Positions 1 through 64,000 of a stretch of 64,000 nt of DNA are shown here, piece by piece. The notes under the pieces are model-generated. The model made no database searches. It was given only the letters and a program-made list of their open reading frames with translations, and had not been told where the DNA came from. Source of the stretch: Candidatus Moraniibacteriota bacterium (GTDB lineage Bacteria; Patescibacteriota; Minisyncoccia; Moranbacterales; JAPLXC01); assembly GCA_026396275.1 (NCBI GenBank), contig JAPLXC010000002.1, positions 10,618 to 74,617 on the forward strand, read 5' to 3'. The first letter of the stretch is position 1, and each line of letters begins with the position of its first letter. The translations under genes were made by a program, and so were the position numbers.

Positions 1-1794
1 GTCATTGTTACCGGCCCACACGCCGACTACCAATGACGGCGTATATCCTACCGTCCAGCCGTCCCGAAACTCATTGGTCGTGCCGGTTTTAACTGCCACC
101 GGGCGGTCATCAAAACGGAGAGGGCTGTTTGAGCCGAAAACGGGGGAGCGGTAATCATTGGTGGAAAGAATATGGTCAATCATCGCCACGTATTTTTCTT
201 CAACCACTTTTTCTCCTTCTTCCTGCTTAAATTCTTCCAATACCTCGCTGTGGCTATCCTCTATTTTTAAAACCGCAGTCCGGGGATACCGAACACCTTT
301 GGTGGCTAATGTTCCAAAGGCGCTGGCGTGATCAATGAGCTTTACTTCCCCTCCGCCCAGCACCAGTGAAAGACCATAGCGTTCCGGCTGGTTCAGCCCG
401 GTAATTCCCATTCGTTTGGCAGTAGCAATTGAGTCCTTAACTCCAGCCAGGTACAACGTCTCTACTGCCGGAATGTTGAGCGACATTCCCAGTGCCTCTT
501 TCATTTTGACCGGTCCTCGGAATTTCCCATCGTAATTTCGCGGCTTATATTCTTTTCCGTCCTGGGTCTCAAATTCCGTTTCCATGTCAAAAATCATCGT
601 TTCTGGAGTATAACCCTTGGCAAAGGCAGTAAGATAAACATAGGGCTTAAACGATGATCCCGGCTGGCGATCGCGAATAGCCACGTTTACCTGCCCGTCA
701 ATTGACTTGTCAAAATAATCCTTTGAACCCACCATGGCCAGAATTTGGCCGGTTTTAGTATCAAGAGCCACCAAGGCCGCGTTCTCCGCGCCCCATGCTT
801 TTTGGTTTTTTTCGGCTCCATCTCTCACTGCTTTTTCGGCAATCGACTGCTTTTCCCAGTCCAAAGTGGTATAAACCTTGAGTCCTCCTTGTTCTACTAC
901 CTGCTGTCCGTATTTTGACTCCAGATATTCTTTCACGTACATAACAAAATGGGGGGCATCAATTCGCTCGCGATAGGGAAAAACTTTGCCAAGCACATCG
1001 GTTTTTTTGGCCTCCTCAGATTGATCCTGGGTGATGTATCCCAAATCCACCATTCTTTTCAGTGCCGCTTCCTGCCTTTTTTTCAGTTCCTCAAAATGAG
1101 ATCCGTATGGCGAGTAATAGGTCGGCGCCTTGGGAAGAGCCGCCAGGAGCGCTGCTTCATCAAGAGTCAGCTCCCGAGCGGGTTTTCCGAAATAAGTTTG
1201 CGCTGCCGCTTCAATGCCATAAGCGTTGGAACCGAAAGGAATTTCATTTAAATACATTCCCAAAATCTCATCCTTGGAAAATTTTTGCTCTATCTCAATG
1301 GCTAAAATCACTTCTTTGACTTTGCGAGTCAAAGTCCGCTCGGGGGAAAGAATGGAGTTTTTCACAAATTGCTGGGTTATAGTTGACCCTCCCTGCATCA
1401 CGTCCTGGCGCAAAATATCTTTCATGGCCGCCCGAATAATGGAGGAAAGTTTAATACCGCGATGGGAATAAAAATCCTGGTCCTCAAGAACAATGGTTGC
1501 GTATTTCACCGTATCCGGAATTTCAGAAAAAGAAATAAGAGTCCTTTTTTCTTCTCCATGAACTTCATAAAGAAGATGCTCGCCAGTGCGGTCATAAATT
1601 TTAGTGGATTCAATGATGACTCTTCTGTTTACTTTTCCAGGACTAGGCAGGTCCTTGGCAAAATAGATGAAGGTTCCGGCGACAACGAGAAAAACAAGGC
1701 CAGCCAGATAACCAGCCGCTCTTCCCGCCATTTTCCAGTGCTCTCGGGCGGAAAGGTTTTTGAAATTTTTTACGAAAATGAAGGTGGGTTTCAT
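1..1794 (-). CDS. Class A penicillin-binding protein (GT51 transglycosylase + transpeptidase), C-terminus runs off the window
   Basis: Minus-strand translation from the ATG at 1792-1794 gives MKPTFIFVKNF with a TM anchor, then ATIVLEDQDFYSHRGIKLSS (the GT51 EDxxFxxHxG motif) at about 1441-1500. The window edge encodes GWTVGYTPSLVVGVWAGNND, the transpeptidase C-terminal region. Not in the track because no stop falls inside the window. Confidence 0.85.
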   Translation of the reverse strand, partial: MKPTFIFVKNFKNLSAREHWKMAGRAAGYLAGLVFLVVAGTFIYFAKDLPSPGKVNRRVIIESTKIYDRTGEHLLYEVHGEEKRTLISFSEIPDTVKYATIVLEDQDFYSHRGIKLSSIIRAAMKDILRQDVMQGGSTITQQFVKNSILSPERTLTRKVKEVILAIEIEQKFSKDEILGMYLNEIPFGSNAYGIEAAAQTYFGKPARELTLDEAALLAALPKAPTYYSPYGSHFEELKKRQEAALKRMVDLGYITQDQSEEAKKTDVLGKVFPYRERIDAPHFVMYVKEYLESKYGQQVVEQGGLKVYTTLDWEKQSIAEKAVRDGAEKNQKAWGAENAALVALDTKTGQILAMVGSKDYFDKSIDGQVNVAIRDRQPGSSFKPYVYLTAFAKGYTPETMIFDMETEFETQDGKEYKPRNYDGKFRGPVKMKEALGMSLNIPAVETLYLAGVKDSIATAKRMGITGLNQPERYGLSLVLGGGEVKLIDHASAFGTLATKGVRYPRTAVLKIEDSHSEVLEEFKQEEGEKVVEEKYVAMIDHILSTNDYRSPVFGSNSPLRFDDRPVAVKTGTTNEFRDGWTVGYTPSLVVGVWAGNND

Positions 1795-1838
1795 AAATCA
1801 TCAGCGTTTATAATTAGCCTTCTTTTCATTAAGGAAAA

Positions 1839-2795
1839 TTAAACATTAAGTCTGCTTTTGAATATTCTTAATAATTCTTTATACAATTTAACCATGTACG
1901 GTTTTTCATTTGGGGTAAAAAATAGACCCGGCATTGAATTCAATTCCACTACCCAGGGCTTTCTCTTTTTGTCAAACATAAAATCAATGGAAAACACTCT
2001 CGGTTCAAAAGTTTCAAAAATTTTATTGGCGTAGTTTACCGCCGCAAAAACTGATTTGGGAATCTTTTTAAACGGTATAATTTTCAGTGTTCCGCCCTGG
2101 GCGAGATTAGCCAGCAAATTTCCTTTCTTGGGCTCGCGAATGTAAGCATAAATCACTTTATTATTTACAAAAACTAATCGAAGATCATGATAATAATTAC
2201 TTACACCGGGAACGCCAAAAGAAGAATCAATAAACTCCTGGGCAAGATAAACTTTGTCTAAAAGAGCTTTGGAAATTGCTTCTTTTTTATTTAGTATTTG
2301 TATATCCTTACCGCCACTTTCCAAAAGGGGCTTTAGAACGACTTTATTAGTTTTTATTTTTGGCAAAACCTTCCTTAATTCTTCCTTGTTATTCACCAGC
2401 CAGCATTTTTTGCTCCATTTTTCGAAAAAAAGACTGGTGATAAATTTGTCGTCAACGAGCTGGGTAAATTGCAAATCATTAATGAATGGATAATTTTCTT
2501 CGATTAGTTCTTTTTTATAATAGACTTCGAGGCGAGCTTTTGTTTTGTCATAAATCAAATCCGGTTTCAAATTTTTTACCTTTTTCCATTTTGCTCCTTC
2601 ACCCTCGAAAACCCAGGCGTACCTAAAAATATTCTTTTGGTAATCATACCACTCGTAGGAGGCGCGATATATCTGAATCCCATTTATTCTGCAAAGATTA
2701 TAAAAATACTCGTAAGAATATTGATATTGCTTGTTTTTAAATGGTTTAGCAGATCGCCAATCACTTTTGCCGAATAATATTAAAACTTTTTTCAT
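1839..2795 (-). CDS. ATP-grasp family ligase (RimK/YheCD-like)
   Basis: 318 aa. ATP-grasp signatures: KVVLKPLLESGGKDIQIL and a C-terminal VVELNSMPGL (E-x-N...PG). First of three consecutive ATP-grasp genes. Confidence 0.55.
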   Translation of the reverse strand: MKKVLILFGKSDWRSAKPFKNKQYQYSYEYFYNLCRINGIQIYRASYEWYDYQKNIFRYAWVFEGEGAKWKKVKNLKPDLIYDKTKARLEVYYKKELIEENYPFINDLQFTQLVDDKFITSLFFEKWSKKCWLVNNKEELRKVLPKIKTNKVVLKPLLESGGKDIQILNKKEAISKALLDKVYLAQEFIDSSFGVPGVSNYYHDLRLVFVNNKVIYAYIREPKKGNLLANLAQGGTLKIIPFKKIPKSVFAAVNYANKIFETFEPRVFSIDFMFDKKRKPWVVELNSMPGLFFTPNEKPYMVKLYKELLRIFKSRLNV

Positions 2796-2868
2796 ACTTT
2801 TCTGTCGTCTATTTATATTAACTACGACTTAGACCAACAACGTAAAGGTCTATATATAACAAAATTAG

Positions 2869-3852
2869 TTATTTAATCTTTAGCTTGGGGAAAAGATTTT
2901 TCAATATTTTTCCTGAGACATCAATTCCGGCTCCTTCTACTAAGGGACTCTCGCTCATATTGTAAAATGGATTAGAGTTTATTTCCAAAATGACATAATT
3001 TTTTTTCGAAGAAAGATTATTGGTCATCAAATCCACGCCTCCCCACGAAAGTCCGGATGCCTGGATAGATTTTACGCAAGTTTTTTTAAGAAATGCGCTC
3101 ATTTTATTGGTGCTTTCAATGGCTCTTCCGCCATCAGACATATTGAGATTATCTCTTAGCTTAAGCTTGGTATTTTTTATTAGTATGCTGTTTAAAGTAA
3201 GGTTATTTTTAGAGAGCGTTTTCTTAGCTACCTTGTCTATTTTTATCTCAAATCCTTTTTTTCTCTTTTTATTAAAAATGTTTACGAGCTCTTGAATTGT
3301 AGAAATACCATCACCCACAATGGTTGCTGGGATTTTTTTCACACAGGAAATAACCTCTCCATCAAAAACTAAGACTCGATATTCATCCCCGATATACATC
3401 TCTTCGATTAGAAATTTGTCGGATCGCAACCACTTTCTAATCTCACGACTATTAATAAGACGAACGGCTGTTTTTAGCTCTTTTTTTGATCGTACATTCC
3501 AAGTTACCCCCTTGGCACATGTTCCGTCAATCGGCTTGGCAATGAACGGATATTTTATTTTTTCTTTTCGGATTAAATTTATTGCCTCGCCATAGGAACT
3601 GGCTACAATCCCTTTGGGAGTTCGTATGTCCATAAGACCAAGAATTGTTTTAGTTAGATCTTTATTAACAACCAATCTGGCCGGATGGACCGACAATGGG
3701 ATAATTCCCATGCGAGAAAAAATAACGTCCTCTCCCAAATAAAATTTTACTAAAGAAAATCGGCCAGGATAAAATTTTACCTTAATTCCTAATTCCAGCG
3801 CTCTTTTGACAAGAGAAGCAAATCCTCCATGAGCTATTTCTTTTTTAATCAT
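2869..3852 (-). CDS. ATP-grasp ligase, cyanophycin-synthetase N-terminal-like / RimK-like
   Basis: 327 aa. YPFIAKPIDGTCAKGV, TIVGDGISTIQELV (cyanophycin-synthetase-like) and VILEINSNPF are ATP-grasp motifs. Starts 17 nt from the upstream gene. Confidence 0.6.
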   Translation of the reverse strand: MIKKEIAHGGFASLVKRALELGIKVKFYPGRFSLVKFYLGEDVIFSRMGIIPLSVHPARLVVNKDLTKTILGLMDIRTPKGIVASSYGEAINLIRKEKIKYPFIAKPIDGTCAKGVTWNVRSKKELKTAVRLINSREIRKWLRSDKFLIEEMYIGDEYRVLVFDGEVISCVKKIPATIVGDGISTIQELVNIFNKKRKKGFEIKIDKVAKKTLSKNNLTLNSILIKNTKLKLRDNLNMSDGGRAIESTNKMSAFLKKTCVKSIQASGLSWGGVDLMTNNLSSKKNYVILEINSNPFYNMSESPLVEGAGIDVSGKILKNLFPKLKIK

Positions 3853-3869
3853 CTGGCTGTTTATAAATT

Positions 3870-5318
3870 TTATTTATTCACATCAACTAAAAATTTTCCT
3901 AAATTTCTCTTTCCTATGATTACGGGATATTTTAAATGAGACCGTTCAATTATGGAAATTTTAGCAGGAATAACCTTCTCGCCTATCATAATATCTATTT
4001 TCACCATTGGACGATAAGTTGTTCCGTGTGATGAATGGATAATGGCCGTGTCAGCTAAATCCGGTATTTCTTTAAGAAGCTGCTCTTTATTTTGATTGTC
4101 AATTTCTCTTGCTTTTTCAGGAGTTAACAGATCAGGAAAGTTTTTCCTTTGAAACTTTTCCATTACTTCTTTAAATCCTAATTGTTCTGCAATATCCTTA
4201 TCAATGGAAGAAAATCCGGCTCCAGTATCAATTCGCGCTTCCACTTCAACTTCCTTTTCCTCTTTTCCAATTAATTTTACTTTTTCAACCGTGCCAATAA
4301 CTTTTCTTCCGGAAATATCCTCGATCTCGCCTTCAATTTCTCCTCCGAAAAGGTTCATTCCGACCCGGATTCCCCGCTCGGCGGTTTTAATTTTTATATC
4401 TGCGATTCTTTCCAATCTCCTTTTCAAGCCCGCGAGATTGGCGATTTGAATGGAAAGACCCGGTCGGGCGTTGAGTTCCAGAAAAACCGGACCGCGCTCG
4501 CGATCAATAGCAATATCGGCTCCTAAAAATCCTAATCCTGAAATCTCTTGAGTACGGACTGCCAACTTCAGAATATCATTCCAGTAGGGAATTTTGATTC
4601 CTGATAAAAGCAGGCGAGTGTCCGGAACATACTCAATGATTTTCCCTTTTCCTAAAACGGCAGTGGTAGTTACGCCGGAAGCTAAGTCAATCCCGACGCC
4701 AATTGCCCCTTGTTGGAGATTGGCCTTACCTTGCGATTCCTTAGTAGGAAGCCGGAGCATTGCCATTACCGGAACTTTGTTATAGACAATTACCCGGATA
4801 TCGGGAATTCCCCGATAAGCGTAGGGCTTGAATAGTTTGAGAAGCTGAAGACGCTCTTCAAAAAAAGCCGTGTCGGGAATATTGGAAAGAGAAAATGAAC
4901 CATCAATGATATTACGAATGTGATTTTTCAGGTCCTCAATGGTAACTAACGATCCATCTGCTTTAATCCAGGTATCTTCCAGTTCCCCGCCTGCATCCTG
5001 TCCGGGGTAGGAAGCATCGCGGGCAGGCTTTTTCTTTCCATAAACAACCAGAATTCCCTCGCCGCCAAATCCGCGGTTGGGCTTCAAAGCGAAACTCGTC
5101 GGTAGGATGCTCCAGTCAAATTTTTCCAGATCCTCAAGAGTTGTTATTCTGGCAATCAGTCGGGGAACAGGAATTTCATTCTTTTTTAAAATTCTCTTAC
5201 TTAGAATCTTGTTATCAGCTATCCGCTTGGCTTTTTTGAGGTTAAAAGGGCGGATGTACTGAAGATTGCGGGAATTCATTCCCAAGATCTGGCCGGTTTT
5301 TCGAAAAAACTTGAACAT
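3870..5318 (-). CDS. Fusion of an alpha-L-glutamate-ligase-like ATP-grasp (RimK-related) with a C-terminal retropepsin-like Zn_protease (PF05618/COG4067) domain
   Basis: 482 aa. N-terminal approx. 330 aa has ATP-grasp motifs (FALKPNRGFGGEGILVV; VFLELNARPGL). C-terminal approx. 140 aa (ARIDTGAGFSSID ... HGTTYRPMVKIDIMIGEKVIPAKISIIERSHLKYPVIIGKRNL) matches the DTGA-containing retropepsin-like domain usually encoded next to rimK. Domain assignment is from recall, not a search. Confidence 0.6.
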   Translation of the reverse strand: MFKFFRKTGQILGMNSRNLQYIRPFNLKKAKRIADNKILSKRILKKNEIPVPRLIARITTLEDLEKFDWSILPTSFALKPNRGFGGEGILVVYGKKKPARDASYPGQDAGGELEDTWIKADGSLVTIEDLKNHIRNIIDGSFSLSNIPDTAFFEERLQLLKLFKPYAYRGIPDIRVIVYNKVPVMAMLRLPTKESQGKANLQQGAIGVGIDLASGVTTTAVLGKGKIIEYVPDTRLLLSGIKIPYWNDILKLAVRTQEISGLGFLGADIAIDRERGPVFLELNARPGLSIQIANLAGLKRRLERIADIKIKTAERGIRVGMNLFGGEIEGEIEDISGRKVIGTVEKVKLIGKEEKEVEVEARIDTGAGFSSIDKDIAEQLGFKEVMEKFQRKNFPDLLTPEKAREIDNQNKEQLLKEIPDLADTAIIHSSHGTTYRPMVKIDIMIGEKVIPAKISIIERSHLKYPVIIGKRNLGKFLVDVNK

Positions 5319-5321
5319 AAT

Positions 5322-5972
5322 TTATAGTTTTTTAAACACTTCCCGAAAACGCAGGTATTCAATCAAGCGTAGTCCAGTCCATTTCCCCAAAAATATATTA
5401 ATTAAAATTACAAGCAAAACAATCCAAGGGAAAGAGATAATTAGGATTCTTAAAAGCTCCCACTTTGCCAGATAATACCCTCCCAGAGAAATAAGGAGTG
5501 TTTCCAGCGCCAGAATAAAAGCTGTTCTGTTTCCTTTTTCAATCTGGGCCGCTACGAATTTTTCTACAATGGTGATCATAATAAGTAAGGGAAAAATGGA
5601 AACGGCGGCGAGACCCGTCCGATGCTGCGATCCTCCAACGACTAAAATTCCCAAGATTGCCAAGGCAACGATGCTTAATGTTATTGCTACTCGAGGCAGA
5701 TAAAGTATTCTTAATTTTTTTAGCAGGTAACGAACCAGCATTCCGACTAAAATGACGCTCACGAAAATAGCAATTCCGTATTTCAGTCCGGTTGCTAAAA
5801 AAGCAAAAATCACGATCGAAGGAGTATAAATGCCGAAGGCCTTAATTCCCACTACCTGGCGGAGAAAGGCAATGAGGGTGGCGATGATCGGAAACATCAG
5901 CAGAAGAATCACGGTATCAAGCGGAACACCTTGGGAGATAAAATATTGAGTAATTGGGCTGATATTATTCAT
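5322..5972 (-). CDS. 7-TM membrane protein; likely the 7TM partner of RimK-like ATP-grasp systems (7TM_transglut-like)
   Basis: 216 aa. Seven hydrophobic helices read by eye. Starts 4 nt after the ligase-protease fusion gene and shares its strand. Confidence 0.5.
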   Translation of the reverse strand: MNNISPITQYFISQGVPLDTVILLLMFPIIATLIAFLRQVVGIKAFGIYTPSIVIFAFLATGLKYGIAIFVSVILVGMLVRYLLKKLRILYLPRVAITLSIVALAILGILVVGGSQHRTGLAAVSIFPLLIMITIVEKFVAAQIEKGNRTAFILALETLLISLGGYYLAKWELLRILIISFPWIVLLVILINIFLGKWTGLRLIEYLRFREVFKKL

Positions 5973-6098
5973 ATTTTTTAGTTATTGGTTATTAGTTAAA
6001 AGCGGTTGTTTTGGTCTAAAGTTTAAGGTTATTGGACAATTTTGATCAGCAGACCATGATTAATTACTAAACCAGAAGCTAAAACTGACAACTAATGA

Positions 6099-6587
6099 CT
6101 ATCTATCTAGATTCTTGAACTTTCTACTATGTATATGGCATATGGCAATCGCCAGCGCGTCAGCAACATCATCCGGTTTGGGAATTTGTTTCAGCTTCAA
6201 AATATTTTTCACCATTAATTGAACCTGCCTCTTTTCCGCCCGGCCGTAACCAGTAATCGCTTGTTTCACCTGGAGCGGCGTGTATTCAGCAATTCTAATT
6301 TCTTGCTTTTCCAAAGTCAAGAGAATGGCGCCTCTGGCTTGGCTGACTTTCACTGCGGTCTTCAGATTTTTAAAAAAGAAAATATCTTCAACGGCCGACT
6401 CCTGAGGATTATATTTTTTTATAATTTTTTCAATGTCTTTGCTTATTTCTTTAAGCCGTTCGGCCGTTTGTTTTTTCGAGGATGTGCTAATGTGCCCCCA
6501 GGCGTCAGGAGTCAATCTCCCTTTATTTTCAGAAATAACAGCCCACCCCACTGTTGCCGTACCCGGATCTATCCCCAGTATTTTCAT
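6099..6587 (-). CDS. ruvC: Holliday junction resolvase RuvC
   Basis: 162 aa. MKILGIDPGTATVGWAV at the N-terminus; typical RuvC size. Confidence 0.9.
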   Translation of the reverse strand: MKILGIDPGTATVGWAVISENKGRLTPDAWGHISTSSKKQTAERLKEISKDIEKIIKKYNPQESAVEDIFFFKNLKTAVKVSQARGAILLTLEKQEIRIAEYTPLQVKQAITGYGRAEKRQVQLMVKNILKLKQIPKPDDVADALAIAICHIHSRKFKNLDR

Positions 6588-6601
6588 ACAAAGTCGACTA
6601 T

Positions 6602-7354
6602 TTATAAATTATCAAAGATTTCTTGAACATCGTCTTGGTTATCAAGCGCTTCCAAAAGTTTTTCATAGTCCAGCTTTGTATCCTGATCTAAAGAAATTTT
6701 CTGAAGCGGGGCAAATACAAGACCGGCGTTTTCAATTGATACTTTATGCTTTTCTAAATGTTCTTTTACTTTCTGTAACTCTTCTGATTTCGTAAAAACC
6801 GTTAAAGTTCCGCCGGAATAAATTATGTCTTCTGCGCCTGCTTCAATGGCTTTCAATTCCAGCTCATATGGGTCTTCATCAGCTCCTACTGGAATATTAA
6901 TATTTCCCACTTGCTTAAAAAGATAACTTACTGAACCAGCGGGGACTAATTTGCCTCCGGCTTTAGTTAAAATATTTTTTAACTCTCCGAGTGTCCGATT
7001 TTTATTATCCGTCGCGGTTTTAATGAGCATTGCCACCTGCCCGGAACCACCCGCCTGCTGTACGGGCAGGTAGGCCTCATAAATTACTTCTTCCACTGTT
7101 TCGCCTTTAAGCTCGCCGGTTCCTCGCTTGATAGCCCGCTCAATATTTTCCTTCGGCATGTTAACACTTTTGGCTTGGTCAATGGCTAACTTTAATTTCC
7201 AGTTTGTTTCCGGATTGCTCCCGCCTTCCCGAGAAGCAATGGAAATTGCCCGTCCGAATTTGGTAAAAACATTCGCTCGCTTGGCATCCGTTATCGCCTT
7301 TTTATGTTTTATTCCCGCCCAATGGGAGTGACCTGACATATGATCATGAAGCAT
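6602..7354 (-). CDS. yebC: YebC/PmpR family transcriptional regulator
   Basis: 250 aa. MSGHSHWAGIKHKKAITDAKRANVFTKFGRAI is the conserved YebC N-terminus. Confidence 0.9.
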   Translation of the reverse strand: MLHDHMSGHSHWAGIKHKKAITDAKRANVFTKFGRAISIASREGGSNPETNWKLKLAIDQAKSVNMPKENIERAIKRGTGELKGETVEEVIYEAYLPVQQAGGSGQVAMLIKTATDNKNRTLGELKNILTKAGGKLVPAGSVSYLFKQVGNINIPVGADEDPYELELKAIEAGAEDIIYSGGTLTVFTKSEELQKVKEHLEKHKVSIENAGLVFAPLQKISLDQDTKLDYEKLLEALDNQDDVQEIFDNL

Positions 7355-7420
7355 AAAACATATAACATGCGGCAGGCCTGATTTCTTAATTTGTTACATG
7401 TCTCATGTTGTATGTTATAT
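7342..7420. repeat. Inverted repeat of the CAYRTAACA/ATGTAACAT family between yebC and the LTD-protein gene
   Basis: atgaagcataaaacatataacatg ... catgtctcatgttgtatgttatatg: the two arms are near reverse complements. Same motif family as 11785-11815, 18038-18118, 24368-24435 and 60975-61020. Confidence 0.45.
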
Positions 7421-7544
7421 GATACAATGATAGCATTTTAAAGGCCTAATTTCAAGAAAAAGTCGCCTCTCCTTTTTGTTTTTAATACTGTTAACTTTTG
7501 CTGCATATACAACGAAAGTTAACAGACTAATGACAAAGGAATGA

Positions 7545-9500
7545 TCACCAACTGGAAATTAATAGAATTGCTTTATTAATAAAGAAGTTTATCTCTGTTC
7601 CTAAGTTTTTGAAAAATTTTACTGCGTAGTGTTCTTCTTCCAAAATCGGAGAAGTGAAGGTGTAAATATTTTCCTCGCTTCTGACCGTTTTGGCACCCAA
7701 AACTCTGCCTTGGTTACCCTGAACATAGCTGGCCAGTTTAATATTCGTCCCATAATTGAATAGCTCGTTTTGTTTTTCCTCGCCGGATAAATCCTCCGAC
7801 TGCCCGTCCATAAATTCTTCAAAATCTTCTTCTTCAATGACTTCATTTTCCTGTGTTTCTGTTTCTACGTTTTCTTGTTCTTCTGTTTTTATGTTTTTTG
7901 GTGATTTGATCCACTGCCATCCGCTTTCCATCTTTTTGTAAACCTCGTTTTCCTCCGCTTTTTTCCCGTCCTTGTCATATTTAACTTGATAAGCTTTTTT
8001 GCCATCCGGATAGCGCAATTCTACTTTTCCTTTTTCATTATTAAGAGCAAAGCTCACGTATTTTCTGGTGATTATTCTTTCTTCTCCCGGACTAATACTA
8101 AAATCGTCCTTGATCCAATGATTGTAAAGTTTTTTGGACCCGGTGGCGATGCTCCAGCTTTTGAGATTGATTTCGTCATCCGAATAGTTTTTAACTGATA
8201 CCCATTCATTCTTGCTATCATTGCCGACGGGATTTGGGCAGATTGATTTTATCTTTACTTTATCGCGGGGAAATTTTTTGACTTTAATCTTAAAAGTTTC
8301 AATTTTTTCTTCACTACCATCAAATATCTTGAGAGTCACTTTGTATTTCCCGGCCTTTTCGTATTTGTGCTTCGTTTCCTTTTTGTAACTCTTGTGGCCA
8401 TCCCCAAAATCCCAGGTGTATTTTAACTTATCTTTATCCTTGTCCTTGGCTTTGGCGGAAAATTCGGCATAGACCCCGACATAAATTTTTTTGTCATTCT
8501 TGGACTTGGAATCAGGCAATTGATTAAATTTATTTTCTTCCCCGGGAGTCAAAAACCGGCTCCAGCGCCAAGACGCGCCGTCGAAATTGTAAGAAACACC
8601 TTCTTTGGCACTTCCCTTATATTCAACTGAGGAAACTGGGATTTTGTCCTGTGGATTATAAAGTTTTAAGATCTCTCCACTAGTATCATTAAGAGCAAGC
8701 TCACAATTTGTATTGCCTTTTCCGATTAGTAAAAAACCATTGCCTGAAATTTCTTTTCCGGAAAGATCGCATTTCTTGCCGGCTCGGTCTTCAATCCGCC
8801 AATTAGTTAATTTTTCAAGCTTATCACTGGAATTATACAGTTCAACAAATTCGTCTTGCGTCAGAGGATCATTCGGATGAGGATATATCTCATTTATACT
8901 GATTTTTTCCGTGTATACTTTTGGTTTTGAAGCTTTCTTTCCCGGTGTTCCTCCAGGATCATAGCTTTCCTGCCAGTTATAACTATTTTCCATTCTTTCA
9001 ATACTGTAATTTTTTATTGGATTTGAGAGATTATATGAACATTTTTGGGAATTTCCCCAACAAATTAAATCAATAACATCAACGTTTTTAGTCGCCGAGG
9101 TACTGATATATACCGCTCCGTTTGAAACAAGTGAAGCGGAATAAACCGTACCGATCGTCGTTTCTTGTTTATATTTTTCATAATAATCAACGGAGGAGAT
9201 CAGATAATAGTTCCCCGCTTCAATAATAGAATTTTTGAAAGAAAGCGTTTTATTAGTATCGGTTCCAGCGGAATTAACAATATGCAGTTTTAAGGGTAGG
9301 GTCTGCAGATTAATATCGTCATCGGTTGGATTGAACAGTTCAATAAATTCCTCGTTGGCTGAATTGGTGCCGATTAAAACTTCAGAGATAATTAATTGAT
9401 TAAAATTTTTCGCCAGAATAGGTTGGGAAAAACCAAAAAATCCCGCTGTAAGCAGGATTGAAAACAAAAATAAATTTACTTTTGTATTTTTGTTTTTCAC
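7545..9500 (-). CDS. Secreted surface protein with two lamin-tail (LTD) domains and a PKD domain
   Basis: 651 aa. N-terminal signal peptide. LIISEVLIGTNSANEEFIELFNPT and INEIYPHPNDPLTQDEFVELYNSS are LTD signatures. YTWDFGDGHKSYKKETKHKYEKAGKYKVTLKIFDG is a PKD signature. Lys/Asp-rich linkers. Confidence 0.6.
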   Translation of the reverse strand: MKNKNTKVNLFLFSILLTAGFFGFSQPILAKNFNQLIISEVLIGTNSANEEFIELFNPTDDDINLQTLPLKLHIVNSAGTDTNKTLSFKNSIIEAGNYYLISSVDYYEKYKQETTIGTVYSASLVSNGAVYISTSATKNVDVIDLICWGNSQKCSYNLSNPIKNYSIERMENSYNWQESYDPGGTPGKKASKPKVYTEKISINEIYPHPNDPLTQDEFVELYNSSDKLEKLTNWRIEDRAGKKCDLSGKEISGNGFLLIGKGNTNCELALNDTSGEILKLYNPQDKIPVSSVEYKGSAKEGVSYNFDGASWRWSRFLTPGEENKFNQLPDSKSKNDKKIYVGVYAEFSAKAKDKDKDKLKYTWDFGDGHKSYKKETKHKYEKAGKYKVTLKIFDGSEEKIETFKIKVKKFPRDKVKIKSICPNPVGNDSKNEWVSVKNYSDDEINLKSWSIATGSKKLYNHWIKDDFSISPGEERIITRKYVSFALNNEKGKVELRYPDGKKAYQVKYDKDGKKAEENEVYKKMESGWQWIKSPKNIKTEEQENVETETQENEVIEEEDFEEFMDGQSEDLSGEEKQNELFNYGTNIKLASYVQGNQGRVLGAKTVRSEENIYTFTSPILEEEHYAVKFFKNLGTEINFFINKAILLISSW

Positions 9501-9518
9501 CCGAATTTATATTTTTTT

Positions 9519-10094
9519 CTATTGTTTTATTTTTTCCATTATTTCTCCCAGTTCATTCACCCTCTTTGCTTCCTGCTGTTTCTGCAAGTCCATAACGATG
9601 CTTTTTATGCCGTAAGGATCGGGAATCTGGCGGAAAATAAATCGCTCCTCTTCTCCAGCTGTCTGAATATGAACGTCTCCATAGTTAAGAATAGTTGGAA
9701 AAAATCCTTCCACCTCGGCTGTTACATCCTGAATTTTGGCGAATTTTAGTTCGCTTACCTGACGCATAAAAAGCCCTTTTTGCTCAATATTCACTACCCG
9801 CTCAGAGGTAATGATCCAGACGTCAAAATAGTAATCAATCCAGACAAAAAACGCATAGATCCAGATAAAGAGGACAAAAATGGTCTCTAAAAAAAGCATT
9901 AGAGCATAAAAGTTATTCTGCTGAAAAACAGAAAACAGCGCCGGCAAGACAAAAAATCCTGACGCCAGAGCCGCGACCAGAAAAATAACAATAAAAAACT
10001 GCTGAAGAATGTCAAACCAGTGGCGATGGATAACTTTAATTATCCTCTCCTGCTCGCCTATCTCTTTAAAATGAAACGCGTGCAATCTTTTCAT
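9519..10094 (-). CDS. Membrane protein with a bacterial PH (bPH_2, YdbT-like) domain
   Basis: 191 aa. Two TM helices followed by WIITSERVVNIEQKGLFMRQVSELKFAKIQDV, which is bPH-like. Confidence 0.4.
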   Translation of the reverse strand: MKRLHAFHFKEIGEQERIIKVIHRHWFDILQQFFIVIFLVAALASGFFVLPALFSVFQQNNFYALMLFLETIFVLFIWIYAFFVWIDYYFDVWIITSERVVNIEQKGLFMRQVSELKFAKIQDVTAEVEGFFPTILNYGDVHIQTAGEEERFIFRQIPDPYGIKSIVMDLQKQQEAKRVNELGEIMEKIKQ

Positions 10095-10103
10095 TGTCGT
10101 GCT

Positions 10104-10325
10104 TTAGAGATTTAAGTTGGAAAATATTTCATCCCACCGCAGGGATAAAAACAGCATCAGGTTGGAAAAAAGAAGCGCGCCGAACACGGAAAGGAAAATA
10201 GTCAATGTTAAAACCATCACGCTTTTGCTAAAAGAATACTTGATAACGTGATAAACAATAAAAAGCGCGGCGATAGTGAAAAATAAAAAAAGGATGAGAT
10301 AGAAAATTCCAAAAATAGCGATCAT
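10104..10325 (-). CDS. Small two-TM membrane protein, hypothetical
   Basis: 73 aa, entirely hydrophobic, packed 9 nt downstream of the bPH gene. Confidence 0.3.
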   Translation of the reverse strand: MIAIFGIFYLILFLFFTIAALFIVYHVIKYSFSKSVMVLTLTIFLSVFGALLFSNLMLFLSLRWDEIFSNLNL

Positions 10326-10385
10326 ACTAGTTTGTCTACTAATTATCCCGCTAAAGCGGGACCCCGCTGAGGCGGTGGCGAATCA

Positions 10386-10468
10386 AGTACTAATATACGA
10401 ATTTCAATTATGCCTAAGAAGGGTTTTGATAATTAGTATATTCGTATATGATTCGTAGTTCGTAGAGA
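10386..10468. repeat. TACGAAT/ATTCGTA heptamer cluster (inverted arms around a spacer) directly 3' of ruvB
   Basis: agtactaatatacgaattt ... ttagtatattcgtatatgattcgtagttcgtagag. One of seven similar clusters at gene boundaries. Confidence 0.55.
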
Positions 10469-11479
10469 TTACATCAGTTTTTGCTGATGATTACTGGGCA
10501 ACTTATGCCCCAAATGCCGAAAAGCGTTTTCGGTGACAACGCGCCCGCGGGGAGTCCTGGCTAAAAAGCCAATCTGAATGAGATACGGCTCAAATACATC
10601 TTCAATTGTTTGAATTTCCTCGGATGTCGCCGCCGCGATGGTCTGCACTCCCACCGGGCCTCCGTTGAATTTTAGAATTATTGTTTCCAGAATATGCCGG
10701 TCAATCAGTTCCAAGCCCACATCATCAATGTCCAACATTTTTAACGCCTGGCAGGTAACTTCGGCTGTTATCACATCGTGGTTGCTAATTTGAGCAAAGT
10801 CGCGCACGCGCTTTAGAATCCTGTTAGCCACCCGGGGGGTCTGCCGGCTGCGGACCGCCATTTCCCTGGCTGCGTCATTTTCCACATTCACGTCCAATAT
10901 CTTGCTGGAGCGATTAATTATTTTTTGAATTTCCTCCTCACCATAAAAGTCTAGACGGTGGATGATGCCGAACCGGTTGCGCAATGGATTGGAAATAGCG
11001 CCTAATCGGGTAGTGGCGCCAATCAAAGTAAAATGGGGAAGTTCCAGCTGAAGTGTGCGCGCTGATGGGCCCTTGCCGATGATTATATCAAGCTTGTGAT
11101 CCTCCATTGCTGGGTAAAGCACTTCTTCAATTAATTTATTAAGCCGGTGTATTTCATCAATAAAAAAAATATCTCCATCCTGAAGATTGGTAAGAATTGA
11201 TCCCAGATCTCCTACCCGCTCAATCGCCGGACCGGAAGTGATCTTGATGCTCGCTCCCATTTCCTTGGCAATAATGTAGGCCAGGGTTGTTTTCCCTAGT
11301 CCTGCCGGGCCGTAAAGGAGAACGTGTTCGATTGGCTCGCCGCGTTTTTTGGCTGCTTCAATGACAATTCGCAAATTTTTCTTTACTTTTTCCTGCCCGA
11401 CGTATTCAAAAAAGCTATTGGGCCGAAGCGTAGTGTCCAGTTTAACATCCTCAATTTTCTCACTGGAATTGGTGATCAT
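10469..11479 (-). CDS. ruvB: Holliday junction branch-migration helicase RuvB
   Basis: 336 aa. Walker [20 protein letters not shown]; full AAA+ and winged-helix layout. Confidence 0.92.
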
Positions 11480-11851
11480 AAGCTGATGTAGATTTGTTCC
11501 TTAATTACCCGTTATTTGACCCCATATTAGAGAGTATACTACGATTTGACAAACTTTGAAAGTCGTGCTAAACTGGTCTGTCATCTGTAAATATGCGCTT
11601 TTGGGTGCAATTTCCGATGACTAGCAGTAAGCTGTAGACAATTGGTGGTGACTATCTTTTGCCATCAATTCAGGGAACTTTCTTGTCCAGATATGGGTGC
11701 AGGGGTTTCGGCTCTTGTTCTCCTCGACATTGTTCTCTCCCTGGGGATCACATTTCCAGGATTGTCTACAGATTAGTGATATATTCATGAAGCATGAAAC
11801 ATGCAACATGAAACAAATTAAAAAAGTTTTTTAACAAAGGAGGGAAGAAAG

Positions 11852-12019
11852 ATGGAAACGAGGTATTTAATTCAAATAATGATAACTTTCTTGGTTGGAG
11901 CGACTGTTGTTGGCTTTTCGGCTATCACAGGGATTTGGCATCCAAATAACCCTTGGGTTTTTGCTAGCGCGATGGCAATTGGGGGATTTGTTGGTTTTAT
12001 TGTTATTCCTATTTTCTGA
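11852..12019 (+). CDS. Small (55 aa) two-TM membrane protein, hypothetical
   Basis: ATG preceded by aaggagggaagaaag (RBS). Translates to METRYLIQIMITFLVGATVVGFSAITGIWHPNNPWVFASAMAIGGFVGFIVIPIF. Absent from the track because it is under 60 aa. Confidence 0.35.
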   Translation: METRYLIQIMITFLVGATVVGFSAITGIWHPNNPWVFASAMAIGGFVGFIVIPIF

Positions 12020-12049
12020 ACAAAAGTTTTGAGGAAGGAGGAGAAGACA

Positions 12050-12394
12050 ATGAAAATTGTTATTCTTGTGGGACTTTCAATATTAGCAGTAGGAGCTATT
12101 GGAGCAGCGATCAAATTCAGGAAAGACAAACTCGGGCTAGTGTTATTAATTCTTATGATTATAGGAGCTGCTGCAACATCCTTTGGTTTTTTAGCACTAG
12201 GTAAGCAAGACGGTTATTTGACATTACAAAATGAGTTGACAAAAGAAGTTGACCTCAACAAAGTTCCCATTAAAGGATACCATTCGTCTAATGCTAAAAT
12301 AACGATTGTTTACAAGGATGGTGAGATTGAAAAGGTTTTCCTGGTTAAAGGAACGACGGTCGAGGCGACAAAGAAATATCAACCCGGAGAATAA
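12050..12394 (+). CDS. Membrane-anchored hypothetical protein
   Basis: Start re-set to MKIVILVGLSIL behind the RBS gaggaaggaggag. Two TM helices, then a soluble beta-rich tail. Confidence 0.45.
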   Translation: MKIVILVGLSILAVGAIGAAIKFRKDKLGLVLLILMIIGAAATSFGFLALGKQDGYLTLQNELTKEVDLNKVPIKGYHSSNAKITIVYKDGEIEKVFLVKGTTVEATKKYQPGE

Positions 12395-12473
12395 TTGTGC
12401 TATTGCTCAAAAAAACTATAAAGGGACACGGAGAAATCCATGCCCTTTATTTTTTTATTAAACCCAAATGAAT

Positions 12474-12532
12474 TGTCATGCTGAACTCGATTCAGCATCT
12501 AATTAGATTCCGGCTCGAAGGCCGGAATGACA
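12474..12532. repeat. GTCAT-type modular double-hairpin palindromic element, full copy
   Basis: tgtcat-GCTGAActcgaTTCAGC-atctaattagat-TCCGGCtcgaagGCCGGA-atgaca. Ends 6 nt from the GIY-YIG stop codon. Confidence 0.7.
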
Positions 12533-12537
12533 AATAC

Positions 12538-12828
12538 TTATCCAAGCAATGTTTCACTTAAATCTTTCCATTTGGGATTACTTTTATTGATTAAATCAAT
12601 TTTCCATTCACGTTTCCAATTTTTAAGCTGTTTTTCTCTGGTTAAGGCGCTTCTGACATCTTCAGTCTGCTCAAAATATACTAATTTTTTCAAATTGTAT
12701 CTTTTAGTAAAACCATCAACCAGTTTATTTTTATGCTCATAAATTCTTTTAGATAAATTACCAGTAACTCCGGTATAAATTACTGTATTAATTTTATTGG
12801 TCAAAATGTAAACACAATATTGTTTCAT
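12538..12828 (-). CDS. Small stand-alone GIY-YIG nuclease (YhbQ/YazA-like URI domain)
   Basis: ATG start re-set; the track begins at an upstream TTG. MKQYCVYILTNKINTVIYTGVTGNLSKRIYEHKN is a GIY-YIG signature. About 96 aa. Confidence 0.7.
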   Translation of the reverse strand: MKQYCVYILTNKINTVIYTGVTGNLSKRIYEHKNKLVDGFTKRYNLKKLVYFEQTEDVRSALTREKQLKNWKREWKIDLINKSNPKWKDLSETLLG

Positions 12829-12831
12829 AAA

Positions 12832-12863
12832 AATTAGATCCCGGGTCAAGCCCGGGATGACAT
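12832..12863. repeat. GTCAT-type element, single-hairpin half copy, immediately 5' of the GIY-YIG start
   Basis: aattagat-CCCGGGtcaagCCCGGG-atgacat. Same scaffold as the 48139 copy. Confidence 0.55.
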
Positions 12864-12902
12864 TAAAGCAAAACTTTTGATTTTTGCATTTTGATTTTTT
12901 AT

Positions 12903-15900
12903 TTATTCTTCCGTTACTCTCTCCACTTCCTCCAATGTCGTCTCGCCTTCCAAAACCTTAAGGATCCCGTCCTGCTGCATAGTGAGCATTCCGTTTTCAA
13001 TGGCTTTGTCGCGGATGTGGGTGGAAAGTTCGTTAGCATAAATCATTTCCTGGACGGCTTTGTCAATTACTAAGACCTCACTCACAGTGGTACGGCCTTT
13101 GTAGCCGATGCCGTTGCATTTGGCGCACCCTTTGGGCTTGTAAATGTAACTTCCGGGGGGAATTTTTACTCCCGCTTTGGGTGAAATTGACTTAATAATA
13201 TTTTTTATCTTTTCTTTTTCTTCCGCGGTGGGCTTAATTTTTTCCCGGCACTCACAAAGTTTTCGCACCAGCCGCTGCGCCATAAATCCATTGGCGGCGG
13301 TGGCTAAATCATCGGTTCTCACTCCCATATTGAGAAGGCGGGGAATAGCGCCGGGCGCGTCATTGGTATGCAAAGTTGATAAAACCAAATGTCCAGTGAG
13401 CGCCGATTGAACAGCGATGCCGGCTGTTTCCTCATCGCGGATTTCACCAATCATCATAATGTCGGGGTTTTGGCGAAGAAGCGAGCGCAGGGCCGTGGGA
13501 AAAGTGTATCCTTCTTTGTCACTAACCTGTGTTTGTAAAATCCCCGTCAGCTGGTATTCAATCGGATCCTCCACGGTGATTACTTTAACTTCGGGTTTAT
13601 TGAGCACCCGCAGCAAACTGTAAAGCGTCGTTGTTTTTCCGGATCCGGTGGGACCGGTATTGAGAAAAAATCCATTGGGCTTTTTGATTTCATGAAGGAT
13701 TTTATCCAGATTTTGTTTTCTGATCCCCAGTTTATCAACATCCAGCGCCACCGCTCCCCGATTGAGAAGGCGCATCACGACTGTTTCTCCGTAGCCGCCT
13801 AAAATTATGGAAACGCGCACGTCCACTTTTATTTCAGTTATATTTTTAAACGGCCGGTCTATGGCTATGGAAAAACGGCTGTCTTTTACTCCTTGGCGAA
13901 GTTCAGCTTTAAGCCCGGAAAGTATTTTTATCTCTCCTAAAAATGTCGGGTATTCATTGAGGGGAATCCGCCCGATGGTTTGCAAAATCCCGTCAATGCG
14001 AAGGCGCACCAAGACCTCTTTCTCTTCCGGCTCGATATGAATATCGCCGGCGGAAAGCAAAAGCGCCGCCGCGATAACGTAGCGCAGAGCGTCTTTTTGA
14101 TTAGCGCCTTTCAAAAACTCGGCGAATTTTTCGAAGGAGGATGTATTTTTAGAAACCTTTTCCAAATCTTCTTGAGGTATTTCGATCGCCCGGGAAAGCG
14201 ACTGCTCCATTAATTTTTCATAAATCTCTTCAAGGAATTCGGTTTGCCCCGTCACCCGCCATACCTCTTCCAGTGAAGTGATTCCCTCAATGGCTTTCAT
14301 GATCCCATCTTGCGCCATAGTTATCATGCCTTCTTCCAAAGCGGCTTGAGTTATTTCTCCTTCGCTGGCCATGTTTAAAATAAGTTTTTCGATTGATTCG
14401 CTCATGGTGAGAACCTCGAAAACTCCGATTCTCCCCCGATATCCCAGATTATGGCAACGGGGGCAACCTTTTGGCCGATATAATTGAAGGATATCTTTGG
14501 GGATTTCCATTTTTGACTTCGGGGAGATTATCGCCAGAATCTTTTTGATTGAGTTGGCTGTTTCCTTGGCGGGCTGATAGACCTCCCGGCAGTGAGGACA
14601 AATTTTTCGCACCAGGCGCTGGGCGATAAGAGCGCTCACCGCTGGAGCAATAAGGTTGGGTTTGACTCCCAATTCTATCAGGCGCGGAACAGCGCCAGCC
14701 GCGCTGTTGGTGTGAATCGTGGAAAGCACCAGATGCCCAGTTAGTGCGGCGTTAAGGGCAATGTCGGCCGTTTCTTCGTCGCGGATCTCGCCAACCAGAA
14801 TCACGTCCGGATCCTGTCGCACTATCGCCCGCAATCCCTTTTCGAAAGTGTACCCCCGGCTCTTGGACACCTGCGTCTGGGAGATTCCTTTTATTTCATA
14901 TTCCACCGGGTCTTCAATAGTTATTATTTTCACTCCCGGTACATTGATCCGGTTAAGAACGGCGTAAAGCGTTGTGGTTTTCCCGGATCCGGTGGGGCCG
15001 GTGTTGAGAATCATCCCATGGGGCTTTTCTGTCTGTTTTTGCACTTGCTCATAAGCTAGTCCCCGCAATCCCAGTTCCTCAACTCTCAAGAGGACATCGG
15101 CTTGATTGAGAAGACGCATCACGATGCTCTCTCCGCGGTTTCCGGGAATGATGCTGACGCGGATATTGATTAGCCCGTTTTCCAGATTGACATTGAAGTG
15201 CCCGTCCTGGGCAATATCACGGATGTTGAGTTTCATTCCTCCCATCATTTTCACCCGCGATATGATGAAGCGGTAAATATCCAGAGGCAGATATCCGACA
15301 TCCTGCAGAACTCCGTCCAGGCGATAGCGCAGACGCACTTCTTCTTCCTGCGGCTCAAAATGAATGTCGCTGGCTTTCATCTTCACCGCCCCGGCCATAA
15401 TGGTAGTGATAATCTGGGTGGTGGGAATTTCCCGGATCCTTTTTTTGAGTTCCAGCAGATCCTTGAATTCCCTTTCAAATTCTTCAAGGTCTTTTCCGCT
15501 AAGAGACAGGCGGAGAGCGTCCAGATTTTCCAAAAGCGGTGTCTCTTTATACTTATTCAGGGCTTTGCTAAGCGAAGAAAGCGAAACGACATAAAGGCGG
15601 ATGTTCCAACCATTTTCTTGCTGAAGTTTTTTGACGTAATCCAGTGTTTCACGGCTTCCGGGATTGGTCAGCGCCAGCCGGATGTTTTTCCCAGCTTTCT
15701 GAAAGACGGCCACTTGAAAACGGCGCGCCTCCTCTTCGGGAAGAGAGCGAAGCTCATCGCCGCTCAAAGGAAAGAGATTGAGATCAACGTAAAAAAGATT
15801 GTGTTTTTTGGCCAGCGCCGCGGCTTGTTCTTCTTCCGATTCCTTACGCATTCGCCGCAGGACTTGAGACGCCCTGATATCTTTTTCTTTATCAGCCGGC

Positions 15901-15950
15901 AGTGTTTTGCGGAAAACTTTAACCATAGAGTTACGACTATTGTACCGCAT
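12903..15950 (-). CDS. pilB: Tandem-fused double GspE/PilB-type secretion/pilus assembly ATPase
   Basis: 1015 aa = two complete GspE modules. Each has an N1 domain, Walker A (LNTGPTGSGKTTTLYAVL / FLNTGPTGSGKTTTLYSLL), Walker B (DPDVILVGEIRD / NPDIMMIGEIRD), a His box (LTGHLVLSTIHTN / LTGHLVLSTLHTN) and a C4 zinc knuckle (CPHC..CPRC / CECRE..CAKC). Confidence 0.85.
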   Translation of the reverse strand: MRYNSRNSMVKVFRKTLPADKEKDIRASQVLRRMRKESEEEQAAALAKKHNLFYVDLNLFPLSGDELRSLPEEEARRFQVAVFQKAGKNIRLALTNPGSRETLDYVKKLQQENGWNIRLYVVSLSSLSKALNKYKETPLLENLDALRLSLSGKDLEEFEREFKDLLELKKRIREIPTTQIITTIMAGAVKMKASDIHFEPQEEEVRLRYRLDGVLQDVGYLPLDIYRFIISRVKMMGGMKLNIRDIAQDGHFNVNLENGLINIRVSIIPGNRGESIVMRLLNQADVLLRVEELGLRGLAYEQVQKQTEKPHGMILNTGPTGSGKTTTLYAVLNRINVPGVKIITIEDPVEYEIKGISQTQVSKSRGYTFEKGLRAIVRQDPDVILVGEIRDEETADIALNAALTGHLVLSTIHTNSAAGAVPRLIELGVKPNLIAPAVSALIAQRLVRKICPHCREVYQPAKETANSIKKILAIISPKSKMEIPKDILQLYRPKGCPRCHNLGYRGRIGVFEVLTMSESIEKLILNMASEGEITQAALEEGMITMAQDGIMKAIEGITSLEEVWRVTGQTEFLEEIYEKLMEQSLSRAIEIPQEDLEKVSKNTSSFEKFAEFLKGANQKDALRYVIAAALLLSAGDIHIEPEEKEVLVRLRIDGILQTIGRIPLNEYPTFLGEIKILSGLKAELRQGVKDSRFSIAIDRPFKNITEIKVDVRVSIILGGYGETVVMRLLNRGAVALDVDKLGIRKQNLDKILHEIKKPNGFFLNTGPTGSGKTTTLYSLLRVLNKPEVKVITVEDPIEYQLTGILQTQVSDKEGYTFPTALRSLLRQNPDIMMIGEIRDEETAGIAVQSALTGHLVLSTLHTNDAPGAIPRLLNMGVRTDDLATAANGFMAQRLVRKLCECREKIKPTAEEKEKIKNIIKSISPKAGVKIPPGSYIYKPKGCAKCNGIGYKGRTTVSEVLVIDKAVQEMIYANELSTHIRDKAIENGMLTMQQDGILKVLEGETTLEEVERVTEE

Positions 15951-15963
15951 TTTACACTGGCGA

Positions 15964-15996
15964 GCAAAAATAAAAAGTCAGAATATATTCTGGCTT
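15964..15996 (-). terminator. Putative intrinsic terminator after the DHH gene
   Basis: agccagaatatattctgact hairpin (1 mismatch) followed on the minus strand by tttttatttttg. Confidence 0.4.
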
Positions 15997-16032
15997 TCTT
16001 TAATTTCTTTTTCCGAAGGCAGTTAAAAAAAT

Positions 16033-17190
16033 TTAAAACGGAGTCGGGGAGCTTTGCTCTGTTATTTTTGAAAGTTTATTCACGATTTCCTGCTCGGCTT
16101 CGATCATGTCTTTTCCGCGCAGGCGAAAAGTAACAGAGTCCTGAAAGACACTCCCGCCAAAAAGAGAAGAAATTTTACCCAGGTCCTCCGCTTTGGCGCA
16201 TTTGGCTATTCCGGCTAAAGTGTCAGTTGTTTCATTGTAAAATACTAGAAATATTCTTCCCGTTGAATAATTATCTTTAATTTTCTCTAAAATTAAAGGA
16301 AGGTCCTTAGGATTGCTTCGGCTCTGAACAAAGTCCTCTAGATACACCGGAGCCCAGACCAGCCCCAGATTTTCATCCCACTTAAGCCGGGCCATTACCC
16401 GTCCCCAGAGCTTCAAAATATGAAGCGGCTGGGTCTTATACAAGTATCTTACGATTCTCTTCTGATCGGCTCCTTTTTCCATCAGTTTAGCCGCAATGGT
16501 TAAGGCCTTGGGAGTGGTATTTCTTTTTTGAAAACTATTAGTGGCACTGATGATTCCGGCCAAAAGGCAATTGACTATCGTCTCATCCAGGGAGAAAGGA
16601 TCCAGTGACTCAATCAGTCCTGCGAGAATTTCGGCAGTTGATGAAGCGGTCATATCTACAAAATTAATCTGCCCGAAATTATCATTAGTGCTATGATGAT
16701 CAATGTTTACAATTGGAACTTCGTAAAATATGTCTGAGTTTTCTTCGTATAATTTTCCGACTGATTCCTTGTCAGGGCAGTCAAGCACCACCACGAGATC
16801 ATATTTGAACTTTGCCGGAATAAAAGAAAAATCCTGGGGATCAATCGCGCCGCGTTCGGGAGTAATATAGATTTTGAATTCTTCCCCTTCAGTGGCAGTC
16901 CGCACATTTGTTATTTTGTTCAAACGGGTGTTAAAAGACAGCATGAAATCCCGCGCGCCGGAAATACGATGGGTAATTTCTTTGGGCTGGGGAAGAAAAT
17001 GGAATTTTTGAACGCTTCCCGTATCATCGGAAAAAGCGAGAGTTGCTTCAATTCCTTTTCTTTTGAGAAAAAAATAAAAAGCCCAGCCGGAGCCGATAGC
17101 GTCTCCAGTCGGGTTTTGAGGAAGAAATATCAAGACCTGTTTGGCCTGACCTAAAAGATTTTTCAATTGCTGAATTGGCTCTAGGGCCAT
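16033..17190 (-). CDS. DHH-family phosphoesterase (NrnA-like oligoribonuclease/pAp phosphatase)
   Basis: 385 aa. DHH motif VNIDHHSTNDNFG and a downstream DHHA1-like region. Confidence 0.7.
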   Translation of the reverse strand: MALEPIQQLKNLLGQAKQVLIFLPQNPTGDAIGSGWAFYFFLKRKGIEATLAFSDDTGSVQKFHFLPQPKEITHRISGARDFMLSFNTRLNKITNVRTATEGEEFKIYITPERGAIDPQDFSFIPAKFKYDLVVVLDCPDKESVGKLYEENSDIFYEVPIVNIDHHSTNDNFGQINFVDMTASSTAEILAGLIESLDPFSLDETIVNCLLAGIISATNSFQKRNTTPKALTIAAKLMEKGADQKRIVRYLYKTQPLHILKLWGRVMARLKWDENLGLVWAPVYLEDFVQSRSNPKDLPLILEKIKDNYSTGRIFLVFYNETTDTLAGIAKCAKAEDLGKISSLFGGSVFQDSVTFRLRGKDMIEAEQEIVNKLSKITEQSSPTPF

Positions 17191-17282
17191 AATGATGACT
17201 TGTTAGCTTATTAACGAAAGAAAACTGTTTCTGGGTTGATATTACAAGATAGCAGGGTCGCATTTGGGTGTCAAGCCGGCGC

Positions 17283-17311
17283 TTGACTTTTCCCTTGTTT
17301 GGGTGTATAAT
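17283..17311 (+). promoter_or_regulatory. Sigma70-type promoter (TTGACT-17nt-TATAAT)
   Basis: TTGACT at 17283-17288, exactly 17 nt spacer, TATAAT at 17306-17311, about 70 nt upstream of the Gly/Tyr-rich protein start. RBS aaagggaaaggagg. Confidence 0.6.
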
Positions 17312-17385
17312 TGCTGGAAGATTTGGTAAAGACAGATTTGAAATAACATCTATAAATCCCTTAAATAAAGGGAAAGGAGGATGAG

Positions 17386-17757
17386 GTGAAAAGGTTAACT
17401 TTAGTTCTTTTAGTTATTTTCATTGTCGCAGTATTGTTGGTTCCCACGGCATCATTTGCCTGGGACCGGGGACATCGCGGCGGACATGGTGGCGGTTATT
17501 ACGGTGGCGGTCATTACTATCATGGTGGTGGTCATTATGGTGGTAATTTCTGGGGCGGGGTTGCTGTAGGAATTATCGGAGGAGCTGTTGCAGGTGCACT
17601 TACTTCTCCGTACTATTCTCCGTACTATTACACTCCAGCACCAGTCTACACCACGTCTTCGGATTGCCGGAGGATAATGGTAGTGGACCGGTATGGTTAC
17701 CTGGTTCGTGAATATGAAGAGTGTTACCCTAACCCTGTTTACATTCGAAGATGGTAA
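17386..17757 (+). CDS. Secreted Gly/Tyr/His-rich low-complexity protein
   Basis: 123 aa. Signal peptide MKRLTLVLLVIFIVAVLLVPTASFA, then GHRGGHGGGYYGGGHYYHGGGHYGG repeats. Confidence 0.5.
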   Translation: MKRLTLVLLVIFIVAVLLVPTASFAWDRGHRGGHGGGYYGGGHYYHGGGHYGGNFWGGVAVGIIGGAVAGALTSPYYSPYYYTPAPVYTTSSDCRRIMVVDRYGYLVREYEECYPNPVYIRRW

Positions 17758-17775
17758 TACTCTATCAAAAACTAA

Positions 17776-17812
17776 AGGCAGATTGAGTTTCAGTCTGCCT
17801 TTTATCTTTTTT
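17776..17812 (+). terminator. Intrinsic terminator
   Basis: aggcaga-ttgagtttcag-tctgcct followed by tttatctttttt. Confidence 0.55.
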
Positions 17813-17838
17813 ACATTTCTTGTTAACATAAAAACAGT

Positions 17839-18318
17839 ATGAAATCTTATATCACCAACAGCTCCGCGGAAACCAAAAAACTGGGCGAATTACTCGCCCG
17901 CGAGCTTTACGGCGGGGAAATAATTTGTCTTTCCGGTGAACTGGGTTCCGGCAAGACCACATTTGCGCAAGGGCTTCTCAAGGGACTAAAAATAAAAGGA
18001 CCGCACACGAGCCCTACGTTTGTGATAATAAAACAATATCACGTAGCACGTAACACTAAACACATAACAAATAAGAAATCAGAGTTGTTACGTGATATGT
18101 GCTATGTGTTATGTGACATCTACCATATCGACGCCTATCGTGTTACTGCTAAAGATATCTTAAATCTTGGTTGGGGGGAAATTATAAAAGATAAAAGTAA
18201 TATAATAATCGTAGAATGGGCCGACCGGATAAGAAAAATAATTCCCAAAGGGGCCACTCGGATTAAGTTTGAGTGGGTAAGTGAAAATAAAAGAAAAATT
18301 ACCCTCATGTCATCCTGA
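17839..18318 (+). CDS. tsaE: tRNA t6A37 threonylcarbamoyladenosine biosynthesis protein TsaE, carrying an in-frame palindromic insertion
   Basis: GELGSGKTTFAQGL, SPTFVIIKQY and YHIDAYR motifs are present. Between SPTF..Y and YHxDxYR there are about 27 aa (HVARNTKHITNKKSELLRDMCYVLCDI) where E. coli YjeE has about 7. Confidence 0.75.
   Translation: MKSYITNSSAETKKLGELLARELYGGEIICLSGELGSGKTTFAQGLLKGLKIKGPHTSPTFVIIKQYHVARNTKHITNKKSELLRDMCYVLCDIYHIDAYRVTAKDILNLGWGEIIKDKSNIIIVEWADRIRKIIPKGATRIKFEWVSENKRKITLMSS
18038..18118. repeat. CAYRTAACA-family imperfect palindrome inserted in frame within tsaE
   Basis: atcacgtagcacgtaacactaaacacataacaaataag aaatcagag ttgttacgtgatatgtgctatgtgttatgtgacat. The arms pair cacgtaac/gttacgtg and cacataaca/tgttatgtg. 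Confidence 0.6.
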
Positions 18319-18489
18319 ATTCATTTCAGGATCTAATACCAACACATTAAATTACCAGTTGACTTTTTTAACCATGGCTGGAAATTTAAACCGGAATTTT
18401 TGGAAAATAAAAAAGACAGATGAATTACAAACTGCCTAAAATTTGGATTGGGGATGCTCGCGAAGATTCTCGCAAGCATTCCCGAAAAA

Positions 18490-18987
18490 TTAATCCCGCT
18501 GGAGTCTTTCTACTACTACTGCAATAGCTGGAAGAAGAGTTTCCGCTTCATCTTTTGTCCTTATCTCTTCAGAAAAAGCGATTTGCAGTCCGCAACGGTC
18601 ATCATAACTGCTTGTGTAGTTCATAACAACCGCTCCTCTCCTGATTTTTTTAACTTCCTTTTCGAGATCAGCTGTGGTAAACTTCCACGACTCATTGTGC
18701 TTCCAACCGCTTCTGTTTTCGAAACGGTTTGGATACGCAAAGAACCAATAACTGTTGATGTCGTGCGTGATCGCTACATGCCTCGATCTGATAACGGTTA
18801 TGTCGTTAACTGCATCCGTCTTGGCATGCCTGAATTCTTTTATCGGCACAGTTTTGATTTTTCCTGACCGTGCCAAATTTTCCAAACCCTTGAGAACACT
18901 GGCTAATGTTCTCTTTGCTTCTTCTGTTGGAAGGGTAAGTATCCCTTCCACAAGTTCTTCATAACTAAGCGTCTTCTTCTGGTCCAT
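18490..18987 (-). CDS. Hypothetical protein (orphan)
   Basis: 165 aa with no recognisable motif. Flanked by AT-rich non-coding DNA of 171 bp and 381 bp. The overlapping plus-strand ORF 18448..18867 is judged spurious. Confidence 0.35.
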   Translation of the reverse strand: MDQKKTLSYEELVEGILTLPTEEAKRTLASVLKGLENLARSGKIKTVPIKEFRHAKTDAVNDITVIRSRHVAITHDINSYWFFAYPNRFENRSGWKHNESWKFTTADLEKEVKKIRRGAVVMNYTSSYDDRCGLQIAFSEEIRTKDEAETLLPAIAVVVERLQRD

Positions 18988-19368
18988 AATATGGCCTCCT
19001 TAAATTTTTGCTGTCCCGCCAAACTGGTCGGTAATCCTATTGATTAGGAAACAAGTTTTTTACTCTGTCCAAAGGACATTTTGGCAATTACTCAGATGAC
19101 CAAATAACCGCCAAAATGCCCTCTGGAAAATATTAATGAACTGTAACGCTTTATTGTAGCAAAAAAATCAGGCGTTGTCAATAGCTTATTAATAATTTTT
19201 GCTTAAATAAACTATTTTAATTTGCTTCGCTTTTTATATTACTACTTAATGCCTTAATTAAAGCAAAAAAATGGAAATTTAGCTAGAATAAAAAGTGGCT
19301 TTTTAAAGCCAAAAAACAATATATTTTTAGCTATTGTAATATTTATAACAAGCTATATACTTAAAATA

Positions 19369-22071
19369 ATGACAGATAATAAGCCAAAAAAACTCGTCCT
19401 CATCGACGGTAACGCTATTATTCACCGGGCTTATCATGCCCTGCCGCCGCTTACGACCAAAAAAGGGGAACTGGTCAACGCCGTGTACGGCTTTACTAGT
19501 GTCCTTCTTAAGGTTATCAGTGAACTCAAGCCGGATTATATTCTGGCCACTTTTGACTTGAAAGGACCGACTTTCCGCCATGAAGAATACAAAGAATACA
19601 AGGCCACTCGTCCCAAGGCCCCAGATGAACTGATCAATCAAATTGAAAGGGTAAAGGAGGTAGTCCGCGCTTTTAATATTCCTGTTTATGAAAAAAAAGG
19701 GTTCGAAGCCGATGACGTTATTGGCACACTGGCAAGACAAGCCGAGGAGAGCAAAGAGGATGGAGGAATTGAAAATATTATTGTTACCGGCGATTTGGAT
19801 ACCCTGCAATTGGTAGATCTAAAAACAAAAGTATACGCCCTGCGACGGGGAATGAGCGACACGACTGTTTACGATGATCAGGCGGTGAAAGAGCGTTATG
19901 GACTGGCGCCGAATCAGATGATTGATTACAAGGGCCTGCGCGGTGATCCTTCCGACAACATTCCCGGAGTGAAGGGCATCGGCGAAAAAACAGCCATTGA
20001 GCTTTTGCAAAAATATCATTCAATTGAAAATATTTACGCGAATCTGTCTGAAATCAGAGACACCCTTCGCGAAAAACTAGAGCGGGACAAAGCCCAGGCC
20101 ATACTTTCTAAACGGCTGGCAACTATTCATAAAGACGTTCCGGTGGAATTTAACCTGAAGATTTCTGTCACCCAAGAATTTGACCGCGGAAAAATTTTAA
20201 ACCTTTTTCAGGAACTTAATTTTTTTAGCTTGATCAAAAGGATACCCGGCACGAAACAGCCAATGGAATTTGAATCCGCGAGTGCTGAAAGCGGAGGAGT
20301 TAAGGACTTTAAATTTGAATACATAAGCCCGGACAAACTGGACGAATTCGTAAAAAAATTAAAAGAGCAAAAAGAAATTGCACTGTATCTTAGAACCACC
20401 GGGGATAAATACTATAACAGCGACTTGAAAGGAATTGCCTTTGCCTATGAAGCTGGGCGGGCGGGATACGTAGACAATATTAAAAATCAAATATCAAAAA
20501 TAAAAAATGTTATTGAAGATGAGAATATAGAAAAAATTGGATATGACTTAAAATATGTCATTGAGGTTTTAAAAAAATATGACATTAAACTTAAGGGCGA
20601 ATTATCTGACATTATGCTGGCGGCTTACGTTCTTGCTCCCGGAGGAAAAATTGAATTTAAAAATCTGGTTCTGGAGGAATTAGGGGAAGAAATAACGGCT
20701 CGCGGCAAAAAGGGCCAGTTGGGACTAGAAATAGATTCAAAGGAAGAAATAGCCGAGAAAATCTGCCAGGCTGCCGATTACATTTTCAAGCTCAAGCAAA
20801 TTTACGAGCCAAAACTGGAAAAAATAAGCACTGCCCAGAGAAACGAAAACAATCTCAAAAACATCTTCCAAAATATTGAAATGCCGCTCGTTGAAATTTT
20901 AGCCCACATGGAAATGAACGGCGTAAAGTTAAACACCATAATTTTTAAAGGCATATCCAAAAACATCGAGCAGAAAATCGAAAATCTGCAAAAAAGCATT
21001 TATAAGCTGGCCGAGGGTGAATTTAATATCAACTCTCCCCAACAGTTGTCTGAAGTATTATTTTCCAAATTAAAGCTTCCGGCCGAAGATATCAAAAAAA
21101 CCAAAACTGGTTACTCTACTGCTTCCGCGGAACTGGAAAAGCTCCGCGCCAAGCACAAAATAATCGAAAAAATTGAAGAATACCGGGAACTTTTTAAGCT
21201 GAAAACTACTTATCTCGACACTCTGCCGGACCTCGTTGATAAAAATTCCCGCCTTCATACCACTTTTAACCAAGCGGTAACGGCGACTGGCCGTCTTTCA
21301 TCATCAGATCCTAATCTGCAAAATATTCCCATCCGAACAGATTTGGGACAGATTCTTCGCACCGCGTTTGTCACTGAACATGGCTTCCGATTGATAAGCG
21401 GCGATTATTCCCAAATCGATCTTCGCGTGGTCGCTCATGTCAGCGGCGATAAAAAGCTGATTGAGACATTTGCCCGGGGAGAAGATATCCATCGCGCGAC
21501 AGCTTCCGAAATTTTTAAAACTTCTCCTTCCCAGGTAACCGAAACGATGCGCCGCAGCGCTAAAGCCCTTAATTTCGGCATTATTTATGGGATGAGCATC
21601 TTTGGATTTTCGGAGGCAGCGGGAATTGATCGAGATGAGGCCAAAAAGTTCATTGATGATTATATGGAAAAATTCCCCGGCGTGGCTGCCTACATAAGAG
21701 AGACGAAAGAATTTGCCAAGAAAAATGAATATGTGGAAACGCAGCTGGGACGCCGGCGCTATATCCCGGAAATTAACTCTCCCAATTTTCAAGTGGCACA
21801 GGCCGCCGAACGTATGGCTATTAATATGCCGATTCAGGGGCTCGCCGCCGACATTATGAAGCTGGCAATGATCAATATATACAAGGAATACCAAAACGAT
21901 CCGGGGGTAAAAATGGTTCTCCAGATTCACGATGAAATACTGCTGGAAGTCAAGGAAGAAATAGCCGAAAAGGTAGCCGAAAGATTAAAAGAGATTATGG
22001 AAAATGTTTATCAGTTGAAAGTTCCTTTAGTTGCTGAAGTGAAAATAGGAGATAATTGGGGAGAAATCTGA
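19369..22071 (+). CDS. polA: DNA polymerase I
   Basis: 900 aa. N-terminal 5'-3' exonuclease (LIDGNAIIHRAYHALPP). Polymerase motifs RLHTTFNQAVTATGRLSSSDPNLQNIP, DYSQIDLRVVAH and QIHDEILLEV. Confidence 0.92.
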   Translation: MTDNKPKKLVLIDGNAIIHRAYHALPPLTTKKGELVNAVYGFTSVLLKVISELKPDYILATFDLKGPTFRHEEYKEYKATRPKAPDELINQIERVKEVVRAFNIPVYEKKGFEADDVIGTLARQAEESKEDGGIENIIVTGDLDTLQLVDLKTKVYALRRGMSDTTVYDDQAVKERYGLAPNQMIDYKGLRGDPSDNIPGVKGIGEKTAIELLQKYHSIENIYANLSEIRDTLREKLERDKAQAILSKRLATIHKDVPVEFNLKISVTQEFDRGKILNLFQELNFFSLIKRIPGTKQPMEFESASAESGGVKDFKFEYISPDKLDEFVKKLKEQKEIALYLRTTGDKYYNSDLKGIAFAYEAGRAGYVDNIKNQISKIKNVIEDENIEKIGYDLKYVIEVLKKYDIKLKGELSDIMLAAYVLAPGGKIEFKNLVLEELGEEITARGKKGQLGLEIDSKEEIAEKICQAADYIFKLKQIYEPKLEKISTAQRNENNLKNIFQNIEMPLVEILAHMEMNGVKLNTIIFKGISKNIEQKIENLQKSIYKLAEGEFNINSPQQLSEVLFSKLKLPAEDIKKTKTGYSTASAELEKLRAKHKIIEKIEEYRELFKLKTTYLDTLPDLVDKNSRLHTTFNQAVTATGRLSSSDPNLQNIPIRTDLGQILRTAFVTEHGFRLISGDYSQIDLRVVAHVSGDKKLIETFARGEDIHRATASEIFKTSPSQVTETMRRSAKALNFGIIYGMSIFGFSEAAGIDRDEAKKFIDDYMEKFPGVAAYIRETKEFAKKNEYVETQLGRRRYIPEINSPNFQVAQAAERMAINMPIQGLAADIMKLAMINIYKEYQNDPGVKMVLQIHDEILLEVKEEIAEKVAERLKEIMENVYQLKVPLVAEVKIGDNWGEI

Positions 22072-22079
22072 TGCAAATT

Positions 22080-22153
22080 ATGATTCGAATTATATTCAAA
22101 TTAAGATACGAATTTGGATTGTAATTCGAATTTAATTCGTATATAAATTCGCA
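22080..22153. repeat. TACGAAT/ATTCGTA heptamer cluster between polA and fpg
   Basis: tgattcgaattatattcaaattaagatacgaatttggattgtaattcgaatttaattcgtatataaattcgcat. Confidence 0.5.
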
Positions 22154-22154
22154 T

Positions 22155-23024
22155 ATGCCGGAGCTGCCTGAAGTCCAAACAATAATTACTGATCTTAATA
22201 AGAAAATTAAAGGCGATATGATCGTCGGCTTTTGGACTGACTGGCCGAAGGCAATTAAAAATAAATCGGTTAAGAATTTTACAAGAGAAATTAAAGGAAG
22301 AAAAATTTTAGGGGCGCGAAGAATCGGGAAAAATATCTTTATTGATCTTTCCGGCGGAAAGACAATTTACATTCACCTAAAAATGACAGGGCACCTACTG
22401 GTTAAAAATCAAAAATCAAAAATCAAAAATCAAAAATATTTTAGGGAAAAAGTAAACCTGTATATTCACCACGTTTGGAAACTCAAAGCCCAAAACGCAA
22501 AACTTAAAACTTTGGAATTCTCGGATCTTAGAAAATTCGGGAAAATTTTATTAGTTGATACCGGAAAACTTAGGGAAATTAAAGAAATCAAAGAACTGGG
22601 AGTTGATATTATAAGTCCAGGCTTTACTCAAAAATTTTTTAATGCTTTACTGGATAAAAAACAGAACAAGAAAATCCGTGATATTTTAATGGATCAGCGT
22701 TTAATTTCTGGGATTGGAAATATTTACGCTTCAGAAATTCTCTATGAGGCCGGGATGCTGCCGGTAATATTAGCAAAAAATATAAACTCTCAAGAAAGAA
22801 CAAAGCTCTATAATTCCATTAAAGAAGTGCTTGAAAAAGCTATAAAACTAAGGGGAACTTCTGATTCTGATTATCGAGACACTTCCGGGGCGCCGGGAAG
22901 TTTCCAAAAAGTTCTCCGGGTGTACCGGTGCGAAGGACAGCCCTGCCGGAAATGTGGTACAATGGTAAAACGGATAAGAATGGGGCAAAGAAGTGCCTTT
23001 TACTGTCCCCGGTGTCAACATTAA
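22155..23024 (+). CDS. mutM: Formamidopyrimidine-DNA glycosylase (Fpg/Nei family)
   Basis: 289 aa. N-terminal MPELPEVQTI (catalytic Pro2/Glu3). C-terminal zinc finger CRKCGTMVKR...CPRCQ. Confidence 0.85.
   Translation: MPELPEVQTIITDLNKKIKGDMIVGFWTDWPKAIKNKSVKNFTREIKGRKILGARRIGKNIFIDLSGGKTIYIHLKMTGHLLVKNQKSKIKNQKYFREKVNLYIHHVWKLKAQNAKLKTLEFSDLRKFGKILLVDTGKLREIKEIKELGVDIISPGFTQKFFNALLDKKQNKKIRDILMDQRLISGIGNIYASEILYEAGMLPVILAKNINSQERTKLYNSIKEVLEKAIKLRGTSDSDYRDTSGAPGSFQKVLRVYRCEGQPCRKCGTMVKRIRMGQRSAFYCPRCQH
22404..22438 (+). repeat. Heptanucleotide microsatellite (AAAAATC)x4 plus a partial unit inside the fpg CDS
   Basis: aaaaatc aaaaatc aaaaatc aaaaatc aaaaata, encoding KNQKSKIKNQK. The unit length is not a multiple of three. 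Confidence 0.8.
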
Positions 23025-23033
23025 CTGGTTACT

Positions 23034-23138
23034 AATTACGAATTATTTACTAATATACAAATATACGAATATTTTATCCTCTCTTTCTTTTTAGAAAGAA
23101 AATTAAGAGATTAAATTCGTATATTCGTATAAAATTCG
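23034..23138. repeat. TACGAAT/ATTCGTA heptamer cluster with a central palindrome, 3' of fpg
   Basis: ttacgaatt..actaatatacaaatatacgaatatt - ctctttctttttagaaagaaaa - attcgtatattcgtataaaattcg. Inverted arms around the ttctttttagaaagaa palindrome. Confidence 0.55.
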
Positions 23139-23258
23139 CCCGCCTGCTTCAAAATTAATTATATGGCGGGATTAATGAAATTATTTGCTCCGAAAAAATA
23201 ACTAACGATGGCAACTCAACAATGAAGCATTTCGGGCAGGTAATTCGTAAAGAAAATC

Positions 23259-24368
23259 ATGAGTAAAAAGCAAAAAATAGTTATCGCTCTCATCGCCATT
23301 CTGGTCGCTGGATTAATTACTTACGCCACAGTGGGGCGGAAAATGATTCGTTCCAGCAAGGTAAAACAAATTAAAGTAGATCAGCAAGAAGCGGACGCCG
23401 GCTCTGCCAATCAGGGTCCGGTTAGCCCTATTTCCGGACTTTCCTGCGACAATTGGAATCGCCGGCCGATCGCCGTAATGCAGCCAGCTGATGTTCCCGC
23501 CCGCCCGGCTGCCGGCTTATCCGATGCGGACATGGTCATTGAAATGCCGGTTATTACAGCGACAATAACCCGCCTTATGGGAGTTTACGTCTGCAACGAC
23601 CCGGATGACGTTGGTTCAATGAGAAGCGCCCGGCACGATTTTGTCCATCTGGCTAAAGGACTGGATGCTATTTTTGTCCATTGGGGAAGATCGGATTTGG
23701 AGTGGTTTAAGGAACAACTAAACAATGGGGTTATTGATCAGATTAATTGCAACGATGACGCCGGCAAACCAGGTCTTCGGCTCGGATTCTGCTATCGAAA
23801 AGAAGCTAATGGAACGATGCGGGGAGTGGATACTGGGTACGCAAAATTTTCAAAGCTTATTGAAGGGGTAAAATATTACCAATACCGCCTGGAGAATAAA
23901 TTTTCCGGTTATCCTCACCAGGCTGAGCCCCCGATAGATCAGAGGCCAAGCGGCGGGCACTTGAGAGTGGCCTTTGCCGGTCCTTTCGCCGTTGAATATG
24001 ACTATGATAGAAGCGCAAACAGTTATTTGAGGACCTGGGGGAATGTTCTTGATACTGATCGTAATAATGGAAAAAGAATAGTTCCTAAAAATGTGGCGGT
24101 TTTATTTGCCCAATCATCCCAGATTGAAGGCCAATATAATAATGTCCAGCTGGGTGATCCTTGGATGGACACTTCCGACTCCGGAGACGCTTATTATTAT
24201 TTCAACGGAAAAGAATACCGGGGAACTTGGAAAAAAGACAAGGGAAACATTGCCAGTAAATTATTCTTCTATGACACTTCTGGCCAGGAAATAAAATTTG
24301 TTCCCGGCCAAATTTGGGTGGAAATTTTAGAGCCGGGGCAGCGACTGAAATGGGAACCAGTTCAGTAA
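23259..24368 (+). CDS. DUF3048-domain lipoprotein-like protein (YerB-like)
   Basis: 369 aa. N-terminal TM/signal. IAVMQPADVPARPAAGLSDADMVIEMPV resembles the DUF3048 N-terminal motif. Noticeably more GC-rich than its neighbours. Confidence 0.55.
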   Translation: MSKKQKIVIALIAILVAGLITYATVGRKMIRSSKVKQIKVDQQEADAGSANQGPVSPISGLSCDNWNRRPIAVMQPADVPARPAAGLSDADMVIEMPVITATITRLMGVYVCNDPDDVGSMRSARHDFVHLAKGLDAIFVHWGRSDLEWFKEQLNNGVIDQINCNDDAGKPGLRLGFCYRKEANGTMRGVDTGYAKFSKLIEGVKYYQYRLENKFSGYPHQAEPPIDQRPSGGHLRVAFAGPFAVEYDYDRSANSYLRTWGNVLDTDRNNGKRIVPKNVAVLFAQSSQIEGQYNNVQLGDPWMDTSDSGDAYYYFNGKEYRGTWKKDKGNIASKLFFYDTSGQEIKFVPGQIWVEILEPGQRLKWEPVQ

Positions 24369-24435
24369 TCATATAACACGCAACATATAACATGTAACAC
24401 AATAATTGGTTTCATGTTTTGGTTTCATATTTCAT
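24368..24435. repeat. CAYRTAACA/ATGTAACAT-family repeat between the DUF3048 gene and holA
   Basis: catataacacgcaacatataacatgtaacac ... gtttcatgttttggtttcatatttcatg (inverted arms). Confidence 0.45.
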
Positions 24436-25399
24436 GATAATTTTTCTTTACGGCGAGGATGCCTTTCGTTCCCGCCAAAAACTAGATGAGTTAAAAAACA
24501 GGTTTCTTACAAAGTACGGAGCCCAGGCCAGCCTTAGCGTGGTTGATGCTGAAGAGAACAGGGAAGTTAGATTGGCCGACCTGATTAATTCCCCAGGGCT
24601 TTTTTCCTCTATTTATTTAGTTATAATAAAAAATCTTATTTCTGAACTGGGAAAAGATCAGCAGGTAGAGATACTCAATCTTCTGCGGTCAAAAAAATCC
24701 CTTCTCGGGAGCAAAGACATTGTTTTAATTTTCTGGGAAAAAGAAATTCCCAATGCCAAAAGTGTTTTATTTCAGTTTCTGAAAAAAAATGCGCAGACGC
24801 AAAAGTTCGCTAAATTAGAAGGTGCTTCTCTTGCCCGCTGGATGCTTGATCAGCTGAAAGAACTGAATCCGGCGCTGGAAATCTCCCGAAAAGTCCTGGA
24901 AAAAATCGCCGCTTATACCGGAAACGACCTTTTCCAAATCAGCAGTGAATTCAAAAAACTAGCGAGCTTCAGAGAAAAAGGAAAAATAACTGAGGAAGAC
25001 GTGGATTTTCTAGTAACCTCAAAGATTAATATTAACATATTTGATACTATAGAGGCGGCTTCAGAGGGAAATAAAAAAAAGGCCTTGAAGCTCCTTCACC
25101 AACAGCTTCAGAGCGGAGAGGATCCTTTTTATGTCTTTTCTATGTATATTTATCAGTTTAGGAATCTGCTGAAAATCGGTGAGCTGCATTGGCAAGGAGT
25201 GGCAGAAAAACACAAACTGGCTAAAATTACTAAACTCCACCCTTTTGTCGTCCAAAAAACCCTGCCCCAGCTCAAAAATTTTACTCTCCAGAAACTTAAA
25301 AATATTTATCAAAAACTTCAAAAAACAGACGAGGAATTAAAGACAGGTAGAGCTGAAGATATCCAAGTAGAACTGGACAGGTTAATAATGGAGATTTGA
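24419..25399 (+). CDS. holA: DNA polymerase III delta subunit (HolA-like)
   Basis: 326 aa. MIIFLYGEDAFRSRQKLDELK is typical of the HolA N-terminus. The real start is probably the internal ATG near 24434. Confidence 0.65.
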   Translation: MVSYFMIIFLYGEDAFRSRQKLDELKNRFLTKYGAQASLSVVDAEENREVRLADLINSPGLFSSIYLVIIKNLISELGKDQQVEILNLLRSKKSLLGSKDIVLIFWEKEIPNAKSVLFQFLKKNAQTQKFAKLEGASLARWMLDQLKELNPALEISRKVLEKIAAYTGNDLFQISSEFKKLASFREKGKITEEDVDFLVTSKININIFDTIEAASEGNKKKALKLLHQQLQSGEDPFYVFSMYIYQFRNLLKIGELHWQGVAEKHKLAKITKLHPFVVQKTLPQLKNFTLQKLKNIYQKLQKTDEELKTGRAEDIQVELDRLIMEI

Positions 25400-25467
25400 C
25401 TGCCACGCGAGAACATGAAAAATAAAAATTGACCCTGGAGCCAATTTTTTTTAATACAGTTAATTAT

Positions 25468-25737
25468 TTACTTTTCCCCCATATTTTTTACCAGTTTATT
25501 AAGCCGCGTTTTCTTGCGGGCGGCTGTATTTTTTTTAATAACTTTTTTTTGTACTGCCTTATCAAGGGCTTTGACGGCAATTTTTAACCATTTCTTTGCT
25601 TCTTCACTATTTCCGCTTTCGGCAGCTTCCTTTGTTCTTTTTATGGCATTTTTTAAAATCCCTTTTATTTTTTTATTTTTTTCAGTTTTCCGGCCAGTAA
25701 CCCGCATATATTTTTTAGCTGATTTTTTAATAGGCAT
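25468..25737 (-). CDS. rpsT: Ribosomal protein S20
   Basis: 89 aa, Lys/Ala-rich. IKKNTAARKKTRL and KNAIKRTKEA follow the S20 pattern. Confidence 0.8.
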   Translation of the reverse strand: MPIKKSAKKYMRVTGRKTEKNKKIKGILKNAIKRTKEAAESGNSEEAKKWLKIAVKALDKAVQKKVIKKNTAARKKTRLNKLVKNMGEK

Positions 25738-25847
25738 AACATTTCCCTCAAATTCAAGATTTAAAAGTAAAAATCGAATTTGAAAATTAAAATTTATAGC
25801 TTAATATACACTTGCAAAAAATTACAGTTTTAATTATTTAGGCTCCT

Positions 25848-26132
25848 TTAATTTTTTATTTTGATTTCTTCGACTTCTTCTGTTCCTATTTCTTTATTTA
25901 TTTTCCTGATTATGTCGCGCCGGTTCATCCAGATTTCATTGGCCCAATTTGAGTTTTTGGCTTGGAGAAAAAGTGTTTTTTTCTTAAAAAATTGGGGAGT
26001 TACATTTTCAACGCCTCGGCTACCATATTCTTTTTGAACCACTTGTCGGAAAATATAGAAAATGCTTTTGTCATCTAAATTTACTTTGGCCGAGGTTTTT
26101 TTACCTTTCAATAAAAGCTTTATTCTCTTCAT
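25848..26132 (-). CDS. DUF721/DciA-like protein immediately downstream of dnaN
   Basis: 94 aa and basic. NWANEIWMNRRDIIRKINKEIG plus the position after dnaN fit DciA/DUF721. Confidence 0.45.
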   Translation of the reverse strand: MKRIKLLLKGKKTSAKVNLDDKSIFYIFRQVVQKEYGSRGVENVTPQFFKKKTLFLQAKNSNWANEIWMNRRDIIRKINKEIGTEEVEEIKIKN

Positions 26133-26136
26133 AGCG

Positions 26137-27285
26137 CTAGCTTTTTATTGGCATAACTACATAGGCGTATTCTTTCACGGCTTTTTTTGTTTCATCACCC
26201 ATCATTTGAAGAAGAGCAGGTGAAGAATTATTATTAACGGAAAGCGCCAAAGAATAGGTGTTAATGGAATTAATTCCGTCCAGGATGTAACGGGGATTAA
26301 ATACAATTTCTTGATCCGGGCCGGATACTTCCGCGCGCAACTGACTTTTATTTTCTCCCGCTTCTTCTGATTGCGCCTGAATAACGACTTTTTTGTTTTT
26401 GGAATCAATTTTAAAATTTACCTCTCCGGATTTGCCGTGAGTGAAAATACTGGCTACTTTTACCGCCCGGGATAATTCTTCTTTACCAAGATACGCCCGA
26501 GTAGCGAATTCTTTTGGAATTATGTGTTTGTATTCCGGATATTTCCCGTTAATAAGACGGGACACAACCTTAATGGAATCAACCTGGAAGAAAATCTGGT
26601 TCTCTCCGATAGCAATTTTTACTTCCTGGGTTTCGTTGCCAATGATCCGCAATACTTCCGCAAAGGCCTGAGCCGGAATAATGAGTGAATTCACCTTGGA
26701 CATAAATACCGGATATTTTCCGTCTTTTTCCTGCTTTACGGGAAGAATAGCTTCGGCCAGGCGAAAACTGTCAGTGCCGGCTAAATGAATCTCCTTCTCA
26801 AAAAATAGCACGTTCACTCCGGTAAGTTCCGGCCTGGCATTGTCGATTGAAACGCACACAAGCAGTTTTGAAATTATATCCCTTAATTTCTGGGCAGGGA
26901 GAGAAAATAGAAAATCTCCTTCTAATTCAGGAATAATGGGAAATTCTTGGGCGCCCAGTCCTTTAATTTGAGCGTCATACTCTCCGCTAGATATTTTTAA
27001 AATAGAATTTTTAACTTCCAAGGAAATAGTGTCACTAATCGGCAAATTACTGACAAACCCACTAATAAGTTTAGCTGGGACTGTTATTTTTCCTTCTTTT
27101 TCTATTTTTGCTCCTATTTTTAATGATACTCCAATTTCTAAATTAGTAGCTGAAGCTTTCAACATGCCTTTTTCCGTCTCCAATAAAATATTTTCCAGAA
27201 TTGGAAGGGTTATTTGCCTTCCCACTACTCGCTCTGTGTTGTATATCGCTTTTTTAAAATTTTCCTGAGTGCAAATTAATTTCAT
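26137..27285 (-). CDS. dnaN: DNA polymerase III beta sliding clamp
   Basis: 382 aa, three-domain clamp. N-terminal MKLICTQENFKKAIYNTERVVGRQITLPILENILLE. Confidence 0.9.
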   Translation of the reverse strand: MKLICTQENFKKAIYNTERVVGRQITLPILENILLETEKGMLKASATNLEIGVSLKIGAKIEKEGKITVPAKLISGFVSNLPISDTISLEVKNSILKISSGEYDAQIKGLGAQEFPIIPELEGDFLFSLPAQKLRDIISKLLVCVSIDNARPELTGVNVLFFEKEIHLAGTDSFRLAEAILPVKQEKDGKYPVFMSKVNSLIIPAQAFAEVLRIIGNETQEVKIAIGENQIFFQVDSIKVVSRLINGKYPEYKHIIPKEFATRAYLGKEELSRAVKVASIFTHGKSGEVNFKIDSKNKKVVIQAQSEEAGENKSQLRAEVSGPDQEIVFNPRYILDGINSINTYSLALSVNNNSSPALLQMMGDETKKAVKEYAYVVMPIKS

Positions 27286-27580
27286 ATGTTTATAAAATTA
27301 TTATATTATATAAATTAGATTATATTTATTACTATAAAAAGAATAAAATTAGATGTTTATTATTTTTTGCTTTAGTAAAAACAATTTTTTAATATTTAAA
27401 TTGTGGATAAATAGGTTATTAATAGAATTATTTTTTGTGGGAAAAAGTTTATAAATTAGGAGAAAATAATTTCTTAATTTAAATAAACAATTTACGACAT
27501 TCCTTCTTCACAGGTTAATTGAATAGATATTCAAGGGAAATACAAAGGAATATCCGTATTAGTACACATAATATCCACAG
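27286..27580. promoter_or_regulatory. Candidate oriC: dnaA-dnaN intergenic region with DnaA boxes and an AT-rich unwinding stretch
   Basis: Perfect DnaA box TTATCCACA (as tgtggataa, 27402-27410). One-mismatch box atatccaca at 27571-27579. Extremely AT-rich 27290-27400. Confidence 0.5.
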
Positions 27581-28957
27581 CTAGATATTATAAATCCTTT
27601 CTTTTATAATTTCTATTTCCTCTTTGAGCTTTTCATTCTCCTCTACCTCTCTGGATATTTTATCAAACGCGTGAAGGGCAGTGGTATGGTTGCGGCCACC
27701 AAACCGCTCTCCGATGCTAGGATAAGAAGTATTAAGCTCGCTTCGCATCAGATACATAGCAACTTGGCGGGCGCGGGCAATTTCCTTTTTTCTTCCTTTG
27801 ATAATGAGCTTTTTGTCGTCAATGCCATAAAATTCTGAAACGGCGTCAATAATATGTTTGTGTTGTACACCCTTCTTTTTGCCGCTGGTGATTATTTCTG
27901 AAAGGGACTGCCGAACAAATTTCAAAGAAGGGGGTTTTTTATTGAACTCACTGATAGCAATAATTCTGTTTAGTGCTCCCTCAAGCTCCCGGATATTGCT
28001 TTTAATGTTCTCGGCGACAAACCTGATTGTCTCGTCATCCAGGTAAATGTCACGCTCGGCTGATTTTGCCTTTAAAATAGCCATTCTTGTCTCTAAATCT
28101 GGCTTTCCGATATCGGCTATCATACCTCCTTCAAAGCGGGACCGCAAACGCTCTTCAATGGTGGGTATGGCCTTGGGGGGTCGGTCGCTGCTGATCACAA
28201 TCTGTTTGTTAATCTGGTATAAAACGTTAAAAATATGGAAAAATTCATTTTGGGTTTTTTCTTTCCCAGAAAGAAACTGAATGTCATCGATAATTAGCAA
28301 GTCAATTTTCTGGTAATCGGCTTTAAACTGGGCAATACTTTGGTTTTTTATTGATTCAATAAGTTCATTGGCAAATCTTTCAGAAGTTATGTATTTTATT
28401 TTTTTGTGGTCGTCTTTTTTTATAATCTCATTTCCAATTGATTGAAGAAGATGGGTTTTTCCCAGGCCCACCCCGCCGTAAATAAAAAGAGGATTGTAAG
28501 CCCTTCCTAGGTTTTGGGAAACTGCGTAACAAGCAGCACGCGCCAGCTCGTTACTTTCTCCAATAATGAAATTTTCAAATAAATATCTAGGATTTAAGCT
28601 GCTATCTTGGTGGATATCATAAGAATCTGACAAAGAGGCGGACATTCTTTTGCTCTGCTTTGGTATCTGGACGGCATCTACATTTTTTACAGGACTCTGA
28701 GAAGTTCCCTGGAAATTATAAACAGCGCAACTGACTTCTTTTATATCTTGCTGCAAATTGCGAAGAGAGCGGAGAACGTAAGCGTAATACTTATTTTCCA
28801 GCCATTCTTTAGCAAACCCATTAGGAACGCCAATGATCACCCGGCCGCCTTCATTAGAAAGAATAGTGGTATTTTTAAACCAAGTGACAAAATTTGCTTT
28901 AGAAATAGAAAGCTCTATTTCACCTAAGGCAGCTTGCCATAACTCTTCATTAGTCAT
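27581..28957 (-). CDS. dnaA: Chromosomal replication initiator DnaA
   Basis: AAA+ Walker A GGVGLGKTHLLQSIGNE and a C-terminal DNA-binding domain. Start re-set to MTNEELWQAALGE; the track extends to 28990. Confidence 0.92.
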   Translation of the reverse strand: MTNEELWQAALGEIELSISKANFVTWFKNTTILSNEGGRVIIGVPNGFAKEWLENKYYAYVLRSLRNLQQDIKEVSCAVYNFQGTSQSPVKNVDAVQIPKQSKRMSASLSDSYDIHQDSSLNPRYLFENFIIGESNELARAACYAVSQNLGRAYNPLFIYGGVGLGKTHLLQSIGNEIIKKDDHKKIKYITSERFANELIESIKNQSIAQFKADYQKIDLLIIDDIQFLSGKEKTQNEFFHIFNVLYQINKQIVISSDRPPKAIPTIEERLRSRFEGGMIADIGKPDLETRMAILKAKSAERDIYLDDETIRFVAENIKSNIRELEGALNRIIAISEFNKKPPSLKFVRQSLSEIITSGKKKGVQHKHIIDAVSEFYGIDDKKLIIKGRKKEIARARQVAMYLMRSELNTSYPSIGERFGGRNHTTALHAFDKISREVEENEKLKEEIEIIKERIYNI

Positions 28958-28980
28958 ATGTTTTAGAAAACACGATTGTA

Positions 28981-29063
28981 TTATGCACAAGAAAGTATAT
29001 CACGGTCAAGTTGTTCACACCAGTCAAATTAGTTCATAAACTTGTTTATAATATGTGAATAAG
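28981..29063. promoter_or_regulatory. DnaA-box cluster in the dnaA promoter/leader
   Basis: ttatgcaca (28981-28989, fits TTATNCACA), ttgttcaca (29011-29019) and tgtgaataa (29055-29063, reverse complement of TTATTCACA). Confidence 0.45.
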
Positions 29064-29173
29064 ATATCAGATTCCGGGTTCTCGTAATCACTTAATGATG
29101 TATTGACTTTTCCGGGTCTGCTGATAAACTTTCCTATAGCTGTCGTTTATAATTTTTCAAGGGTAAAATCTCG

Positions 29174-29308
29174 ATGAAGCGAACATATCAGCCCAAAAAA
29201 AGGCGAAGAAAAAAAAGACACGGGTTTTTGAAAAGGATGAAATCTAAACAGGGAAAAAAAGTTCTAAAAAACAGAAGAAGAAAAAAAAGAAAGAAGTTGA
29301 CTCCTTAG
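29174..29308 (+). CDS. rpmH: Ribosomal protein L34
   Basis: 44 aa: [44 protein letters not shown]. Not in the track because it is under 60 aa. Confidence 0.85.
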
Positions 29309-29357
29309 CGCAACTAAAATTTGGAAATGTGAATTAAATTATAGTCCCCAAAAAAGA

Positions 29358-29705
29358 ATGCTCCCGGCCAAAAACAGATTGACCAGAAAAGATGATTTTC
29401 AAAGGGTGTACCAAAAAGGAACCTTTTTTTCTTTTGGAGACATTACTCTGAAAGCGACTGAAAACAGCCAGAAAGAGACAAGAGTAGGTTTTTTAATAGA
29501 AAAAAAAACAACGAAAAAAGCGGCTAAAAGAAATAAAATAAAAAGATTACTGCGAGAAGCCTTTTCCCGACAATTAAAAAGAATAAAACCCGGATTTGAT
29601 GTTGTAGTGTTTTATAAAGGAAAAGAAAGGATCGGCAAATTTCAACAAGTCGATTTGGCAGTAAAAAAATTATTGGAAAAAAGTGGCTTAATAAAGGCAA
29701 AATAA
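29358..29705 (+). CDS. rnpA: RNase P protein component
   Basis: 115 aa and basic. Sits in the conserved rpmH-rnpA-yidC-jag arrangement. Confidence 0.85.
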   Translation: MLPAKNRLTRKDDFQRVYQKGTFFSFGDITLKATENSQKETRVGFLIEKKTTKKAAKRNKIKRLLREAFSRQLKRIKPGFDVVVFYKGKERIGKFQQVDLAVKKLLEKSGLIKAK

Positions 29706-29711
29706 AAAACA

Positions 29712-30440
29712 ATGAGCGCAATTTTTCACGACATTTTTTATCAACCTCTGTATAATATTCTGATTACTCTTTATAATGTTCTTCCCGGACAGGATTTTGG
29801 AGTGGCTATAATAGCTTTCACTCTAATACTTCGGACGCTTCTTATTCCTATTTATAAAAAGCAGATCGAATCACAAAAACGCCTCCAAGAACTTCAGCCA
29901 AAAATTAAAGAAATTCAGCAAAAGCATAAAAACGACAAAGAAAAGCAAACCAAAGAAGTAATGGAATTTTACAAAAAGAATAAAACCAATCCTTTCTCCG
30001 GATGTTTGCCATTGATAATCCAGCTGGTTTTTTTGATTGCCATTTACCGGATTCTTATAACTATTTCCAATTCCGCTTTTGCCGTAGAAGAAAAAGAATT
30101 GTATTCTTTTGTCAATAACCCCGGGGCAATCAAGCATTTCTTTTTGGGAATCGTGGATTTAACAAGGCCCAGCATAATTTTGGCGATTCTGGCAGCGGCC
30201 GCCCAATTTTATCAAACAAAAATGCTGATGAAAAAACAACCGGAAAAAGAAAAAAGCGATTCTTCCCGGCCGGATTTTACTCAAATGATGAACAAACAAA
30301 TGCTCTATCTTGGCCCTCTTTTGACGCTATTTATTGGAATTAAATTTGCGGCTGGACTTGCCCTTTATTGGCTTGTTTCAACGATTTTTATGATTATTCA
30401 GCAAGTGTTTATTTCCCGTGAGGAGAAAAAACAATCCTAA
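29712..30440 (+). CDS. yidC: Membrane protein insertase YidC (short form)
   Basis: 242 aa, five TM helices, conserved position downstream of rnpA. Confidence 0.85.
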   Translation: MSAIFHDIFYQPLYNILITLYNVLPGQDFGVAIIAFTLILRTLLIPIYKKQIESQKRLQELQPKIKEIQQKHKNDKEKQTKEVMEFYKKNKTNPFSGCLPLIIQLVFLIAIYRILITISNSAFAVEEKELYSFVNNPGAIKHFFLGIVDLTRPSIILAILAAAAQFYQTKMLMKKQPEKEKSDSSRPDFTQMMNKQMLYLGPLLTLFIGIKFAAGLALYWLVSTIFMIIQQVFISREEKKQS

Positions 30441-30460
30441 CGCTTAAATATAACAATTCA

Positions 30461-30940
30461 ATGGAAAAAAAAGTTCAAGAAATTATCAAACAAACAGCAG
30501 AGAAGCTGGTAAAAGAAATGGGATTTAATCCTAAAGTGGAAATTGAAAAAATAGGAAAGGACGATGAAGAAAATCTGATCTGTAATATCATTGTTGATAA
30601 GGACTCCCATCTTCTTATCGGGCAGTACGGGGTTAATCTTCAGGCGCTTCAGCATATCATCCGGCTGTTAGTGAGAAAGAAAACAGATGAGAAGATAAGG
30701 TTTATTCTAGACGTTAATTCGTACCGCCAGCAGAAAAATCAATCGGTTATTGAACAGGCGCATGCAGCGGCAGAACAAGCTGTGACGGAAGGAAGGGTTG
30801 TAATTATGAGGCCAATGTCGGCTTACGAAAGAAGAATTATTCATTTGGAACTGGCCAACAACGAAAAGGTTATTACCGAGAGCATCGGGGAAGGAGAAAA
30901 CCGGAAAGTGGCAATAAAACCGGCAAAAACATCCTTTTAG
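30461..30940 (+). CDS. jag: Jag/KhpB-like RNA-binding protein (KH + R3H)
   Basis: 159 aa. C-terminal R3H: RRIIHLELANNEKVITESIGEGENRKVAIKP. Confidence 0.8.
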   Translation: MEKKVQEIIKQTAEKLVKEMGFNPKVEIEKIGKDDEENLICNIIVDKDSHLLIGQYGVNLQALQHIIRLLVRKKTDEKIRFILDVNSYRQQKNQSVIEQAHAAAEQAVTEGRVVIMRPMSAYERRIIHLELANNEKVITESIGEGENRKVAIKPAKTSF

Positions 30941-30960
30941 AAAAACAAGTAAAAGGTCCT

Positions 30961-32406
30961 ATGGCTATCGCGCGAAAAATTGCTTACAATATTCTCTTTA
31001 ATGTTGTAGCTAAAATCATCTCAACCGGACTGGCTTTGGTAGGAATAGGATTCATTACCCGCTATCTAGGGAAAGAAGGATTTGGAAATTACGCGACAGT
31101 GCTCGCGTTTTTCGCTTTTTTTGGGGCTTTAGCGGATCTGGGAATGTACGCAGTGGCTACTAGGGAGATTTCCCGTTCTGATGCTGATGAGCGAGGAATT
31201 ATGGGTAATGTGGTGACGTTGCGCATTGCGAGCTCATTTTTTATAGCGCTCCTCTCCCCGCTGATTGTACTGCTGCTCCCCTATCCTCAGGAAGTGAAGA
31301 TGGGAATACTTCTAGTCGCGTCGGCCTTTTTCTTTTCCTCAAGTTACATGGTGCTCAACGGGATATTTCAGAAAAACCTGGCGATGGACAAAGTGGCAAC
31401 GGCGGAACTAATCGGAAAAATGGTACAATTAGGCGTGGTTGTTTTGGCAGTTCACTACCGACTGGGATTTCTGGTTGTGATCGCGTCAATCCTTTTTTGC
31501 ATGATCGTAAATTCTACGCTGGTTTTTCTTTTGAGTCGCCGCTATCTGACTTTTCGTCTTTCTTTCGATTTTACCTATTGGAAAAAATTTCTTCGCGAGT
31601 CACTTCCAGTTGGAATTTCTGTTTTCGTCGCATTTGTTTATTTCAAAGCCGATACAATTCTACTGTCGATACTTAGAAATAGCGCCGACGTTGGAATCTA
31701 TAATGCCGCTTATAAAATTATTGAAAACATAAGCTATTTTCCCGGTATGATTATCGGACTAATTCTACCCATTATGTCACACTCTATTTTTTCCAACCGC
31801 CGGCGTTTTGAAGATGTGTCCAATAAAACCTTTAAATTATTTATTTTGCTGGTCGTGCCGTTGGTTATTGGAACCTTTTTTTTGGCCGATGACATTATTG
31901 AGCTTATCGGCGGAGCAGGATTTTCCGAGTCGGCTTTGACACTTCGCATTCTCATTATAGCGCTGGCCTGCATCTTTTTCGGTAACTTTTTTAATACCAT
32001 TCTTATCGCGGGGAATTTGCAAAAAGCGCTTATGAAGATTCTGATACTGTGCGCGGTGGTAAATGTAGGAACAAACCTGATACTTATTCCCCTTTACTCC
32101 TATACCGGAGCGGCTGTCACTTCGGCGATGACGGAAATTCTGGTAGTGGTTCTTACGTCTTACACAGTGGTGCGAAGATTGGACTATCGTCCCCGGGGTG
32201 AACATCTGGGAAGAATTATTGTTGCTGGACTGGCGATGGGAGCGGTTTTGTTTTTACTTCAGGACATGACTTTTATTATTCGAGCGGTACTAAGCGTTCT
32301 TGTTTATGCAGTCGCGCTTTGGATCACGCGAACGATTACCATCCGGGAGATTAGCAGTATTATTAGCCGGGAACCGCAAATTCCCTCCAAGGAAGTAGTA
32401 GTGTAA
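30961..32406 (+). CDS. MOP-superfamily oligosaccharide/lipid-linked flippase (Wzx/MurJ-like)
   Basis: 481 aa, about 12-14 TM helices. N-terminal YNILFNVVAKIISTGLALV is typical of polysaccharide biosynthesis flippases. Confidence 0.65.
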   Translation: MAIARKIAYNILFNVVAKIISTGLALVGIGFITRYLGKEGFGNYATVLAFFAFFGALADLGMYAVATREISRSDADERGIMGNVVTLRIASSFFIALLSPLIVLLLPYPQEVKMGILLVASAFFFSSSYMVLNGIFQKNLAMDKVATAELIGKMVQLGVVVLAVHYRLGFLVVIASILFCMIVNSTLVFLLSRRYLTFRLSFDFTYWKKFLRESLPVGISVFVAFVYFKADTILLSILRNSADVGIYNAAYKIIENISYFPGMIIGLILPIMSHSIFSNRRRFEDVSNKTFKLFILLVVPLVIGTFFLADDIIELIGGAGFSESALTLRILIIALACIFFGNFFNTILIAGNLQKALMKILILCAVVNVGTNLILIPLYSYTGAAVTSAMTEILVVVLTSYTVVRRLDYRPRGEHLGRIIVAGLAMGAVLFLLQDMTFIIRAVLSVLVYAVALWITRTITIREISSIISREPQIPSKEVVV

Positions 32407-32410
32407 ATTT

Positions 32411-33268
32411 ATGGCACAGCCGAAGGTATTTATTATAATTCTTAATTACAATGCTCGCTCTACCCTCAAAGGATGCCTAGCGAGCATTTTTCAGCTTGAA
32501 TACGAGAATTTTGAAGTAGTTTTGGTTGATAATAATTCAACTGACGGATCGCTGGAAGCGGCAAAAACATTTTTTCCGCGCGCCCACATTATTAAAAACG
32601 GCGCCAATCTCGGCTTTGCGGCAGGAAGCAATGTCGGAATCCGCTATGCGCTGGAAAAAATGGCGGACTATATTTTTCTTATCAATCCCGATGCGATAGT
32701 GGAAAAAGACACTCTGCGCATACTAGTTAAAGAAGCTGAACAAAGTGCTAATGCCGGAATTTTTAGCCCTCTTATTATTAAAGAAGACCATTATTCAGTC
32801 TGGTTTGCGGGAGGAAAAATAAAGTGGCTGACAATGAAAACGGTTCATATTTTCGAGCCCCTTTCAAATAAGCCCTATGAGACCCAGTATATCTCTGGCT
32901 GTACCATGTTTGTTAAAAAAGAGATTTTTCGCCAAATCGGGCTTCTGGACGAGAGATTTTTTCTATATTACGAAGACGCTGATTTTTGCCTGCGCGCAAG
33001 AAAAGAAGGATTTAAAATTATGGTGATTCCTCAGGTCCAGGTCTACCACTATGAGAAAAGTGAAGGAAACCTAGAAAATAAAATTTACTGGCTGGTGATT
33101 TCCGGAATAATTTTCTTCAAAAAAAATGCGCCGGTGATTTTAAAGCCGTGGATAAGTTTTTACACGGCATTAAGAAGAATAAAAAATCAGCTGGATGTAA
33201 AATTCAGGAAAAATAATTTGGCTGAAGTTGTTCAAAGGGCGTACGGTGATTATAAAAATGTTAGTTAA
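32411..33268 (+). CDS. Family 2 glycosyltransferase
   Basis: 285 aa. IIILNYN.. and VVLVDNNSTDGS (GT2 DxD context). Confidence 0.75.
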   Translation: MAQPKVFIIILNYNARSTLKGCLASIFQLEYENFEVVLVDNNSTDGSLEAAKTFFPRAHIIKNGANLGFAAGSNVGIRYALEKMADYIFLINPDAIVEKDTLRILVKEAEQSANAGIFSPLIIKEDHYSVWFAGGKIKWLTMKTVHIFEPLSNKPYETQYISGCTMFVKKEIFRQIGLLDERFFLYYEDADFCLRARKEGFKIMVIPQVQVYHYEKSEGNLENKIYWLVISGIIFFKKNAPVILKPWISFYTALRRIKNQLDVKFRKNNLAEVVQRAYGDYKNVS

Positions 33269-33271
33269 AAA

Positions 33272-33337
33272 TGTCATTCCCGCGAAAGCGGGAATCTAGA
33301 GAATTTTCTAGATTCCGGCTCGGAGGCCGGAATGACA
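33272..33337. repeat. GTCAT-type modular double-hairpin element, full copy between the two GT2 genes
   Basis: tgtcat-TCCCGCgaaaGCGGGA-atctagagaattttctagat-TCCGGCtcggagGCCGGA-atgaca. Starts 4 nt after the upstream stop codon. Confidence 0.7.
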
Positions 33338-33343
33338 TATTAT

Positions 33344-34075
33344 ATGGTTTTATCTTTCATTATCGTCAACTATCAAAGTGAAAAATATTTAGAAAATTGT
33401 ATTTCTTCAATTAAAGAAAAAGTTTTAAGTGTGGATTATGAAATAATTGTTGTGAATAATGACAATGGCAACTTAGAAGCTAAGCTTGCAAATGAAATAA
33501 AAGTTATAAAAAGCGAGGAAAATATTGGTTTTGGAGCAGCAAATAATATTGGTGCGAGGGAAGCAAAAGGTGAAATATTATGTTTTTTAAATCCAGATAC
33601 GAAAGTTATTTCAGAAGATATTAAGAGTCTGCTGGACGAATTTGATAAAAATGACAAATTGGCAATCATTGGGCCGAAATTATTAAGCGATAAAAATGAA
33701 GTTCAATGGTGGTGCGCCGGGAAAGAAGTAACCGTTTGGAGCATTATATTAAATAACTTGGGCTATAGGCGCGACAAAAAAATTTGGGAAAGTTCTAAAA
33801 AAATCAAATGTGCCTGGGTGAGCGGCGCGGCGATGTTTATCCGGCGGGAAGTTTTTGAAAAACTCGGCGGATTCGATGAAAAATTTTTTATGTATTTTGA
33901 AGATATTGATCTTTGCAAAAAGGTGCGAATAGCTGGATATAAAGTTTTATACTATCCAAATTTTGCCATAAAGCATTTTGGCGGCAGGAGTTTTTCACTT
34001 GACAGAAAGGCACAGAAATGCTATTATTATAAATCTCAAAAATATTTTTTGAGAAAATGGCTCATTAGTCAATAA
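33344..34075 (+). CDS. Family 2 glycosyltransferase
   Basis: Start re-set to MVLSFIIVNYQSEKYL. The track start at 33332 uses the atgaca end of the repeat element. GT2 motifs IIVVNNDNGN. Confidence 0.7.
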   Translation: MVLSFIIVNYQSEKYLENCISSIKEKVLSVDYEIIVVNNDNGNLEAKLANEIKVIKSEENIGFGAANNIGAREAKGEILCFLNPDTKVISEDIKSLLDEFDKNDKLAIIGPKLLSDKNEVQWWCAGKEVTVWSIILNNLGYRRDKKIWESSKKIKCAWVSGAAMFIRREVFEKLGGFDEKFFMYFEDIDLCKKVRIAGYKVLYYPNFAIKHFGGRSFSLDRKAQKCYYYKSQKYFLRKWLISQ

Positions 34076-34143
34076 GAGGCAAATTTATGTAAATTTGCCT
34101 CTTTCTTTTTGCAACAAAGCCCGAAGTATGCGAGGATTATTAC

Positions 34144-35496
34144 ATGGTTTATAAACTGCTTTTATTGTTCTGCCTCTATCTTCCCTTTCAAATCGCCTTA
34201 AATCCCAGCGAAGGAATTGACCTTGCTTCAGTAAGGGTAATAATCCCAATCCTGGCTTTATTATGGATTATTTCAGGTCTCAAAAACCGGCGGATTTTTA
34301 TTCCAGCGAAAATACAGACGGTTTTAATCATATTTTTTTTGTTCATAGCTGGCCTTTCACTATTTTGGGCAGATAATCAGGATTGGGGATTCCGGAAACT
34401 TTTGTTCTTGCTTTCAATCTTTCCGGTTTATTTTGTAGTAACCAGTATTATTCAATGTCATTCCCGCGAAAGCGGGAATCCAGAAATAAATGGCGTAGAT
34501 TCCGGCTCAGGGGCCGGAATGACATATCTGAATGTCAAAATTATCAAATTTCTCGTCTGGGGCGCGGGAGTTACATCTGTAATTGGCATAATTCAATTTC
34601 TTCTGCAATTTATGATTGGGCTGGATAATACTGCTGCAATTTGGAGAAATTACGTAACACCTCTGTTTTTAGGAAAATCATTTACTCATGCTGTTTTAGA
34701 ATATCCCAGCTGGCTGGTTAATGTTTCCGGGAAAGATTTTTTAAGGGCCTTTTCGACATTTCCCGATCCGCATATGCTTTCTTTTTATTTAGGGCTTTCG
34801 CTACCTTTGGCAATAGGATTATACTATGCTTTTAAAAAAAATATTTATTTATTTTTTTCTTTAATAATTTTAATCGCGAATCTCCTTACCTTTTCCCGTG
34901 GAGGGTATATCGGCTTGGCTGCCGGCCTGATTTTTATAGTTTTATATTTTGCTGTCAATAAAAAAATATCGGCTAAAAAACTTTTAGCTTCTCTTGTGCT
35001 GACACTGATTGTTTTGGCGTCTCTGGCGCTCACGCCAATCGGGAAGCGGGCCATTACCAGCTTCAGCACTGTTGAGGGCTCAAACAAGGTAAGATTTGAA
35101 AACTGGAATCAAGCGGTTAAAGTAATCAAAAATAATCCGCTGGGAGTGGGAATCGGCAATTATTCCTATGAAATTGAGCCCAGCGCTCCCTACCGGAAGC
35201 CGATTTACGCTCATAATTTATATCTTGACATCGCGGCGGAAACAGGAATTATCAATGCCATAATCTTTATATTGCTGGTCGTTTTTTCAATTAAAGATTT
35301 TGTGAAAAAATCAAAAGATAATATTTTATATCTAGGGAGTGCGGCGGGACTTGTGATTTTTTCAATCCATTCAGTTTTTGACACCGCGCTTTATTCAGTG
35401 CAAGTTCTGCCCCTGCTTTTAGTAATAATAGCTTTATCTGCTTCGAATAATTCCGGTAACACTATACTGCGGCCGCGGCATAGTGTTACCGGATGA
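34144..35496 (+). CDS. O-antigen ligase/polymerase-like (Wzy_C family) membrane protein with an in-frame repeat-element insertion
   Basis: 450 aa, multi-TM. Residues CHSRESGNPEINGVDSGSGAGMTY are encoded entirely by a GTCAT-type element. Confidence 0.55.
   Translation: MVYKLLLLFCLYLPFQIALNPSEGIDLASVRVIIPILALLWIISGLKNRRIFIPAKIQTVLIIFFLFIAGLSLFWADNQDWGFRKLLFLLSIFPVYFVVTSIIQCHSRESGNPEINGVDSGSGAGMTYLNVKIIKFLVWGAGVTSVIGIIQFLLQFMIGLDNTAAIWRNYVTPLFLGKSFTHAVLEYPSWLVNVSGKDFLRAFSTFPDPHMLSFYLGLSLPLAIGLYYAFKKNIYLFFSLIILIANLLTFSRGGYIGLAAGLIFIVLYFAVNKKISAKKLLASLVLTLIVLASLALTPIGKRAITSFSTVEGSNKVRFENWNQAVKVIKNNPLGVGIGNYSYEIEPSAPYRKPIYAHNLYLDIAAETGIINAIIFILLVVFSIKDFVKKSKDNILYLGSAAGLVIFSIHSVFDTALYSVQVLPLLLVIIALSASNNSGNTILRPRHSVTG
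34456..34525. repeat. GTCAT-type double-hairpin element inserted in frame within a CDS
   Basis: tgtcat-TCCCGCgaaaGCGGGA-atccagaaataaatggcgtagat-TCCGGCtcagggGCCGGA-atgaca. The element begins exactly at a codon boundary of ORF 34144..35496. Confidence 0.65.
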
Positions 35497-35508
35497 CCGG
35501 ATTAAAAT

Positions 35509-36777
35509 ATGGCTGCAAAAGTAAATAAAATATTGATTCCGCTGACAATACTTTTAATTCCGGCTTATCTGATCAGGTTTTCTGTTTTTGGCATCCCGAC
35601 TAATTTGCTGGAAATTTTGGTTTTGGTGGTTTTTATTTCGGCGTTTTTGAGCAAGCAAAAAATTGATTACAAAGAATTTTACAAGCAAAACAAAGTTTAT
35701 TTTTTTGGAATACTGCTGGTAATTGCCGGACTTTTTATATCAACGGTGGTGAGTGGACATTACCGAATCGGATTCGGAATAATCAAGGGATGGTTTATTA
35801 TCCCACTTGTTTTTTCTTGGGTTTTAATCAAGGAAATAAAGAAGAAAGAAGATTTAGAAAATATTTTAAAATGGCTTTATTTAGGCATTTTTGGAGTAGC
35901 TGCAATCAGTTTAATTTATTATTTTCAAGGAAATGTAACTTACGACAGCCGGCTCAAGGCCCTTTATCTTTCGCCTAATCATCTGGCGATGTATCTGACG
36001 CCGGGAATAATAATTGGAATCTACTTAATTCAAAATACAATTTCTCAACTAACGGGTGAATCTTACAAAGAGATGCGCTTACTTGCATATACAGGCAAAA
36101 GCTACCACTCGCTGTTTTTTAATACAATCTCCTTTTTAATTATTCTGTCTAGCTTGTACCTCACCTATTCCTATGCGGCGTGGGTAGCGGTGATTTTGAG
36201 TTTAATTATCACGGCGCTTTTTGGCAAAAGAAAATTAAGCAAAAAATTTGTTTTGATTGGAGCAATAATTATTTTACTTATTATTATGAGCCAGTGGAAC
36301 ACTGAAAAAATGGAAAATCTCAAAAACTTTTCCCGATCTTCTCTGGAATCAAGGGTCATCATCTGGCAATCAGCGACGAAGATTCTTAAAGATAATGTTA
36401 TCTGGGGGATCGGACCGGGAAATTTTCAAAATATTTATCTGGAATATCAAAAATATTTTCCACCCTATCTTGAATGGGCGGTTCCCCAACCCCTTAACCT
36501 ATATCTTGCTTTTTGGCTTCAGAGCGGGATTTTTGGATTTATCGGGTTTTTAATTTTAATTATTAAGTGGATGCATGAAACATTAAAAAATGAAAAAAAC
36601 AGCTTATTTTTAATAGAAGCTGTTTTATTGGGAATAATGCTTTATATATTAATTCACGGTTTCATTGACACGCCCTACTGGAAAAATGATCTGGCTGTTA
36701 TTTTTTGGATAATATTTTCTCTGAGAATAGTAGCAAGCCAACTGAAAAATCCGAAGCTATTAGCCCAAACTTCTTAA
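35509..36777 (+). CDS. O-antigen ligase/Wzy-like polytopic membrane protein
   Basis: 422 aa, about 10-12 TM helices, with a Wzy_C-like central loop region. Confidence 0.5.
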   Translation: MAAKVNKILIPLTILLIPAYLIRFSVFGIPTNLLEILVLVVFISAFLSKQKIDYKEFYKQNKVYFFGILLVIAGLFISTVVSGHYRIGFGIIKGWFIIPLVFSWVLIKEIKKKEDLENILKWLYLGIFGVAAISLIYYFQGNVTYDSRLKALYLSPNHLAMYLTPGIIIGIYLIQNTISQLTGESYKEMRLLAYTGKSYHSLFFNTISFLIILSSLYLTYSYAAWVAVILSLIITALFGKRKLSKKFVLIGAIIILLIIMSQWNTEKMENLKNFSRSSLESRVIIWQSATKILKDNVIWGIGPGNFQNIYLEYQKYFPPYLEWAVPQPLNLYLAFWLQSGIFGFIGFLILIIKWMHETLKNEKNSLFLIEAVLLGIMLYILIHGFIDTPYWKNDLAVIFWIIFSLRIVASQLKNPKLLAQTS

Positions 36778-36942
36778 AGATTGATTCCGTATAGCTTCCC
36801 GTCAATCCGGTTGATGAAAAAAAGTTCTTCTTCCGAAGGAGAAAGAAAAAGATGGCTAGCATCAAGGCTTCCTTTCATATCTTCCAGTTCAACAATTCGA
36901 TCCTTTTTCCCGGTGGACATGTCTACTTTCCAGAAAGTATCT

Positions 36943-37836
36943 TTAGTTGTAACCTTTTTTTCTTGATAGTCGTTTGGACGTGAGTGTTGGAATACTAAGG
37001 TTTTGATATCCTCCGCCGTTGCTATTAATTACAGCGAGCATTATTTTTGAGCTTCCTTTCGCTTCAGCGGAGCTAACTAGGGCCTTTTCTCCATTGGGGG
37101 ACCAAAGGTAATCCGCTCCGAATTTTTTCGAAAAGATTGTTTTTGTTTCTCCACCAGTCACTCCCACAATCTGAAGAGATGTTTCTTCAAAACCATTGGG
37201 AGCATTCCAGAAAGAAATTAGGGAGGTCTGGAGAACAGGTGTTAGAGAAATAAAGCGAAGTGTAGTGTCTGCCAATTTTTCCCAGTTGCTTCCGTCAGGA
37301 TTGGCAATATTAATACTCCGCTTTTTTGTTTGAGAATTGAAATGCTTGTAGATAATTTTATCGCCCAGATTAGTCCAAGCAATACTGTCAATTCCATCTT
37401 TAAGCCGTTTTCCTTCCTGGGTAGTGTAGTCGTAGAGATAAAAGATAGTTTTTCCTTCTTTGTTAAACACCGAAATCACTTTATTCTTATCCGGTGACCA
37501 AAAAACATTTTCCAGTCCCTTGAGATCTTCGCTTGAGGTCATTCTTTTATTAGTTCCTTTTAATGTAACTTCATAAACGTTTCCATTAGAGCGGGTGTAA
37601 TAAGTGATATGCTCACCATCTTTGCTTATCGTCGGGGAAATAACCGCTTCGTCAGTGAGAGGATAGATTTTTTCCTTTGACTTTTCTTGTTTTTTCTCCG
37701 GAGCGGCTTTTTCTTCCTTTTTAACAATCTCTGGAGAGCCGGCTTTTTTCTCTTTAAAAGCAAAATTATAAACCCCCCAGAAGAGGAGGATGACAAGAAG
37801 AGCGACGAAAGAAATTATAAAAACCTTTTTAGCCAT
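36943..37836 (-). CDS. TolB-like periplasmic beta-propeller (PD40/WD40-like) protein, apparently frameshifted at its 3' end
   Basis: 297 aa. N-terminal TM/signal, Lys-rich linker, then beta-propeller-like repeats. Another 58 protein-like codons continue in a different frame down to about 36774. The frame breaks at a T7/A7 homopolymer at 36955-36961. Confidence 0.5.
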   Translation of the reverse strand: MAKKVFIISFVALLVILLFWGVYNFAFKEKKAGSPEIVKKEEKAAPEKKQEKSKEKIYPLTDEAVISPTISKDGEHITYYTRSNGNVYEVTLKGTNKRMTSSEDLKGLENVFWSPDKNKVISVFNKEGKTIFYLYDYTTQEGKRLKDGIDSIAWTNLGDKIIYKHFNSQTKKRSINIANPDGSNWEKLADTTLRFISLTPVLQTSLISFWNAPNGFEETSLQIVGVTGGETKTIFSKKFGADYLWSPNGEKALVSSAEAKGSSKIMLAVINSNGGGYQNLSIPTLTSKRLSRKKGYN

Positions 37837-37854
37837 CTTATATTTAAAGCTTAA

Positions 37855-38325
37855 CTAGTTTTTAAGAAGTTGTCCTCCTTCGCAAAAACTTAGCTTATAA
37901 ATACCGCCTCCAAATTTTTCGTTGACCGTATATGGTACAGTAATAGAAACTTTGAGCTTACATGCGTCTTCTTTATTAATTTTAAGAGCTCTTAAAAATT
38001 CCTGCTCTGCCGCAATCTGGGCTTTTTCAGTATCTTTGTTAAGCAGAGCTATAATAAAACCTTGATCCCCGGGATAATATTCAATTAAAAAATCTTCAGT
38101 TGATTGAAAAGTGACACCGCCCATTGAAAGTTTTTCAACAGGATTTTCGGTTATATCAGTTATTTTGACTTCGCCTTGTTCAGTTTTTATTGTTATCTTT
38201 TCCGGGCCATATCTTTCCCTAAGAATAAAAAAAGCAAATATTCCTACCGTCAAAATCACTATAATTGTAATGAGCATTGTTTTTTTTGTAAGCATATATA
38301 AAAGAATTTTAGAAATTACAAACAC
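37855..38325 (-). CDS. Membrane-anchored hypothetical protein
   Basis: 156 aa. One N-terminal TM helix, then a soluble domain. In an operon with neighbours (overlaps the upstream gene by 17 nt). Confidence 0.4.
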   Translation of the reverse strand: MFVISKILLYMLTKKTMLITIIVILTVGIFAFFILRERYGPEKITIKTEQGEVKITDITENPVEKLSMGGVTFQSTEDFLIEYYPGDQGFIIALLNKDTEKAQIAAEQEFLRALKINKEDACKLKVSITVPYTVNEKFGGGIYKLSFCEGGQLLKN

Positions 38326-39211
38326 TATTAGCGCCCCAGGCTCTCCAGCCGCTTGACTGATAAATTGAACAGGCTGCTTGAATATTTGTGCTGGCTGTTT
38401 GAGCGGCGGCGACGCACTGCTGGTATAAAGTTTGATTCGTGACAGTGCAGTTATGATTACGACCTGTATATGGGTTACTAAAAGCTGAAGGGCAATTCAG
38501 GCCAGCGACAGGATTAGCACTAATATTTATTTGAAACAGTCCCCAAGAAACTACCTCGTTGCCCGGCTGGCATCTATCTACTCCACTAGCCCTCCGTTCT
38601 ATTCCACCACTCTCTGCATTGCAGATACCAGAGGCTTGCTCGGCTACAGAAGCAAAACAAGTATTTCTTAAATTTTCTACTGAACAAGGGCCAGTAGATA
38701 GGGGCGCACAACGTACCGGAGGAGGATAAACACCGGGCGGTCGTGCGGGCGGAGCTGGCTTTGGCAATTCTACTGCTTTCAAGGTGAGATTTATCTTAAC
38801 CAAATCCGGATTAATGACATAAAGTAAGAGCCAAGCAGCCAGAGCAATAAGCAAACCAAAAAGAGCATCAAAAATCACCTTTTTGGCCGATTCCATCCGG
38901 GAGGTGTTACCGGCGCTGGTCATATACATAAACCCGCCGATAGTAATCATTAGAAGCGCGGCGATCCCGACCGTCCAGATGGCAAATTTGGTAATGGAAA
39001 GAATGTAGCTGGGAAAAGTAGTGGCTGCGGTCTCAAATCCTGGGATTTTTTCCATCGGGGTATATTCATATGCTGCTGTCTGATAAACAAAAGAAATACA
39101 AAAAACAGCCAATAGTAAGAAACCAGCGATAAAAAAAGGTAAGTAAGAATTAGCTTTTTTCATAAGAAGTTTCTTTAGGCCGATAGGTCTCAGGAATGAA
39201 AGCAAAGACAA
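38309..39211 (-). CDS. VirB2/TrbC-pilin-like membrane hairpin fused to a C-terminal Cys-rich lysozyme-like (lytic transglycosylase-like) domain
   Basis: 300 aa. Two TM helices bracket FMYMTSAGNTSRMESAKKVIFDALFGLLIALAAWLLLYVINP, which is TrbC/VirB2-like. A PAPPARPPGVYPPP linker follows. The C-terminal domain carries NAESGG ... SWGLFQIN (SLT-like E-S ... GLxQ) and 12 Cys. Confidence 0.45.
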   Translation of the reverse strand: MSLLSFLRPIGLKKLLMKKANSYLPFFIAGFLLLAVFCISFVYQTAAYEYTPMEKIPGFETAATTFPSYILSITKFAIWTVGIAALLMITIGGFMYMTSAGNTSRMESAKKVIFDALFGLLIALAAWLLLYVINPDLVKINLTLKAVELPKPAPPARPPGVYPPPVRCAPLSTGPCSVENLRNTCFASVAEQASGICNAESGGIERRASGVDRCQPGNEVVSWGLFQINISANPVAGLNCPSAFSNPYTGRNHNCTVTNQTLYQQCVAAAQTASTNIQAACSIYQSSGWRAWGANSVCNF

Positions 39212-41984
39212 CTCCCGTGGTAATTAGAATAATGGCGATGGTAAGAATAATTCTTAGCAGAAACATAATCTGGGTTGGCAGATGGGAAAGAAGGCCAGCG
39301 AGAAACTTACCGCTATTTTTTAAAGTCAGTGCTTCTTCTTCACTGGATAAAGCAACTTCAACCTGAAGCGAAACCGGCATATATTTTTCCGTGGACTCAA
39401 ACTGGGAAATATTCCAGATTTTGTTGAGCGCTTTTCTTATGTCGTTTGATGTCTTATATAAAGTATTCAGTCCGATGTTATAAACATCTCCGGCCTCTTT
39501 TTCCGCCGTGAGGTTTAATCCAGCCGAGTTTGTTAAATCGCTAAAAAGTGCTCCGTCAATTGTCCATTCGGTCTTTACCCCTTTCCCAATATAGTTTTTC
39601 AACCAGGCAGGATGGAACTCGGCTTCAAGTCCTACTTCGTTTCCCGTGAGTGTTTGGAAAACTGATTCACTGGAATCAGGAAATTGATTACCATCCAGGT
39701 CAATATACATTCCTAAGTATTTTGGCCAGCAGAATTGCTCATTAGTAGAGATTATTTTCACGAAAGGGTCGATAACTTGAAAAACCCGAGTCAAATGAAT
39801 TGTCTGGCCGGTTTCCACGTCATTGGCGGTAACGTCAATAGTATATTTGTCGCCCGGGTCGCCAGTGGCCGGGAAGAAATTAATTTCTTGCTGTTCAGAA
39901 GCAAGACAATTCTTTTCTGAAATATTAGTGGAGTCGCAGAAAAGCGTCTGACCGTTAATTGTCCAGGAAAAGTTTTTAAGATTTTCTTTATCAACTTTAA
40001 GTCCGATAATCTCGTTTTTCAGGACGTAGCAGACGGCCGCTTCTTCGCGGCTGGTGCAAATTTCATTACCCTCGTTTAGTATTAAGGGTCCGCCAGTAGC
40101 GGAAAAATTCGTATCCACCGGGGAAAAAGCCCGAATCTTTTGATCGGTAGTGAAGACCTTAATGATAACATCGCTTCTTCCTTCCCGGGTTGTGTTTTCA
40201 TCCAAGCTTTCTTTCGAAGAAGGATAATTTTCATTAACTACGACGGAGACCTTCAAGTATCCATAGCCGTCGCCAGAAAAGACATTGTCATCAGTAAGAT
40301 CAAGTTTAAACTTTAATGAAGGAATATTAATTCCCTTAAGAGGAGTAGTTTTTAAAATACACTCTTCTTCATCCCCACCTTCGCAGATAGTTTGCCAGTC
40401 GGCGGGATTGGAAGAAGGAAATCCTGTCTTGCTAATAGCTATCTTCCAGGTATAAAGTAGTTGCTGGCTTTCCTGATCAGCATTGGCAATGGTTGCTTGA
40501 GTATTTACTACGTCTCCCATTTCGTCACCGCTCGAGTCATTTATCGGATTTTCCGGAGAATAGGACAGGGAAACATCCAATTTTTTCGGCTGGAGCCCTT
40601 CTTTGGGATCAACAAGATTATCTTCTAGGCAGTCATTGAAAAAATCCTCATAGTCATCGTGATCAAAAGCCGGAATTTTCACGTTGTATCCTTTTATGCT
40701 CTCGTAATAGTACGATTTGCTTGAGTCCGGAATGGAGCAGTCGTTTTTAGGCATCGCCCACATAATCATAAAAGACGAATCGTCGTGTTTGGCGGGAATC
40801 ATCGAAGTCCCTTCTACCAATACTCCGACCTTATCTCTGTCGTCATAATTCCAGGTGAAAGTAAACTGGCCCACTCCGACAGCATTGGCTTCGTCGCGGT
40901 TGCCGTTGTCGGCCGTGTCCGGATCGTGAGGATTAGTCCACCAGAATTCCTCTTCCTCTTCTTTGAAATCATTATCTCCTACTTTCTCATCGTTTAAATC
41001 TCCCTTATAGTCGGGAAAAAGATGATGAGGAAGAAGATCATAGCACTTGTTAGATACACTGGATGATTCTCCAGTAGAGCAAGTTGGTGTTTCAAACCCA
41101 AAAGAACTGCAAGCGTCAAGATTAGGGTCGGGCATATCATTGCACTCTCCTTCAAGATTGTCAGTGTCGATACATAATGGGTCGCCGGAAGAACAGACGG
41201 GGATTTGAGTGGAGGGATCGCAAGTCATAGCTGTTTCAGTATCATTGCAGGTTTTGTATTCAATGTAGTTGCCTGCCCCATCATCGCAATTAAGAGTTTC
41301 AGTTTTTACGCATTTGGCGACTGTGCCACTAGGGCAAGTAAAGCTGGTATTGGAGGTTTCGGCTAACTCATAGTTTATACCACTTACGAAATCGTGAATG
41401 TAGCAGTAAGCTGTTTCATCTTCCTGCTCTTCTTCGTTTTTATTGGCACCTCCCCAGCGGGCAAGATAGCCGTCTTTATCATCATCGGAGCTGTAGTCGG
41501 CCCTTGTTGTATCATAGCCGTTATTGGTGATATAGCGCATCGCTTCCACCTTCCAGTCATTGACAGTTATCTTTCCATTCCCGTCAGCATCGCATTTCTT
41601 CTTTGTTTCAGAGCTGGGCGAGTCGGTGGGGCCGCAGCCGCTGTGGCGCAAATACCAAGTGTAGTAAAGTTGTTCTTTGGCAATGTTGAAATACTGGGGA
41701 AGCGCTTCGGCGGTTATTTTTTCCCCCGGCCTGGGATCAGCAGGATTAAAAAAAAGCATTACTTCCGGAACATTCTTTTTCTGGTCGGACACGTTAAAAT
41801 TTTCTCCCTGATTCTGAATGCTTTCAAGGTTTAGATGATAACGCCTTTCTAATTCGGCAGCCACCGAGGAGGGAGAAGGAATAGACAAAGCAAAAGCGGG
41901 AAAAGCGCTAAGAAAAACTGCTTCAGCGGCAACCGTGAGGACTAAAAGAATTCTCTTTATGATCTTTAATATTTGTTTTTTCAT
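39150..41984 (-). CDS. Giant secreted/surface Cys- and Asp-rich protein with a C-terminal TM anchor
   Basis: 944 aa. Signal peptide, many Cys pairs, acidic low-complexity stretches, C-terminal helix IILTIAIILITTGVVFAFI. No recognisable catalytic motif. Confidence 0.55.
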   Translation of the reverse strand: MKKQILKIIKRILLVLTVAAEAVFLSAFPAFALSIPSPSSVAAELERRYHLNLESIQNQGENFNVSDQKKNVPEVMLFFNPADPRPGEKITAEALPQYFNIAKEQLYYTWYLRHSGCGPTDSPSSETKKKCDADGNGKITVNDWKVEAMRYITNNGYDTTRADYSSDDDKDGYLARWGGANKNEEEQEDETAYCYIHDFVSGINYELAETSNTSFTCPSGTVAKCVKTETLNCDDGAGNYIEYKTCNDTETAMTCDPSTQIPVCSSGDPLCIDTDNLEGECNDMPDPNLDACSSFGFETPTCSTGESSSVSNKCYDLLPHHLFPDYKGDLNDEKVGDNDFKEEEEEFWWTNPHDPDTADNGNRDEANAVGVGQFTFTWNYDDRDKVGVLVEGTSMIPAKHDDSSFMIMWAMPKNDCSIPDSSKSYYYESIKGYNVKIPAFDHDDYEDFFNDCLEDNLVDPKEGLQPKKLDVSLSYSPENPINDSSGDEMGDVVNTQATIANADQESQQLLYTWKIAISKTGFPSSNPADWQTICEGGDEEECILKTTPLKGINIPSLKFKLDLTDDNVFSGDGYGYLKVSVVVNENYPSSKESLDENTTREGRSDVIIKVFTTDQKIRAFSPVDTNFSATGGPLILNEGNEICTSREEAAVCYVLKNEIIGLKVDKENLKNFSWTINGQTLFCDSTNISEKNCLASEQQEINFFPATGDPGDKYTIDVTANDVETGQTIHLTRVFQVIDPFVKIISTNEQFCWPKYLGMYIDLDGNQFPDSSESVFQTLTGNEVGLEAEFHPAWLKNYIGKGVKTEWTIDGALFSDLTNSAGLNLTAEKEAGDVYNIGLNTLYKTSNDIRKALNKIWNISQFESTEKYMPVSLQVEVALSSEEEALTLKNSGKFLAGLLSHLPTQIMFLLRIILTIAIILITTGVVFAFIPETYRPKETSYEKS

Positions 41985-42625
41985 TATTTTGCGAGGCCAA
42001 TAACTAAAGCATCGGCGATGATGATAAAAAATAAGCTGGTTCCGAAGGAGTAAAAAATTGAACGGCTCTGATAAGCGACAATTCCAGCAAAAGGAGAAAC
42101 GATAACATAAAGGGTGGTTGACCAGTCAAGTCCGCCAACCAGGAGGAAAAAAGTCAGAAACACGGCAAATTGCACCGCAATCGACCAGTATCCTATTGCC
42201 CGCGACAATCTCAGCATAATAAACCCCCGGAAAAAAAATTCGTAAAGCGCTGCGAACAACCCAACCAGGAGAAGTTCATACGAGATAAAAAACACAAATC
42301 GTTCGGCTATCAAGCGAGGCGGATGGTAATGTTGTGGGAGATTAGTGTAGTGGAAGAGAATGTAAAAAGTCAAAAGTGAGCCCAGTAGCATTATTCCCAT
42401 CCACAAAATACCTCTTTGCCTGTCTCCTGTCTGAAGACCAAACTTTTTAAGCGACCCTTTTAGTATTATTTTAATATATAATACCGGAATTACCAAGAGA
42501 AATGCCATGGTCGAGACAATCTGCTGGAAGATATTTTGAGTGGGGAAAACACTGTATAAAATCAGGCAAATTAAAGCCACGGCGATAGTTATCAGTAAAT
42601 TCTTGTTATTTACGATGATTCTCAT
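41984..42625 (-). CDS. CPBP-family (CAAX/Abi-like) intramembrane protease
   Basis: 213 aa, about 6 TM helices. LYEFFFRGFIM resembles the CPBP EExxxR motif region. Assignment is tentative. Confidence 0.45.
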   Translation of the reverse strand: MRIIVNNKNLLITIAVALICLILYSVFPTQNIFQQIVSTMAFLLVIPVLYIKIILKGSLKKFGLQTGDRQRGILWMGIMLLGSLLTFYILFHYTNLPQHYHPPRLIAERFVFFISYELLLVGLFAALYEFFFRGFIMLRLSRAIGYWSIAVQFAVFLTFFLLVGGLDWSTTLYVIVSPFAGIVAYQSRSIFYSFGTSLFFIIIADALVIGLAK

Positions 42626-42675
42626 TAAATCTAATGTAAGTTAATCGAGAAAAAATCAATCCTGTTATTATCATA

Positions 42676-43083
42676 CTATAATTTCAAGTATTTTACTAGC
42701 AGCAAAATACCGCCGAGGACGATGAAGCTGTCGGCCAGGTTGAACGCCGGCCAAAACTTAAGGTCAATGAAGTCGATAACGCAGCCAAACATTATGCGAT
42801 CAATGATATTAGAAGTTGCTCCGGCCAGAACAGGAATTATGAATAATGAATTATGAATCACAGATTTTTTGCTAATAAAGGCAAATATTAAAATAGTAAT
42901 TGCTAAAAGCCAAAAAAGCCAAAATAAAATCTCGGGTACTTTTATTCCCCAGGCAATATTTATGTTGCAAATATAAAATCCGCCCCCTTGGCGGATTAGA
43001 TACTTAGAAAACTGGTCGAGAGGGACTAGAGCAAAAAACAACAGCGCAAAAAGTATTTTTTTGGTTTTTATTTCAGGGTCCAT
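42676..43083 (-). CDS. lspA: Lipoprotein signal peptidase II
   Basis: [41 protein letters not shown] is the LspA C-terminal motif. Start re-set to MDPEIK, which ends the overlap with the upstream gene. Confidence 0.75.
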
Positions 43084-43088
43084 AATGC

Positions 43089-43442
43089 CTACTTGCACCG
43101 GATGCATGTCTTGGCGGCGGGATAAGCCCGCAGTCGCTCGATGTTTATCTCTTGACCGCAATTGCCGCAGGTTCCGTAAGTTCCCTCTTCCATTCGTGCC
43201 AGAGCGTCGCCTACATCTTTCAGGCGCTTTTCAAGAGTGCTCTCCAGGGCTAAATTATCAGTGTATTCCTCAACTTCTGACGCGTTTTCATCCACATCGG
43301 TGCCAAGATCGCTAAATTTGGTTTTATAGTCCCCAGGAACTTCGGTAGGGGCGGCAAAGTTTTTCAGCTCGTTTTCAAGACGATTTTTTTCTTTGAGAAG
43401 CTTTTCTTTCAGTTCCGTTTGAATTTGAGGGTCAATGGCCAT
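43089..43442 (-). CDS. DksA/TraR-family C4 zinc-finger protein
   Basis: 117 aa. Coiled-coil N-terminus, then [26 protein letters not shown]. Confidence 0.75.
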
Positions 43443-43521
43443 AGCAAAAGATTGTTAGAAAATTAAAAGATGGAAAATTATTCCGTCTTGTTTTTATTGT
43501 ACTGGTAAACAGTGATATTGT

Positions 43522-43920
43522 CTAGATAAAAATGTTTTCAAGATGGCTTATTTTAAATGCTTTTCGGTTTTCTCCGATCCAAACGGAAAGAGCGTCAAAA
43601 TGATACGGCTTATCCCAGGCGTTTTCCTGCTTAATATAAAACAAGGCGATTTTGTTTAATTTGTGAAGCTTGGCTTTGGTAATATTTTCCTCGGGAAGCG
43701 ACTTATCGCCAGCGGAAAGCTCCCGCGTTTTTACTTCCACAAAAACGATCTCGCCGTTTTTTTTGGCAATAATATCAATTTCACCAAGTCTTCGCCCGAG
43801 AGGATTTTTAAAATTTTTTTCCAGAACCTTGTATCCTTTGTTTTTTAAATATTCTGCCGCAATTTTTTCGCCCAGCTGCCCGGTATTTAATTTCTCTTTT
43901 TTCCAGAATAAAAGCTTCAT
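43522..43920 (-). CDS. yraN: YraN-family (UPF0102) endonuclease
   Basis: GEKIAAEYLKNKGYKVLEKNF ... GEIDIIAKKNGEIVFVEVKTR. Start re-set to MKLLFWKK. Confidence 0.7.
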   Translation of the reverse strand: MKLLFWKKEKLNTGQLGEKIAAEYLKNKGYKVLEKNFKNPLGRRLGEIDIIAKKNGEIVFVEVKTRELSAGDKSLPEENITKAKLHKLNKIALFYIKQENAWDKPYHFDALSVWIGENRKAFKISHLENIFI

Positions 43921-43977
43921 AATCAGATTATAGCAGAAAAAACAAAAAACACCCTTGGCTGGTGTTCTTTTTCCCAA

Positions 43978-44743
43978 TATTTATCAAACAATAACTTTAG
44001 TTATTGACTGATAGATATTGGGAACCGGGCGCTACTAACGCCCATAAAAATATAATTTTTTAGCGAGAGCGCCCGGTGTTTGTTGTATTGTCAACACACC
44101 AAGAGCACTTTTAGCCGGGTGAGAGGCATAAAATGGCATTCTTTGGGTGTGTATTTTGTACAATACCCCATGACATCCACTTCTGACTTAGTAATGTCTT
44201 TCCTCTACTATTCTCTGGCTTTTAGCCTTTTATCAAAGAACAAACTTTTTTATTTTTTGTATTTGTTTAAAAAAGTTTTTTTGTTTTTGTTTTAGGGTCT
44301 TGCTGTCAGATAGCAAGCGCCTAGTCCCGACGGGTAACTACCTTAAGAGACAGTCACTCGTTGGGGACTAGGACTTGAACAGTAGAAGAATTCCAATCAC
44401 AAATAGGGGGAAATTGTGATTGGAAATGCTTCCACCATTCGTTTTTAGGGCTTTTTAAGGTACAACCTGTCCTTATTATAGCAGAAAATAAACTAAGAGT
44501 CAATTCTCCCTAAGAAATTTTTGGCTAATCTTAGCGTTTAATCGGAAAGAAAACATCTCGGTATTATCCCAAATTGTCCTAAGAAATAAATACGGCATTC
44601 AGAAAAGTGATTTACTTTTTCCGGCTTAGTTAGGTAAAGTGTGGAAAATAAGCCGCATTCCTGACAAGTTATCAACAGGTTATTAAGAATTTTAAGCAAC
44701 TATTGTTTTTCTGAGCCTTTTTCTTGGACTTTTCCGAAGGGCT
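43978..44743. other. 766-bp gene-free, hairpin-rich region; candidate structured non-coding RNA locus
   Basis: No credible ORF. Nested stems: cccaatat...atattggg (44010-44060); ccgggcgct...agcgcccgg (44060-44115); cttgct-gtcagat-agcaag; cctagtccc...gggactagg (44305-44380); ccaatcacaa-ataggggga-aattgtgattgg (44395-44430). Confidence 0.35.
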
Positions 44744-45862
44744 CTAAAGAGCTATTTTGTCCAGTATCGCCCGGATGGTATTTTTGCTTGTTCCAATAAC
44801 TAATTGGTCGGCGGTAACAGCGTAGTCAATAGAAAGTGACTCTTCTGGATTAAGATTGGCGTAACGAATCGAGAAGTCCTTGTATGTGCTGCTTTGGAAT
44901 AATTTGTCTTTTTCCTGCGGGACAGCATCGAGAAAAAGGAAAGAGAGATCATTGATAAGTGTTTTTTCCTGGTTCTTCATCGCGGCAGTGGCTCTTCCCT
45001 TGTCTTTAAGATCTGCTGCTATTCCTATTCTAACATTTTCCGAATCGGGATAAAAGAAAAGAGAAAATTCTTCTCCTAAGTTACTTAATACCGGAGAGAG
45101 CTTGAGTCCCGAAAGAACAGCAAAGATATGAAACACTATGGGGTTATTGTTGCTGTCAGTAATGATAAACTCGATGGGAGAAGTTGTTTCTGATTTTTTA
45201 ATTTCAGAAGCAGTTTGAGCAAGTGTTTGCTTAAGTGTTTCAGGAGTGGCTATTTCAGTGTCGATGGAAAGATAGTTAGGTTTCTCCGCTGAAAATTTTT
45301 CTTCGATTTTTTCAACCGCTATCGGCTCTTCAGCGGGAGAAGGAATAACTGCTTCGGGAGTAGGAGCTGGGGCAGACGCGTTTCTGGTCAACCAGAAATA
45401 GTATCCTCCGGCAGCCAAAGCAAGAAAGGAAATAATTAAAGCGCTAACCAAAAGTATTTTTTTCCAATTAAAACCGCGTTTTGGATATTGCTCAACCGGT
45501 GTTTTAGATTCCCGGCGCGGAAGAGACGGACCGCTTTTTTTAGAAAGATCGTCTGGACGAGAAGCCGGAGAGTAGAATTTGGGAGAGGGAGGAACATTTA
45601 AAAAAGGGCTGGAGGATTGAGAAGTATCAGGCCTGTACTCTGCCGAGTTGTGACGCTTGGGAGGGGCGAAAAAATCTTTTTTTCTTTCCGGGTCGCTATA
45701 TTGCCTTGCTTCTTCTGGTGGAGCAGTCAATCCTTCAATAGCATTAAGATCATCCTGCATTGTATGAAGCGGAAAGTCCTCGCCGGCCGTGCCAGATCCC
45801 CTTTTTGGAATGTCGGGACTGACGGGCTGATAATTGTTTTTGTTATTTTTAAAACCGAACAT
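44744..45862 (-). CDS. Hypothetical membrane-anchored protein with a Pro/Ser-rich N-terminal region
   Basis: 372 aa. Cytoplasmic P/S-rich low complexity, a single TM helix (ILLVSALIISFLALAAGGYYFWL), then an extracytoplasmic domain. Confidence 0.4.
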   Translation of the reverse strand: MFGFKNNKNNYQPVSPDIPKRGSGTAGEDFPLHTMQDDLNAIEGLTAPPEEARQYSDPERKKDFFAPPKRHNSAEYRPDTSQSSSPFLNVPPSPKFYSPASRPDDLSKKSGPSLPRRESKTPVEQYPKRGFNWKKILLVSALIISFLALAAGGYYFWLTRNASAPAPTPEAVIPSPAEEPIAVEKIEEKFSAEKPNYLSIDTEIATPETLKQTLAQTASEIKKSETTSPIEFIITDSNNNPIVFHIFAVLSGLKLSPVLSNLGEEFSLFFYPDSENVRIGIAADLKDKGRATAAMKNQEKTLINDLSFLFLDAVPQEKDKLFQSSTYKDFSIRYANLNPEESLSIDYAVTADQLVIGTSKNTIRAILDKIAL

Positions 45863-45950
45863 AAAATTTGCTATGCTGTTAAAAATAAAAATAGAAGCAT
45901 CTCCGCTTCTATTTTACAACAAGAATGTTTTATTGCCAAGACATTGTCAA

Positions 45951-48071
45951 CTATCTCATAGTATGGGTAGCGTCTTTGAGTGAAAGATTGATTCTTCCTT
46001 GCTCGTCGATATTTTTTACTTTTACTGGAACAACATCACCTATCTGAACTATGTCCTCCACGCGGTTTACCCGATAATCAGCTAGTTCGGAAATGTGAAT
46101 CAACCCTTCCTGGCCCGGTAAAATCTCAGCGAAAGCTCCAAAATTTATGATTCGGGTAATCCGGGCATTAAAGAGTTCTCCAGGCTTGACTTCATGAGTG
46201 AGATTATCAATCCATTTTTGGGCTTTTTTAGAAGATGATTCGTCAGGTGAAGTGATAAAAACCGACCCGTCGTCCTCAATGTCGATTTCCACTCCAGTTT
46301 GTTCAATAATTTCGTTAATGATTTTGCCGCCAGCGCCAATGACGTTTCGTATTTTTTCCGGATTAATCTTCATAATAATGATGCGCGGGGCGTACTGGGA
46401 CATTTCGTTGCGGGGAGCTGAAATTGTCTCGGTGATTTTTTTAAGTATTTCCATTCGGTTTTTATGGGACTGATTCAGTGCAGCTTCGAGCATTTCCACT
46501 GTCAAGCCATCCACCTTAACATCCATCTGGAGCGCGGTGATGCCTTTTTCTGTTCCAGTTGCTTTAAAATCCATATCGCCAAAATGATCCTCCAGACCCT
46601 GAATGTCGGTCAGTATTTTGAAATTGCCGTCATGGCCAACAATAATTCCCATCGCAATGCCGCTCACCGGCCGTTTGATCGGTACGCCGGCATCCATCAG
46701 GGACAAAGTGGATCCGCAAGTGGCGGCCATTGAGGAAGATCCGTTGGAAGAGAGTATTTCAGAAACCAGAAGAATAGTGTAAGGAAACTCTTCTTTGGAA
46801 GGGATCACTGGCAAGAGCGCTCTTTCAGCCAGGAACCCATGTCCAATTTCCCGTCTTCCTACTCCCCGCATCTTTTTGATTTCGCCGGTGGAATAGGGCG
46901 GAAAGTTGTAATGGTGAATGTAGCTTTTTTTAGTGTCGGCCTCCATTGAATCAATAAGCTGCTCGTCGCCGGGAGAGCCAAGAGTGGTGACAGTAAGCGC
47001 CTGGGTCTCTCCCCGGGAAAAAAGCGCCGATCCGTGAGTGCGGGGCAAAATCCCGACTTGACAGTCAATCGGCCTGATTTCATCCAGTTTCCTGCCGTCA
47101 GGCCGCAGTTCTTTTTCCAGGATATTTTGGTGCACAATTTCGTCGGCTGCTTCTTCAAAAACCCAGTCGGCAATTTCTCCTAGTTTTTCGCTGTTTTCCC
47201 CGCCTTTGGCTGAACTGCTTTCTTTAATGTAGGTGAATACTTTTTCCCGGATAGCGCTTACTTTTTCCTCCATCACTTTTTTATCTTTTTCGTAAAGCGC
47301 TTCGGCAATTCCTTCTTTGAAAAGAATATCTCGGACTTTACCCTCAAATTCAGGAGTTCCAGTCAGCCGCACTAGTTTGGCTTTTGGCGCTCCCGCTTCT
47401 TTGGCTATGTTTTCAATAAAGGTAGCGATCTTGCGAATGGCTTCATGACCAAACTGGAAGGCCTTGACAATCTCTTCCTCGGGAACTTCCTTGGCGCCTG
47501 CTTCAATCATGTTTATTTTTTCTTTAGTTCCGGAAAGAACGAGATCCAGGTCGCTTTCGGCTAATTCCCCGTTGACCGGGTTAAGGACAAATTCTCCATT
47601 TATTCTCCCGATTCGCACGGCAGCTAGCGGACCATTCCAGGGAATGTTAGAAATAGAAAGAGCGACCGAAGCGGCAATGACGGCAACAATATCCGGATCG
47701 TTCTCACCATCAATGGAAAGAACAGTCACTATTACTTGAACTTCGTTTCGCATTCGCATATCAAAAAGCGGGCGGATAGTCCGGTCTACTACGCGACCGG
47801 TGAGAATTCCCTCGTCTGATGGCTTTCCGTCGCGTTTGATGAATTTTGAGCCCTTTATTTTTCCGGCGGCGTAATAACGCTCTTCGTAGTCAACCATCAG
47901 CGGAAAGTGATCACTGGCTTTGGCGGCGTCCTTGCTCATTACAGCCGTGGCCAGCACCATCGTGTCGCCATAGCGAACAGTTACCGCGCCGTTAGCTTGT
48001 TTAGCCAGCAATCCGGTTTCAATTTCCAAGATTCGCCCTCCGATCTGGAGAGACCATTTTTTATGCTCCAT
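45951..48071 (-). CDS. pnp: Polyribonucleotide nucleotidyltransferase (PNPase)
   Basis: 706 aa. Two RNase PH domains plus KH and S1 at the C-terminus (GELFNARITRIINFGAFAEI). Confidence 0.93.
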   Translation of the reverse strand: MEHKKWSLQIGGRILEIETGLLAKQANGAVTVRYGDTMVLATAVMSKDAAKASDHFPLMVDYEERYYAAGKIKGSKFIKRDGKPSDEGILTGRVVDRTIRPLFDMRMRNEVQVIVTVLSIDGENDPDIVAVIAASVALSISNIPWNGPLAAVRIGRINGEFVLNPVNGELAESDLDLVLSGTKEKINMIEAGAKEVPEEEIVKAFQFGHEAIRKIATFIENIAKEAGAPKAKLVRLTGTPEFEGKVRDILFKEGIAEALYEKDKKVMEEKVSAIREKVFTYIKESSSAKGGENSEKLGEIADWVFEEAADEIVHQNILEKELRPDGRKLDEIRPIDCQVGILPRTHGSALFSRGETQALTVTTLGSPGDEQLIDSMEADTKKSYIHHYNFPPYSTGEIKKMRGVGRREIGHGFLAERALLPVIPSKEEFPYTILLVSEILSSNGSSSMAATCGSTLSLMDAGVPIKRPVSGIAMGIIVGHDGNFKILTDIQGLEDHFGDMDFKATGTEKGITALQMDVKVDGLTVEMLEAALNQSHKNRMEILKKITETISAPRNEMSQYAPRIIIMKINPEKIRNVIGAGGKIINEIIEQTGVEIDIEDDGSVFITSPDESSSKKAQKWIDNLTHEVKPGELFNARITRIINFGAFAEILPGQEGLIHISELADYRVNRVEDIVQIGDVVPVKVKNIDEQGRINLSLKDATHTMR

Positions 48072-48138
48072 ATAGAACGTATCAGCTCTTCTGCTGATGA
48101 CGCTTGAAGTAAAGTCAAAAATGAAGGTTTAATATATT

Positions 48139-48203
48139 TGTCATCCCGGACTTGATCCGGGATCTAATCTAATTAGATGCTGAATCAAGTTCAGCGTGAC
48201 ATT
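48139..48203. repeat. GTCAT-type modular double-hairpin element upstream of pnp
   Basis: tgtcat-CCCGGActtgaTCCGGG-atctaatctaattagat-GCTGAAtcaagTTCAGC-gtgacat. Confidence 0.7.
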
Positions 48204-48285
48204 TATGCTAATTAAACTCTCATTTTTGAGCTTACCTAACGCACCAGCAAAGGACTATTTAATAAATTTGTTAAGTATTAAAACA

Positions 48286-48990
48286 TTAGCTTATTTTGAT
48301 AATTTTGTCAAAAAATAAATTGACATATTCCAATTCTTTCTTTATCTCCTTCATATCGTCACAAACACTTTCAATTATTATCGGTACTTCTTTTTTCGGA
48401 AGCATCTTGATAATTTTATTCTGCCTAGTTTTGAAGAGCGGTTCGTGATATTTTTGAAAGCCGCTTATATGGATCTCACATAGTCTGTTTTTGAAGGCCT
48501 TATAAAAATCCCAAGCCAATCTCAGCGATTTGTCGTTTGAATAGCAATGATTTAAGTCAAGAACGAAGCCATAATCGTTATTTTCAAGGACTTGTTTTAC
48601 ATCTTTGACTGTTTTTCCGAAATTTTTGCGAAAATCCATATTTTCAACTGCAATCGGAAAATTATAGTTGTCAAAAATATCCCAGTTATCAACTCGGTCC
48701 GGATGGATAACCACACATTTGAAAGAAAACCTCTCATGCGCTTCCTGAATGGAATCAAGTACTTTGACGGCTTCCTGGTTTTGACCATATATGACATTAC
48801 TGGGAGCGTGAATTGAAATATAAGAAAAGCCTTGAAAGTCCGAAACTTCAAGGTCTTTGAGTTGTTCTGCCTGGTCTGATCCTAACTCGACCGCGTTTGC
48901 CCCTGTATTTCTGATAATATCCAGCATTTCTTTGGATATCGGGTGGAAAGTGTGATGAAGAACACCGGAATTAAAGCCGATTATTTTCAT
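48286..48990 (-). CDS. Xylose-isomerase-like TIM-barrel protein (sugar phosphate isomerase/epimerase or AP-endonuclease-2-like)
   Basis: 234 aa. Metal-ligand-like pattern ISIHAP ... VVIHPD ... AVENM ... LDLNH. Confidence 0.45.
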   Translation of the reverse strand: MKIIGFNSGVLHHTFHPISKEMLDIIRNTGANAVELGSDQAEQLKDLEVSDFQGFSYISIHAPSNVIYGQNQEAVKVLDSIQEAHERFSFKCVVIHPDRVDNWDIFDNYNFPIAVENMDFRKNFGKTVKDVKQVLENNDYGFVLDLNHCYSNDKSLRLAWDFYKAFKNRLCEIHISGFQKYHEPLFKTRQNKIIKMLPKKEVPIIIESVCDDMKEIKKELEYVNLFFDKIIKIS

Positions 48991-48995
48991 AAAAT

Positions 48996-49493
48996 CTATA
49001 TCAAAAACTTCTTTTTACTTTCCGAAAGATTGGTAAACTCATCCGCTTTTTCGATGAGTTTGGTGCTAGCAGATTCTTTAAAAGCTATGACTTCAACTCG
49101 GCAACTGAGAGTATTTTGAATGTATTCTACTACCGGAAGATAATCTCCGTCTCCAGAAACTAGAATAATAACATCCAGATTTTTAGAAAGCTTAATCGCG
49201 TCCACCGCGATGCCAACGTCCCAGTCGCCCTTCTTTTGGCCTCCGGGGAAAATTTGAAGGTCTTTTGTTTTTACTTCAAATCCCTGTTTTGTTAACGCTT
49301 CGAAAAATTTCTCTTCCTGACCCTCGACAGTTTTTATTCCGTAGGCAATTGCCCGAATCAGTTTGCGCTCACCAACCGCTTCCTCCAGTACTTTTTTGAA
49401 GTTCACTTTTTTCCCGTGAAGCACCCGGGCGCTATAGTACATATTTTGAATGTCAACGAGAACTCCAACCCTTTGTTCTTTAAATTTGGACAT
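48996..49493 (-). CDS. NYN-domain (LabA-like PIN) putative RNase
   Basis: 165 aa. VLVDIQNMYY and SGDGDYLPVV are NYN signatures. Confidence 0.65.
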   Translation of the reverse strand: MSKFKEQRVGVLVDIQNMYYSARVLHGKKVNFKKVLEEAVGERKLIRAIAYGIKTVEGQEEKFFEALTKQGFEVKTKDLQIFPGGQKKGDWDVGIAVDAIKLSKNLDVIILVSGDGDYLPVVEYIQNTLSCRVEVIAFKESASTKLIEKADEFTNLSESKKKFLI

Positions 49494-49760
49494 TTATTTT
49501 AATTCTAGTTTTTTAATTAACTTCTTATATGATTTTTCATTCGTCTTTTTTAAATACTCCATTAATTTTCTTCTTTTGGCCACCATTTTCAAAAGTCCCC
49601 GGCGGGAATGGAAATCCTTCTTATTTTTCTTGAGATGTTCAGTCAGGCGCTTGATTCTTGCGGTAAAAAGCGCAATTTGGTATTCCGGCGAGCCGGAATC
49701 TTTCTCGTGCCTTTTTACCTCTTTAGTCACTCTTTCTTTTTGCTTATGCGTTAACGCCAT
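49494..49760 (-). CDS. rpsO: Ribosomal protein S15
   Basis: 88 aa. [48 protein letters not shown]. Confidence 0.85.
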
Positions 49761-49837
49761 AGTTTTTGGCTAAACACTCGCTTGGGTTTCCCGAAACCAG
49801 TGTTTGCTAGTAAATTATTAGTTTCAAAAAAATCTTA

Positions 49838-50119
49838 TTATCCACCTTCTTCAGTTCTTTCTGCTGCGAACAATTTCATATGCTGTTTTTCTACTTCTGA
49901 AAGCGATTCGGTTTCTTTTATAAAACCAACCAGTGCCTCCCTTAATTTTTCGGCATAATCAGCTTCACCCTCATCGCCAATTGCCACTCCTATCTTTTCT
50001 TGGGCGTCTAGTAATTCTTCCAGAGTTTTCAATCCCCTAATGTATCTTATCATATCCTCCTTTAAAACCTCAATTTCTTTGTTTTCTTTTTGGCCTTCAA
50101 AAAATTTTGATTCATTCAT
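49838..50119 (-). CDS. Hypothetical acidic coiled-coil protein
   Basis: 93 aa, no motif recognised. Confidence 0.3.
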   Translation of the reverse strand: MNESKFFEGQKENKEIEVLKEDMIRYIRGLKTLEELLDAQEKIGVAIGDEGEADYAEKLREALVGFIKETESLSEVEKQHMKLFAAERTEEGG

Positions 50120-50136
50120 AGTTTTTTAGTTGATAA

Positions 50137-50177
50137 TTATTCGTATATTCGTACCTAATTCGTAATTCGTAGAGAAA
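50137..50177. repeat. ATTCGTA heptamer x4 direct cluster immediately 3' of gyrA
   Basis: attcgtat attcgtac cta attcgta attcgtag ag, ending at the gyrA stop. Resembles the post-ruvB copy (attcgtagttcgtagag). Confidence 0.55.
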
Positions 50178-52619
50178 TTACAGCACTGCCGCCGCCGATA
50201 TTTTGTCTCCCGCCTCTGGGCGCATAATCCGCACTCCCTGAGTGGCTCTTCCCAGCACCGATATGCTTTTGAGAGGAATTCTGATTATCTGGCCTTTTTC
50301 CGAAGTAATAATCATATCTCCTTCAATGTCATCTACGTTAGCTATGTTAGCCCCGACTAGTTTTCCGGTCTTGGTAGTAACTTTAGCGGTTTTGATTCCC
50401 GAGCCGCCCCGGCGCTGGACCTTATAAGATCTGAGATCTGTTCTTTTGCCAAATCCGTTCTCACTGATTATCAGAAGTTGATTCCCTTTTTGCCCTTTAA
50501 GTACCGCGTTCATGCCGACGACTAAATCATCCTTTCTTAATTTAATTCCCCGTACTCCGGAAGCATTTCGCCCCATTGGCCGCACATCCGATTCTTTAAA
50601 GTGAATAGCTTGGCCGTGAGAGGTGGTAATGACAATTTCATCCGTTCCGGTCGTTGCCTTTACCCACCCCAGCGTGTCTTGTTTTTCGAGTTTGATAGCA
50701 ATAAGCCCACTGCGGCGTACATTGTCAAAATCGGAGAGGTGGATCTTTTTAACAATGCCGTGCTCGGTGGTCATAAAGAAATATTTGTAATTGTCGCTTT
50801 TGCTATAGGGGATCATTTCGGTTATTTTTTCATCCGAAGCAAGCTGCAAAAAGTTCACGATCGCCTGGCCCTTGGCTGTTCGTGTTGATTCCGGAATCTC
50901 GTATGCTTTGGTTTGATACACTTTTCCGGTATTGGTAAAAAACATTAAGTTATCGTGAGTCATCACACTGGTAACCTGTTCGATGACATCTCCTTCTTTG
51001 GTGGTGGCTCCAATCACTCCTTTTCCGCCGCGTTTTTGCACCCGGTACGCGCCCGGATTCATTCGCTTGATATAGCCATCCTGGCTCAAAGTAATAATCG
51101 CTTCATCATTGGCTATCAGATCTTCCTGCTTGAACTCGCCGATTCCCGAGCGAACCACCTTTGTTTTTCGCTCGTCGCCGTATTTTTCCTGAATTTCCCC
51201 TAGCTCCTTTTTTATGGTCTCCGAGATTTTTTTCGGGCTTTTAAGAAGTGCCTCCAATTGGACAATGAGCTGTTTCTTTTCTTTGAGCTCATCGTCTATT
51301 TTGCGACGCTCCAGCCCAGCCAGTGTTTGAAGTTTCATTTCCAAAATGGCCGTTGCTTGCTGATCAGAAAAACGGAATCGCTTAATCAAATTCTGGTGGG
51401 CTATTTCCCGGGTAGCTGATTTTTTGATGGTGCTAATAATAGCATCAATATGATCCAGCGCCTTTTTTAGTCCTTCTAAAATGTGAGCGCGTTCCTTGGC
51501 TCGAGTCAGGTCAAATTTGACTCGACGGGTTATTACAATCCGGCGGTGATCAATGAAAAAGGAGAGAATCGATTTCAGGTTAATCACTCTTGGTTCAATT
51601 CCCTCAACCAGCGCCAGCATATTGACGTTAAAATTTTTCTGAAGATCAGTGTTTGAATAAAGCGAATTCAGCACTTTTTGAGGATAAGCATCTTTTTTCA
51701 GATCAACCACGATTCTCACTCCTTCTTTGCCGGACTCGTCGCGAATGTCTTTAATTCCCTGAATTTTTCCGTCTTTTGTTAACTGGGCAATTTTTTCTAT
51801 TAGGACTGATTTATTAGTAGCATAAGTTATTTCACTGACAATGATCTGGAAACTCCCTACTTTTGTTTCGGTAATTTCAGCCTTGGCCCGGGTAATGATT
51901 TTTCCTCTTCCAGTAGAATAGGCCTCTTTAATATCTTTAGCGTTGTAAATTATTCCCCCGGTGGGGAAATCAGGTCCCTGAATGAATTTCATCAGTTCCT
52001 CGGTGCCGGCTTCCGGATTATCAATAAGGTAAATCAAAGCGCTTACGACTTCAGAAAGATTGTGGGGAGGAATGCTGGTTGCCATTCCCACCGCGATTCC
52101 CATCGTTCCATTAAGAATGAGCTGGGGAATTTTAGCCGGAAGAACTACCGGCTCCTGATGAACGCCGTCAAAATTGGGGACAAAATCAACTGTCTCTCTT
52201 TCAATGTCAGAAAGTATTTCCTCGGCAATGGGCGCAAGCTTTGCTTCAGTGTAGCGGTAGGCGGCGGCGCTGTCTCCGTCCAGAGACCCAAAGTTTCCCT
52301 GTCCCCAGACTAGCGGGTAGCGCATATTGAAATCCTGGGACAGGCGGACCATTGAATCGTAAACGGCCACGTCTCCGTGAGGGTGGTATTTCCCAATAAC
52401 TTCTCCCACAACGGTAGCGGATTTTCGGAATTTAGCTCCCGGCCGGAGGCCGCTGTTCCACATGGAATAAAGAATGCGGCGATGAACCGGTTTCATCCCA
52501 TCGCGGACATCCGGCAGGGCGCGCGAAACAATTACGCTCATGGCGTAATCCAAATATGATTGCTGAATTTCTTCAGTTATCTCTCTGGGATGGATGGTTT
52601 CCTTTTTCTTCTGTTCCAT
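50178..52619 (-). CDS. gyrA: DNA gyrase subunit A
   Basis: 813 aa. Active-site region [11 protein letters not shown] (Tyr), a GyrA-box-like C-terminal beta-pinwheel with QRRGGSGI. Confidence 0.93.
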
Positions 52620-52649
52620 AAACTTTAATTAGGAAAAAGTATTGGCGTC

Positions 52650-52958
52650 TTAATTTTCAGGCGCCAATTCTGGCTGAGTAATTGTTCCTTCCTCTGAGGC
52701 ATTTTGCTGAAGGTCACCTTCGGATTCTCCGATAAAATCTTGAAGCGAAGGCAGCTCCTCCCGGACATTATTCCAGTCGCTCTGGAGACCGGAAGAATTT
52801 TTTTCTTCAGGCATCGCGTTTTTGAAGGATTCCTGGAGGGAAAAAATCCAGATGATAATAATAAAAACCATAACAATCACCACGCCGCCCAGGACATAGC
52901 GCATCCGAATATGCTCAGGTTGACGGCGGATATTTTCAATTTTGTCAGAAATAGACAT
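52650..52958 (-). CDS. Hypothetical single-TM protein
   Basis: 102 aa, one TM helix, acidic C-terminal tail. Confidence 0.35.
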   Translation of the reverse strand: MSISDKIENIRRQPEHIRMRYVLGGVVIVMVFIIIIWIFSLQESFKNAMPEEKNSSGLQSDWNNVREELPSLQDFIGESEGDLQQNASEEGTITQPELAPEN

Positions 52959-52971
52959 TAGAATAAAATCT

Positions 52972-53076
52972 TTACGAATTACGAATCTAGTACTAATATA
53001 CGAATTTTTTTAACCAAAAATTAAGTGAAGCAATTAAACTTATCTTTGGATATTGGTATATTCGTATTAAATTAGT
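52972..53076. repeat. TACGAAT/ATTCGTA heptamer cluster between a hypothetical gene and the MBL hydrolase gene
   Basis: tttacgaattacgaatctagtactaatatacgaattt ... ggtatattcgtatt. ctagtactaatatacgaattt is identical to the post-ruvB copy. Confidence 0.55.
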
Positions 53077-53088
53077 AATTAGTAAAGA

Positions 53089-53748
53089 TTACTCCACACT
53101 CATTATCACCACTTCCATACTTTTCTCTTCCAAATCCCTTTTCTTAAAAGACAGTTTATTTGATTTTTGGCTGGGGCAATTTCCCATTTCAGCGCAGAAT
53201 TTCTTTTCGTCAGCGATATCAATGGCCGAACCCTTGATTTTGTAGTGCATCGGAATAACAATTGCTGGCTCAATTTTTCTTACCAACTCTGCCGCTTTTT
53301 TGCCATCAAGAGTGATTTTGCCACCCACTGGAATAAACAAGACATCTATTCCGTCAATTTCTTCAAGCTGTTCCGAAGTAAGATCGGTTCCCAAGTCCCC
53401 CAAGTGGCAGATTTTCATTTCTTCCGATTCAATAACAAAAACAGTACTGTGTCCTCTTTCCTCTCCTCCCTTTTCATCATGAAATGTGTCTATCCCAACA
53501 GCGTTTATGCCTCTGGCTGAATACTCCCCCGGAAGATCAATAACAAGCGGGCCATTCTTAAGTGCAGAAGTATTGTTATGATCGTAATGATCATGGGATA
53601 CAAAAACAATATCCGCGTGCCCCTGAGGTGACCGCAGTCCAATGGAGCGATCAAAAGGGTCGGTAAAAATGACCACATCTTCAGTGGCTCTTCCTGCTGG
53701 TTTGGTTGTTATTTTAAAACAAGAATGGCCGTAATATTGGATATTCAC
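53089..53748 (-). CDS. MBL-fold metal-dependent hydrolase (UPF0173-like)
   Basis: Motif VFVSHDHYDHNN. Start re-set to the GTG giving (M)NIQYYGHSCFKI, because the track N-terminal extension to 53799 reads through a repeat element. Confidence 0.65.
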   Translation of the reverse strand: MNIQYYGHSCFKITTKPAGRATEDVVIFTDPFDRSIGLRSPQGHADIVFVSHDHYDHNNTSALKNGPLVIDLPGEYSARGINAVGIDTFHDEKGGEERGHSTVFVIESEEMKICHLGDLGTDLTSEQLEEIDGIDVLFIPVGGKITLDGKKAAELVRKIEPAIVIPMHYKIKGSAIDIADEKKFCAEMGNCPSQKSNKLSFKKRDLEEKSMEVVIMSVE

Positions 53749-53754
53749 GATTTC

Positions 53755-53812
53755 TTTACGAATTACCTGCCTGCCGGCAGGCAGGCGAATAACGTACAAA
53801 TATACGAATTAT
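53755..53812. repeat. TACGAAT heptamer pair around the GC palindrome tgcctgccggcaggca, upstream of the MBL hydrolase gene
   Basis: tttacgaattacc-tgcctgccggcaggca-ggcgaataacgtacaaatatacgaattatt. Confidence 0.5.
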
Positions 53813-54068
53813 TAATTTATTCTTAATTAATATACATAAGCAGTTTATCACAAAAAAACTGTTTTGTCGAAACGGCTCTTGCCAAAAATAGGTAATTAAT
53901 ATATGATTCTCTCTAGTAGTAATTATTAAGAAAATTGAATAGAGGATAAATTAAGATCCTCATTTTTCTTAATAATTTCCTTTATTTTAAGGGAAATTTT
54001 TGTTTTATATCTCGCCCTCTTAATTATTGACTTAATAGTTAGTGTCGGCGTTGATATTTTTTAGATTT

Positions 54069-55409
54069 ATGAAAAAAGACAATAAAAAAAGCAAAGATAT
54101 TTTAGACAAACTGGCGGAAGAAGTTGACAGAATTCCAGAAGAAAAATCCGCCTTGCCGGAGCAAAAGGAGAGCAAAACAGCTGAGGTGTCTGAAGCAAGC
54201 GGCTCACCGATGGGCGATCTTTTGGAAAAGTATCCCATAAGAATTCCCAAAATTAGCGATGTTCTTGAGGGAAAAGTAATTGAGGTATCGTCCAATCACA
54301 TTTTGCTTGATCTTGGACCGCTGGGGACTGGGATTGTGCTGGGAAAAGAAGTTAAGGATGGCTTAAGCGTGACCTCTAAACTGAAAAAAGGGAATGTTGT
54401 TAGCGCGACGCTTACGGATCTTGAGAATGAAGACGGGTTTCTTGAGCTTTCCATCCGGGAGGCCTCTTATGAACGGGCTTGGGATGATCTTGAATCCAAG
54501 CGTGACACCCAGGAAATTATCATTACGAAAATACTCGATGCCAATAAAGGAGGATTGATGGCGGAGGTAAACGGCATTGCCGGGTTTCTTCCGGTGTCAC
54601 AGCTTTCCAGCGAGCACTATCCTCGAGTTGAGGATGGCGACAAAAATAAAATACTGGAATTGCTCAAAAAACTTATAGGAGAAGAAATGCAAGTGAGGAT
54701 TATTGATGCCGATCGCGAGGCGGAAAAATTAATTGTAAGCGAAAAAGCGGCATTAAGCGAAAAAGAGCATGAGGTAATTTCTCAACTCAAAGTAGGCGAT
54801 GTAATTTCCGGAGAAGTCAGTGGCGTGGTTGATTTCGGTGCTTTTGTGAAATTTCTTCCCCCCTCTAAAAAGGACTCTGAAAATGAAAAAGATAAATTAG
54901 AAGGGCTGGTTCATATTTCGGAGCTGGCCTGGCAGCTTATTGACAATCCCCGGGAAATTGTCAAAACCAGCGATCAGGTAGAAGCCCAGATTATCGGAAT
55001 TGACAATACCCGGATTTCTCTTTCCCTCAAAGCGCTCAAAAAAGATCCCTGGAGCGAGATCGAAAAGAAATACAAAGCGGGAGATGTGGTTAAGGGCAAA
55101 GTGGACAAAATAAATCCTTTCGGGGCATTTGTTTATCTTGACAAGGACATCCATGGCTTGGCTCACATCAGTGAATTCCGGGAAGCCGTCCCCGACAAAA
55201 AAATGGAGGAAGTCCTCAAAACCGGCGAGAGCTACAGCTGGAAAATTCTTTCTATTGAACCCAAAGAGCATCGAATGGGGTTGATGTTTATAAAGGATGA
55301 AGAAAAAAAGCCGGTTGATAAAAAATCAGAAGAATTAACTAAAAAAGCAGAAAAGAAAAGTAAAGAGAAAAAGGAAAAGAAAGAAAAGGATAAGGACAAA
55401 AAAGAGTAA
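54069..55409 (+). CDS. rpsA: Ribosomal protein S1 (several S1 domains, Lys-rich C-terminal tail)
   Basis: Repeated S1 motifs (GKVIEVSSNHILLDLGP..; GEVSGVVDFGAFVKF; GKVDKINPFGAFVYL). Start re-set to MKKDNKKSK. Confidence 0.75.
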   Translation: MKKDNKKSKDILDKLAEEVDRIPEEKSALPEQKESKTAEVSEASGSPMGDLLEKYPIRIPKISDVLEGKVIEVSSNHILLDLGPLGTGIVLGKEVKDGLSVTSKLKKGNVVSATLTDLENEDGFLELSIREASYERAWDDLESKRDTQEIIITKILDANKGGLMAEVNGIAGFLPVSQLSSEHYPRVEDGDKNKILELLKKLIGEEMQVRIIDADREAEKLIVSEKAALSEKEHEVISQLKVGDVISGEVSGVVDFGAFVKFLPPSKKDSENEKDKLEGLVHISELAWQLIDNPREIVKTSDQVEAQIIGIDNTRISLSLKALKKDPWSEIEKKYKAGDVVKGKVDKINPFGAFVYLDKDIHGLAHISEFREAVPDKKMEEVLKTGESYSWKILSIEPKEHRMGLMFIKDEEKKPVDKKSEELTKKAEKKSKEKKEKKEKDKDKKE

Positions 55410-55422
55410 AAATTCTGCAAAA

Positions 55423-55445
55423 ATGGACGCCGGCGTCCATTTTTG
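55423..55445 (+). terminator. Intrinsic terminator after rpsA
   Basis: atggacgc-cggcgtccat perfect 9-bp stem followed by ttttt. Confidence 0.7.
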
Positions 55446-55488
55446 GTTATAATATAGTAAATAGCTAAACCTAAGCCACAAAACCATT

Positions 55489-56133
55489 ATGGAAAAATAT
55501 TCTTACGAAAAAGCTTATGAAGAAGCCGCGAAAATGCAGGAAAAAATAAAGAAAGACGAAGCGAGAAATTATTATGATGCCGAGAGACTTGTAGAAAAGG
55601 AAGATGAAGAAAAAGCAAGGCTCAAAAAATATGAGAAAAGCTTTGGTAACGAAGCAGAAATGATTATTGCGGAACTATTGAAGGAAGCTCCATTTATCAA
55701 GTCGGCAGAATTAGGAACAGACAATGAGGATAAAAAGGGTAAGTCGGACGTCTGGTTCAATTTTAGGGGAGACGAAATAACAGATCCAACAGCGCTTCAG
55801 CTTACCACATCAAGCAACCCCGAAAAAGTATCAAGTAAAAGAGAAAAATTACCACCTTTTGCAAAAAAAGAATACAGAAACGATGCTCAGATCAAATTTG
55901 ATAAAAAAGCCGATCTGGTTTTTGTTCATTGCGACAAGATTTATCTGGGAAGAAAATGGAATGAATATCTGGAGAAGAAAAAAGAAAATTCAAATACAAC
56001 CCTAACAAGTGTTTTAGGAAAAAAATTTGTAATTGATATTTTTTTACAAATTCTAAATGGGCTAGGAAAAACAAATCCTCCCAAAAAGACAATGCTTTTA
56101 AATTTTTTGAAAGAGTTTGAAAATTCTTTATAA
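55489..56133 (+). CDS. Hypothetical protein
   Basis: 214 aa, charged N-terminus, no motif recognised. Confidence 0.4.
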   Translation: MEKYSYEKAYEEAAKMQEKIKKDEARNYYDAERLVEKEDEEKARLKKYEKSFGNEAEMIIAELLKEAPFIKSAELGTDNEDKKGKSDVWFNFRGDEITDPTALQLTTSSNPEKVSSKREKLPPFAKKEYRNDAQIKFDKKADLVFVHCDKIYLGRKWNEYLEKKKENSNTTLTSVLGKKFVIDIFLQILNGLGKTNPPKKTMLLNFLKEFENSL

Positions 56134-56170
56134 AAAACAAAAGAGCTGAAGATTATTATTCTCCAGCTCT
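56133..56170. terminator. Bidirectional hairpin between convergent genes
   Basis: agagctgaag-attattatt-ctccagctct. An A-run on the plus side and a T-run on the minus side serve the 56169..56351 gene. Confidence 0.5.
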
Positions 56171-56351
56171 ATGCAACACCAGCCAGCCCTTTTTCTCTTA
56201 CGAAATTTAAAGTAAATACTGCAGAACCCTTAATTGTAAGAACATGAAACTCTCCATCCTTATATTCAACAGAAATAATTTTCGGGCTTTTTAAAAGGTA
56301 ACTAATAACCTCTTCTTTAGTTACTTCTCTGTTATTTTTATTTTTGGACAT
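56169..56351 (-). CDS. Small hypothetical protein
   Basis: 60 aa, convergent with the upstream gene. Low support. Confidence 0.3.
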   Translation of the reverse strand: MSKNKNNREVTKEEVISYLLKSPKIISVEYKDGEFHVLTIKGSAVFTLNFVREKGLAGVA

Positions 56352-56407
56352 TTTCCCTCCTTTCGCAGTCGTTGTGCGAGTTCATAATTTAGCACGGGTA
56401 TAAAAAT

Positions 56408-56986
56408 ATGTCAACAACCGGTAAAAAACTCAACCTTTTCATCATCTCCGGTCCCTCCGGTGCCGGCGAGGACTCTATAATTTCCGGACTCAAGAAATAT
56501 TTTCCCATTGAGCGGGTAATAACTACCGCCACGCGCTTGATGCGTCCCGGCGAATCCCAGAGTAAACCTTATTATTTCATTTCCCGGGATGAGTTTCAGA
56601 AAAAAATAGGAAAAGGGGACTTTATTGAATATGCCAAGGAGTATAACAATAATTTTTATGGGACAGAAAAAAAGGAGCTGGAAAGGGTCAAAAATTCCGG
56701 AAGAGTTGGAATCTGGAAAATTGAATATCAAGGAGTAATTACCGCCAAAAATCTTTTCCCGGAAATCCCGGTGATTTTTATTACAGTTTCCAATCTCAAA
56801 ATCCTCGAAGACCGCATCCGCCGCCGCGACGGGGTTTCGGAGGAATATATTAAGGAACGGATGGAATATACTAAGCAGTGGATGAAGCACAAAGATATTT
56901 ATGATTACAAAGTGGTAAATGAAGAAGGAAAACTGGACGAAGCCATTGCTCAAACCGCCGAGATTATCAAAAATCATGTCAAATAA
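56408..56986 (+). CDS. Guanylate-kinase-like protein with a degenerate Walker A (GPSGAGEDS instead of GxxGxGK[ST])
   Basis: 192 aa. Gmk fold markers TTATRLMRPGESQSKPYYFISRDEF and EYAKEYNNNFYGT. The P-loop Lys/Ser-Thr are replaced by Glu/Asp. Confidence 0.6.
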   Translation: MSTTGKKLNLFIISGPSGAGEDSIISGLKKYFPIERVITTATRLMRPGESQSKPYYFISRDEFQKKIGKGDFIEYAKEYNNNFYGTEKKELERVKNSGRVGIWKIEYQGVITAKNLFPEIPVIFITVSNLKILEDRIRRRDGVSEEYIKERMEYTKQWMKHKDIYDYKVVNEEGKLDEAIAQTAEIIKNHVK

Positions 56987-57025
56987 ACCATCCTCCTTAT
57001 TAGTCGGTAACAATTCAGCTTACTT

Positions 57026-57043
57026 TTCTAGCGATCGCTAGAA
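57026..57043. repeat. Perfect 18-bp palindrome TTCTAGCGATCGCTAGAA
   Basis: Between the gmk-like gene and tilS. Contains the PvuI-like CGATCG core. Could be a protein-binding site or a terminator stem. Confidence 0.4.
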
Positions 57044-57079
57044 ATTTAAACTGGAAATCATTTCTTATAACCGAAATTA

Positions 57080-58033
57080 ATGAGCAAGAATCTAATTAAA
57101 AAATTCCAAAATATCTCCCATCAATATGATCTTTGGCAAAAAGGATCAAAGATTGTCTTGGGTGTTTCAGGCGGGCCGGATTCGGTGGCGATGTTTGATA
57201 TTTTTGCGAAGTTAGCGCCGAAATATAATCTTAAATTAATTATTGCCCATGTGAATTATGGTTTGAGGGGGAAAGATAGTGATTTAGACCAGAAATTGGT
57301 AGAGAAATATGCTTTGCGGAATGAGTTAAGATTAGTTGTTTATAAGCCGGTTATTAAGGGAAAACACAGTGAAGAAATATTTAGGAATATCCGGTATAAC
57401 TTCTTTGAGAAAATCCGGAAGGATAATAATTTTGACTTAGTTGCTGTTGGTCATACGCTCGACGATCAGGCGGAAACTTATCTTATGAGAATTATCAGAG
57501 GCTCGGGACTGGCGGGATTAGCTTCTATGAAATTTAAGAAAGGCAACATTATCCGCCCGCTTTTAGGAATTACCAAGAAGGAAATTTTAGAATATCTTAA
57601 GGGAAATAAGTTAAACTACCGAACCGACAAAACCAACAAAGAAATCCCATTTTTGCGAAATAAAATCAGAAACGAATTAATCCCGCTTCTGGAAAAAAAG
57701 TATAATCCCAGTATAAAAGAAACTTTGTATAAATCTTCTCTCAACATTGCCGAGGATTATGATTTGATTTCTCAAATGGCGGAAGGATATTATAAAAAGC
57801 ATAGAAATTTAAAAATCAGCGAAATCTTGAAACTTCATCCCGCCCTGCAAAAAAGAGTAATTCTGGAAGCTATCAAAAAAGAAAAAAAAAGCTTAAAAGA
57901 CATAGAAAAAACCCACTTGGACGAAATTATTAAAGTTGCCAAGAGCAATAAAAGTAAATCCCAAATAGTATTACTTAAGGGCTTGAAAATTACTAGAATT
58001 GGTGATAAGCTAACCATTAATCGTTTAACTTGA
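57080..58033 (+). CDS. tilS: tRNA(Ile)-lysidine synthetase
   Basis: 317 aa. PP-loop LGVSGGPDSVAM. Sits in the conserved tilS-ftsH neighbourhood. Confidence 0.85.
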   Translation: MSKNLIKKFQNISHQYDLWQKGSKIVLGVSGGPDSVAMFDIFAKLAPKYNLKLIIAHVNYGLRGKDSDLDQKLVEKYALRNELRLVVYKPVIKGKHSEEIFRNIRYNFFEKIRKDNNFDLVAVGHTLDDQAETYLMRIIRGSGLAGLASMKFKKGNIIRPLLGITKKEILEYLKGNKLNYRTDKTNKEIPFLRNKIRNELIPLLEKKYNPSIKETLYKSSLNIAEDYDLISQMAEGYYKKHRNLKISEILKLHPALQKRVILEAIKKEKKSLKDIEKTHLDEIIKVAKSNKSKSQIVLLKGLKITRIGDKLTINRLT

Positions 58034-58035
58034 GA

Positions 58036-58110
58036 ATTCCTAATTCGTACATTTCCGCCAAAGAGAATCCATCTTTGGCGAGCGTCACGAAATTTGTAAT
58101 TCTTATACGA
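58036..58110. repeat. ATTCGTA/TACGAG heptamer pair around a hairpin between tilS and ftsH
   Basis: ctaattcgtacattt-cgccaaagagaatccatctttggcg-agcgtcacgaaatttgtaattcttatacgag. Confidence 0.5.
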
Positions 58111-58112
58111 GT

Positions 58113-59993
58113 GTGAATAAATTACTCAAAAACATTATCTCTATTATTCTTGTCTTCCTTTTTGTTTCGGGACTCTTGATTCTTTATAGCACTCCGGCCC
58201 AAAAACCGGCCAATGTCGCTTTGAGCGATCTGGTTAACCAGATCAATGACGGTAAAGTAAAAAGCATTACTGTTGACGGAAGCAAACTGAATATCGAACT
58301 TCAGGACGGGACCAAAGAACAAGCTACCAAGGAATCAGAAGCATCGCTCACGGAATCGCTGGCTAACTACGGAGTCGATAAAGAAAAGCTCAAGGGAGTG
58401 GAAATAAAAGTGAAGGAGGTCTCTTCATTGGCCTTCTGGGCTGGTGCCATTTTGCCTTTTATCCTCCCTTTTATTCTTATCGGCGCTTTTATCTGGTTTA
58501 TGATGCGCCAGGCACAAAGGGGAAATACCCAGGCCCTTTCTTTTGGAATGAGCCGAGCGCGGATGATTGATCCCAAAGACAAAAAGAAACGGGTGACCTT
58601 TGCTGATGTAGCTGGCGCCCAGGAAGCCAAGGAAGAACTAAAGGAAATCGTTGACTTTCTTAAAAATCCCAAAAGGTTCTTGACCATCGGAGCACGGATT
58701 CCTAAAGGCGTGCTGCTTTTAGGACCGCCGGGAACAGGCAAAACCCTAATGGCTAAAGCCGTGGCCGGGGAAGCCGGAGTGCCATTTTTCAATATCAGCG
58801 GTTCGGAGTTCGTAGAAATGTTCGTGGGAGTAGGGGCAAGCAGGGTAAGAGATCTTTTCAAGCAAGCCAAGAAAAATGCTCCCTCCATCGTGTTTATCGA
58901 TGAAATTGACGCGGTAGGAAGACACCGAGGAGCCGGACTGGGCGGAGGCCATGATGAGCGAGAGCAAACGCTCAATCAAATTTTGGTGGAGATGGACGGA
59001 TTTGAGACCGACACCAGCGTCATCGTTGTGGCGGCCACCAACCGACCGGATGTTCTGGATCCGGCACTCCTGCGGCCTGGGCGTTTTGACCGGCGGGTAA
59101 TTCTGGACCTTCCCGATATTTCCGAACGAGAGGAAATACTCAAAATCCACACGGCTAATAAAACTCTGGAAAAAGGAGCAAATCTGCGCATTTTAGCCGA
59201 GCGCACACCGGGCTTTTCCGGGGCGGATTTATCTAATTTGGTGAATGAAGCGGCCATTCTTTCTGTTCGTCGTGGAAAAAAACAAATCGGAATGGAGGAA
59301 CTGGCTGAATCAATTGAAAAAGTAATTCTGGGGCCGGAGCGCCGCAGTAGAGTCATCAACAAAAAAGAGAAAGAAATTATCGCCTATCATGAAGCCGGAC
59401 ATGCTTTGGTTGCCTCCAATCTTCCCAATGCTGACCCGGTACAAAAAGTGTCCATAATTTCGCGCGGCCAGGCCGGGGGCTATACTCTCGCAGTTCCGGT
59501 AGAAGATAAGCGGCTTTATTCCCGCGCCTACTTTGCCGATGAACTAGCAACCCTTCTGGGAGGATATGTTAGTGAGCAGTTGACTTTCGGGGATGTGACC
59601 ACCGGAGCGGCCAATGATTTGGAACGGGCAACGCATCTGGCCAGAAACTTAGTAACTCGCTATGGAATGAGTCGGCTGGGACCAAGAACCTTTGGCAAAA
59701 AAGAAGAATTGGTGTTTCTCGGAAAAGAACTGGGCGAGGAAAGGGACTACTCCGAATTCACAGCCCAGGAAATCGACAAGGAGGTTTCCCGGCTGATTGA
59801 TGATGCCCAAAAAACCGCCGACAGAATTATCAAAGAAAAGAAAGATGTTTTGGAAAAAATCGTGAAAGTTCTGCTTGAGAAAGAGACAATTGAGAAGGAT
59901 GAATTTTCCGAATTAGTTAGCAAAAAGAGTCCTGAAAAAGTTGAAGAAGTAAAAGCACAGCCACCGGAAGGACAAAAAATCAAAATGAATTAG
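58113..59993 (+). CDS. ftsH: ATP-dependent zinc metalloprotease FtsH
   Basis: 626 aa. GTG start, two TM helices, AAA+ GPPGTGKT and the zinc site HEAGHAL. Confidence 0.93.
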
Positions 59994-60013
59994 AAAAATT
60001 TAAAAGCAGGACC

Positions 60014-60982
60014 ATGAAGAAAATAAACTATCTGGAAATACTTAAAAAGTCCTGGAAAATTACCTGGAGCAACAGGTATCTCTGGTGGTTTGGATTTTTT
60101 TTGGCTCTGGGAAAAGGCGGAGTGAATTTTAATCTTCCTTTAAACTGGAACAATCAGGAAAGCAAAAAGGAAGAGGAATTTATCCGTGTTTTTAACGATT
60201 TTATGGCTGGATACTGGGAATGGCTGCTGGCGGGCCTGCTTTTTATGATAGTTCTAATGCTCGTGATAGTTGTCTTAAAAATCATCAGCCGGGCGGGACT
60301 AATTAAGGGAGCGGCGGAAATTGAAAAAGGGAAAGCATTTAGTTTTAAAGAGGGATTTCTTCAAGGAAAAAAATATTTTTGGAAGATATTCCTTACTGGT
60401 TTTCTGATTGCCTTCTTTCTGATCGGGATAATAATCACTCTTTTTTCTCCAGTGGCTTTTCTTATCTATCTTAAGTCCTATATCTTAGCTGTGATTTTAG
60501 GATTTCTGGCAGTTCTTCTGATTATCGCGCTGGCAATTTTGGTCTCTTTTATCAAGGAATACGCATATATTTACTTAGTCCTTTCCAATCTTAGCGTTAG
60601 GTCTTCACTGGAAAACGCCTACCAGCTTTTTCGCCGCAATATCTGGCCGAGTGTTATTATGATGCTGATTTTCATCCCTATCGGACTCGCGATAGGTATT
60701 GCTGCGATGCTTCTTCTTCTGACGCTGGTCTTGGTTTTCCTGATAATCGGACTTGCGGCTTATCTAATTCTGGCTAAAATTGGCGTTATTTTGACCGTTA
60801 TTCTGGGGTCTTTGGTTTTTCTGGCTCTCGTTTTGCTCCTGCAGTCGATCTTTGAGACCTTCCGCCAGGTCGCCTGGGTGCTGTTTTTCAAAGAAATTGC
60901 TTCAGTAAAAGTTGAGGAAGAAGTAACTGAAAAAGAAACAGTAAAAACCGCAGAAAAGGTCTTGGACGCGGGAGAAGCGTGA
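60014..60982 (+). CDS. Polytopic membrane protein, hypothetical
   Basis: 322 aa, about 7-8 TM helices, acidic C-terminal tail. Confidence 0.45.
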   Translation: MKKINYLEILKKSWKITWSNRYLWWFGFFLALGKGGVNFNLPLNWNNQESKKEEEFIRVFNDFMAGYWEWLLAGLLFMIVLMLVIVVLKIISRAGLIKGAAEIEKGKAFSFKEGFLQGKKYFWKIFLTGFLIAFFLIGIIITLFSPVAFLIYLKSYILAVILGFLAVLLIIALAILVSFIKEYAYIYLVLSNLSVRSSLENAYQLFRRNIWPSVIMMLIFIPIGLAIGIAAMLLLLTLVLVFLIIGLAAYLILAKIGVILTVILGSLVFLALVLLLQSIFETFRQVAWVLFFKEIASVKVEEEVTEKETVKTAEKVLDAGEA

Positions 60983-61101
60983 GATCATGGAACATATAGC
61001 ATGAAACATGTAACATTAACAGGGAAAGATTTTACAAAACAGGAATTGGTAGATTAGTAAAGAAATTCATATTAAGAGCGATGAAAAGTTTAAGTAAATC
61101 G

Positions 61102-61164
61102 GGCAATTAGCTCAGTTGGTTACCCGCCCGAACGTACCGTCGTTCGGTACGGGCGGGGAGTGCT
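61102..61164 (+). tRNA. tRNA 5' portion (acceptor + D-arm) interrupted by a 35-36-nt perfect hairpin; the matching 3' portion appears to lie at about 61612-61665
   Basis: GGGCAAT-TA-GCTC-AGTTGGTTA, then CCCGCCCGAACGTACCGTCGTTCGGTACGGGCGGGG, then GAGTGC. The 3' segment ...GAGTGCCCCGATGTAACATCGGGGAGGTCGCTGGTTCGATTCCAGCATTGCCCA has an acceptor 3' strand ATTGCCC perfectly complementary to GGGCAAT. Coordinates +/-1. Confidence 0.4.
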
Positions 61165-61170
61165 ATATTT

Positions 61171-61431
61171 ATGTATACCGTATACGTGTTACAAGACAAA
61201 GAAGGAAAATTTTACAAAGGTGTTACAAATAATATTAAGCGCCGACTCTATGAACATAAACAGGGCAAAACAAAAACTACAAGAAAGATGGACGAGTTAA
61301 AAATTGTTTACACAGAAAAATACAAAAACTTTAAAGAAGTGAGAAGAAGAGAAGTTTATTTTAAAACTGCAGCAGGAAGAAGATTTTTAAAGAAAATATT
61401 AAATAAAAGGGCGACTAGCTCAGCTGGTTAG
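61171..61431 (+). CDS. Small GIY-YIG nuclease (second copy), embedded in the tRNA locus with its stop codon inside tRNA-Val
   Basis: 86 aa. MYTVYVLQDKEGKFYKGVTNNIKRRLYEHKQG is a GIY-YIG signature. Track coordinates used; my hand count puts the ATG at 61172. Confidence 0.6.
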   Translation: MYTVYVLQDKEGKFYKGVTNNIKRRLYEHKQGKTKTTRKMDELKIVYTEKYKNFKEVRRREVYFKTAAGRRFLKKILNKRATSSAG

Positions 61432-61483
61432 AGCGTCACATTGACATTGTGAAGGTCACAGGTTCAAGTCCTGTGTCGCCCAC
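61410..61483 (+). tRNA. tRNA-Val (anticodon GAC)
   Basis: GGGCGAC-TA-GCTC-AGCTGGTTA-GAGC-G-TCACA-TTGACAT-TGTGA-AGGTC-ACAGG-TTCAAGT-CCTGT-GTCGCCC-A, 74 nt, full cloverleaf. Coordinates +/-1. Confidence 0.8.
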
Positions 61484-61587
61484 TTAGTTCAGTTGGTTAC
61501 CCGCCCGAACGTACCGTCGTTCGGTACGGGCGGGGAGCGCTTCGTTGACATCGAAGAGGTCTGCAGTTCGAGTCTGCACAAGCCCAC
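61484..61587 (+). tRNA. tRNA-Val(GAC)-like pseudo/variant copy lacking a matching 5' acceptor strand and carrying the same hairpin in its D-loop
   Basis: TA-GTTC-AGTTGGTTA-[36-nt hairpin 61501-61536]-GAGC-G-CTTCG-TTGACAT-CGAAG-AGGTC-TGCAG-TTCGAGT-CTGCA-CAAGCCC-A. No GGGCTTG 5' strand. Flanked by the direct repeat GCCCACTT (61479-61486 and 61583-61590). Confidence 0.4.
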
Positions 61588-61675
61588 TTGTTTATATATA
61601 GGCAATTTTAGAGTGCCCCGATGTAACATCGGGGAGGTCGCTGGTTCGATTCCAGCATTGCCCACTCAAAATAAA

Positions 61676-61700
61676 AATCGCCACCTTTGGCGATTTTTTG
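61676..61700. terminator. Bidirectional intrinsic terminator after the tRNA cluster
   Basis: aaatcgcca-ccttt-ggcgatttttt, with an A/T-run on both sides. Confidence 0.7.
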
Positions 61701-61730
61701 TATTGGCAATTTAGCAATGTAACAAATCAA

Positions 61731-62873
61731 TTAATATCTCGGTTTAAACAACGACCCCGGTCCCTGTTGGTTCATTGTATTTCTAACTTGATTCATCATA
61801 TTAGCGTCAACGTTGCGAATTTCCCGGTTAATTTGGGTCTGGACCATACCCACCCCGCTGCGGATAGTGGTAGTTATGACTCGATTGATAGTTGACATCA
61901 CTATTGCCCCTAAAAGTTCAGCCGGATTAGTAGTACCGGCAATAATTTTATTCCCCAAGTCTTGGACGTTGGATTGAATATCTTTTATGGTGCTTCCGGG
62001 AGTAATTACCATTCCTCCGGAGGTCCTAGCCAGATATCCCTGATAAGCAATCGCTTGAATTTCCGCTTTTTTTCTTTCCTCCTCCAGTTTTCTTTGGTAT
62101 TCAGCTTGAGCCATTAAAGAATATCCGAAGGGATTATTGGCGGGGTTAGAGATAAAGGCACTGAAGGCCCGCCAGTTGCCTTGGGCAAACATTTGAGATG
62201 GATCAGACGTGTACTCTTGCAAAGTGACCTGTGGAATTCCGCCTCCCATCGTGGCTTGCCTGGCTTGATTCTCGAGATAAGTGAAATAGCTTCCGGTAGC
62301 AGAACCGCCCCCTATTCCTCCTCCCGAACCCGTACCGATGCATTCTCCCGCTCCCGTAACTTGATCAAATGAACAATTATTACTACAACATTCACTGGAA
62401 GCAGAGCAGCTATCACCTTCATTCTTACACATTGATTGGTTTGATATACACTCATTTCCCTCTGCATCCCAAGTATAATTGGCGGGACAGTAGTTGGATG
62501 TTGATGACCTACCGCCGGTAGTAAGTGTGAAAAAGTCGTTAAGATAAAACTCGGTATTTCTCGCGGGGTTAGTATAGAGAAACTGCTGCCAGTCAGTGAT
62601 AAACATCGCGTTTCCCATTCCGGTTCCCCCAATCAGATTTCCCACTTGGGTATTCATCATCTGAAGAGCTGTCATTTTTAAAGATCCCAAGATTGCCCCT
62701 TCAATCTCGCGCTGGATTACCTCCATAGTTTGCTTCAAAACAGCGGCTGCTATATCTTCTCCCCAAACGCCAGCTTGTGCTCGAGGAACATTATTAAAAG
62801 CAAAGAAAAAAGAAGCGAGGACTAGGACAAAAACAACAGCTGCTCCTTTTACTTTTTTGTTCGTTGGCTGCAT
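61731..62873 (-). CDS. Secreted hypothetical protein with a central Cys-rich module
   Basis: 380 aa. Signal peptide and a CPANYTWDAEGNECISNQSMCKNEGDSCSASSECCSNNCSFD knot-like segment. Confidence 0.45.
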   Translation of the reverse strand: MQPTNKKVKGAAVVFVLVLASFFFAFNNVPRAQAGVWGEDIAAAVLKQTMEVIQREIEGAILGSLKMTALQMMNTQVGNLIGGTGMGNAMFITDWQQFLYTNPARNTEFYLNDFFTLTTGGRSSTSNYCPANYTWDAEGNECISNQSMCKNEGDSCSASSECCSNNCSFDQVTGAGECIGTGSGGGIGGGSATGSYFTYLENQARQATMGGGIPQVTLQEYTSDPSQMFAQGNWRAFSAFISNPANNPFGYSLMAQAEYQRKLEEERKKAEIQAIAYQGYLARTSGGMVITPGSTIKDIQSNVQDLGNKIIAGTTNPAELLGAIVMSTINRVITTTIRSGVGMVQTQINREIRNVDANMMNQVRNTMNQQGPGSLFKPRY

Positions 62874-62887
62874 AAGCAGAGAATTTT

Positions 62888-63901
62888 TTATAATTCAATA
62901 GGAATTTCGCTAATCCCGTAATCTTTTAATTTTTGCTGAACATCTCCGGAAAGTTGGCTAACAAATTCCATAAATCCGCCTATCTTAGAAAGAGAAACGA
63001 TATTGGCCACGGGGTCATCCTGTTCTGGTTTCACTTCTTGTTCCAATTGAGGCGCTAGAAGCGCTAGTTGCAGGCCGCGTTTGTGAATTTCAATAAGATT
63101 GGCCGGGACTTCAACCTCCTCGAGTTGTTCCAGGACTTCTGATTCCTTTTTAACCAAGGAGTCAAGATAGGAAAAGTTGCCAGATGAAATAGCAGAAGTA
63201 ACTTTGGAAGAAAACGCACTAGATGCTTCATTTAGATCGTCTGGTGATTTTATTTCCTCCGGAGAGTTGTTAACGAGAATATAAGAAAGTGCCGTCAGGT
63301 ATTCAAGAGCGTCTTGACGCTCCTTTTCCAAACGCGCCGATTCAGAAAGCTTTGAATAGTTTTGTTTTTTTATTTTAATTGTGCTTTTATCAATTTCCGG
63401 AAGATCTAACTCGTTTGTATTTTGCTGAAGAGCATTATTAATGATAGCGTCAATATTTTCAAGAGTAATTTCCTGATTTTCGGGGGTAAGATTATTCACT
63501 GAAGCAGCGATCTGCTGGGAAAGTTCCTCGGTCAAATTTTTTTCCTCATTAGTAGCAGTTATGTTGCCACTTTCTTCATTGCTGTTGCTTTCCAATTGCT
63601 TACTGCTTACCGCTTGTTGCTTGCCGCTTATCACTACTTTATCCCCCGGCGCTGGTTTCAAGGGATCATAGCCGCTTTTTACTTCCGTACCGTCGGAATA
63701 GCCATCACCGTCAGTGTCGCGATTAAAAGGATCAGTTCCATAGGATTTTTCTTCTTCATCACTTAATCCATCCTGATCAGAGTCCTGAAAAATGTTTTTA
63801 GCGCTTCCCGAATTTTCCTGAGCCACGGTAAAAAACGCGAAACTGGCAACGCACAACCCCGCAAATATCAGAAGCGTTATTTTGGTGTGATTTAATTTCA
63901 C
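62888..63901 (-). CDS. Secreted protein with thrombospondin type-3-like calcium-binding Asp repeats
   Basis: 337 aa. GTG start, signal peptide, DSDQDGLSDEEEKSYGTDPFNRDTDGDGYSDGTEV (DxDxDGxxD repeats). Confidence 0.5.
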   Translation of the reverse strand: MKLNHTKITLLIFAGLCVASFAFFTVAQENSGSAKNIFQDSDQDGLSDEEEKSYGTDPFNRDTDGDGYSDGTEVKSGYDPLKPAPGDKVVISGKQQAVSSKQLESNSNEESGNITATNEEKNLTEELSQQIAASVNNLTPENQEITLENIDAIINNALQQNTNELDLPEIDKSTIKIKKQNYSKLSESARLEKERQDALEYLTALSYILVNNSPEEIKSPDDLNEASSAFSSKVTSAISSGNFSYLDSLVKKESEVLEQLEEVEVPANLIEIHKRGLQLALLAPQLEQEVKPEQDDPVANIVSLSKIGGFMEFVSQLSGDVQQKLKDYGISEIPIEL

Positions 63902-64000
63902 GCCTTTATTATATCACTAGTGAAATTATACAACAAGAAGTTTTAAAAAGAAATGAAAATCCCCGCCTTTTGAATAAGTGCTAGGCGGGGATCATTTTTT

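What the first reader, a model, noticed from the sequence alone, without database searches (positions are those of the whole stretch)
1839..5972. Three consecutive ATP-grasp ligases, one fused to a retropepsin-like peptidase, plus a 7TM protein: a peptide ligation/modification cassette
Four co-directional, tightly spaced genes sit beside the PBP gene. Two are RimK/cyanophycin-synthetase-like ATP-grasp proteins. The third is an alpha-L-glutamate-ligase-like ATP-grasp fused to a C-terminal DTGA retropepsin-like Zn_protease domain. The fourth is a 216-aa 7-helix membrane protein. RimK-like ligases are known to be encoded next to a retropepsin-like protease, and a 7TM protein partnered with RimK-related ATP-grasp ligases has been described from comparative genomics. 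No substrate has been defined for either arrangement. The covalent ligase-protease fusion and the triplication of ligases suggest a system that builds or trims a poly-amino-acid tail or a non-ribosomal peptide on a membrane or cell-surface target. No precursor peptide gene is evident.
Basis: partly seen in the sequence, partly recalled or inferred. Interest (0 to 1): 0.7.

Follow-up and report, generated by a model that had tools for sequence, protein, structure and literature searches.

The report
Rlo-type peptide ligase cassette, variable add-ons
A candidate-phylum (Moranbacteria) genome carries a fused, stripped-down version of the recently described Pseudomonas RloABC envelope-stress system. 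It is followed by extra peptide-ligase genes that are swapped between even closely related genomes, and the product is still unknown.

Summary
Window 1839-5972 (minus strand) holds four tightly spaced genes:
- a 216-aa 7TM protein (PF14402);
- a 482-aa fusion of an RloC-type ATP-grasp ligase to a C-terminal retropepsin with an intact DTGA motif;
- a 327-aa stand-alone homologue of the cyanophycin-synthetase G domain;
- a 318-aa RimK/TTL-like ATP-grasp.
A class A PBP gene follows 44 nt downstream.

None is a housekeeping Ddl/Mur ligase. The closest known system is Pseudomonas RloABC (2025), whose substrate is unknown. This locus differs from it:
- the protease is fused behind the ligase and has no signal peptide, so it is inferred to be cytoplasmic;
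- the 7TM lacks the inactive transglutaminase domain;
- extra ligases follow.

In 80 related species genomes, almost all annotated Moranbacteria or Parcubacteria/Patescibacteria MAGs, the order yebC-ruvC-7TM-fusion-[variable]-PBP1A recurs. The ligase domain is better conserved than the RuvC, YebC or PBP queries. The variable slot shows 57 architectures in 69 loci, drawn from ATP-grasp subfamilies, CphA-M-like ligases, MATCAP carboxypeptidases, DUF3541, YdjC, GNAT and GT4. In other lineages these partners, and the 7TM itself, are fused to the ligase.

Best reading (about 0.45): a membrane-docked machine that builds and trims an acidic, Glu-rich peptide, diversified by the accessory ligases and probably destined for the envelope.

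Verdict: new variant of a known kind.

The parts
5322..5972 (-). Core gene 1: a 216-aa RloB-like 7TM membrane protein without the inactive-transglutaminase ectodomain. Inferred topology is N-terminus out, C-terminus in.
   Evidence: PF14402 2.9e-31. NCBIfam RloB matches only positions 308-507 of 508. AF2 pLDDT 83.5, seven TM helices plus a C-terminal amphipathic helix. All 120 closest homologues are 199-224 aa with PF14402 only. Invariant charged residues: R38, K44, R94, R118, E137, K138, E145, E157, R202, R208. In other lineages the 7TM is fused N-terminally to the ATP-grasp (P0264, P0266, P0270).
3870..5318 (-). Core gene 2: the 482-aa fusion of an RloC-type ATP-grasp ligase, an acidic linker and a retropepsin-like aspartic peptidase.
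   Evidence: The exact protein is in NCBI as 'RimK/LysX family protein [Candidatus Moranbacteria bacterium]' (P0001).
4398..5300 (-). ATP-grasp ligase domain (residues 7-307), family TIGR02291 / PF14397.
   Evidence: TIGR02291 272.6 bits, against a curated cut-off of 314.2. It is 42% identical to a bona fide RloC that lies in an rloA-rloA-rloB-rloC operon (P0220, 413 bits). K79, G83, G85, G86, G88, E154, R156, D173, R175, N180, K181, R189, K198, N200, D268, D272, E281, N283 and R285 are invariant in 79 sequences. Foldseek top hits are ArgX/LysX, CphA1, RimK, PsnB and Ddl.
4308..4349 (-). Conserved acidic linker FGGEIEGEIEDISG (family consensus FGGEIEEE[LVI]E[ED]ISG).
   Evidence: Translation. 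F324, G325, G326, E333, S336 and G337 are invariant. The segment is disordered in the AF2 model (pLDDT about 29). It is more acidic in representatives that keep DTGA (4.6 against 2.2 acidic residues per 14; confounded by phylogeny).
3876..4301 (-). Retropepsin-like peptidase domain (residues 340-481). The catalytic D364-T-G-A is at window 4218-4229.
   Evidence: PF05618 9e-13, RloA3 4.7e-12. Weak PDB sequence matches to 9g58, 9g59 and 2pma, aligning the DTGA, RP and (D/E)RS motifs. K/R362, D364, G366, A367, R436, R459 and G469 are invariant and T365 nearly so (78 of 79 sequences). There is no signal peptide because the domain is fused behind an ATP-dependent ligase.
2869..3852 (-). Accessory ligase 1: a 327-aa stand-alone ATP-grasp homologous to the G (backbone-extending) domain of cyanophycin synthetase and to the GshAB C-terminal domain.
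   Evidence: TIGR02068 1.6e-53 over positions 211-473 of 862. PDB 7wac CphA1 1e-29, GshAB 3ln6, and a shorter 'RimK domain-containing' ATP-grasp chain, 8fxh. ATP-grasp motifs are conserved in 13 family members. Present in only 13 of the variable-region ORFs from related loci.
1839..2795 (-). Accessory ligase 2: a 318-aa divergent RimK/TTL-like ATP-grasp, the commonest accessory family.
   Evidence: PF08443 5e-13, PF03133 TTL 3.3e-10, all NCBIfam scores far below cut-off. No PDB sequence homologue. The family has 44 members including the window's, with the K-P, DLR and E-x-N motifs conserved. GC is 33% against 41-42% for the core genes.
1..1794 (-). Context: a class A penicillin-binding protein (PBP1A-type), the fifth co-directional gene, cut by the window start.
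   Evidence: translation. Homologues carry PF00912 + PF00905 + Big_7. It lies downstream of the cassette in every Moranbacteria-type locus whose downstream end is present in the contig, but not in the more distant locus L085.
6099..7354 (-). Context: the upstream conserved flank, yebC (7354..6602) and ruvC (6587..6099).
   Evidence: yebC-ruvC precedes the cassette in Moranbacteria loci and in the distant loci L083 and L085.

Best explanation
The locus is a Patescibacteria version of the Rlo (RloA/B/C) system, with a lineage-specific set of add-on ligases.

**Shown**
- Three catalytically intact ATP-grasp amide ligases are present.
- One is RloC-type and is covalently followed by a retropepsin. 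That domain keeps the catalytic DTGA. By motif alignment it also keeps three basic residues equivalent to those RloA uses to bind poly-alpha-glutamate.
- An RloB-type 7TM protein is encoded 3 nt upstream.

**Inferred mechanism**
1. The fused ligase docks on the cytoplasmic face of the 7TM protein. In other lineages the two are one polypeptide.
2. The ligase uses ATP to extend a carboxylate acceptor with glutamate, or a similar acidic residue, one at a time.
3. The attached retropepsin, acting as a dimer in the cytoplasm, cuts the growing Glu-rich chain. It thereby sets chain length or produces primers, as RimB does for RimK.
4. The two accessory ligases add other residues to the C-terminal carboxylate. 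The CphA-G-like enzyme extends a backbone, probably with Asp. The RimK/TTL-like enzyme adds an unknown amino acid. The product is therefore a short hetero-oligopeptide or branched poly-amino acid, not plain poly-Glu.
5. The 7TM protein either passes the product to the outside or presents a membrane or envelope acceptor. It has conserved charges within its helices, and in other lineages it carries an ectodomain.

The accessory slot is exchanged rapidly between close relatives. The product is therefore most likely an exposed, strain-variable envelope component.
For: **Domain identities and intact active sites:**

**Kinship to Rlo**
- The ligase domain is 42% identical to an RloC that sits in a classical rloA-rloA-rloB-rloC operon.
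- The 7TM matches the 7TM half of RloB.
- The protease domain scores best to RloA3.
- K/R362, R436 and R459 are invariant. The motifs they sit in (A-[KR]-x-DTGA, RP, (D/E)RS) align with solved homologues. By numbering (basic residue two before the Asp; R-R spacing 23 in both) I equate them with RloA K46, R114 and R137. RloA itself was not aligned here. Those RloA residues were modelled in contact with poly-Glu, and R114 and R137 are required for cleavage and for complementation in vivo (PMC12239564).

**Functional coupling of ligase and protease**
- RimB stimulates RimK poly-alpha-Glu synthesis and trims it (PMC11957791).
- rloB and rloC deletions suppress the rloA1-3 triple mutant (PMC12239564).

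**Rosetta-stone fusions in other lineages**
- 7TM + ATP-grasp (P0264, P0266, P0270).
- Ligase + retropepsin + MATCAP, + YdjC, or + a second ATP-grasp.
- An ectodomain on the 7TM: PKD in L083, transglutaminase-like in L086.

**Conservation**
- 7TM plus fusion are adjacent in all 80 species loci where that end is present.
- The ligase domain has median 71.5% identity, above the PBP1A query (the 598 N-terminal residues in the window; 68%), RuvC (64%) and YebC (57%).

**Accessory slot**
- 179 of 184 ORFs are co-directional.
- Their functions are coherent: at least 10 ATP-grasp subfamilies, CphA M-domain-like ligases, MATCAP/QEGLA carboxypeptidases, DUF3541, YdjC, GNAT and GT4.
- There are 57 architectures in 69 loci.
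- Among pairs whose fusion proteins are 80-90% identical, only 1 of 26 share an architecture.

**Envelope link**
- The rlo phenotypes are hypo-osmotic lysis, beta-lactam sensitivity and altered cell shape (PMC12239564).
- RloB-family mutants of Shewanella over-produce vesicles (PMC12096838).
- GT4 and YdjC genes occur in the slot.
Against: - No product, acceptor or amino-acid specificity is known for any RloC-type ligase, here or in Pseudomonas.
- The protease is inferred to be cytoplasmic here but is secreted in Pseudomonas. The logic of 'make inside, trim outside' cannot be transferred directly.
- PBP adjacency is absent in the more distant locus L085, and a tyrS gene on the opposite strand interrupts it in L083.
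- The rapid turnover of accessory genes is also what a secondary-metabolite locus would show.
- The low GC of the accessory genes is not exceptional within the window.
Confidence: 0.45

Rival explanations
1. Cytoplasmic post-translational tail editing of a protein, RimK/RimB-like or 'tubulin-code-like'. The ligases add Glu and other residues to the C-terminus of a specific protein, for example ribosomal protein bS6 or a division or envelope protein. The fused retropepsin, and MATCAP carboxypeptidases in relatives, erase the tail. The 7TM only localises or regulates the enzymes.
For: - RimK/RimB do exactly this, and a RimB-RimK hybrid is active (PMC11957791).
- The protease is in the same compartment as the ligase here.
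- The structural neighbours ArgX/LysX and RimK act on protein C-termini.
- The 318-aa ligase hits the TTL family.
- MATCAP-family carboxypeptidases recur in the slot and as fusions.
Against: - The ligase belongs to the RloC family, not to RimK (TIGR00768 43.6 bits against a cut-off of 143.4).
- An obligate 7TM partner with conserved intramembrane charges, and ectodomains in other lineages, is hard to explain for a soluble target.
- Rapid exchange of accessory ligases is unexpected for editing a conserved housekeeping protein.
- No poly-acidic or acidic-tailed ORF lies in the window.
Confidence: 0.2
2. Peptidoglycan-precursor tailoring. The ligases add amino acids to free carboxylates or amines of the lipid II stem peptide, as side-chain or cross-bridge additions like the ATP-grasp D-Asp ligase of enterococci. 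They would work together with the adjacent class A PBP.
For: - The PBP1A gene is the next co-directional gene, 44 nt away, with no terminator-like site between the genes. It follows the cassette in every Moranbacteria-type locus whose downstream end is covered and in L083.
- rlo mutants have cell-shape and beta-lactam phenotypes (PMC12239564).
- Mur-ligase-fold genes occur in the slot.
Against: - In L085 the cassette lies between ruvC and ruvA/ruvB with no PBP. In L083 a tyrS gene on the opposite strand separates them.
- The Mur-fold accessory proteins are CphA M-domain-like (1e-61), not MurC-F.
- All Ddl and Mur NCBIfam scores are far below cut-off.
- A poly-Glu-type endopeptidase has no obvious role in stem-peptide chemistry.
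Confidence: 0.12
3. An intracellular storage or osmolyte polymer. The ligases make poly-Glu or a cyanophycin-like poly-amino acid as a nitrogen, carbon or osmotic reserve, and the fused protease remobilises it.
For: - CphA G-domain-like and M-domain-like genes, and one full CphA-like gene (L046), occur in the slot.
- Glutamate and poly-Glu homeostasis is discussed as an osmotic role for Rlo and Rim (PMC12239564, PMC11957791).
Against: - A storage polymer needs no conserved 7TM partner.
- It gives no reason for strain-level turnover of ligase types.
- Most loci lack the M-domain ligase needed for cyanophycin side chains.
Confidence: 0.1
4. A small secreted peptide natural product, such as an antibiotic or signal, assembled by stand-alone L-amino-acid ligases and exported by the 7TM protein.
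For: - Stand-alone ATP-grasp ligases build dipeptide and oligopeptide antibiotics; the L-amino-acid ligase 3vot is a weak hit of the 327-aa protein.
- The tailoring set is highly variable and includes GNAT.
Against: - The core is almost universal and highly conserved across the clade and lies in a housekeeping neighbourhood. This is unlike sporadic biosynthetic clusters.
- No immunity or regulator genes are evident.
- The conserved poly-Glu-binding residues of the protease point to a polymeric acidic substrate.
Confidence: 0.08

Closest known systems
RloABC operon of Pseudomonas aeruginosa (Lormand et al., mBio 2025, PMC12239564), the three-gene neighbourhood of PF14397 ATP-grasp, PF14400/PF14402 and PF05618. 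From my own memory, Iyer et al. 2009 noted this neighbourhood; that paper could not be read here.
   Same: - The same three protein families occur in one co-directional cluster.
- The ligase domain is 42% identical to an RloC in a classical rlo operon.
- The 7TM matches the membrane half of RloB.
- The peptidase scores best to RloA3 and keeps DTGA, plus basic residues I equate by motif alignment and spacing with RloA K46, R114 and R137.
   Different: - The peptidase is fused to the C-terminus of the ligase and has no signal peptide, so it is inferred to be cytoplasmic, not secreted.
- The 7TM lacks the inactive transglutaminase ectodomain (216 aa against about 508 aa).
- One to four extra, rapidly exchanged ligase or peptidase genes follow.
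- The host is Patescibacteria, whereas the paper finds 96% of RloB hits in Proteobacteria.
- All NCBIfam Rlo scores are below the curated cut-offs.
RimK/RimB and the RimBK hybrid (Little et al., JBC 2025, PMC11957791)
   Same: - An ATP-grasp alpha-L-glutamate-ligase-type enzyme works with a cytoplasmic retropepsin that cuts poly-alpha-Glu.
- A covalent ligase-protease hybrid exists and is proteolytically active.
- The protease stimulates polymer synthesis.
   Different: - In RimBK the protease is N-terminal to the ligase; here it is C-terminal.
- The ligase here is TIGR02291/PF14397, not RimK (TIGR00768 43.6 bits against 143.4).
- The RimB model scores only E = 0.008.
- Rim has no 7TM partner.
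- RimBK is found mostly in Flavobacteriales and Rhodobacterales.
Cyanophycin synthetase CphA1/CphA2
   Same: - The 327-aa protein aligns with the G (ATP-grasp, backbone-extending) domain (1.6e-53; PDB 7wac 1e-29).
- In related loci a separate CphA M-domain-like ligase (1e-61) or a full-length CphA-like gene occupies the same slot.
   Different: The window protein is the G domain alone. It has no N domain and no M domain, and it scores 182 bits against a cut-off of 850. The window holds no M-domain gene.
Eukaryotic tubulin C-terminal tail enzymes (TTL/TTLL ligases, MATCAP carboxypeptidase)
   Same: TTL-family similarity of the 318-aa ligase (PF03133 3.3e-10) and MATCAP-family (PF08014) peptidases in the same slot or fused to the core ligase in relatives. 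Both sets add and remove residues on acidic tails.
   Different: No tubulin or FtsZ link was found, the window itself has no MATCAP gene, and the similarity is at family level only.

Membership tests
RloABC system | RloC: cytoplasmic ATP-grasp of family TIGR02291 / PF14397 | tested here: inconclusive
   PF14397 220 bits, above its 31.4 cut-off. TIGR02291 E = 3.7e-81 but 272.6 bits, below the 314.2 cut-off. 42% identity to a member scoring 413 bits.
RloABC system | RloB: inactive transglutaminase ectodomain fused to 7 TM helices (PF14400 + PF14402) | tested here: not met
   Only PF14402 is present. The RloB model matches positions 308-507 of 508 at 81.9 bits, against a cut-off of 900. All 120 close homologues are 199-224 aa without PF14400.
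RloABC system | RloA: secreted retropepsin with an N-terminal signal peptide | tested here: not met
   The retropepsin domain is residues 340-481 of a single 482-aa ORF, behind an ATP-grasp domain, with no signal peptide or TM segment. It is fused in 78 of 78 full-length homologues.
RloABC system | Catalytic Asp in DTG, plus the basic residues that coordinate poly-Glu (RloA K46, R114, R137) | tested here: met
   D364 is invariant and T365-G366-A367 nearly so; K/R362, R436 and R459 are invariant in 79 sequences. The R436-R459 spacing is 23, as for R114-R137. Equivalence rests on motif alignment and spacing; RloA itself was not aligned.
RloABC system | Role in hypo-osmotic tolerance, antibiotic tolerance and cell shape; rloB/rloC epistatic to rloA | not testable with these tools
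   Genetic phenotypes (PMC12239564); the organism is uncultured.
RimBK hybrid / RimK-RimB | RimK-family ligase (TIGR00768 / PRK10446) with RimB N-terminal to it | tested here: not met
   TIGR00768 43.6 bits against 143.4. The RimB model gives E = 0.008. The domain order is ligase then protease, the reverse of RimBK (PMC11957791).
ATP-grasp superfamily (all three ligases) | Conserved Lys, Gly-rich loop, and Asp/Glu-x-Asn Mg/ATP site | tested here: met
   Fusion: K79, G83-G88, D268, E281, N283 invariant. In the 327-aa and 318-aa families the K-P, E-x-N and neighbouring motifs are conserved. The fold is confirmed for the fusion.
Cyanophycin synthetase (327-aa protein) | N domain + G (ATP-grasp) domain + M (Mur-ligase-like) domain in one protein of about 870 aa | tested here: not met
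   Only G-domain positions 211-473 of 862 are matched, at 182 bits against a cut-off of 850.
Housekeeping cell-wall ligases Ddl / MurC-F | Score above the NCBIfam cut-offs for Ddl or the Mur ligases | tested here: not met
   Best Ddl-type scores are 11.9-41.4 bits against cut-offs of 243-500. None of the four window proteins has a Mur-ligase hit.
Known anti-phage defence systems | Match to PADLOC models | tested here: not met
   No significant hit for any of the four proteins.

The most novel reading that the evidence does not exclude
The conserved 7TM plus ligase-protease core is a template-independent, non-NRPS peptide assembly and export platform. Its output is re-programmed by swapping stand-alone ATP-grasp and Mur-fold ligases and MATCAP-type trimmers. 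Each Moranbacteria strain would then carry its own acidic peptide or peptido-glycan polymer on its surface. This would be an amino-acid-based counterpart of O-antigen or teichoic-acid variation in ultra-small episymbiotic bacteria. It would also reveal the long-sought product class of the Rlo system of Pseudomonas and Vibrio.
Probability: 0.25. Interest if true: 0.8.

Novelty: new variant of a known kind. Interest (0 to 1): 0.6.

Why it matters
- **Open question.** The Rlo system affects osmotic survival, beta-lactam tolerance and biofilm in Pseudomonas, but its product and substrate are unknown.
- **A simpler test system.** The Patescibacteria version is a natural minimal form: the ligase and protease are one polypeptide and the membrane partner is reduced to its 7TM core. 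Other lineages supply 7TM-ligase fusions. Together these give testable subunit contacts and a simpler system for reconstitution.
- **Importance to the host.** The ligase domain is more conserved than RuvC, YebC or the PBP1A query in these reduced genomes, which argues for an important function.
- **A diversity hot-spot.** The adjacent slot of interchangeable ligases and carboxypeptidases shows 57 layouts in 69 genomes. It is a previously undescribed hot-spot that may define strain-specific envelope chemistry in a major uncultured clade.

Tried and rejected
- **Exact-sequence look-up of the fusion protein in assemblies.** Nothing on record. The protein was nevertheless found as NCBI P0001.
- **Reading Iyer et al. 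2009 (PMC3268129).** Not held. What I say about that paper rests on my own memory and on citations in PMC12239564 and PMC12096838.
- **Housekeeping Ddl/Mur assignment.** Rejected, because scores are far below cut-off.
- **Defence-island reading.** Rejected, because there are no PADLOC hits.
- **Self-cleavage of the acidic linker by the attached retropepsin.** Considered because the linker is conserved, disordered and more acidic where DTGA is kept. I rate it unlikely under known rules. RimB needs at least 5-6 contiguous Glu and RloA at least 8 (PMC11957791, PMC12239564). The window linker EIEGEIED has none contiguous and the family consensus has three. The correlation is also confounded by phylogeny, and my DTGA regular expression may miss variants.
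- **Precursor peptide or poly-acidic substrate in the window.** None found among 252 ORFs of at least 50 aa. The intergenic gaps are 3-73 nt.
- **Horizontal-transfer signal from GC.** The accessory genes are 33-36% GC against 41-42% for the core, but other 1-kb stretches of the window are equally low. This is only a weak hint.
- **PBP linkage as a functional clue.** Weakened by L085 and L083.
- **Literature searches.** No paper links Moranbacteria with ATP-grasp or bacterial MATCAP with ATP-grasp. The two papers holding both 'Patescibacteria' and 'RimK' were not relevant.

Full report
**1. Observation**

ORF listing and translation show four co-directional minus-strand genes exactly filling 1839-5972:
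- 5972..5322, 216 aa;
- 5318..3870, 482 aa;
- 3852..2869, 327 aa;
- 2795..1839, 318 aa.

The gaps between them are 3, 17 and 73 nt. A fifth co-directional gene starts 44 nt further on, with its ATG at 1794, and runs off the window. It is a class A penicillin-binding protein (homologues carry Transgly + Transpeptidase + Big_7). No terminator-like site lies between the genes.

Upstream on the same strand lie ruvC, yebC, an LTD/PKD surface protein, a bPH_2 protein and ruvB. dnaN and dnaA are at 26-29 kb. The exact proteins exist in NCBI as Candidatus Moranbacteria MAG proteins (P0001, P0278).

**2. What the four proteins are**

Pfam and NCBIfam searches give the following.

*The 216-aa protein.*
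- It is PF14402 '7TM_transglut' (2.9e-31).
- It matches only the membrane half (positions 308-507 of 508) of the NCBIfam model for RloB.

*The 482-aa protein.*
- Residues 7-307 are PF14397 ATPgrasp_ST (4.5e-65) and TIGR02291 'alpha-L-glutamate ligase-like' (3.7e-81; 272.6 bits, below the 314.2 cut-off).
- Residues 337-481 are PF05618 (9e-13), and the best NCBIfam hit is retropepsin RloA3 (4.7e-12).

*The 327-aa protein.*
- It aligns with the ATP-grasp G domain of cyanophycin synthetase (positions 211-473 of 862, 1.6e-53).
- Its PDB sequence matches are CphA1 7wac (1e-29), GshAB, and a shorter 'RimK domain-containing' ATP-grasp chain, 8fxh.

*The 318-aa protein.*
- It is a divergent RimK-like ATP-grasp (5e-13) with a TTL-family hit (3.3e-10).
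- It has no PDB sequence relative.

Ddl and Mur models score far below their cut-offs, and PADLOC finds nothing.

*Active sites.*
- In an alignment of the window fusion with 78 homologues, the ATP-grasp Lys, Gly-rich loop and Mg/ATP ligands are invariant: K79, G83, G85, G86, G88, D268, E281, N283 and others.
- In the peptidase domain, K/R362, D364, G366, A367, R436, R459 and G469 are invariant, and T365 is Thr in 78 of 79.
- DTGA maps to window 4218-4229.
- The two accessory ligase families also keep their ATP-grasp motifs.

*Structure.*
- AF2 models the fusion at pLDDT 78.6, as an ATP-grasp followed by a beta-rich domain. The 326-342 linker is disordered.
- Foldseek places the ligase nearest to ArgX/LysX, CphA1, RimK, PsnB and Ddl.
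- The 7TM model (pLDDT 83.5, pTM 0.79) has seven TM helices and a basic C-terminal amphipathic helix.
- Applying the positive-inside rule to its loops gives N-terminus out and C-terminus in. This step is my inference.

**3. Closest known system**

The literature search found two 2025 papers.

*Lormand et al. (PMC12239564)* define the P. aeruginosa rloABC operon.
- RloA is a secreted retropepsin, redundant with RloA2 and RloA3. RloB is an inactive transglutaminase plus 7TM. RloC is a cytoplasmic ATP-grasp.
- RloA cleaves stretches of at least 8 Glu. An AF2 model places K46, R114 and R137 in contact with the poly-Glu substrate, and mutating R114 or R137 abolishes cleavage and complementation.
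- The triple protease mutant dies in hypo-osmotic medium. It also has beta-lactam, biofilm and shape defects.
- Deleting rloB or rloC suppresses these defects.
- The physiological substrate is unknown.

*Little et al. (PMC11957791)* study RimB and RimK.
- RimB cuts poly-alpha-Glu, needing at least 5-6 contiguous Glu, and stimulates RimK poly-Glu synthesis.
- An active RimB-RimK hybrid exists in which RimB is N-terminal.

*Comparison with the window.*
- The window's K/R362 lies two residues before the catalytic Asp, as RloA K46 does before D48. R436 and R459 are 23 residues apart, as are RloA R114 and R137. The equivalence rests on alignment of the DTGA, RP and (D/E)RS motifs with solved homologues, on invariance, and on the numbering in PMC12239564. 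RloA itself was not aligned here.
- A metagenomic contig with a classical rloA-rloA-rloB-rloC layout (L086) encodes an RloC that scores 413 bits on TIGR02291. It is 42% identical to the window's ligase domain.

The window locus is therefore Rlo-like in all three families but fails three defining features:
- the protease is not secreted;
- RloB has no transglutaminase domain;
- all scores are below the curated cut-offs.

It resembles RimBK in having a fused protease that I infer to be cytoplasmic. However, the domain order is reversed and the ligase family is different, so the two fusions most likely arose separately.

**4. Related loci**

A scan of one genome per species found 260 relatives. 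The best 80 are almost all annotated as Moranbacteria or Parcubacteria/Patescibacteria MAGs; a few carry other labels.

*Conserved order.* tblastn mapping shows the order yebC-ruvC-7TM-fusion-[variable]-PBP1A in essentially every locus. The 7TM and the fusion are adjacent wherever that end of the contig is present.

*Median identity to the window.*

| Query | Median identity |
|---|---|
| Ligase domain of the fusion | 71.5% |
| PBP1A (the 598 N-terminal residues in the window) | 68% |
| 7TM | 67% |
| RuvC | 64% |
| YebC | 57% |
| Retropepsin domain | 52% |
| Best matches to the two accessory ligases | 31-36% |

*The variable slot.*
- The space between the fusion and PBP1A ranges from 0.2 to 7.6 kb in steps of about 1 kb.
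- 179 of 184 ORFs are co-directional.
- Clustering and Pfam/NCBIfam searches identify these families:
  - at least 10 ATP-grasp subfamilies; the window's 318-aa type is the commonest, with 44 members;
  - CphA G-domain-like ligases (13 members);
  - CphA M-domain-like Mur-fold ligases (1e-61);
  - one full CphA-like gene;
  - MATCAP/QEGLA metallocarboxypeptidases;
  - DUF3541, alone or fused to a RimK-like ligase;
  - YdjC, GNAT and GT4 glycosyltransferases;
  - about 600-aa HExxH proteins of unknown family.
- There are 57 architectures in 69 loci, and 68 of 69 contain at least one accessory ATP-grasp.
- The window's order, CphA-G-like then the 318-aa type, is not seen in any other locus.
- Turnover is fast. 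Among pairs whose fusion proteins are 80-90% identical, 1 of 26 share an architecture (mean Jaccard 0.27). L050 and L037 are 88.5% identical in the fusion and share no accessory family.

**5. Wider distribution and fusions**

A full HMMER scan of 1.84 billion representatives finds 2060 relatives (426 at E ≤ 1e-30). Among the best 150, with ten checked by Pfam, these architectures appear:
- the same ligase + retropepsin fusion, about 460-500 aa;
- ligase + (retropepsin) + MATCAP triple fusions, about 780-816 aa, roughly 40 representatives; by my regular expression many of them lack DTGA;
- ligase + retropepsin + YdjC;
- ligase + retropepsin + a second ATP-grasp;
- 7TM + ligase fusions (P0264, P0266, P0270);
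- unfused RloC-like proteins of about 300-330 aa.

These fusions tie the accessory families and the 7TM to the core ligase. They also place the 7TM C-terminus in the cytoplasm.

*More distant contexts.*
- L083 has yebC-ruvC-[PKD + 7TM]-[ligase + retropepsin + MATCAP]-three ligases-MATCAP-(tyrS on the opposite strand)-PBP1A.
- L085 has yebC-ruvC-galT-7TM-[ligase + retropepsin + ligase]-RimK-DUF3541-RimK-ruvA-ruvB, with no PBP.

The constant neighbour is therefore yebC-ruvC, which probably reflects an old insertion into the ruv cluster. PBP adjacency is lineage-specific.

**6. Mechanism**

*Shown.* Three intact amide ligases are present. One is fused to an intact retropepsin that carries conserved basic residues equated with RloA's poly-Glu-binding residues. 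There is an obligate 7TM neighbour, and a rapidly exchanged set of ligases and trimmers.

*Inferred, best reading (about 0.45).*
- The ligase docks on the cytoplasmic face of the 7TM and extends a carboxylate with Glu-like residues.
- The fused protease dimer cuts the chain, for length control or priming, as in RimB/RimK.
- The accessory ligases add further residues.
- The 7TM passes the product outward or presents an envelope acceptor.
- Rapid accessory turnover suggests an exposed, strain-variable product.

*Rivals.*
- C-terminal tail editing of a protein in the cytoplasm (0.2).
- Tailoring of peptidoglycan precursors together with the PBP (0.12).
- A storage or osmolyte polymer (0.1).
- A small secreted peptide (0.08).

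*The acidic linker.* The conserved linker (window FGGEIEGEIEDISG, 4308-4349; consensus FGGEIEEE[LVI]E[ED]ISG) might act as a pseudo-substrate or tether. By the contiguity rules measured for RimB and RloA it is unlikely to be cleaved.

**7. Verdict**

The kind of system is now known, as Rlo, with Rim as a functional parallel.

This locus is a new variant of it:
- a reversed-order ligase-protease fusion;
- a 7TM without an ectodomain;
- a hypervariable accessory slot;
- presence throughout a clade of Patescibacteria.

The product is unknown here, as it is in every related system.

Noticed in passing
window 12903-15950 (-): A 1015-aa protein with two T2SSE (PilB/GspE-type secretion ATPase) stretches and an MshEN domain, that is, a tandem-duplicated type IV pilus or secretion ATPase. 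A homologue sits at the same relative position in L081.
   Followed up: no
window 7545-9500 (-): A 651-aa protein with three Lamin-Tail-Domain stretches and a PKD domain, a hydrophobic N-terminus, and an acidic segment near the C-terminus (…EEQENVETETQENEVIEEEDFEEF…). Homologues lie between ruvB/bPH_2 and yebC in the two relatives checked, L081 and L082. It did not pass my poly-acidic filter.
   Followed up: partly
L083 1870-3420; L086 1757-3283: The ectodomain on the RloB-type 7TM is interchangeable. It is PKD repeats in one CPR lineage, inactive transglutaminase in the classical type, and absent in Moranbacteria.
   Followed up: partly
representatives P0140, P0144, P0155-P0156, P0159-P0160 and others (about 780-816 aa): By regular expression, many ligase + MATCAP triple fusions lack a recognisable DTGA in the middle domain, and their linker is basic, not acidic. 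This suggests the retropepsin was inactivated when a carboxypeptidase was added.
   Followed up: partly
L007 10336-12132; L008 10487-11455; L084 902-2098; L085 12672-13607: DUF3541 recurs as a partner of these ligases: free-standing, fused to a RimK-like ATP-grasp (about 595 aa), or divergent next to a 7TM-ligase fusion. Its function is unknown.
   Followed up: no
L006 8829-10223; L054 10889-12742; L078 about 10411-12339: Proteins of about 460-640 aa with an HExxH-like motif and no Pfam or NCBIfam family occupy the accessory slot in several loci (L054 was checked in both libraries, L006 in Pfam only). They may be a further peptidase family.
   Followed up: no
window 26137-28990 (-): dnaN and dnaA lie about 20 kb from the cassette. 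In L081 the same genes lie directly beyond PBP1A, dciA and trxB. The gene order around the replication origin therefore differs between these relatives.
   Followed up: no
window 1462-1842 (+): A 126-aa ORF lies antisense to the start of the PBP gene and reaches the stop of the 318-aa ligase gene. It is low-complexity and is most likely spurious.
   Followed up: no
window 10104-10325 (-): A 73-aa ORF lies between ruvB and the bPH_2 gene. A called 73-aa gene with no Pfam hit sits at the same position in L081.
   Followed up: no

Follow-up and report, generated by a model that had tools for sequence, protein, structure and literature searches.

The window (the whole 64-kb stretch of DNA analysed here) derives from a member of the Moranbacteria (Patescibacteria), and seven of its spacers, next to ruvB, polA, fpg, gyrA, tilS, ftsH and other genes, contain clusters of the heptamer ATTCGTA or its complement TACGAAT (Table 1). 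An earlier note on this DNA had claimed an excess of the heptamer over random and proposed a comparison with shuffled sequence. The excess is real, with 27 copies in the window against 7.75 ± 2.83 expected and a maximum of 14 in 100 dinucleotide-preserving shuffles. Their concentration at gene boundaries is equally clear, since 21 of the 27 fall in the ~8.1 kb of intergenic DNA (13% of the window) and only six in the ~56 kb of coding sequence. The seven loci had been placed correctly, although the two to four copies ascribed to each do not hold throughout: the exact counts are 3, 2, 4, 4, 4, 2 and 1, the last locus (58036-58110) containing a single exact heptamer among degenerate units (ATTTGTA, ATTCTTA), and the third interval missed an eighth relevant copy at 23243-23249.

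The higher-order unit, absent from the earlier note and added by the present analysis, is a cassette 33 nt long, with four ATTNGTA heptads (H1 to H4) at offsets 0/8/19/26 (spacing 8/11/7), laid out as H1-1nt-H2-3/4nt-H3H4 and followed by a purine-rich tail. The central base of the heptad is free (ATTCGTA, ATTAGTA, ATTGGTA and ATTTGTA all occur). Five cassettes of the window are intact, nested GC-rich palindromes interrupt three more, and two sites are degenerate. All five intact cassettes are spaced 8/11/7 and score 23-24 out of 24, while shuffled sequences give 0-1 weaker matches each. They are arranged as inverted pairs with the tails outward or as solo arms, and fill the spacers between a stop codon and the next start codon.

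Table 1. Heptad-cassette elements of the window and their position relative to neighbouring genes.
Element	Part	Position	Strand	Features
1	Left arm	10333-10402	-	H1-t-H2-cttg-ATTCG at 10379-10402; nested GC-rich double hairpin at 10346-10378; TA+H4 (ATTAGTA) + tail GACA at 10333-10345; 7 nt upstream of small membrane-protein ORF ATG (10323-10325)
1	Unique centre	10403-10431	.	Between the arms
1	Right arm	10432-10468	+	Intact cassette ATTAGTAtATTCGTAtatgATTCGTAGTTCGTA + tail GAGA; tail abuts ruvB stop codon (10469-10471, TTA on + strand)
2	Degenerate tail-out pair	22072-22154	.	polA stop to fpg start; heptads ATTCGAA, ATTCAAA, ATTCGTA, ATTCGCA, 11-12 nt spacing
3	Left arm	23030-23070	-	Intact cassette 23030-23062 (minus strand ATTTGTAtATTAGTAaataATTCGTAATTAGTA); extra heptad 23064-23070; tail faces fpg stop (23022-23024)
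3	Centre	23071-23114	.	Palindrome ttctttttagaaagaa (23085-23100)
3	Right arm	23115-23253	+	H1-t-H2-taaa-ATTCG at 23115-23138; ~102-nt nested insertion with GC-rich ends at 23139-23240; TA+H4 (ATTCGTA) + tail AAGA at 23241-23253; DUF3048 gene ATG at 23259
4	Solo cassette	50139-50175	+	Intact cassette ATTCGTAtATTCGTAcctaATTCGTAATTCGTA + tail GAGA; tail 2 nt from gyrA stop; H1 19 nt from start of 93-aa ORF; no partner arm, no hairpin
5	Left arm	52969-53005	-	Intact cassette 52973-53005 + tail AAGA 52969-52972; 10 nt upstream of 102-aa ORF ATG (52956-52958)
5	Unique centre	53006-53051	.	
5	Right arm	53052-53088	+	Intact cassette ATTGGTAtATTCGTAttaaATTAGTAATTAGTA + tail AAGA; abuts MBL-fold gene stop (53089-53091)
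6	Solo cassette	53753-53809	-	MBL-fold gene leader; H1-t-H2-cgtt-ATTCG at 53786-53809; nested perfect 20-nt palindrome CCTGCCTGCCGGCAGGCAGG at 53766-53785; TA+H4 + tail AAGA at 53753-53765, then aatc; GTG start 53746-53748
7	Degenerate solo cassette	58043-58112	+	tilS stop to ftsH start; H1 ATTCGTA 58043-58049; H2 (ATTTC...) broken by palindrome 58056-58080; H3H4 ATTTGTAATTCTTA at 58092-58105; ftsH GTG at 58113

The three central palindromes reported in the earlier note, those of elements 3, 6 and 7, were all recovered, and in four window copies a second, GC-rich palindrome is nested within a heptad. The sub-block described as identical between loci is indeed shared, in the corrected form agtactaatatacgaattt (19 nt, at 10385-10405 and 52989-53007), and attcgta(g/a)ttcgtagag does adjoin both the ruvB and the gyrA stops. 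Outside the heptads little is preserved: among eight copies the 24 fixed heptad positions have a pairwise identity of 0.99, against 0.47 for the central bases and spacers and 0.30-0.32 for the flanks. At each position free of constraint the window copies have diverged, so a single master has not given rise to them recently.

The window copies are all gene-less, being either solo arms or arm pairs around a short unrelated centre, and profile searches of the six-frame translations gave no GxxExxY or IVS-protein ORF within the 64 kb. In other Patescibacteria the same cassette pair exactly brackets a ~130-aa GxxExxY (PD-(D/E)XK_3) ORF at all five independent loci examined, the ORF being co-oriented with the flanking genes at every one. 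Between S3 and L16 (L213/L214) the arrangement is atcAACGAATagctaatctttTACGAATtTACGAAT|ATG..ORF..|ATTCGTAaATTCGCAacaagATTCGTTATTCGTTgatcaccATG and the ORF matches TIGR04256 (E = 5.8e-34); in the T2SSE/T2SSF spacer of Nealsonbacteria (L215-L224) it is TAAcccTACGAATTACGAATcacTACGAATcTACGAAT|ATG...|ATTCGTAtATTCGTAgatATTCGTAATTCGTAgggatATG; the remaining loci are L154 (Pfam PF13366), L225-L230 and L231-L235. At two further loci (L098 and L200) ATTCGTA arrays bracket a 23S_rRNA_IVP ORF, and in L121 an IVP ORF is bracketed by another heptamer. No publication that connects heptamer arrays with genes for GxxExxY or IVS proteins was found.

Relatives vary at orthologous sites: some have nothing there, some the full-length element, some a gene-less one and some a different repeat family. 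The S3-L16 spacer by itself shows several of these states: L213 has the full-length element, L186 a gene-less pair of 99 nt whose arms are homologous, and strains L209-L212 (S3 99-100% identical) a different repeat family. The L186 strain has near-identical copies, centre included, in both its L22-S3 and S3-L16 spacers. Arm duplication gives the former a length of 132, 185 or 231 nt, depending on which of the near-identical strains is considered; in L213 it is 2 nt. The spacer between ruvB and its downstream gene is 143 nt long in the window versus 5-60 nt, without such an element, in 13 relatives. An insertion of ~77 nt containing a cassette occupies the ruvB leader of L007 and is absent from L006, and in L201-L203 a cassette lies 8 nt before ruvA. 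The genes next to cassettes (among them S3, L16, GAPDH, pyruvate kinase, FtsZ, UvrA, RuvA, a tRNA synthetase and an MBL-fold gene) are functionally mixed, which argues against a regulon.

Taken together, these observations make it likely that the clusters of heptamers mark the ends, in inverted repeat, of selfish insertion elements that are very small and form one family. The window copies are best read as descendants of an IVS-like selfish element that have no gene and resemble MITEs. The MITE-like candidate with TACGAAT-type terminal repeats proposed in the earlier note was thus essentially right, the repeats being the four-heptad cassettes that elsewhere bracket GxxExxY ORFs. Each end of the element consists of a cassette, the two inverted with their tails outward, around, in the full-length form, the co-oriented nuclease-fold ORF or, in some lineages, a four-helix-bundle 23S-rRNA-IVS protein ORF in its place. 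Such a full-length unit exactly fills the gap from one host gene's stop codon to the next gene's start codon. The element would be transcribed within the host operon, and the tail of the sense arm, 4-14 nt ahead of the downstream start, would supply a leader that is A/G-rich and weakly SD-like. In gene-less copies the arms are predicted to pair as a long imperfect hairpin that joins the upstream stop with the downstream start, in the way that an intervening sequence of 23S rRNA unites its flanks through its stem, possibly with RNA processing or translational coupling; because stop and start are brought together, insertion would be tolerated even in essential operons. In keeping with this, the folds of arm pairs reach from the stop region to that of the start (z = -4 to -8.5), and element 2 folds as a single hairpin (z = -4.2). 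The most likely motor of spread would be recognition of the heptads by the GxxExxY nuclease, which would explain why conservation is confined to these positions, and gene-less copies would be mobilised in trans. Elements with the four-helix-bundle ORF carry no nuclease; the bracketed ORFs could also be cargo, with some other enzyme mobilising the elements. Where a solo cassette faces a stop codon (50139-50175), the selfish reading accounts for it only as a half-element. No target-site duplication is definable for the cassette elements.

The 99% conservation of the heptads could equally be a sign of host-level function. The sense cassette might be a cis-acting RNA platform for ribosome loading or translational enhancement (e.g., by the multi-domain protein S1) in an SD-poor genome, with the stop-abutting inverted arm forming a hairpin that couples translation and the selfish ORFs merely exploiting the system. 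SD sequences are missing from most window genes, and in several genomes sense cassettes end 4-14 nt before starts with tails (G/A)AGA, GGG or GGAAG. Arrays point toward rather than away from a start on the same strand (32 v 15; 17 v 4 in low-GC contigs), antisense arms begin 0-4 nt past stop codons, the hairpins sequester the start region, and the heptad positions are conserved where the spacers are saturated. There is also a published analogue, the TAACTGA heptamer repeats directly before start codons, including those of ribosomal-protein operons (PMC4679880). We nevertheless regard this explanation as unlikely. Orthologous spacers of relatives (2-60 nt) do without the element, arms are swapped, duplicated or missing between near-identical strains, selfish-type ORFs are bracketed in five out of five cases, and antisense solo cassettes such as that of element 4 exist. 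Both strands fold equally well, the untranscribed strand as well or better, and no compensatory changes were seen at the heptad-centre mismatches, so there is no sign of selection on RNA structure.

A DNA-binding protein, for example a ribbon-helix-helix repressor, might also use such arrays, in which the four short sites keep a fixed, genome-specific spacing and leave the central base free; at the ends of operons they would serve as operators, insulators or roadblock terminators. The omega repressor of pSM19035 binds heptad arrays in direct and inverted arrangements, both of which are found here, and several of the adjoining genes (ruvB, polA, fpg, gyrA, ruvA, uvrA) act in DNA repair or replication. 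The window is, however, the origin region, where replication genes abound anyway, and the neighbours share no function. Cassettes lie within the S10/spc ribosomal-protein operon and between pilus genes, that of L007 is ~45 nt downstream of a canonical promoter and not over it, and no candidate regulator adjoins them, all of which makes operators very improbable. This is the other proposal of the earlier note, binding-site arrays that act as terminator or insulator, and it is not supported: besides the intra-operon placement and the lack of common function, the AU-rich stems have no U-tracts, while other places in the window have ordinary intrinsic terminators, and one solo cassette lacks a hairpin entirely (z = +2.1).

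Plain slippage, producing heptanucleotide simple-sequence repeats (LSSR/STRR type) without element identity, seems to us highly doubtful. Among long simple-sequence repeats of prokaryotes, those with a 7-nt unit are the most frequent class (Mrazek 2007, summarised in PMC4679880). Many metagenome contigs (31-67% GC) have pure (ATTCGTA)n runs that include variant units, and copy number varies between related viral contigs. In the window, however, H3 and H4 alone are contiguous; slippage would not yield 1-nt and 4-nt spacers, a fixed number of four heptads and a conserved tail, and leaves the inverted pairing and exact ORF bracketing unaccounted for. Intrinsic terminators and known RNA or guide-array families can hardly be the answer, even though the hairpins are at gene ends and TIGR-Tas systems are common in CPR bacteria: the stems are AU-rich with mismatch bubbles and no U-tracts, canonical terminators occur elsewhere in the window, Rfam gave no match to the cassette elements, the window yielded no tas gene (Nop domain), and reading the cassettes revealed neither box C/D motifs nor variable spacer pairs.

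Among the known systems close to the selfish elements proposed here are the 23S rRNA IVSs with an S23p/23S_rRNA_IVP ORF of Leptospira and Coxiella (PMC4990558), likewise small selfish insertions with terminal inverted repeats, a flank-joining stem, an optional small ORF (~120 aa) and gene-less versions; the IVP-family ORFs bracketed by ATTCGTA arrays add to the likeness. Classical IVSs are located in 23S rRNA helices and excised by RNase III (PMC4990558). Cassette elements, in contrast, occupy stop-to-start spacers of protein-coding operons, have heptad-built repeats and usually carry the GxxExxY nuclease-fold ORF.

Correia elements of Neisseria are short intergenic MITEs, co-transcribed and hairpin-forming. 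Bacterial MITEs of this kind (reviewed in PMC10969869) resemble the cassette elements in being short, non-coding, multi-copy and intergenic, with terminal inverted repeats, hairpins, presence/absence between relatives and co-transcription with neighbours, the last presumed for the cassettes. Unlike MITEs, the arms are four-heptad arrays and not unique terminal sequence, no target-site duplication was found, and the related gene-bearing form encodes a ~130-aa PD-(D/E)XK_3 protein and no recognised transposase. Cyanobacterial STRRs are tandem repeats of heptanucleotides. Similar repeats are the TAACTGA tandem repeats of Beggiatoaceae, Cyanobacteria and Bacteroidetes (PMC4679880) and the four-heptanucleotide elements of Geobacter metallireducens (PMC2700814). 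All share with the cassettes 7-nt units, a mostly intergenic location often a few nt from starts, ribosomal-protein operons, SD-poor contexts and four-unit elements dispersed in tens of copies. They are contiguous tandem runs of reportedly unknown origin and function, with no ORF association or inverted pairing reported, whereas cassettes are element arms spaced 8/11/7.

REP/BIME/REPIN sequences with their RAYT transposases (PMC3116915, PMC3733652) are also dispersed, extragenic, non-autonomous inverted doublets forming hairpins, whose conservation is attributed to recognition by the element-associated enzyme, as we propose for the cassettes. Unlike REPs, a single cassette is not palindromic and lacks a GTAG/CGTC head of the REP type. 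The cassette-associated ORF has a PD-(D/E)XK fold, and no RAYT (Y1 transposase) turned up. Rickettsia palindromic elements are likewise selfish repeats of palindromic form, which reduced genomes tolerate in essential genes. These elements, mentioned in PMC1779305, have sequences unrelated to ours, and differ from the window copies in that the latter are all intergenic. In L085, heptad-arm elements sit in frame inside a membrane-protein ORF, a further likeness to the Rickettsia repeats.

The heptamer TACGAAT/ATTCGTA occurs 27 times in the window, against 7.75 ± 2.83 copies (maximum 14) in dinucleotide-preserving shuffles, and apart from plain A/T runs it is the sole abundant intergenic 7-mer. 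Judged from a rough gene map, six copies fall in the ca. 56 kb of coding sequence and the other 21 in the ca. 8.1 kb of intergenic DNA. All seven loci were recovered at the places given in the earlier note, together with their central palindromes and shared sub-blocks, although the seventh locus, listed as multi-copy, contains one exact heptamer plus degenerate ones. Two more corrections are an eighth functional copy (23243-23249) and the start of the MBL-fold gene, for which GTG (53746-53748) is the likeliest codon.

The heptamers are part of a larger cassette of four heptads (H1 to H4) with the layout H1-t-H2-nnnn-H3H4 (offsets 0/8/19/26), and a tail (G/A)AGA comes after H4. At its central base the heptad is unconstrained: ATTCGTA, ATTAGTA, ATTGGTA and ATTTGTA are all present. 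Against the five intact cassettes of the window, locally shuffled windows gave 0-1 weaker matches. Other copies are degenerate or interrupted by a GC-rich palindrome, and in one of the latter the in silico excision of the 20-nt palindrome gives back the exact ATTCGTAATTCGTAAAGA. When the eight copies are compared in pairs, identity reaches 0.99 over the 24 fixed heptad positions, 0.47 over the nine positions of centres and spacers, and 0.30-0.32 over the flanking sequence.

Coordinates of cassettes and other features in the window and in loci from other genomes
Feature	Sequence	Position	Strand	Remark
Intact cassette	window	10432-10464	+	exact 8/11/7 spacing
Intact cassette	window	50139-50171	+	exact 8/11/7 spacing
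Intact cassette	window	53052-53084	+	exact 8/11/7 spacing
Intact cassette	window	52973-53005	-	exact 8/11/7 spacing
Intact cassette	window	23030-23062	-	exact 8/11/7 spacing
Interrupted cassette	window	10333-10402	-	GC-rich palindrome behind ATTCG of H3
Interrupted cassette	window	23115-23253	+	GC-rich palindrome behind ATTCG of H3
Interrupted cassette	window	53753-53809	-	GC-rich palindrome behind ATTCG of H3
Degenerate cassette site	window	22072-22154		element 2
Degenerate cassette site	window	58043-58112		element 7, palindrome nested in H2
Nested GC-rich palindrome	window	10346-10378
Nested GC-rich palindrome	window	23139-23240
Nested GC-rich palindrome	window	53766-53785		20 nt, excised in silico
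Nested GC-rich palindrome	window	58056-58080
REP-like GC-rich palindrome	window	12477-12532		in spacer
REP-like GC-rich palindrome	window	33273-33331		in spacer
REP-like GC-rich palindrome	window	48139-48198		in spacer
CAYRNRR cassette	window	7345-7372	+	inverted pair with next
CAYRNRR cassette	window	7394-7421	-
CAYRNRR cassette	window	11786-11813	+
CAYRNRR cassette	window	24370-24397	+
CAYRNRR cassette	window	60986-61013	+
GxxExxY ORF bracketed by cassettes	L154
GxxExxY ORF bracketed by cassettes	L215-L224			Nealsonbacteria, between pilus genes, perfect four-heptad arms
GxxExxY ORF bracketed by cassettes	L225-L230
GxxExxY ORF bracketed by cassettes	L231-L235
DUF3048-upstream long-range stem	L201	6886-7009
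DUF3048-upstream long-range stem	L203	6886-7020
DUF3048-upstream long-range stem	L204	3645-3790
In-frame array or element	L085	701-728		translated ...RITNYELRITN...
In-frame array or element	L085	2849-2935		translated ...RITNYELRITN...
In-frame array or element	L085	3296-3323		translated ...RITNYELRITN...
Tandem (AAAAATC), ca. 4.7 copies	window	22404-22437		within fpg
tRNA-like sequences	window	61101-61664
37-nt GC palindrome	window	61122-61158
37-nt GC palindrome	window	61499-61535		identical to preceding
GIY-YIG-like ORF	window	ca. 61170-61415
tRNA-Val	window	61409-61483
dnaN, dnaA, rnpA-yidC-jag	window	26137-29357

The GC-rich palindromes nested in four cassettes resemble REP-like ones scattered in spacers of the window, and share their insertion point within the heptads, behind ATTCG or ATTTC, an arrangement that points to a second-tier element with the heptad as its target. 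Small dispersed repeats nested within heptamer repeats were reportedly described by Elhai et al. in 2008. The window also contains a second four-heptad family (CAYRNRR four times, contiguous, 28 nt), with one inverted pair upstream of yebC-ruvC and two copies that begin 1-3 nt past stop codons; cassettes of this type are found as well in L004, L010 and L011, where they lie in the ruvB leader, and between DUF3048 and holA in L201.

Numbering the sites along the window (ruvB, polA-fpg, fpg-DUF3048, gyrA, two beside the MBL-fold gene, tilS-ftsH), elements 1, 3, 5 and the degenerate element 2 are inverted pairs with the tails outward that fill the interval from stop to start, and elements 4, 6 and 7 are solo arms. 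The pairs measure ca. 120-230 bp (ca. 83 bp for the degenerate one), their arms have 33-37 nt, and the 64 kb contain seven sites. Throughout the window the tail end of the cassette faces the nearest ORF boundary, either at 0-5 nt from the stop of an opposite-strand gene (ruvB, gyrA, MBL, fpg) or at 7-10 nt ahead of a start on the same strand (small membrane ORF, DUF3048, 102-aa ORF, MBL). The pairs fold into long, imperfect hairpins that span from just past the upstream stop to just ahead of the downstream start, with z-scores of -5.3 (-5.7 extended), -4.2, -3.8 (-4.7 extended) and -6.0, and the solo cassette behind gyrA does not fold (z = +2.1). Because the heptad centres are mismatched in the stems without compensation and the untranscribed strand folds equally well or better, the inverted repeat is a feature of the DNA with no sign of selection for RNA structure, and selection at the RNA level was rejected.

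The genome belongs to the Moranbacteria (Patescibacteria/CPR), and its closest ruvB relatives are 77% identical. Comparison with other genomes indicates that the cassettes are inserted sequences. The spacer from ruvB to the small membrane gene has 143 nt in the window versus 5-60 nt, free of the element, in 13 relatives. In another Moraniibacteriota contig (L007) the ruvB leader carries ATTCGTAtATTCGTActaaATTCGTAATTCGTAgagaccttcATG, within ca. 77 nt that are inserted, relative to L006, downstream of the conserved promoter and ahead of the ATG of ruvB; in L201-L203 a cassette lies 8 nt ahead of ruvA. In a Portnoybacteria-like organism, many spacers of the str-S10-spc ribosomal-protein operon are occupied by cassette pairs and by other families of repeats; in the related L213, several of these sites have 2-nt spacers or overlapping genes. 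Strains with 99-100% identical S3 differ in the L22-S3 spacer (132, 185 or 231 nt, via arm duplication) and have wholly different elements in the S3-L16 spacer; in the L186 strain the two spacers hold near-identical copies that match even in the unique centre. Comparing the S7-EFG site in its filled and empty states (L209 vs L213) allows, short of proof, a TAA or TA duplication, and the window shows no obvious target-site duplication.

Scanning metagenomes for two heptamers side by side gave at least 120 loci in contigs of 31-67% GC. Among the matches listed, low-GC contigs have the four-heptad cassette with a genome-specific spacing (8/10/7, 8/11/7, 8/9/7 or 9/10/8) and other contigs have contiguous heptamer runs, frequently as inverted pairs. 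Phage carriage was considered as a test of a host expression signal, but among viral contigs a similar array appeared in only two, related to each other; a search of viral contigs for GxxExxY proteins gave no match.

The key evidence comes from loci in which the two arms enclose a gene. In the S3-L16 spacer of L213 and L214 they bracket exactly a 131-aa ORF that matches PF13366 and TIGR04256 ('GxxExxY protein', E = 5.8e-34); its ATG touches the inner end of the antisense arm, and the tail of the sense arm lies ahead of the L16 start. At the same site L186 has a gene-less 99-nt pair with homologous arms. Such bracketing was found in all five independent GxxExxY loci examined, always with the ORF co-oriented with its neighbours. 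The family is defined here from L213, L154, L215, L225 and L231, with arms of four ATTNGT(A/T) heptads (offsets 0, 7-9, 18-19, 25-27) plus a purine tail, and the window cassettes have the same four heptads, tail and matching layout. Related arrangements are a degraded GxxExxY ORF flanked by ATTTGTA-type arrays (L209 and L210), ORFs of the four-helix-bundle protein 23S_rRNA_IVP (IVP) bracketed by ATTCGTA arrays (L098 and L200), and an IVP ORF between inverted GGTAGAA arrays (L121). Six-frame translations of the window, searched with a 120-sequence profile for GxxExxY and with small profiles, contained no GxxExxY (TIGR04256/PF13366) or IVP ORF. The window copies are gene-less derivatives; other genomes have gene-bearing relatives with homologous ends, one of them at the orthologous S3-L16 site (L213 vs L186).

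GxxExxY proteins (P0241-P0360), 60-86% identical to that of L213, carry source labels from diverse CPR phyla (Nealsonbacteria, Falkowbacteria) and DPANN archaea (Nanoarchaeota, Pacearchaeota), a mix consistent with horizontal spread or with mis-binning. In a published catalogue PDDEXK_3/GxxExxY is listed as a family of unknown function that has undergone repeated horizontal transfer (PMC3424549).

The window clusters are best read as pairs and solo arms, gene-less and MITE-like, from a family of selfish elements, whose ends are the four-heptad cassettes and whose full-length members carry the GxxExxY nuclease-fold gene. Transcription of the element would ride on the host operon, and the outward tail would keep a usable initiation region in a genome poor in Shine-Dalgarno (SD) sequences. 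The arm-arm stem may bring stop and start together, so that insertions would be tolerated in essential operons. The PD-(D/E)XK protein would recognise the heptads and drive the spread, and gene-less copies might be mobilised by it in trans, so that only heptad positions would be kept. The model has weak points: the window has no autonomous copy, no target-site duplication was delimited at the sites compared, and, as to nuclease-driven spread, IVP-bearing elements have no nuclease. The conservation pattern of the heptads is, besides, equally expected from a host function.

Such a function, as an element of translation or coupling, is the strongest alternative. The genome is SD-poor, cassettes precede starts, and arrays point toward a same-strand start more often than away (32 vs 15 overall, 17 vs 4 in low-GC contigs); an analogy may also be drawn with TAACTGA repeats (PMC4679880). 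Insertion polymorphism and the bracketing of ORFs make it unlikely as the primary explanation, but it could be a secondary, exapted role. Across all gene starts of the window, most genes lack an SD sequence and carry A/T-rich leaders in its place.

Among described systems, the closest kind is the intervening sequence (IVS) of 23S rRNA, a selfish insertion with an inverted-repeat stem, sometimes an S23p/IVP ORF, and excision by RNase III (PMC4990558). IVSs sit in a helix of 23S (or 16S) rRNA, whereas the cassette elements are in mRNA spacers; every window copy is flanked by protein-coding genes, and the window is free of rRNA. With MITEs the elements share terminal inverted repeats, small size, non-coding content and several copies, as well as gene-bearing relatives with the same ends, whose ORF is a candidate mobilising enzyme. 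The REP/BIME/REPIN unit, an imperfect palindrome of 20-40 nt with a conserved GTAG/CGTC head and an associated RAYT gene, does not describe the cassettes: the solo one stays unfolded (z = +2.1), and the window proteins showed no Y1-transposase domain. STRR/LSSR repeats require at least three contiguous head-to-tail heptamers; in the window contiguity is limited to H3 and H4, the other heptads being set apart by 1 and 4 nt, while contiguous runs are present in other contigs.

The remaining explanations, pure slippage repeats included, are not supported. The operator or insulator arrays suggested in the earlier note find no backing in cassettes inside a ribosomal-protein operon and next to genes without common function (S3, L16, GAPDH, pyruvate kinase, FtsZ, UvrA, RuvA, tRNA synthetase, MBL-fold gene). 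Its terminator reading fares no better: intrinsic terminators have a GC-rich stem and then a U-tract, and a terminator scan called none of the seven loci, although it called canonical sites elsewhere in the window (e.g., 55418-55445). TIGR-Tas systems are defined by an adjacent tas (Nop-domain) gene, units of ca. 36 nt, box C/D and variable spacer pairs (10.64898/2026.09.09.750476); the window has no Nop-domain protein and the cassette units are near-identical and not spacer-variable, which excludes a TIGR array. Rfam searches gave no match for the cassette elements. Sigma-70 promoters were rejected, as the cassette hexamers match poorly, the genome uses TTGACT-17-TATAAT and promoter-like sites are not enriched. 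An SOS-like or DNA-repair regulon, prompted by the ruvB, polA, fpg and gyrA neighbours, was rejected because elsewhere the neighbours are S3, L16, GAPDH, FtsZ, etc., and because the window, which covers dnaA/dnaN plus numerous replication and repair genes, simply spans the replication origin region. The 93-aa and 102-aa ORFs next to cassettes, one an acidic helical protein and the other membrane-anchored, were rejected as candidate binding proteins; neither has a Pfam match. DNA-uptake sequences were judged unlikely, since coding DNA has hardly any heptamers and contigs that differ widely in base composition carry the same arrays.

Heptanucleotide repeats, with origin and function reported as unknown (PMC4679880), the four-heptanucleotide elements of Geobacter (PMC2700814), MITEs and REPINs (PMC3116915) and IVSs (PMC4990558) are already known. 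In the literature, which was covered in part so that novelty is unproven, we found no link of heptamer arrays to GxxExxY/PF13366 or IVP genes, nor a description of ATTCGTA repeats with such ORFs. A broader proposal, which we advance tentatively and consider rather doubtful, is that inverted tandem-heptamer arrays are the recognition ends of an uncharacterised class of mobile elements, with a ca. 130-aa GxxExxY PD-(D/E)XK nuclease as core gene and a four-helix-bundle IVS/Avd-like protein as alternative passenger, that home into stop-start junctions, rRNA helices and, in frame, ORFs, and whose decay products are the STRR, TAACTGA and four-heptanucleotide repeats of Cyanobacteria, Bacteroidetes, Beggiatoaceae, Geobacter and CPR/DPANN. 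The selfish-element reading would give the orphan GxxExxY/PDDEXK_3 family a testable role, as the gene of an element with defined DNA ends, would suggest where some at least of the heptamer repeats originated and would account for palindrome-inflated spacers even in ribosomal-protein operons of tiny CPR genomes. In practice, heptad arrays break assemblies and yield spurious ORFs of the ...RITNYELRITN... type, and they are useful as strain-level markers; if the nuclease recognises the four-heptad array, it could become a compact sequence-specific DNA tool.

Several other repeats were observed along the way. In L085, a contig of 65% GC, a large membrane-protein ORF contains, in its reading frame, (TACGAAT)4 arrays as well as an inverted-arm element, resembling Rickettsia palindromic elements. 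Spacers of the Portnoybacteria-like ribosomal-protein operon of L209 (1250-15846) hold three or more further families of inverted repeats (GCAGATA-type, CTAATTAACC-type and CATCCGAAT-type), and the related L213 has AATTTTC-type arrays in the L6-L18 spacer. Upstream of the DUF3048 gene, three Moranbacteria share a conserved stem, ATCCCGCACCAA...TTGGTGCGGGAT, that is long-range, is conserved in its interior too and had no Rfam match. Within the window, canonical sigma-70 promoters occur (e.g., TTGACT-17-TATAAT near 17300), the AT-rich spacers of the dnaN to jag region contain TTATCCACA-like boxes, and the tandem heptamer in the fpg coding sequence coincides with extra residues in the alignment of the Pfam N-terminal domain. 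A stretch of tRNA-like sequences has an identical GC palindrome at the D-loop position and a GIY-YIG-like ORF in its midst; ARAGORN and Rfam call there only a tRNA-Val.

What the first reader, a model, noticed from the sequence alone, without database searches (positions are those of the whole stretch)
12474..12863. Modular GTCAT double-hairpin palindromic elements bracket a small GIY-YIG nuclease gene; five copies in the window
Five copies (12474-12532, 12832-12863, 33272-33337, 34456-34525, 48139-48203) share one scaffold: TGTCAT - stem-loop - ATCTA..TAGAT - stem-loop - ATGACA. The stems differ between copies but stay perfectly paired (GCTGAA/TTCAGC, TCCGGC/GCCGGA, CCCGGA/TCCGGG, TCCCGC/GCGGGA). 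That is compensatory covariation, which argues selection on structure rather than sequence. A full copy sits 6 nt after the GIY-YIG stop and a half copy 4 nt before its start. By analogy with REP elements and their RAYT/TnpA nucleases, the GIY-YIG protein could be the enzyme that recognises or mobilises these hairpins. Alternatively the elements may be structured RNA modules.
Basis: seen in the sequence. Interest (0 to 1): 0.85.

Follow-up and report, generated by a model that had tools for sequence, protein, structure and literature searches.

The report
Ssn nuclease gene with hairpin repeats
The repeated hairpins and the small GIY-YIG gene are real and belong together, but they are a Candidatus Moranbacteria example of the Ssn nuclease and hairpin-repeat system published in 2025, so this is a sound rediscovery rather than a new kind of element.

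Summary
The window has ten oriented hairpin units at six sites, one more site than reported. Each unit is TGTC, an 8-bp stem starting AT, a 4-6 nt loop, then C. About 0.2 such units are expected by chance. 79 of 80 stem positions pair and five of eight pairs show compensatory changes.

A 96-aa single-domain GIY-YIG gene (12538-12828, minus strand) has one unit 5' and a dimer 3', heads pointing outward. In 80 homologous loci from many phyla, 51 have GTC-headed hairpins on both sides of the gene.

This matches two published descriptions. The units fit the "CGTC-tagged REPs" of Di Nocera 2013. The gene and its repeats fit the SsnA/NTS (SRM) system of Chenal 2025. In that work a 94-aa GIY-YIG nuclease binds such hairpins only as single-stranded DNA and cuts just 5' of them. 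Two window units are 27/28 identical to the Neisseria NTS consensus.

Gene-less dimers look like the two ends of an ssnA cassette joined together. One dimer sits in frame inside an O-antigen-ligase gene; another fills a junction that is tight in related genomes. Mobilisation by the nuclease remains unproven.

Verdict: new member of a known kind, modest interest.

The parts
12538..12828 (-). ssnA-like gene: a 96-aa single-domain GIY-YIG nuclease (stop codon at 12538-12540)
   Evidence: ORF. Pfam GIY-YIG E = 9e-16 over residues 3-77. Y7, Y18 and E65 are invariant in alignments A1 and A4. They have the same spacing as the catalytic Y6, Y17 and E64 of N. meningitidis SsnA. The protein is 54-86% identical to homologues in many phyla.
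12834..12862 (-). 5'-flanking hairpin unit of the gene. In gene orientation: TGTCAT-CCCGGG-CTTGA-CCCGGG-ATCTAA, then TTTTT, then ATG. The head points away from the gene.
   Evidence: Folds at -9.3 kcal/mol, z = -4.9. An identical unit lies at the orthologous locus L161. It is one substitution away from the published SRM search pattern. The simple scan also flags it as terminator-like because of the T run that follows.
12474..12532 (.). 3'-flanking dimer with heads outward: unit 12474-12502 (+, stem GCTGAA) and unit 12503-12532 (-, stem TCCGGC). It ends 5 nt from the gene's stop codon.
   Evidence: Folds at -16.4 kcal/mol, z = -6.2. The same two stems occur in the same order at the orthologous locus L161.
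18308..18336 (+). Single unit TGTCAT-CCTGAA-TTCAT-TTCAGG-ATCTAA, overlapping the stop of ORF 17839..18318.
   Evidence: ATCCTGAA is the commonest stem next to ssnA genes in other phyla.
33272..33337 (.). Gene-less dimer: unit 33272-33299 (+, stem TCCCGC, loop GAAA) and unit 33308-33337 (-, stem TCCGGC), with a third small hairpin between them. It is inserted in the junction between two glycosyltransferase genes.
   Evidence: The + unit is 27/28 identical to the Neisseria NTS consensus and matches the published SRM pattern. The syntenic junction in related metagenome loci is tight and carries no unit.
34456..34524 (.). Gene-less dimer in frame inside the Wzy_C (O-antigen ligase family) gene 34144..35496. 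It encodes CHSRESGNPEINGVDSGSGAGMT.
   Evidence: The + unit is 27/28 identical to the NTS consensus and matches the SRM pattern. The insert lies in a variable loop. Six of 18 close homologues have no insert there; most others carry longer, variable inserts, several clearly hairpin-derived peptides.
48139..48201 (.). Gene-less dimer: unit 48139-48167 (+, stem CCCGGA) and unit 48173-48201 (-, stem GCTGAA, one T.G mismatch). It lies between the pnp-like gene and the next gene.
   Evidence: Its left 27 nt are identical to the 5' flank of the ssnA gene of Moranbacteria locus L001. Its right arm matches that gene's 3' flank at 28 of 29 nt.

Best explanation
This is an Ssn/SRM pair. It consists of an SsnA-type single-domain GIY-YIG endonuclease gene and its cognate oriented hairpin repeats. 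These repeats have been called NTS-like 'Ssn-related motifs', CGTC/TGTC-tagged REPs, Neisseria dRS3 and Rickettsia RPE-4/6.

Likely mechanism:
- When DNA is single-stranded (replication, repair, incoming transforming DNA), each unit folds into an 8-bp hairpin.
- The nuclease binds the base of the hairpin together with the C just 3' of it.
- It then hydrolyses the strand a few nucleotides 5' of the GTC head. It cuts only the strand on which the unit reads GTC-hairpin-C.
- In the heads-outward dimers and in the unit-gene-unit cassette, the two units lie on opposite strands. The predicted cuts therefore fall at the two outer edges, one per strand.

Likely consequences, by analogy with N. meningitidis: cleavage of ssDNA that carries the repeats, which modulates recombination of incoming DNA.

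Likely origin of the gene-less dimers: copies of the cassette ends that have spread through the genome, including in frame into genes.

What is shown here: the architecture, the enrichment next to the gene, conservation at an orthologous locus, and insertion polymorphism.
What is shown elsewhere: ssDNA-specific binding and cleavage by four homologues.
What is inferred: the activity of this protein, its role in Moranbacteria, and any part it plays in copying the repeats.
For: 1. Unit anatomy matches the published families. Di Nocera 2013 describes a CGTC or TGTC tag, an 8-9 bp stem starting A-T/T-A, a 4-5 nt loop, a short tail, mostly tags-outward dimers, and intragenic dimers encoding 20-30 aa. 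Chenal 2025 gives the NTS as CGTCATTCCCGCGMAVGCGGGAATCYRG. Window units 33272-33299 and 34456-34483 match it at 27/28 positions and match the SRM pattern (2 hits against 0.11 in shuffles).

2. The determinants found by mutagenesis of the Neisseria substrate are the three nt 5' of the palindrome (for cutting) and the C 3' of it (for binding). Both are invariant in all 10 window units. The C is present in 263 of 268 canonical units from 80 loci, although my detector did not require it.

3. The protein is 96 aa with a single GIY-YIG domain. Y7, Y18 and E65 are collinear with SsnA Y6, Y17 and E64. It is 66% identical to the L032 homologue, whose 5' flank carries a canonical NTS-type hairpin, with a degenerate copy 3'.

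4. Association was tested on 80 homologous loci from Patescibacteria, Nitrospirota, Bacteroidota, Proteobacteria and other phyla. A GTC-headed hairpin lies within 150 bp upstream in 60 loci, downstream in 62 and on both sides in 51. 154 of 375 units lie in about 3% of the sequence. The nearest upstream unit points away from the gene in 47/60 loci and the nearest downstream unit in 48/62.

5. Unit density is 0.33/kb in ssnA loci, 0.041/kb in 80 control loci and 0.046/kb in shuffles.

6. Cassette boundaries: two copies on one contig (L023, L051) are similar over 353 bp, ending exactly at the unit heads.

7. The orthologous pilB-ssnA-ruvB locus L161 keeps the same three units, although the protein is only 82% identical.
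Against: - No biochemical test of this protein was possible.
- I could not obtain the N. meningitidis SsnA sequence or the CDD model cd10448, so the published membership criterion could not be applied directly.
- Only 2 of the 10 units match the published SRM pattern. The units next to the gene are 1 to more than 3 substitutions away from it.
- Five stem classes coexist with one ssnA gene in the window. For the Neisseria enzyme, changing the stem sequence while keeping the pairing abolished activity. One enzyme may therefore not serve all units.
- GIY-YIG enzymes are hydrolytic nucleases with no known strand-transfer activity (established knowledge). How the units are copied is unexplained.
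- No target-site duplication is visible at any insertion.
Confidence: 0.85

Rival explanations
1. The units act mainly at the RNA level. They would be transcribed hairpins that stabilise or terminate mRNAs, as proposed for classical REPs, and the adjacency to the nuclease gene would be secondary.
For: Most units lie just after stop codons inside operons. The folds are very stable. The unit 5' of ssnA is followed by a T run, and the simple scan flags it as terminator-like for the upstream pilB-like gene.
Against: - The other units have no T run.
- A separate terminator-like hairpin lies next to the 12474 dimer, at 12424-12445.
- Dimers present both orientations to any transcript.
- One dimer is translated in frame.
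- There is no Rfam match.
- The asymmetric conserved GTC head and C tail are the DNA-recognition determinants of SsnA, which does not bind RNA.
- Covariation cannot distinguish DNA hairpins from RNA hairpins.
- An RNA side-effect is not excluded.
Confidence: 0.1
2. The units are REP or MITE elements mobilised by a different enzyme elsewhere in the genome, such as a RAYT or IS200/IS605-type Y1 transposase or an IS110-type recombinase. The GIY-YIG gene would merely be a frequent landing site.
For: REPs and RAYTs show the same overall logic. dRS3 repeats in Neisseria are known integration targets of other elements (my own knowledge, not tested here). The window is only 64 kb of the genome.
Against: - The tag is TGTC, not GTAG.
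- CGTC REPs showed no transposase association in the 2013 survey.
- The gene flanked by units, heads outward, in 51 of 80 loci across phyla is the GIY-YIG gene itself.
- Similarity between cassette copies ends exactly at the unit heads.
- The two ends carry units on opposite strands, unlike IS200/IS605 ends.
- I did not scan every ORF of the window for transposases.
Confidence: 0.04
3. The hairpins are chance palindromes or ordinary terminators. The GIY-YIG gene is a free-standing homing endonuclease unrelated to them.
For: Small GIY-YIG genes are common in Patescibacteria. NCBIfam gives only a weak, sub-threshold hit to the group I intron endonuclease family (22.5 bits against a cut-off of 56).
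Against: - Ten units are found against 0.2 expected.
- The scaffold is shared across 80 loci and many phyla.
- The protein has no DNA-binding extension of the kind homing endonucleases carry: it is 96 aa with one domain.
Confidence: 0.01

Closest known systems
SsnA / NTS (SRM) system, Ssn family of site-specific ssDNA endonucleases (Chenal et al., Nat Commun 2025, PMC11893778)
   Same: - A roughly 95-aa single-domain GIY-YIG protein.
- The gene is flanked on both sides by oriented hairpin repeats.
- The repeat is YGTC, an AT-initiated 8-bp stem, a short loop, then C.
- Two window units are 27/28 identical to the Neisseria NTS consensus.
- Many gene-less copies occur elsewhere in the genome.
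   Different: - The host is Candidatus Moranbacteria (Patescibacteria), a group the paper's text does not mention.
- Most units here, and in my 80 loci, have A/T-richer distal stems (YCTGAA, GCTGAA) that the published SRM pattern does not capture.
- Five stem classes occur beside one gene.
- One dimer lies in frame within a gene, whereas NTS are intragenic in only 2% of cases in N. meningitidis.
- Activity is untested.
CGTC-tagged REPs (Di Nocera et al. 2013, PMC3733652), including Neisseria dRS3 and Rickettsia RPE-4/RPE-6
   Same: - The tag (TGTC variant), 8-bp stem starting AT, and short tail.
- Tags-outward ('HH') dimers, with heterodimers of different stems.
- In-frame intragenic dimers encoding 20-30 aa.
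   Different: - Loops of 6 nt occur in three units; 4-5 nt were described.
- The tail is CTA in nine units and CCA in one.
- That survey found no associated enzyme.
REP/REPIN elements and RAYT transposases
   Same: - A single resident nuclease gene flanked by inverted copies of a short hairpin repeat.
- The repeat is also scattered as inverted dimers.
- The gene appears vertically inherited at one locus (window and L161).
   Different: - The enzyme fold is different: GIY-YIG hydrolase rather than HUH Y1 transposase.
- The tag is different: TGTC rather than GTAG.
- No covalent-intermediate chemistry is known for GIY-YIG enzymes.
IS200/IS605 family
   Same: - Recognition of subterminal hairpins in single-stranded DNA.
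- Cleavage at a short distance from the hairpin.
   Different: - Here the end hairpins are inverted, on opposite strands, rather than on one strand.
- There is no TnpA.
- No defined target tetranucleotide was seen.

Membership tests
Ssn nuclease family (cd10448; Chenal 2025) | Single-domain GIY-YIG protein of about 94 aa (under 150 aa) | tested here: met
   96 aa. Pfam GIY-YIG covers residues 3-77 and there is no other domain.
Ssn nuclease family (cd10448; Chenal 2025) | Catalytic Tyr, Tyr and Glu equivalent to N. meningitidis SsnA Y6, Y17 and E64 | tested here: met
   Y7, Y18 and E65 are invariant in A1 and A4, with identical spacing (11 and 47 residues). The equivalence rests on position, not on an alignment to the Neisseria protein.
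Ssn nuclease family (cd10448; Chenal 2025) | BLASTP E < 1e-10 with at least 75% coverage to N. meningitidis SsnA (CAX49033.1), or cd10448 as the top CDD hit | not testable with these tools
   Neither the sequence nor CDD was available. A profile search aimed at proteobacterial members listed no named Neisseria protein among its 120 rows. Indirect evidence: 66% identity to the L032 homologue, whose 5' flank has a canonical NTS-type hairpin.
Ssn nuclease family (cd10448; Chenal 2025) | Gene flanked by a cognate hairpin repeat within 500 bp on both the 5' and 3' sides | tested here: met
   One unit lies 5 nt from the ATG and a dimer lies 5 nt from the stop codon, with the outermost heads pointing away from the gene.
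Ssn nuclease family (cd10448; Chenal 2025) | Flanking repeats match the published SRM pattern HGTCWYN(0-2)YYVSBRHN(0-5)WNVSBRGN(0-2)RNCYNB | tested here: not met
   The 5' unit is one substitution away (last position). The 3' units are 3 or more away. Two other units in the window match exactly. The pattern was hand-built from 29 genomes, so it is a search aid more than a definition.
Ssn nuclease family (cd10448; Chenal 2025) | Binds and cuts the repeat only as ssDNA, on one strand, a few nt 5' of the hairpin | not testable with these tools
   This needs purified protein and oligonucleotides.
CGTC-tagged REP superfamily (Di Nocera 2013) | Unpaired CGTC (or TGTC) tag at one end | tested here: met
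   TGTC in 10 of 10 units.
CGTC-tagged REP superfamily (Di Nocera 2013) | Stem of 8-9 bp with complementary A and T in the first and second positions | tested here: met
   The stem is 8 bp in 10/10 units. It starts AT in 9/10 and AC (T.G mismatch) in one.
CGTC-tagged REP superfamily (Di Nocera 2013) | Loop of 4-5 nt and a short tail, mostly CCA | tested here: inconclusive
   Loops are 4 nt (2 units), 5 nt (5 units) and 6 nt (3 units). The tail is CTA in 9 units and CCA in 1. The first C is invariant.
CGTC-tagged REP superfamily (Di Nocera 2013) | Mostly dimers with tags outside ('HH') | tested here: met
   Four of the six sites are tags-outward dimers. In the 80 loci there are 50 such adjacent pairs, against 23 tags-inward and 12 tandem.
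REP / RAYT (REPIN) system | GTAG tag and an associated Y1 (HUH) RAYT gene flanked by the repeats | tested here: not met
   The tag is TGTC and the flanked gene is a GIY-YIG gene.
IS200/IS605 | TnpA Y1 transposase, with subterminal hairpins at both ends on the same strand | tested here: not met
   The end units are inverted and the only gene in the cassette is a GIY-YIG gene.
Intrinsic terminators | G+C-rich hairpin followed directly by a T run | tested here: not met
   Nine of the 10 units are followed by CTAA, CTAG, CTAC or CCAG with no T run. Only the unit 5' of ssnA is flagged as terminator-like.

The most novel reading that the evidence does not exclude
In Patescibacteria the heads-outward dimers may be REPIN-like non-autonomous copies of the ssnA cassette ends, spread by breaks that the GIY-YIG nuclease makes. 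Recognition would depend on the GTC head, the 3' C and the proximal stem pairs, while the distal stem is free to vary. That would make Ssn a hydrolytic nuclease that drives a repeat family, including in-frame invasion of coding genes. Its specificity code would be looser than the one measured for the Neisseria enzyme.
Probability: 0.3. Interest if true: 0.6.

Novelty: new member of a known kind. Interest (0 to 1): 0.3.

Why it matters
The finding adds a Candidatus Moranbacteria example to a nuclease-repeat system that was characterised only in 2025.

Points that could be useful to specialists:
- The commonest repeat variants next to ssnA genes in many phyla (YCTGAA and GCTGAA stems) fall outside the published search pattern. 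The published counts of repeats may therefore be underestimates.
- Several stem classes coexisting with one gene gives a direct test of how these enzymes read their hairpins. That matters for their proposed use as programmable ssDNA cutters.
- The gene-less dimers, the filled gene junction and the in-frame insert give concrete sequence cases for the unresolved question of whether the cassette is or was mobile.

None of this changes the basic picture.

Tried and rejected
- Exact look-up of the window protein and of its 100%-identical database entry found no contig on record.
- Rfam at gathering thresholds found only tRNA-Val in the window.
- The PDB sequence search found no solved relative; the best E-value was 0.15.
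- NCBIfam gave only a sub-threshold group I intron endonuclease hit.
- The supplementary files of the Ssn paper are not held, so the N. meningitidis SsnA sequence could not be retrieved. A profile search aimed at proteobacterial members listed no named Neisseria protein.
- I looked for target-site duplications at the four dimers and saw none.
- I asked whether adjacency to the pilB-like gene is general. It is conserved in one orthologous locus (L161), but only 3 of 80 loci have a PilB homologue within 10 kb.
- I considered a cloverleaf or tRNA-like reading of the dimers (outer stem plus two or three hairpins). Rfam gives no support, and the outer stem simply follows from the inverted heads.
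- I considered hairpins at 10346-10361 and 49682-49699 as degenerate units. Both lack the GTC head. The second encodes DSGSPEYQ within an ORF that I read, from my own knowledge, as ribosomal protein S15. Neither was counted.
- No near-identical strain was found in the collections: the best GT2 homologue is 65% identical and the best Wzy_C homologue 73% by pairwise alignment. Exact empty-site comparison at the nucleotide level was therefore not possible.

Full report
**Observation.**
The five reported copies are in the sequence. I scanned for AT-initiated perfect hairpins with a GTC head. This found nine tagged units, against 0.2 expected in shuffles. A tenth unit has one T.G mismatch.

Every unit reads TGTC, then an 8-bp stem, a 4-6 nt loop, the return stem, and C-T/C-A-N.

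Four sites are dimers with the TGTC heads outward.

On the ten aligned units:
- 79 of 80 stem cells pair.
- Five of eight pairs carry changes on both sides.
- The covariation score is 0.656 against 0.203 in shuffles (0 of 500 reach it).
- Pairing falls to 15-49% when partners are slid by 1-3 columns.

As ssDNA the dimers fold with z-scores of -5.2 to -7.1.

**The gene.**
The ORF at 12538-12828 (minus strand) encodes 96 aa with one GIY-YIG domain (E = 9e-16). In gene orientation the locus reads:

TGTCAT-CCCGGG-CTTGA-CCCGGG-ATCTAA TTTTT ATG ... TAA GTATT [TGTC unit, stem TCCGGC][inverted unit, stem GCTGAA...ATGACA].

The database twin of this protein is annotated as Candidatus Moranbacteria.

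**What is already known.**
Di Nocera et al. 2013 defined 'CGTC-tagged REPs'. Their features are:
- a CGTC tag, often TGTC;
- an 8-9 bp stem beginning A-T/T-A;
- a 4-5 nt loop and a short tail;
- mostly tags-outward dimers, often of two different stems;
- intragenic dimers encoding 20-30 aa.

That family includes Neisseria dRS3 and Rickettsia RPE-4/6. No associated enzyme was found at the time.

Chenal et al. 2025 identified the partner enzyme.
- SsnA of N. meningitidis is a 94-aa single-domain GIY-YIG protein (cd10448).
- It binds the oriented repeat NTS (CGTCATTCCCGCGMAVGCGGGAATCYRG) only as ssDNA, and only on one strand.
- It cuts a few nucleotides 5' of the repeat.
- The three bases 5' of the palindrome matter most for cutting. 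The C just 3' of it matters most for binding.
- ssnA genes are flanked by such motifs on both sides in 42% of homologues.
- Three further homologues, including one from Wolbachia, cut their own motifs.
- The authors note that NTS-ssnA-NTS looks like an insertion sequence, but they did not show mobility.

**Tests made here.**
Window units 33272-33299 and 34456-34483 match the NTS consensus at 27 of 28 positions. They also match the published SRM pattern (2 hits against 0.11 in shuffles).

The other eight units share the scaffold but differ from the pattern by at least one substitution (1-3 for those that could be scored within four), mostly in the distal stem.

The GTC head and the +1 C are invariant in all ten units.

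A scan of one genome per species returned 80 homologous loci, 54-79% identical, from Patescibacteria, Nitrospirota, Bacteroidota, several classes of Proteobacteria, Melainabacteria-type lineages and others. In these loci:
- A GTC-headed hairpin lies within 150 bp upstream in 60, downstream in 62, and on both sides in 51.
- 154 of 375 units fall in roughly 3% of the sequence.
- The nearest unit points away from the gene in 47/60 loci upstream and 48/62 downstream.

Unit density is 0.33/kb in these loci. It is 0.041/kb in 80 control loci and 0.046/kb in shuffles.

Among 268 canonical units, the +1 C is present in 263, although the detector did not ask for it. Stem positions 1, 2, 4 and 6 and the loop (CTTGW) are also conserved. 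Positions 3, 5, 7 and 8 vary with compensation.

The window protein keeps Y7, Y18 and E65, with the same spacing as the mutated catalytic residues of SsnA.

**Are the dimers derived from the cassette?**
The gene-less dimer at 48139-48201 has a left arm identical over 27 nt to the 5' flank of the ssnA gene in Moranbacteria locus L001. Its right arm matches that gene's 3' flank at 28 of 29 nt.

Two ssnA copies on one Patescibacteria contig are similar over 353 bp, bounded exactly by the unit heads.

In many homologues the ORF reads through the right-hand hairpin (...LLDAETSSA). In L001 it then stops at the TGA inside ATGACA.

**Insertion evidence.**
The 34456 dimer lies in frame in a Wzy_C gene. 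It sits in a variable loop. Six of 18 close homologues have no insert there. Most others carry longer, variable inserts, several of them clearly hairpin-derived peptides such as VIPSERGESR.

The 33272 dimer fills a junction between two glycosyltransferase genes. Without the dimer that junction would be 9 nt long. In syntenic metagenome loci the junction is tight and unit-free.

No target-site duplication is visible at any dimer.

**Residency.**
Locus L161, from another Moranbacteria genome, has the same pilB-like, ssnA, ruvB order. It carries the same three flanking units, with changes only in loops and spacers. The protein is only 82% identical. At this site the cassette is therefore inherited vertically, much like a RAYT.

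Other close homologues sit in unrelated contexts.

**Interpretation.**
The window holds a member of the Ssn/SRM system.

Mobilisation remains a hypothesis. GIY-YIG enzymes are hydrolases (established knowledge), the two end units lie on opposite strands, and I see no duplication at insertion sites.

The RNA-module alternative has no positive support, apart from one unit followed by a T run.

**What is slightly new.**
- The host group.
- Stems that the published pattern misses.
- Five stem classes next to one gene. For the Neisseria enzyme, changing the stem sequence while keeping pairing abolished activity, so this coexistence is unexplained.

Noticed in passing
window 61099-61664: A second small GIY-YIG ORF lies at 61171-61431 (86 aa, Pfam E = 1e-12). 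It is only 35% identical to the ssnA-like protein, has a different C-terminus, and has no TGTC units nearby. This ORF and an intact tRNA-Val(GAC) (61409-61483) sit between two 66-nt direct repeats (92% identical; 61099-61164 and 61476-61541). Each repeat consists of a tRNA 5' part (acceptor and D arm) followed by an exact 35-nt G+C-rich palindrome, CCCGCCCGAACGTACCGTCGTTCGGTACGGGCGGG. Two tRNA-like remnants follow: 61528-61586 (29.2 bits, with a Val GAC anticodon loop again) and 61600-61664 (23.2 bits, below the threshold). Removing the palindrome from the second copy restores a normal D arm. It looks like tRNA genes with a palindromic insert in the D loop, rearranged around a nuclease gene. 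Unresolved.
   Followed up: partly
Alignment A2 (homologues of window 34144-35496); P0143 in particular: The same loop of this O-antigen-ligase family protein carries different hairpin-derived peptides in different Patescibacteria: single units, dimers and longer runs. P0143 has further inserts of this kind at two other positions. The loop appears to be a recurrent landing site or a tolerated site.
   Followed up: partly
Alignment A1; loci L001 and L163: Many ssnA homologues are annotated 6-7 aa longer at the C-terminus (for example LLDAETSSA or LLDSESSSE). The ORF runs through the right-hand hairpin. In L001 it then uses the TGA inside the ATGACA head as its stop codon. Some annotated N-terminal extensions are translations of the left-hand hairpin.
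   Followed up: partly
window 12903-15950 (-); L161 2925-5954: The gene next to ssnA encodes a 1015-aa protein with two T2SSE (PilB-type secretion ATPase) modules in one chain. The pilB-like, ssnA, ruvB order is conserved in a second Moranbacteria genome. That genome also has a reverse-transcriptase (RVT_1) gene just upstream.
   Followed up: no
window 12424-12445 (-): A terminator-like hairpin separate from the units (GGGCATGG...CCGTGTCC followed by a T-rich tail) lies between the convergent genes, next to the 12474 dimer. A similar sequence lies at the equivalent position in L161.
   Followed up: no
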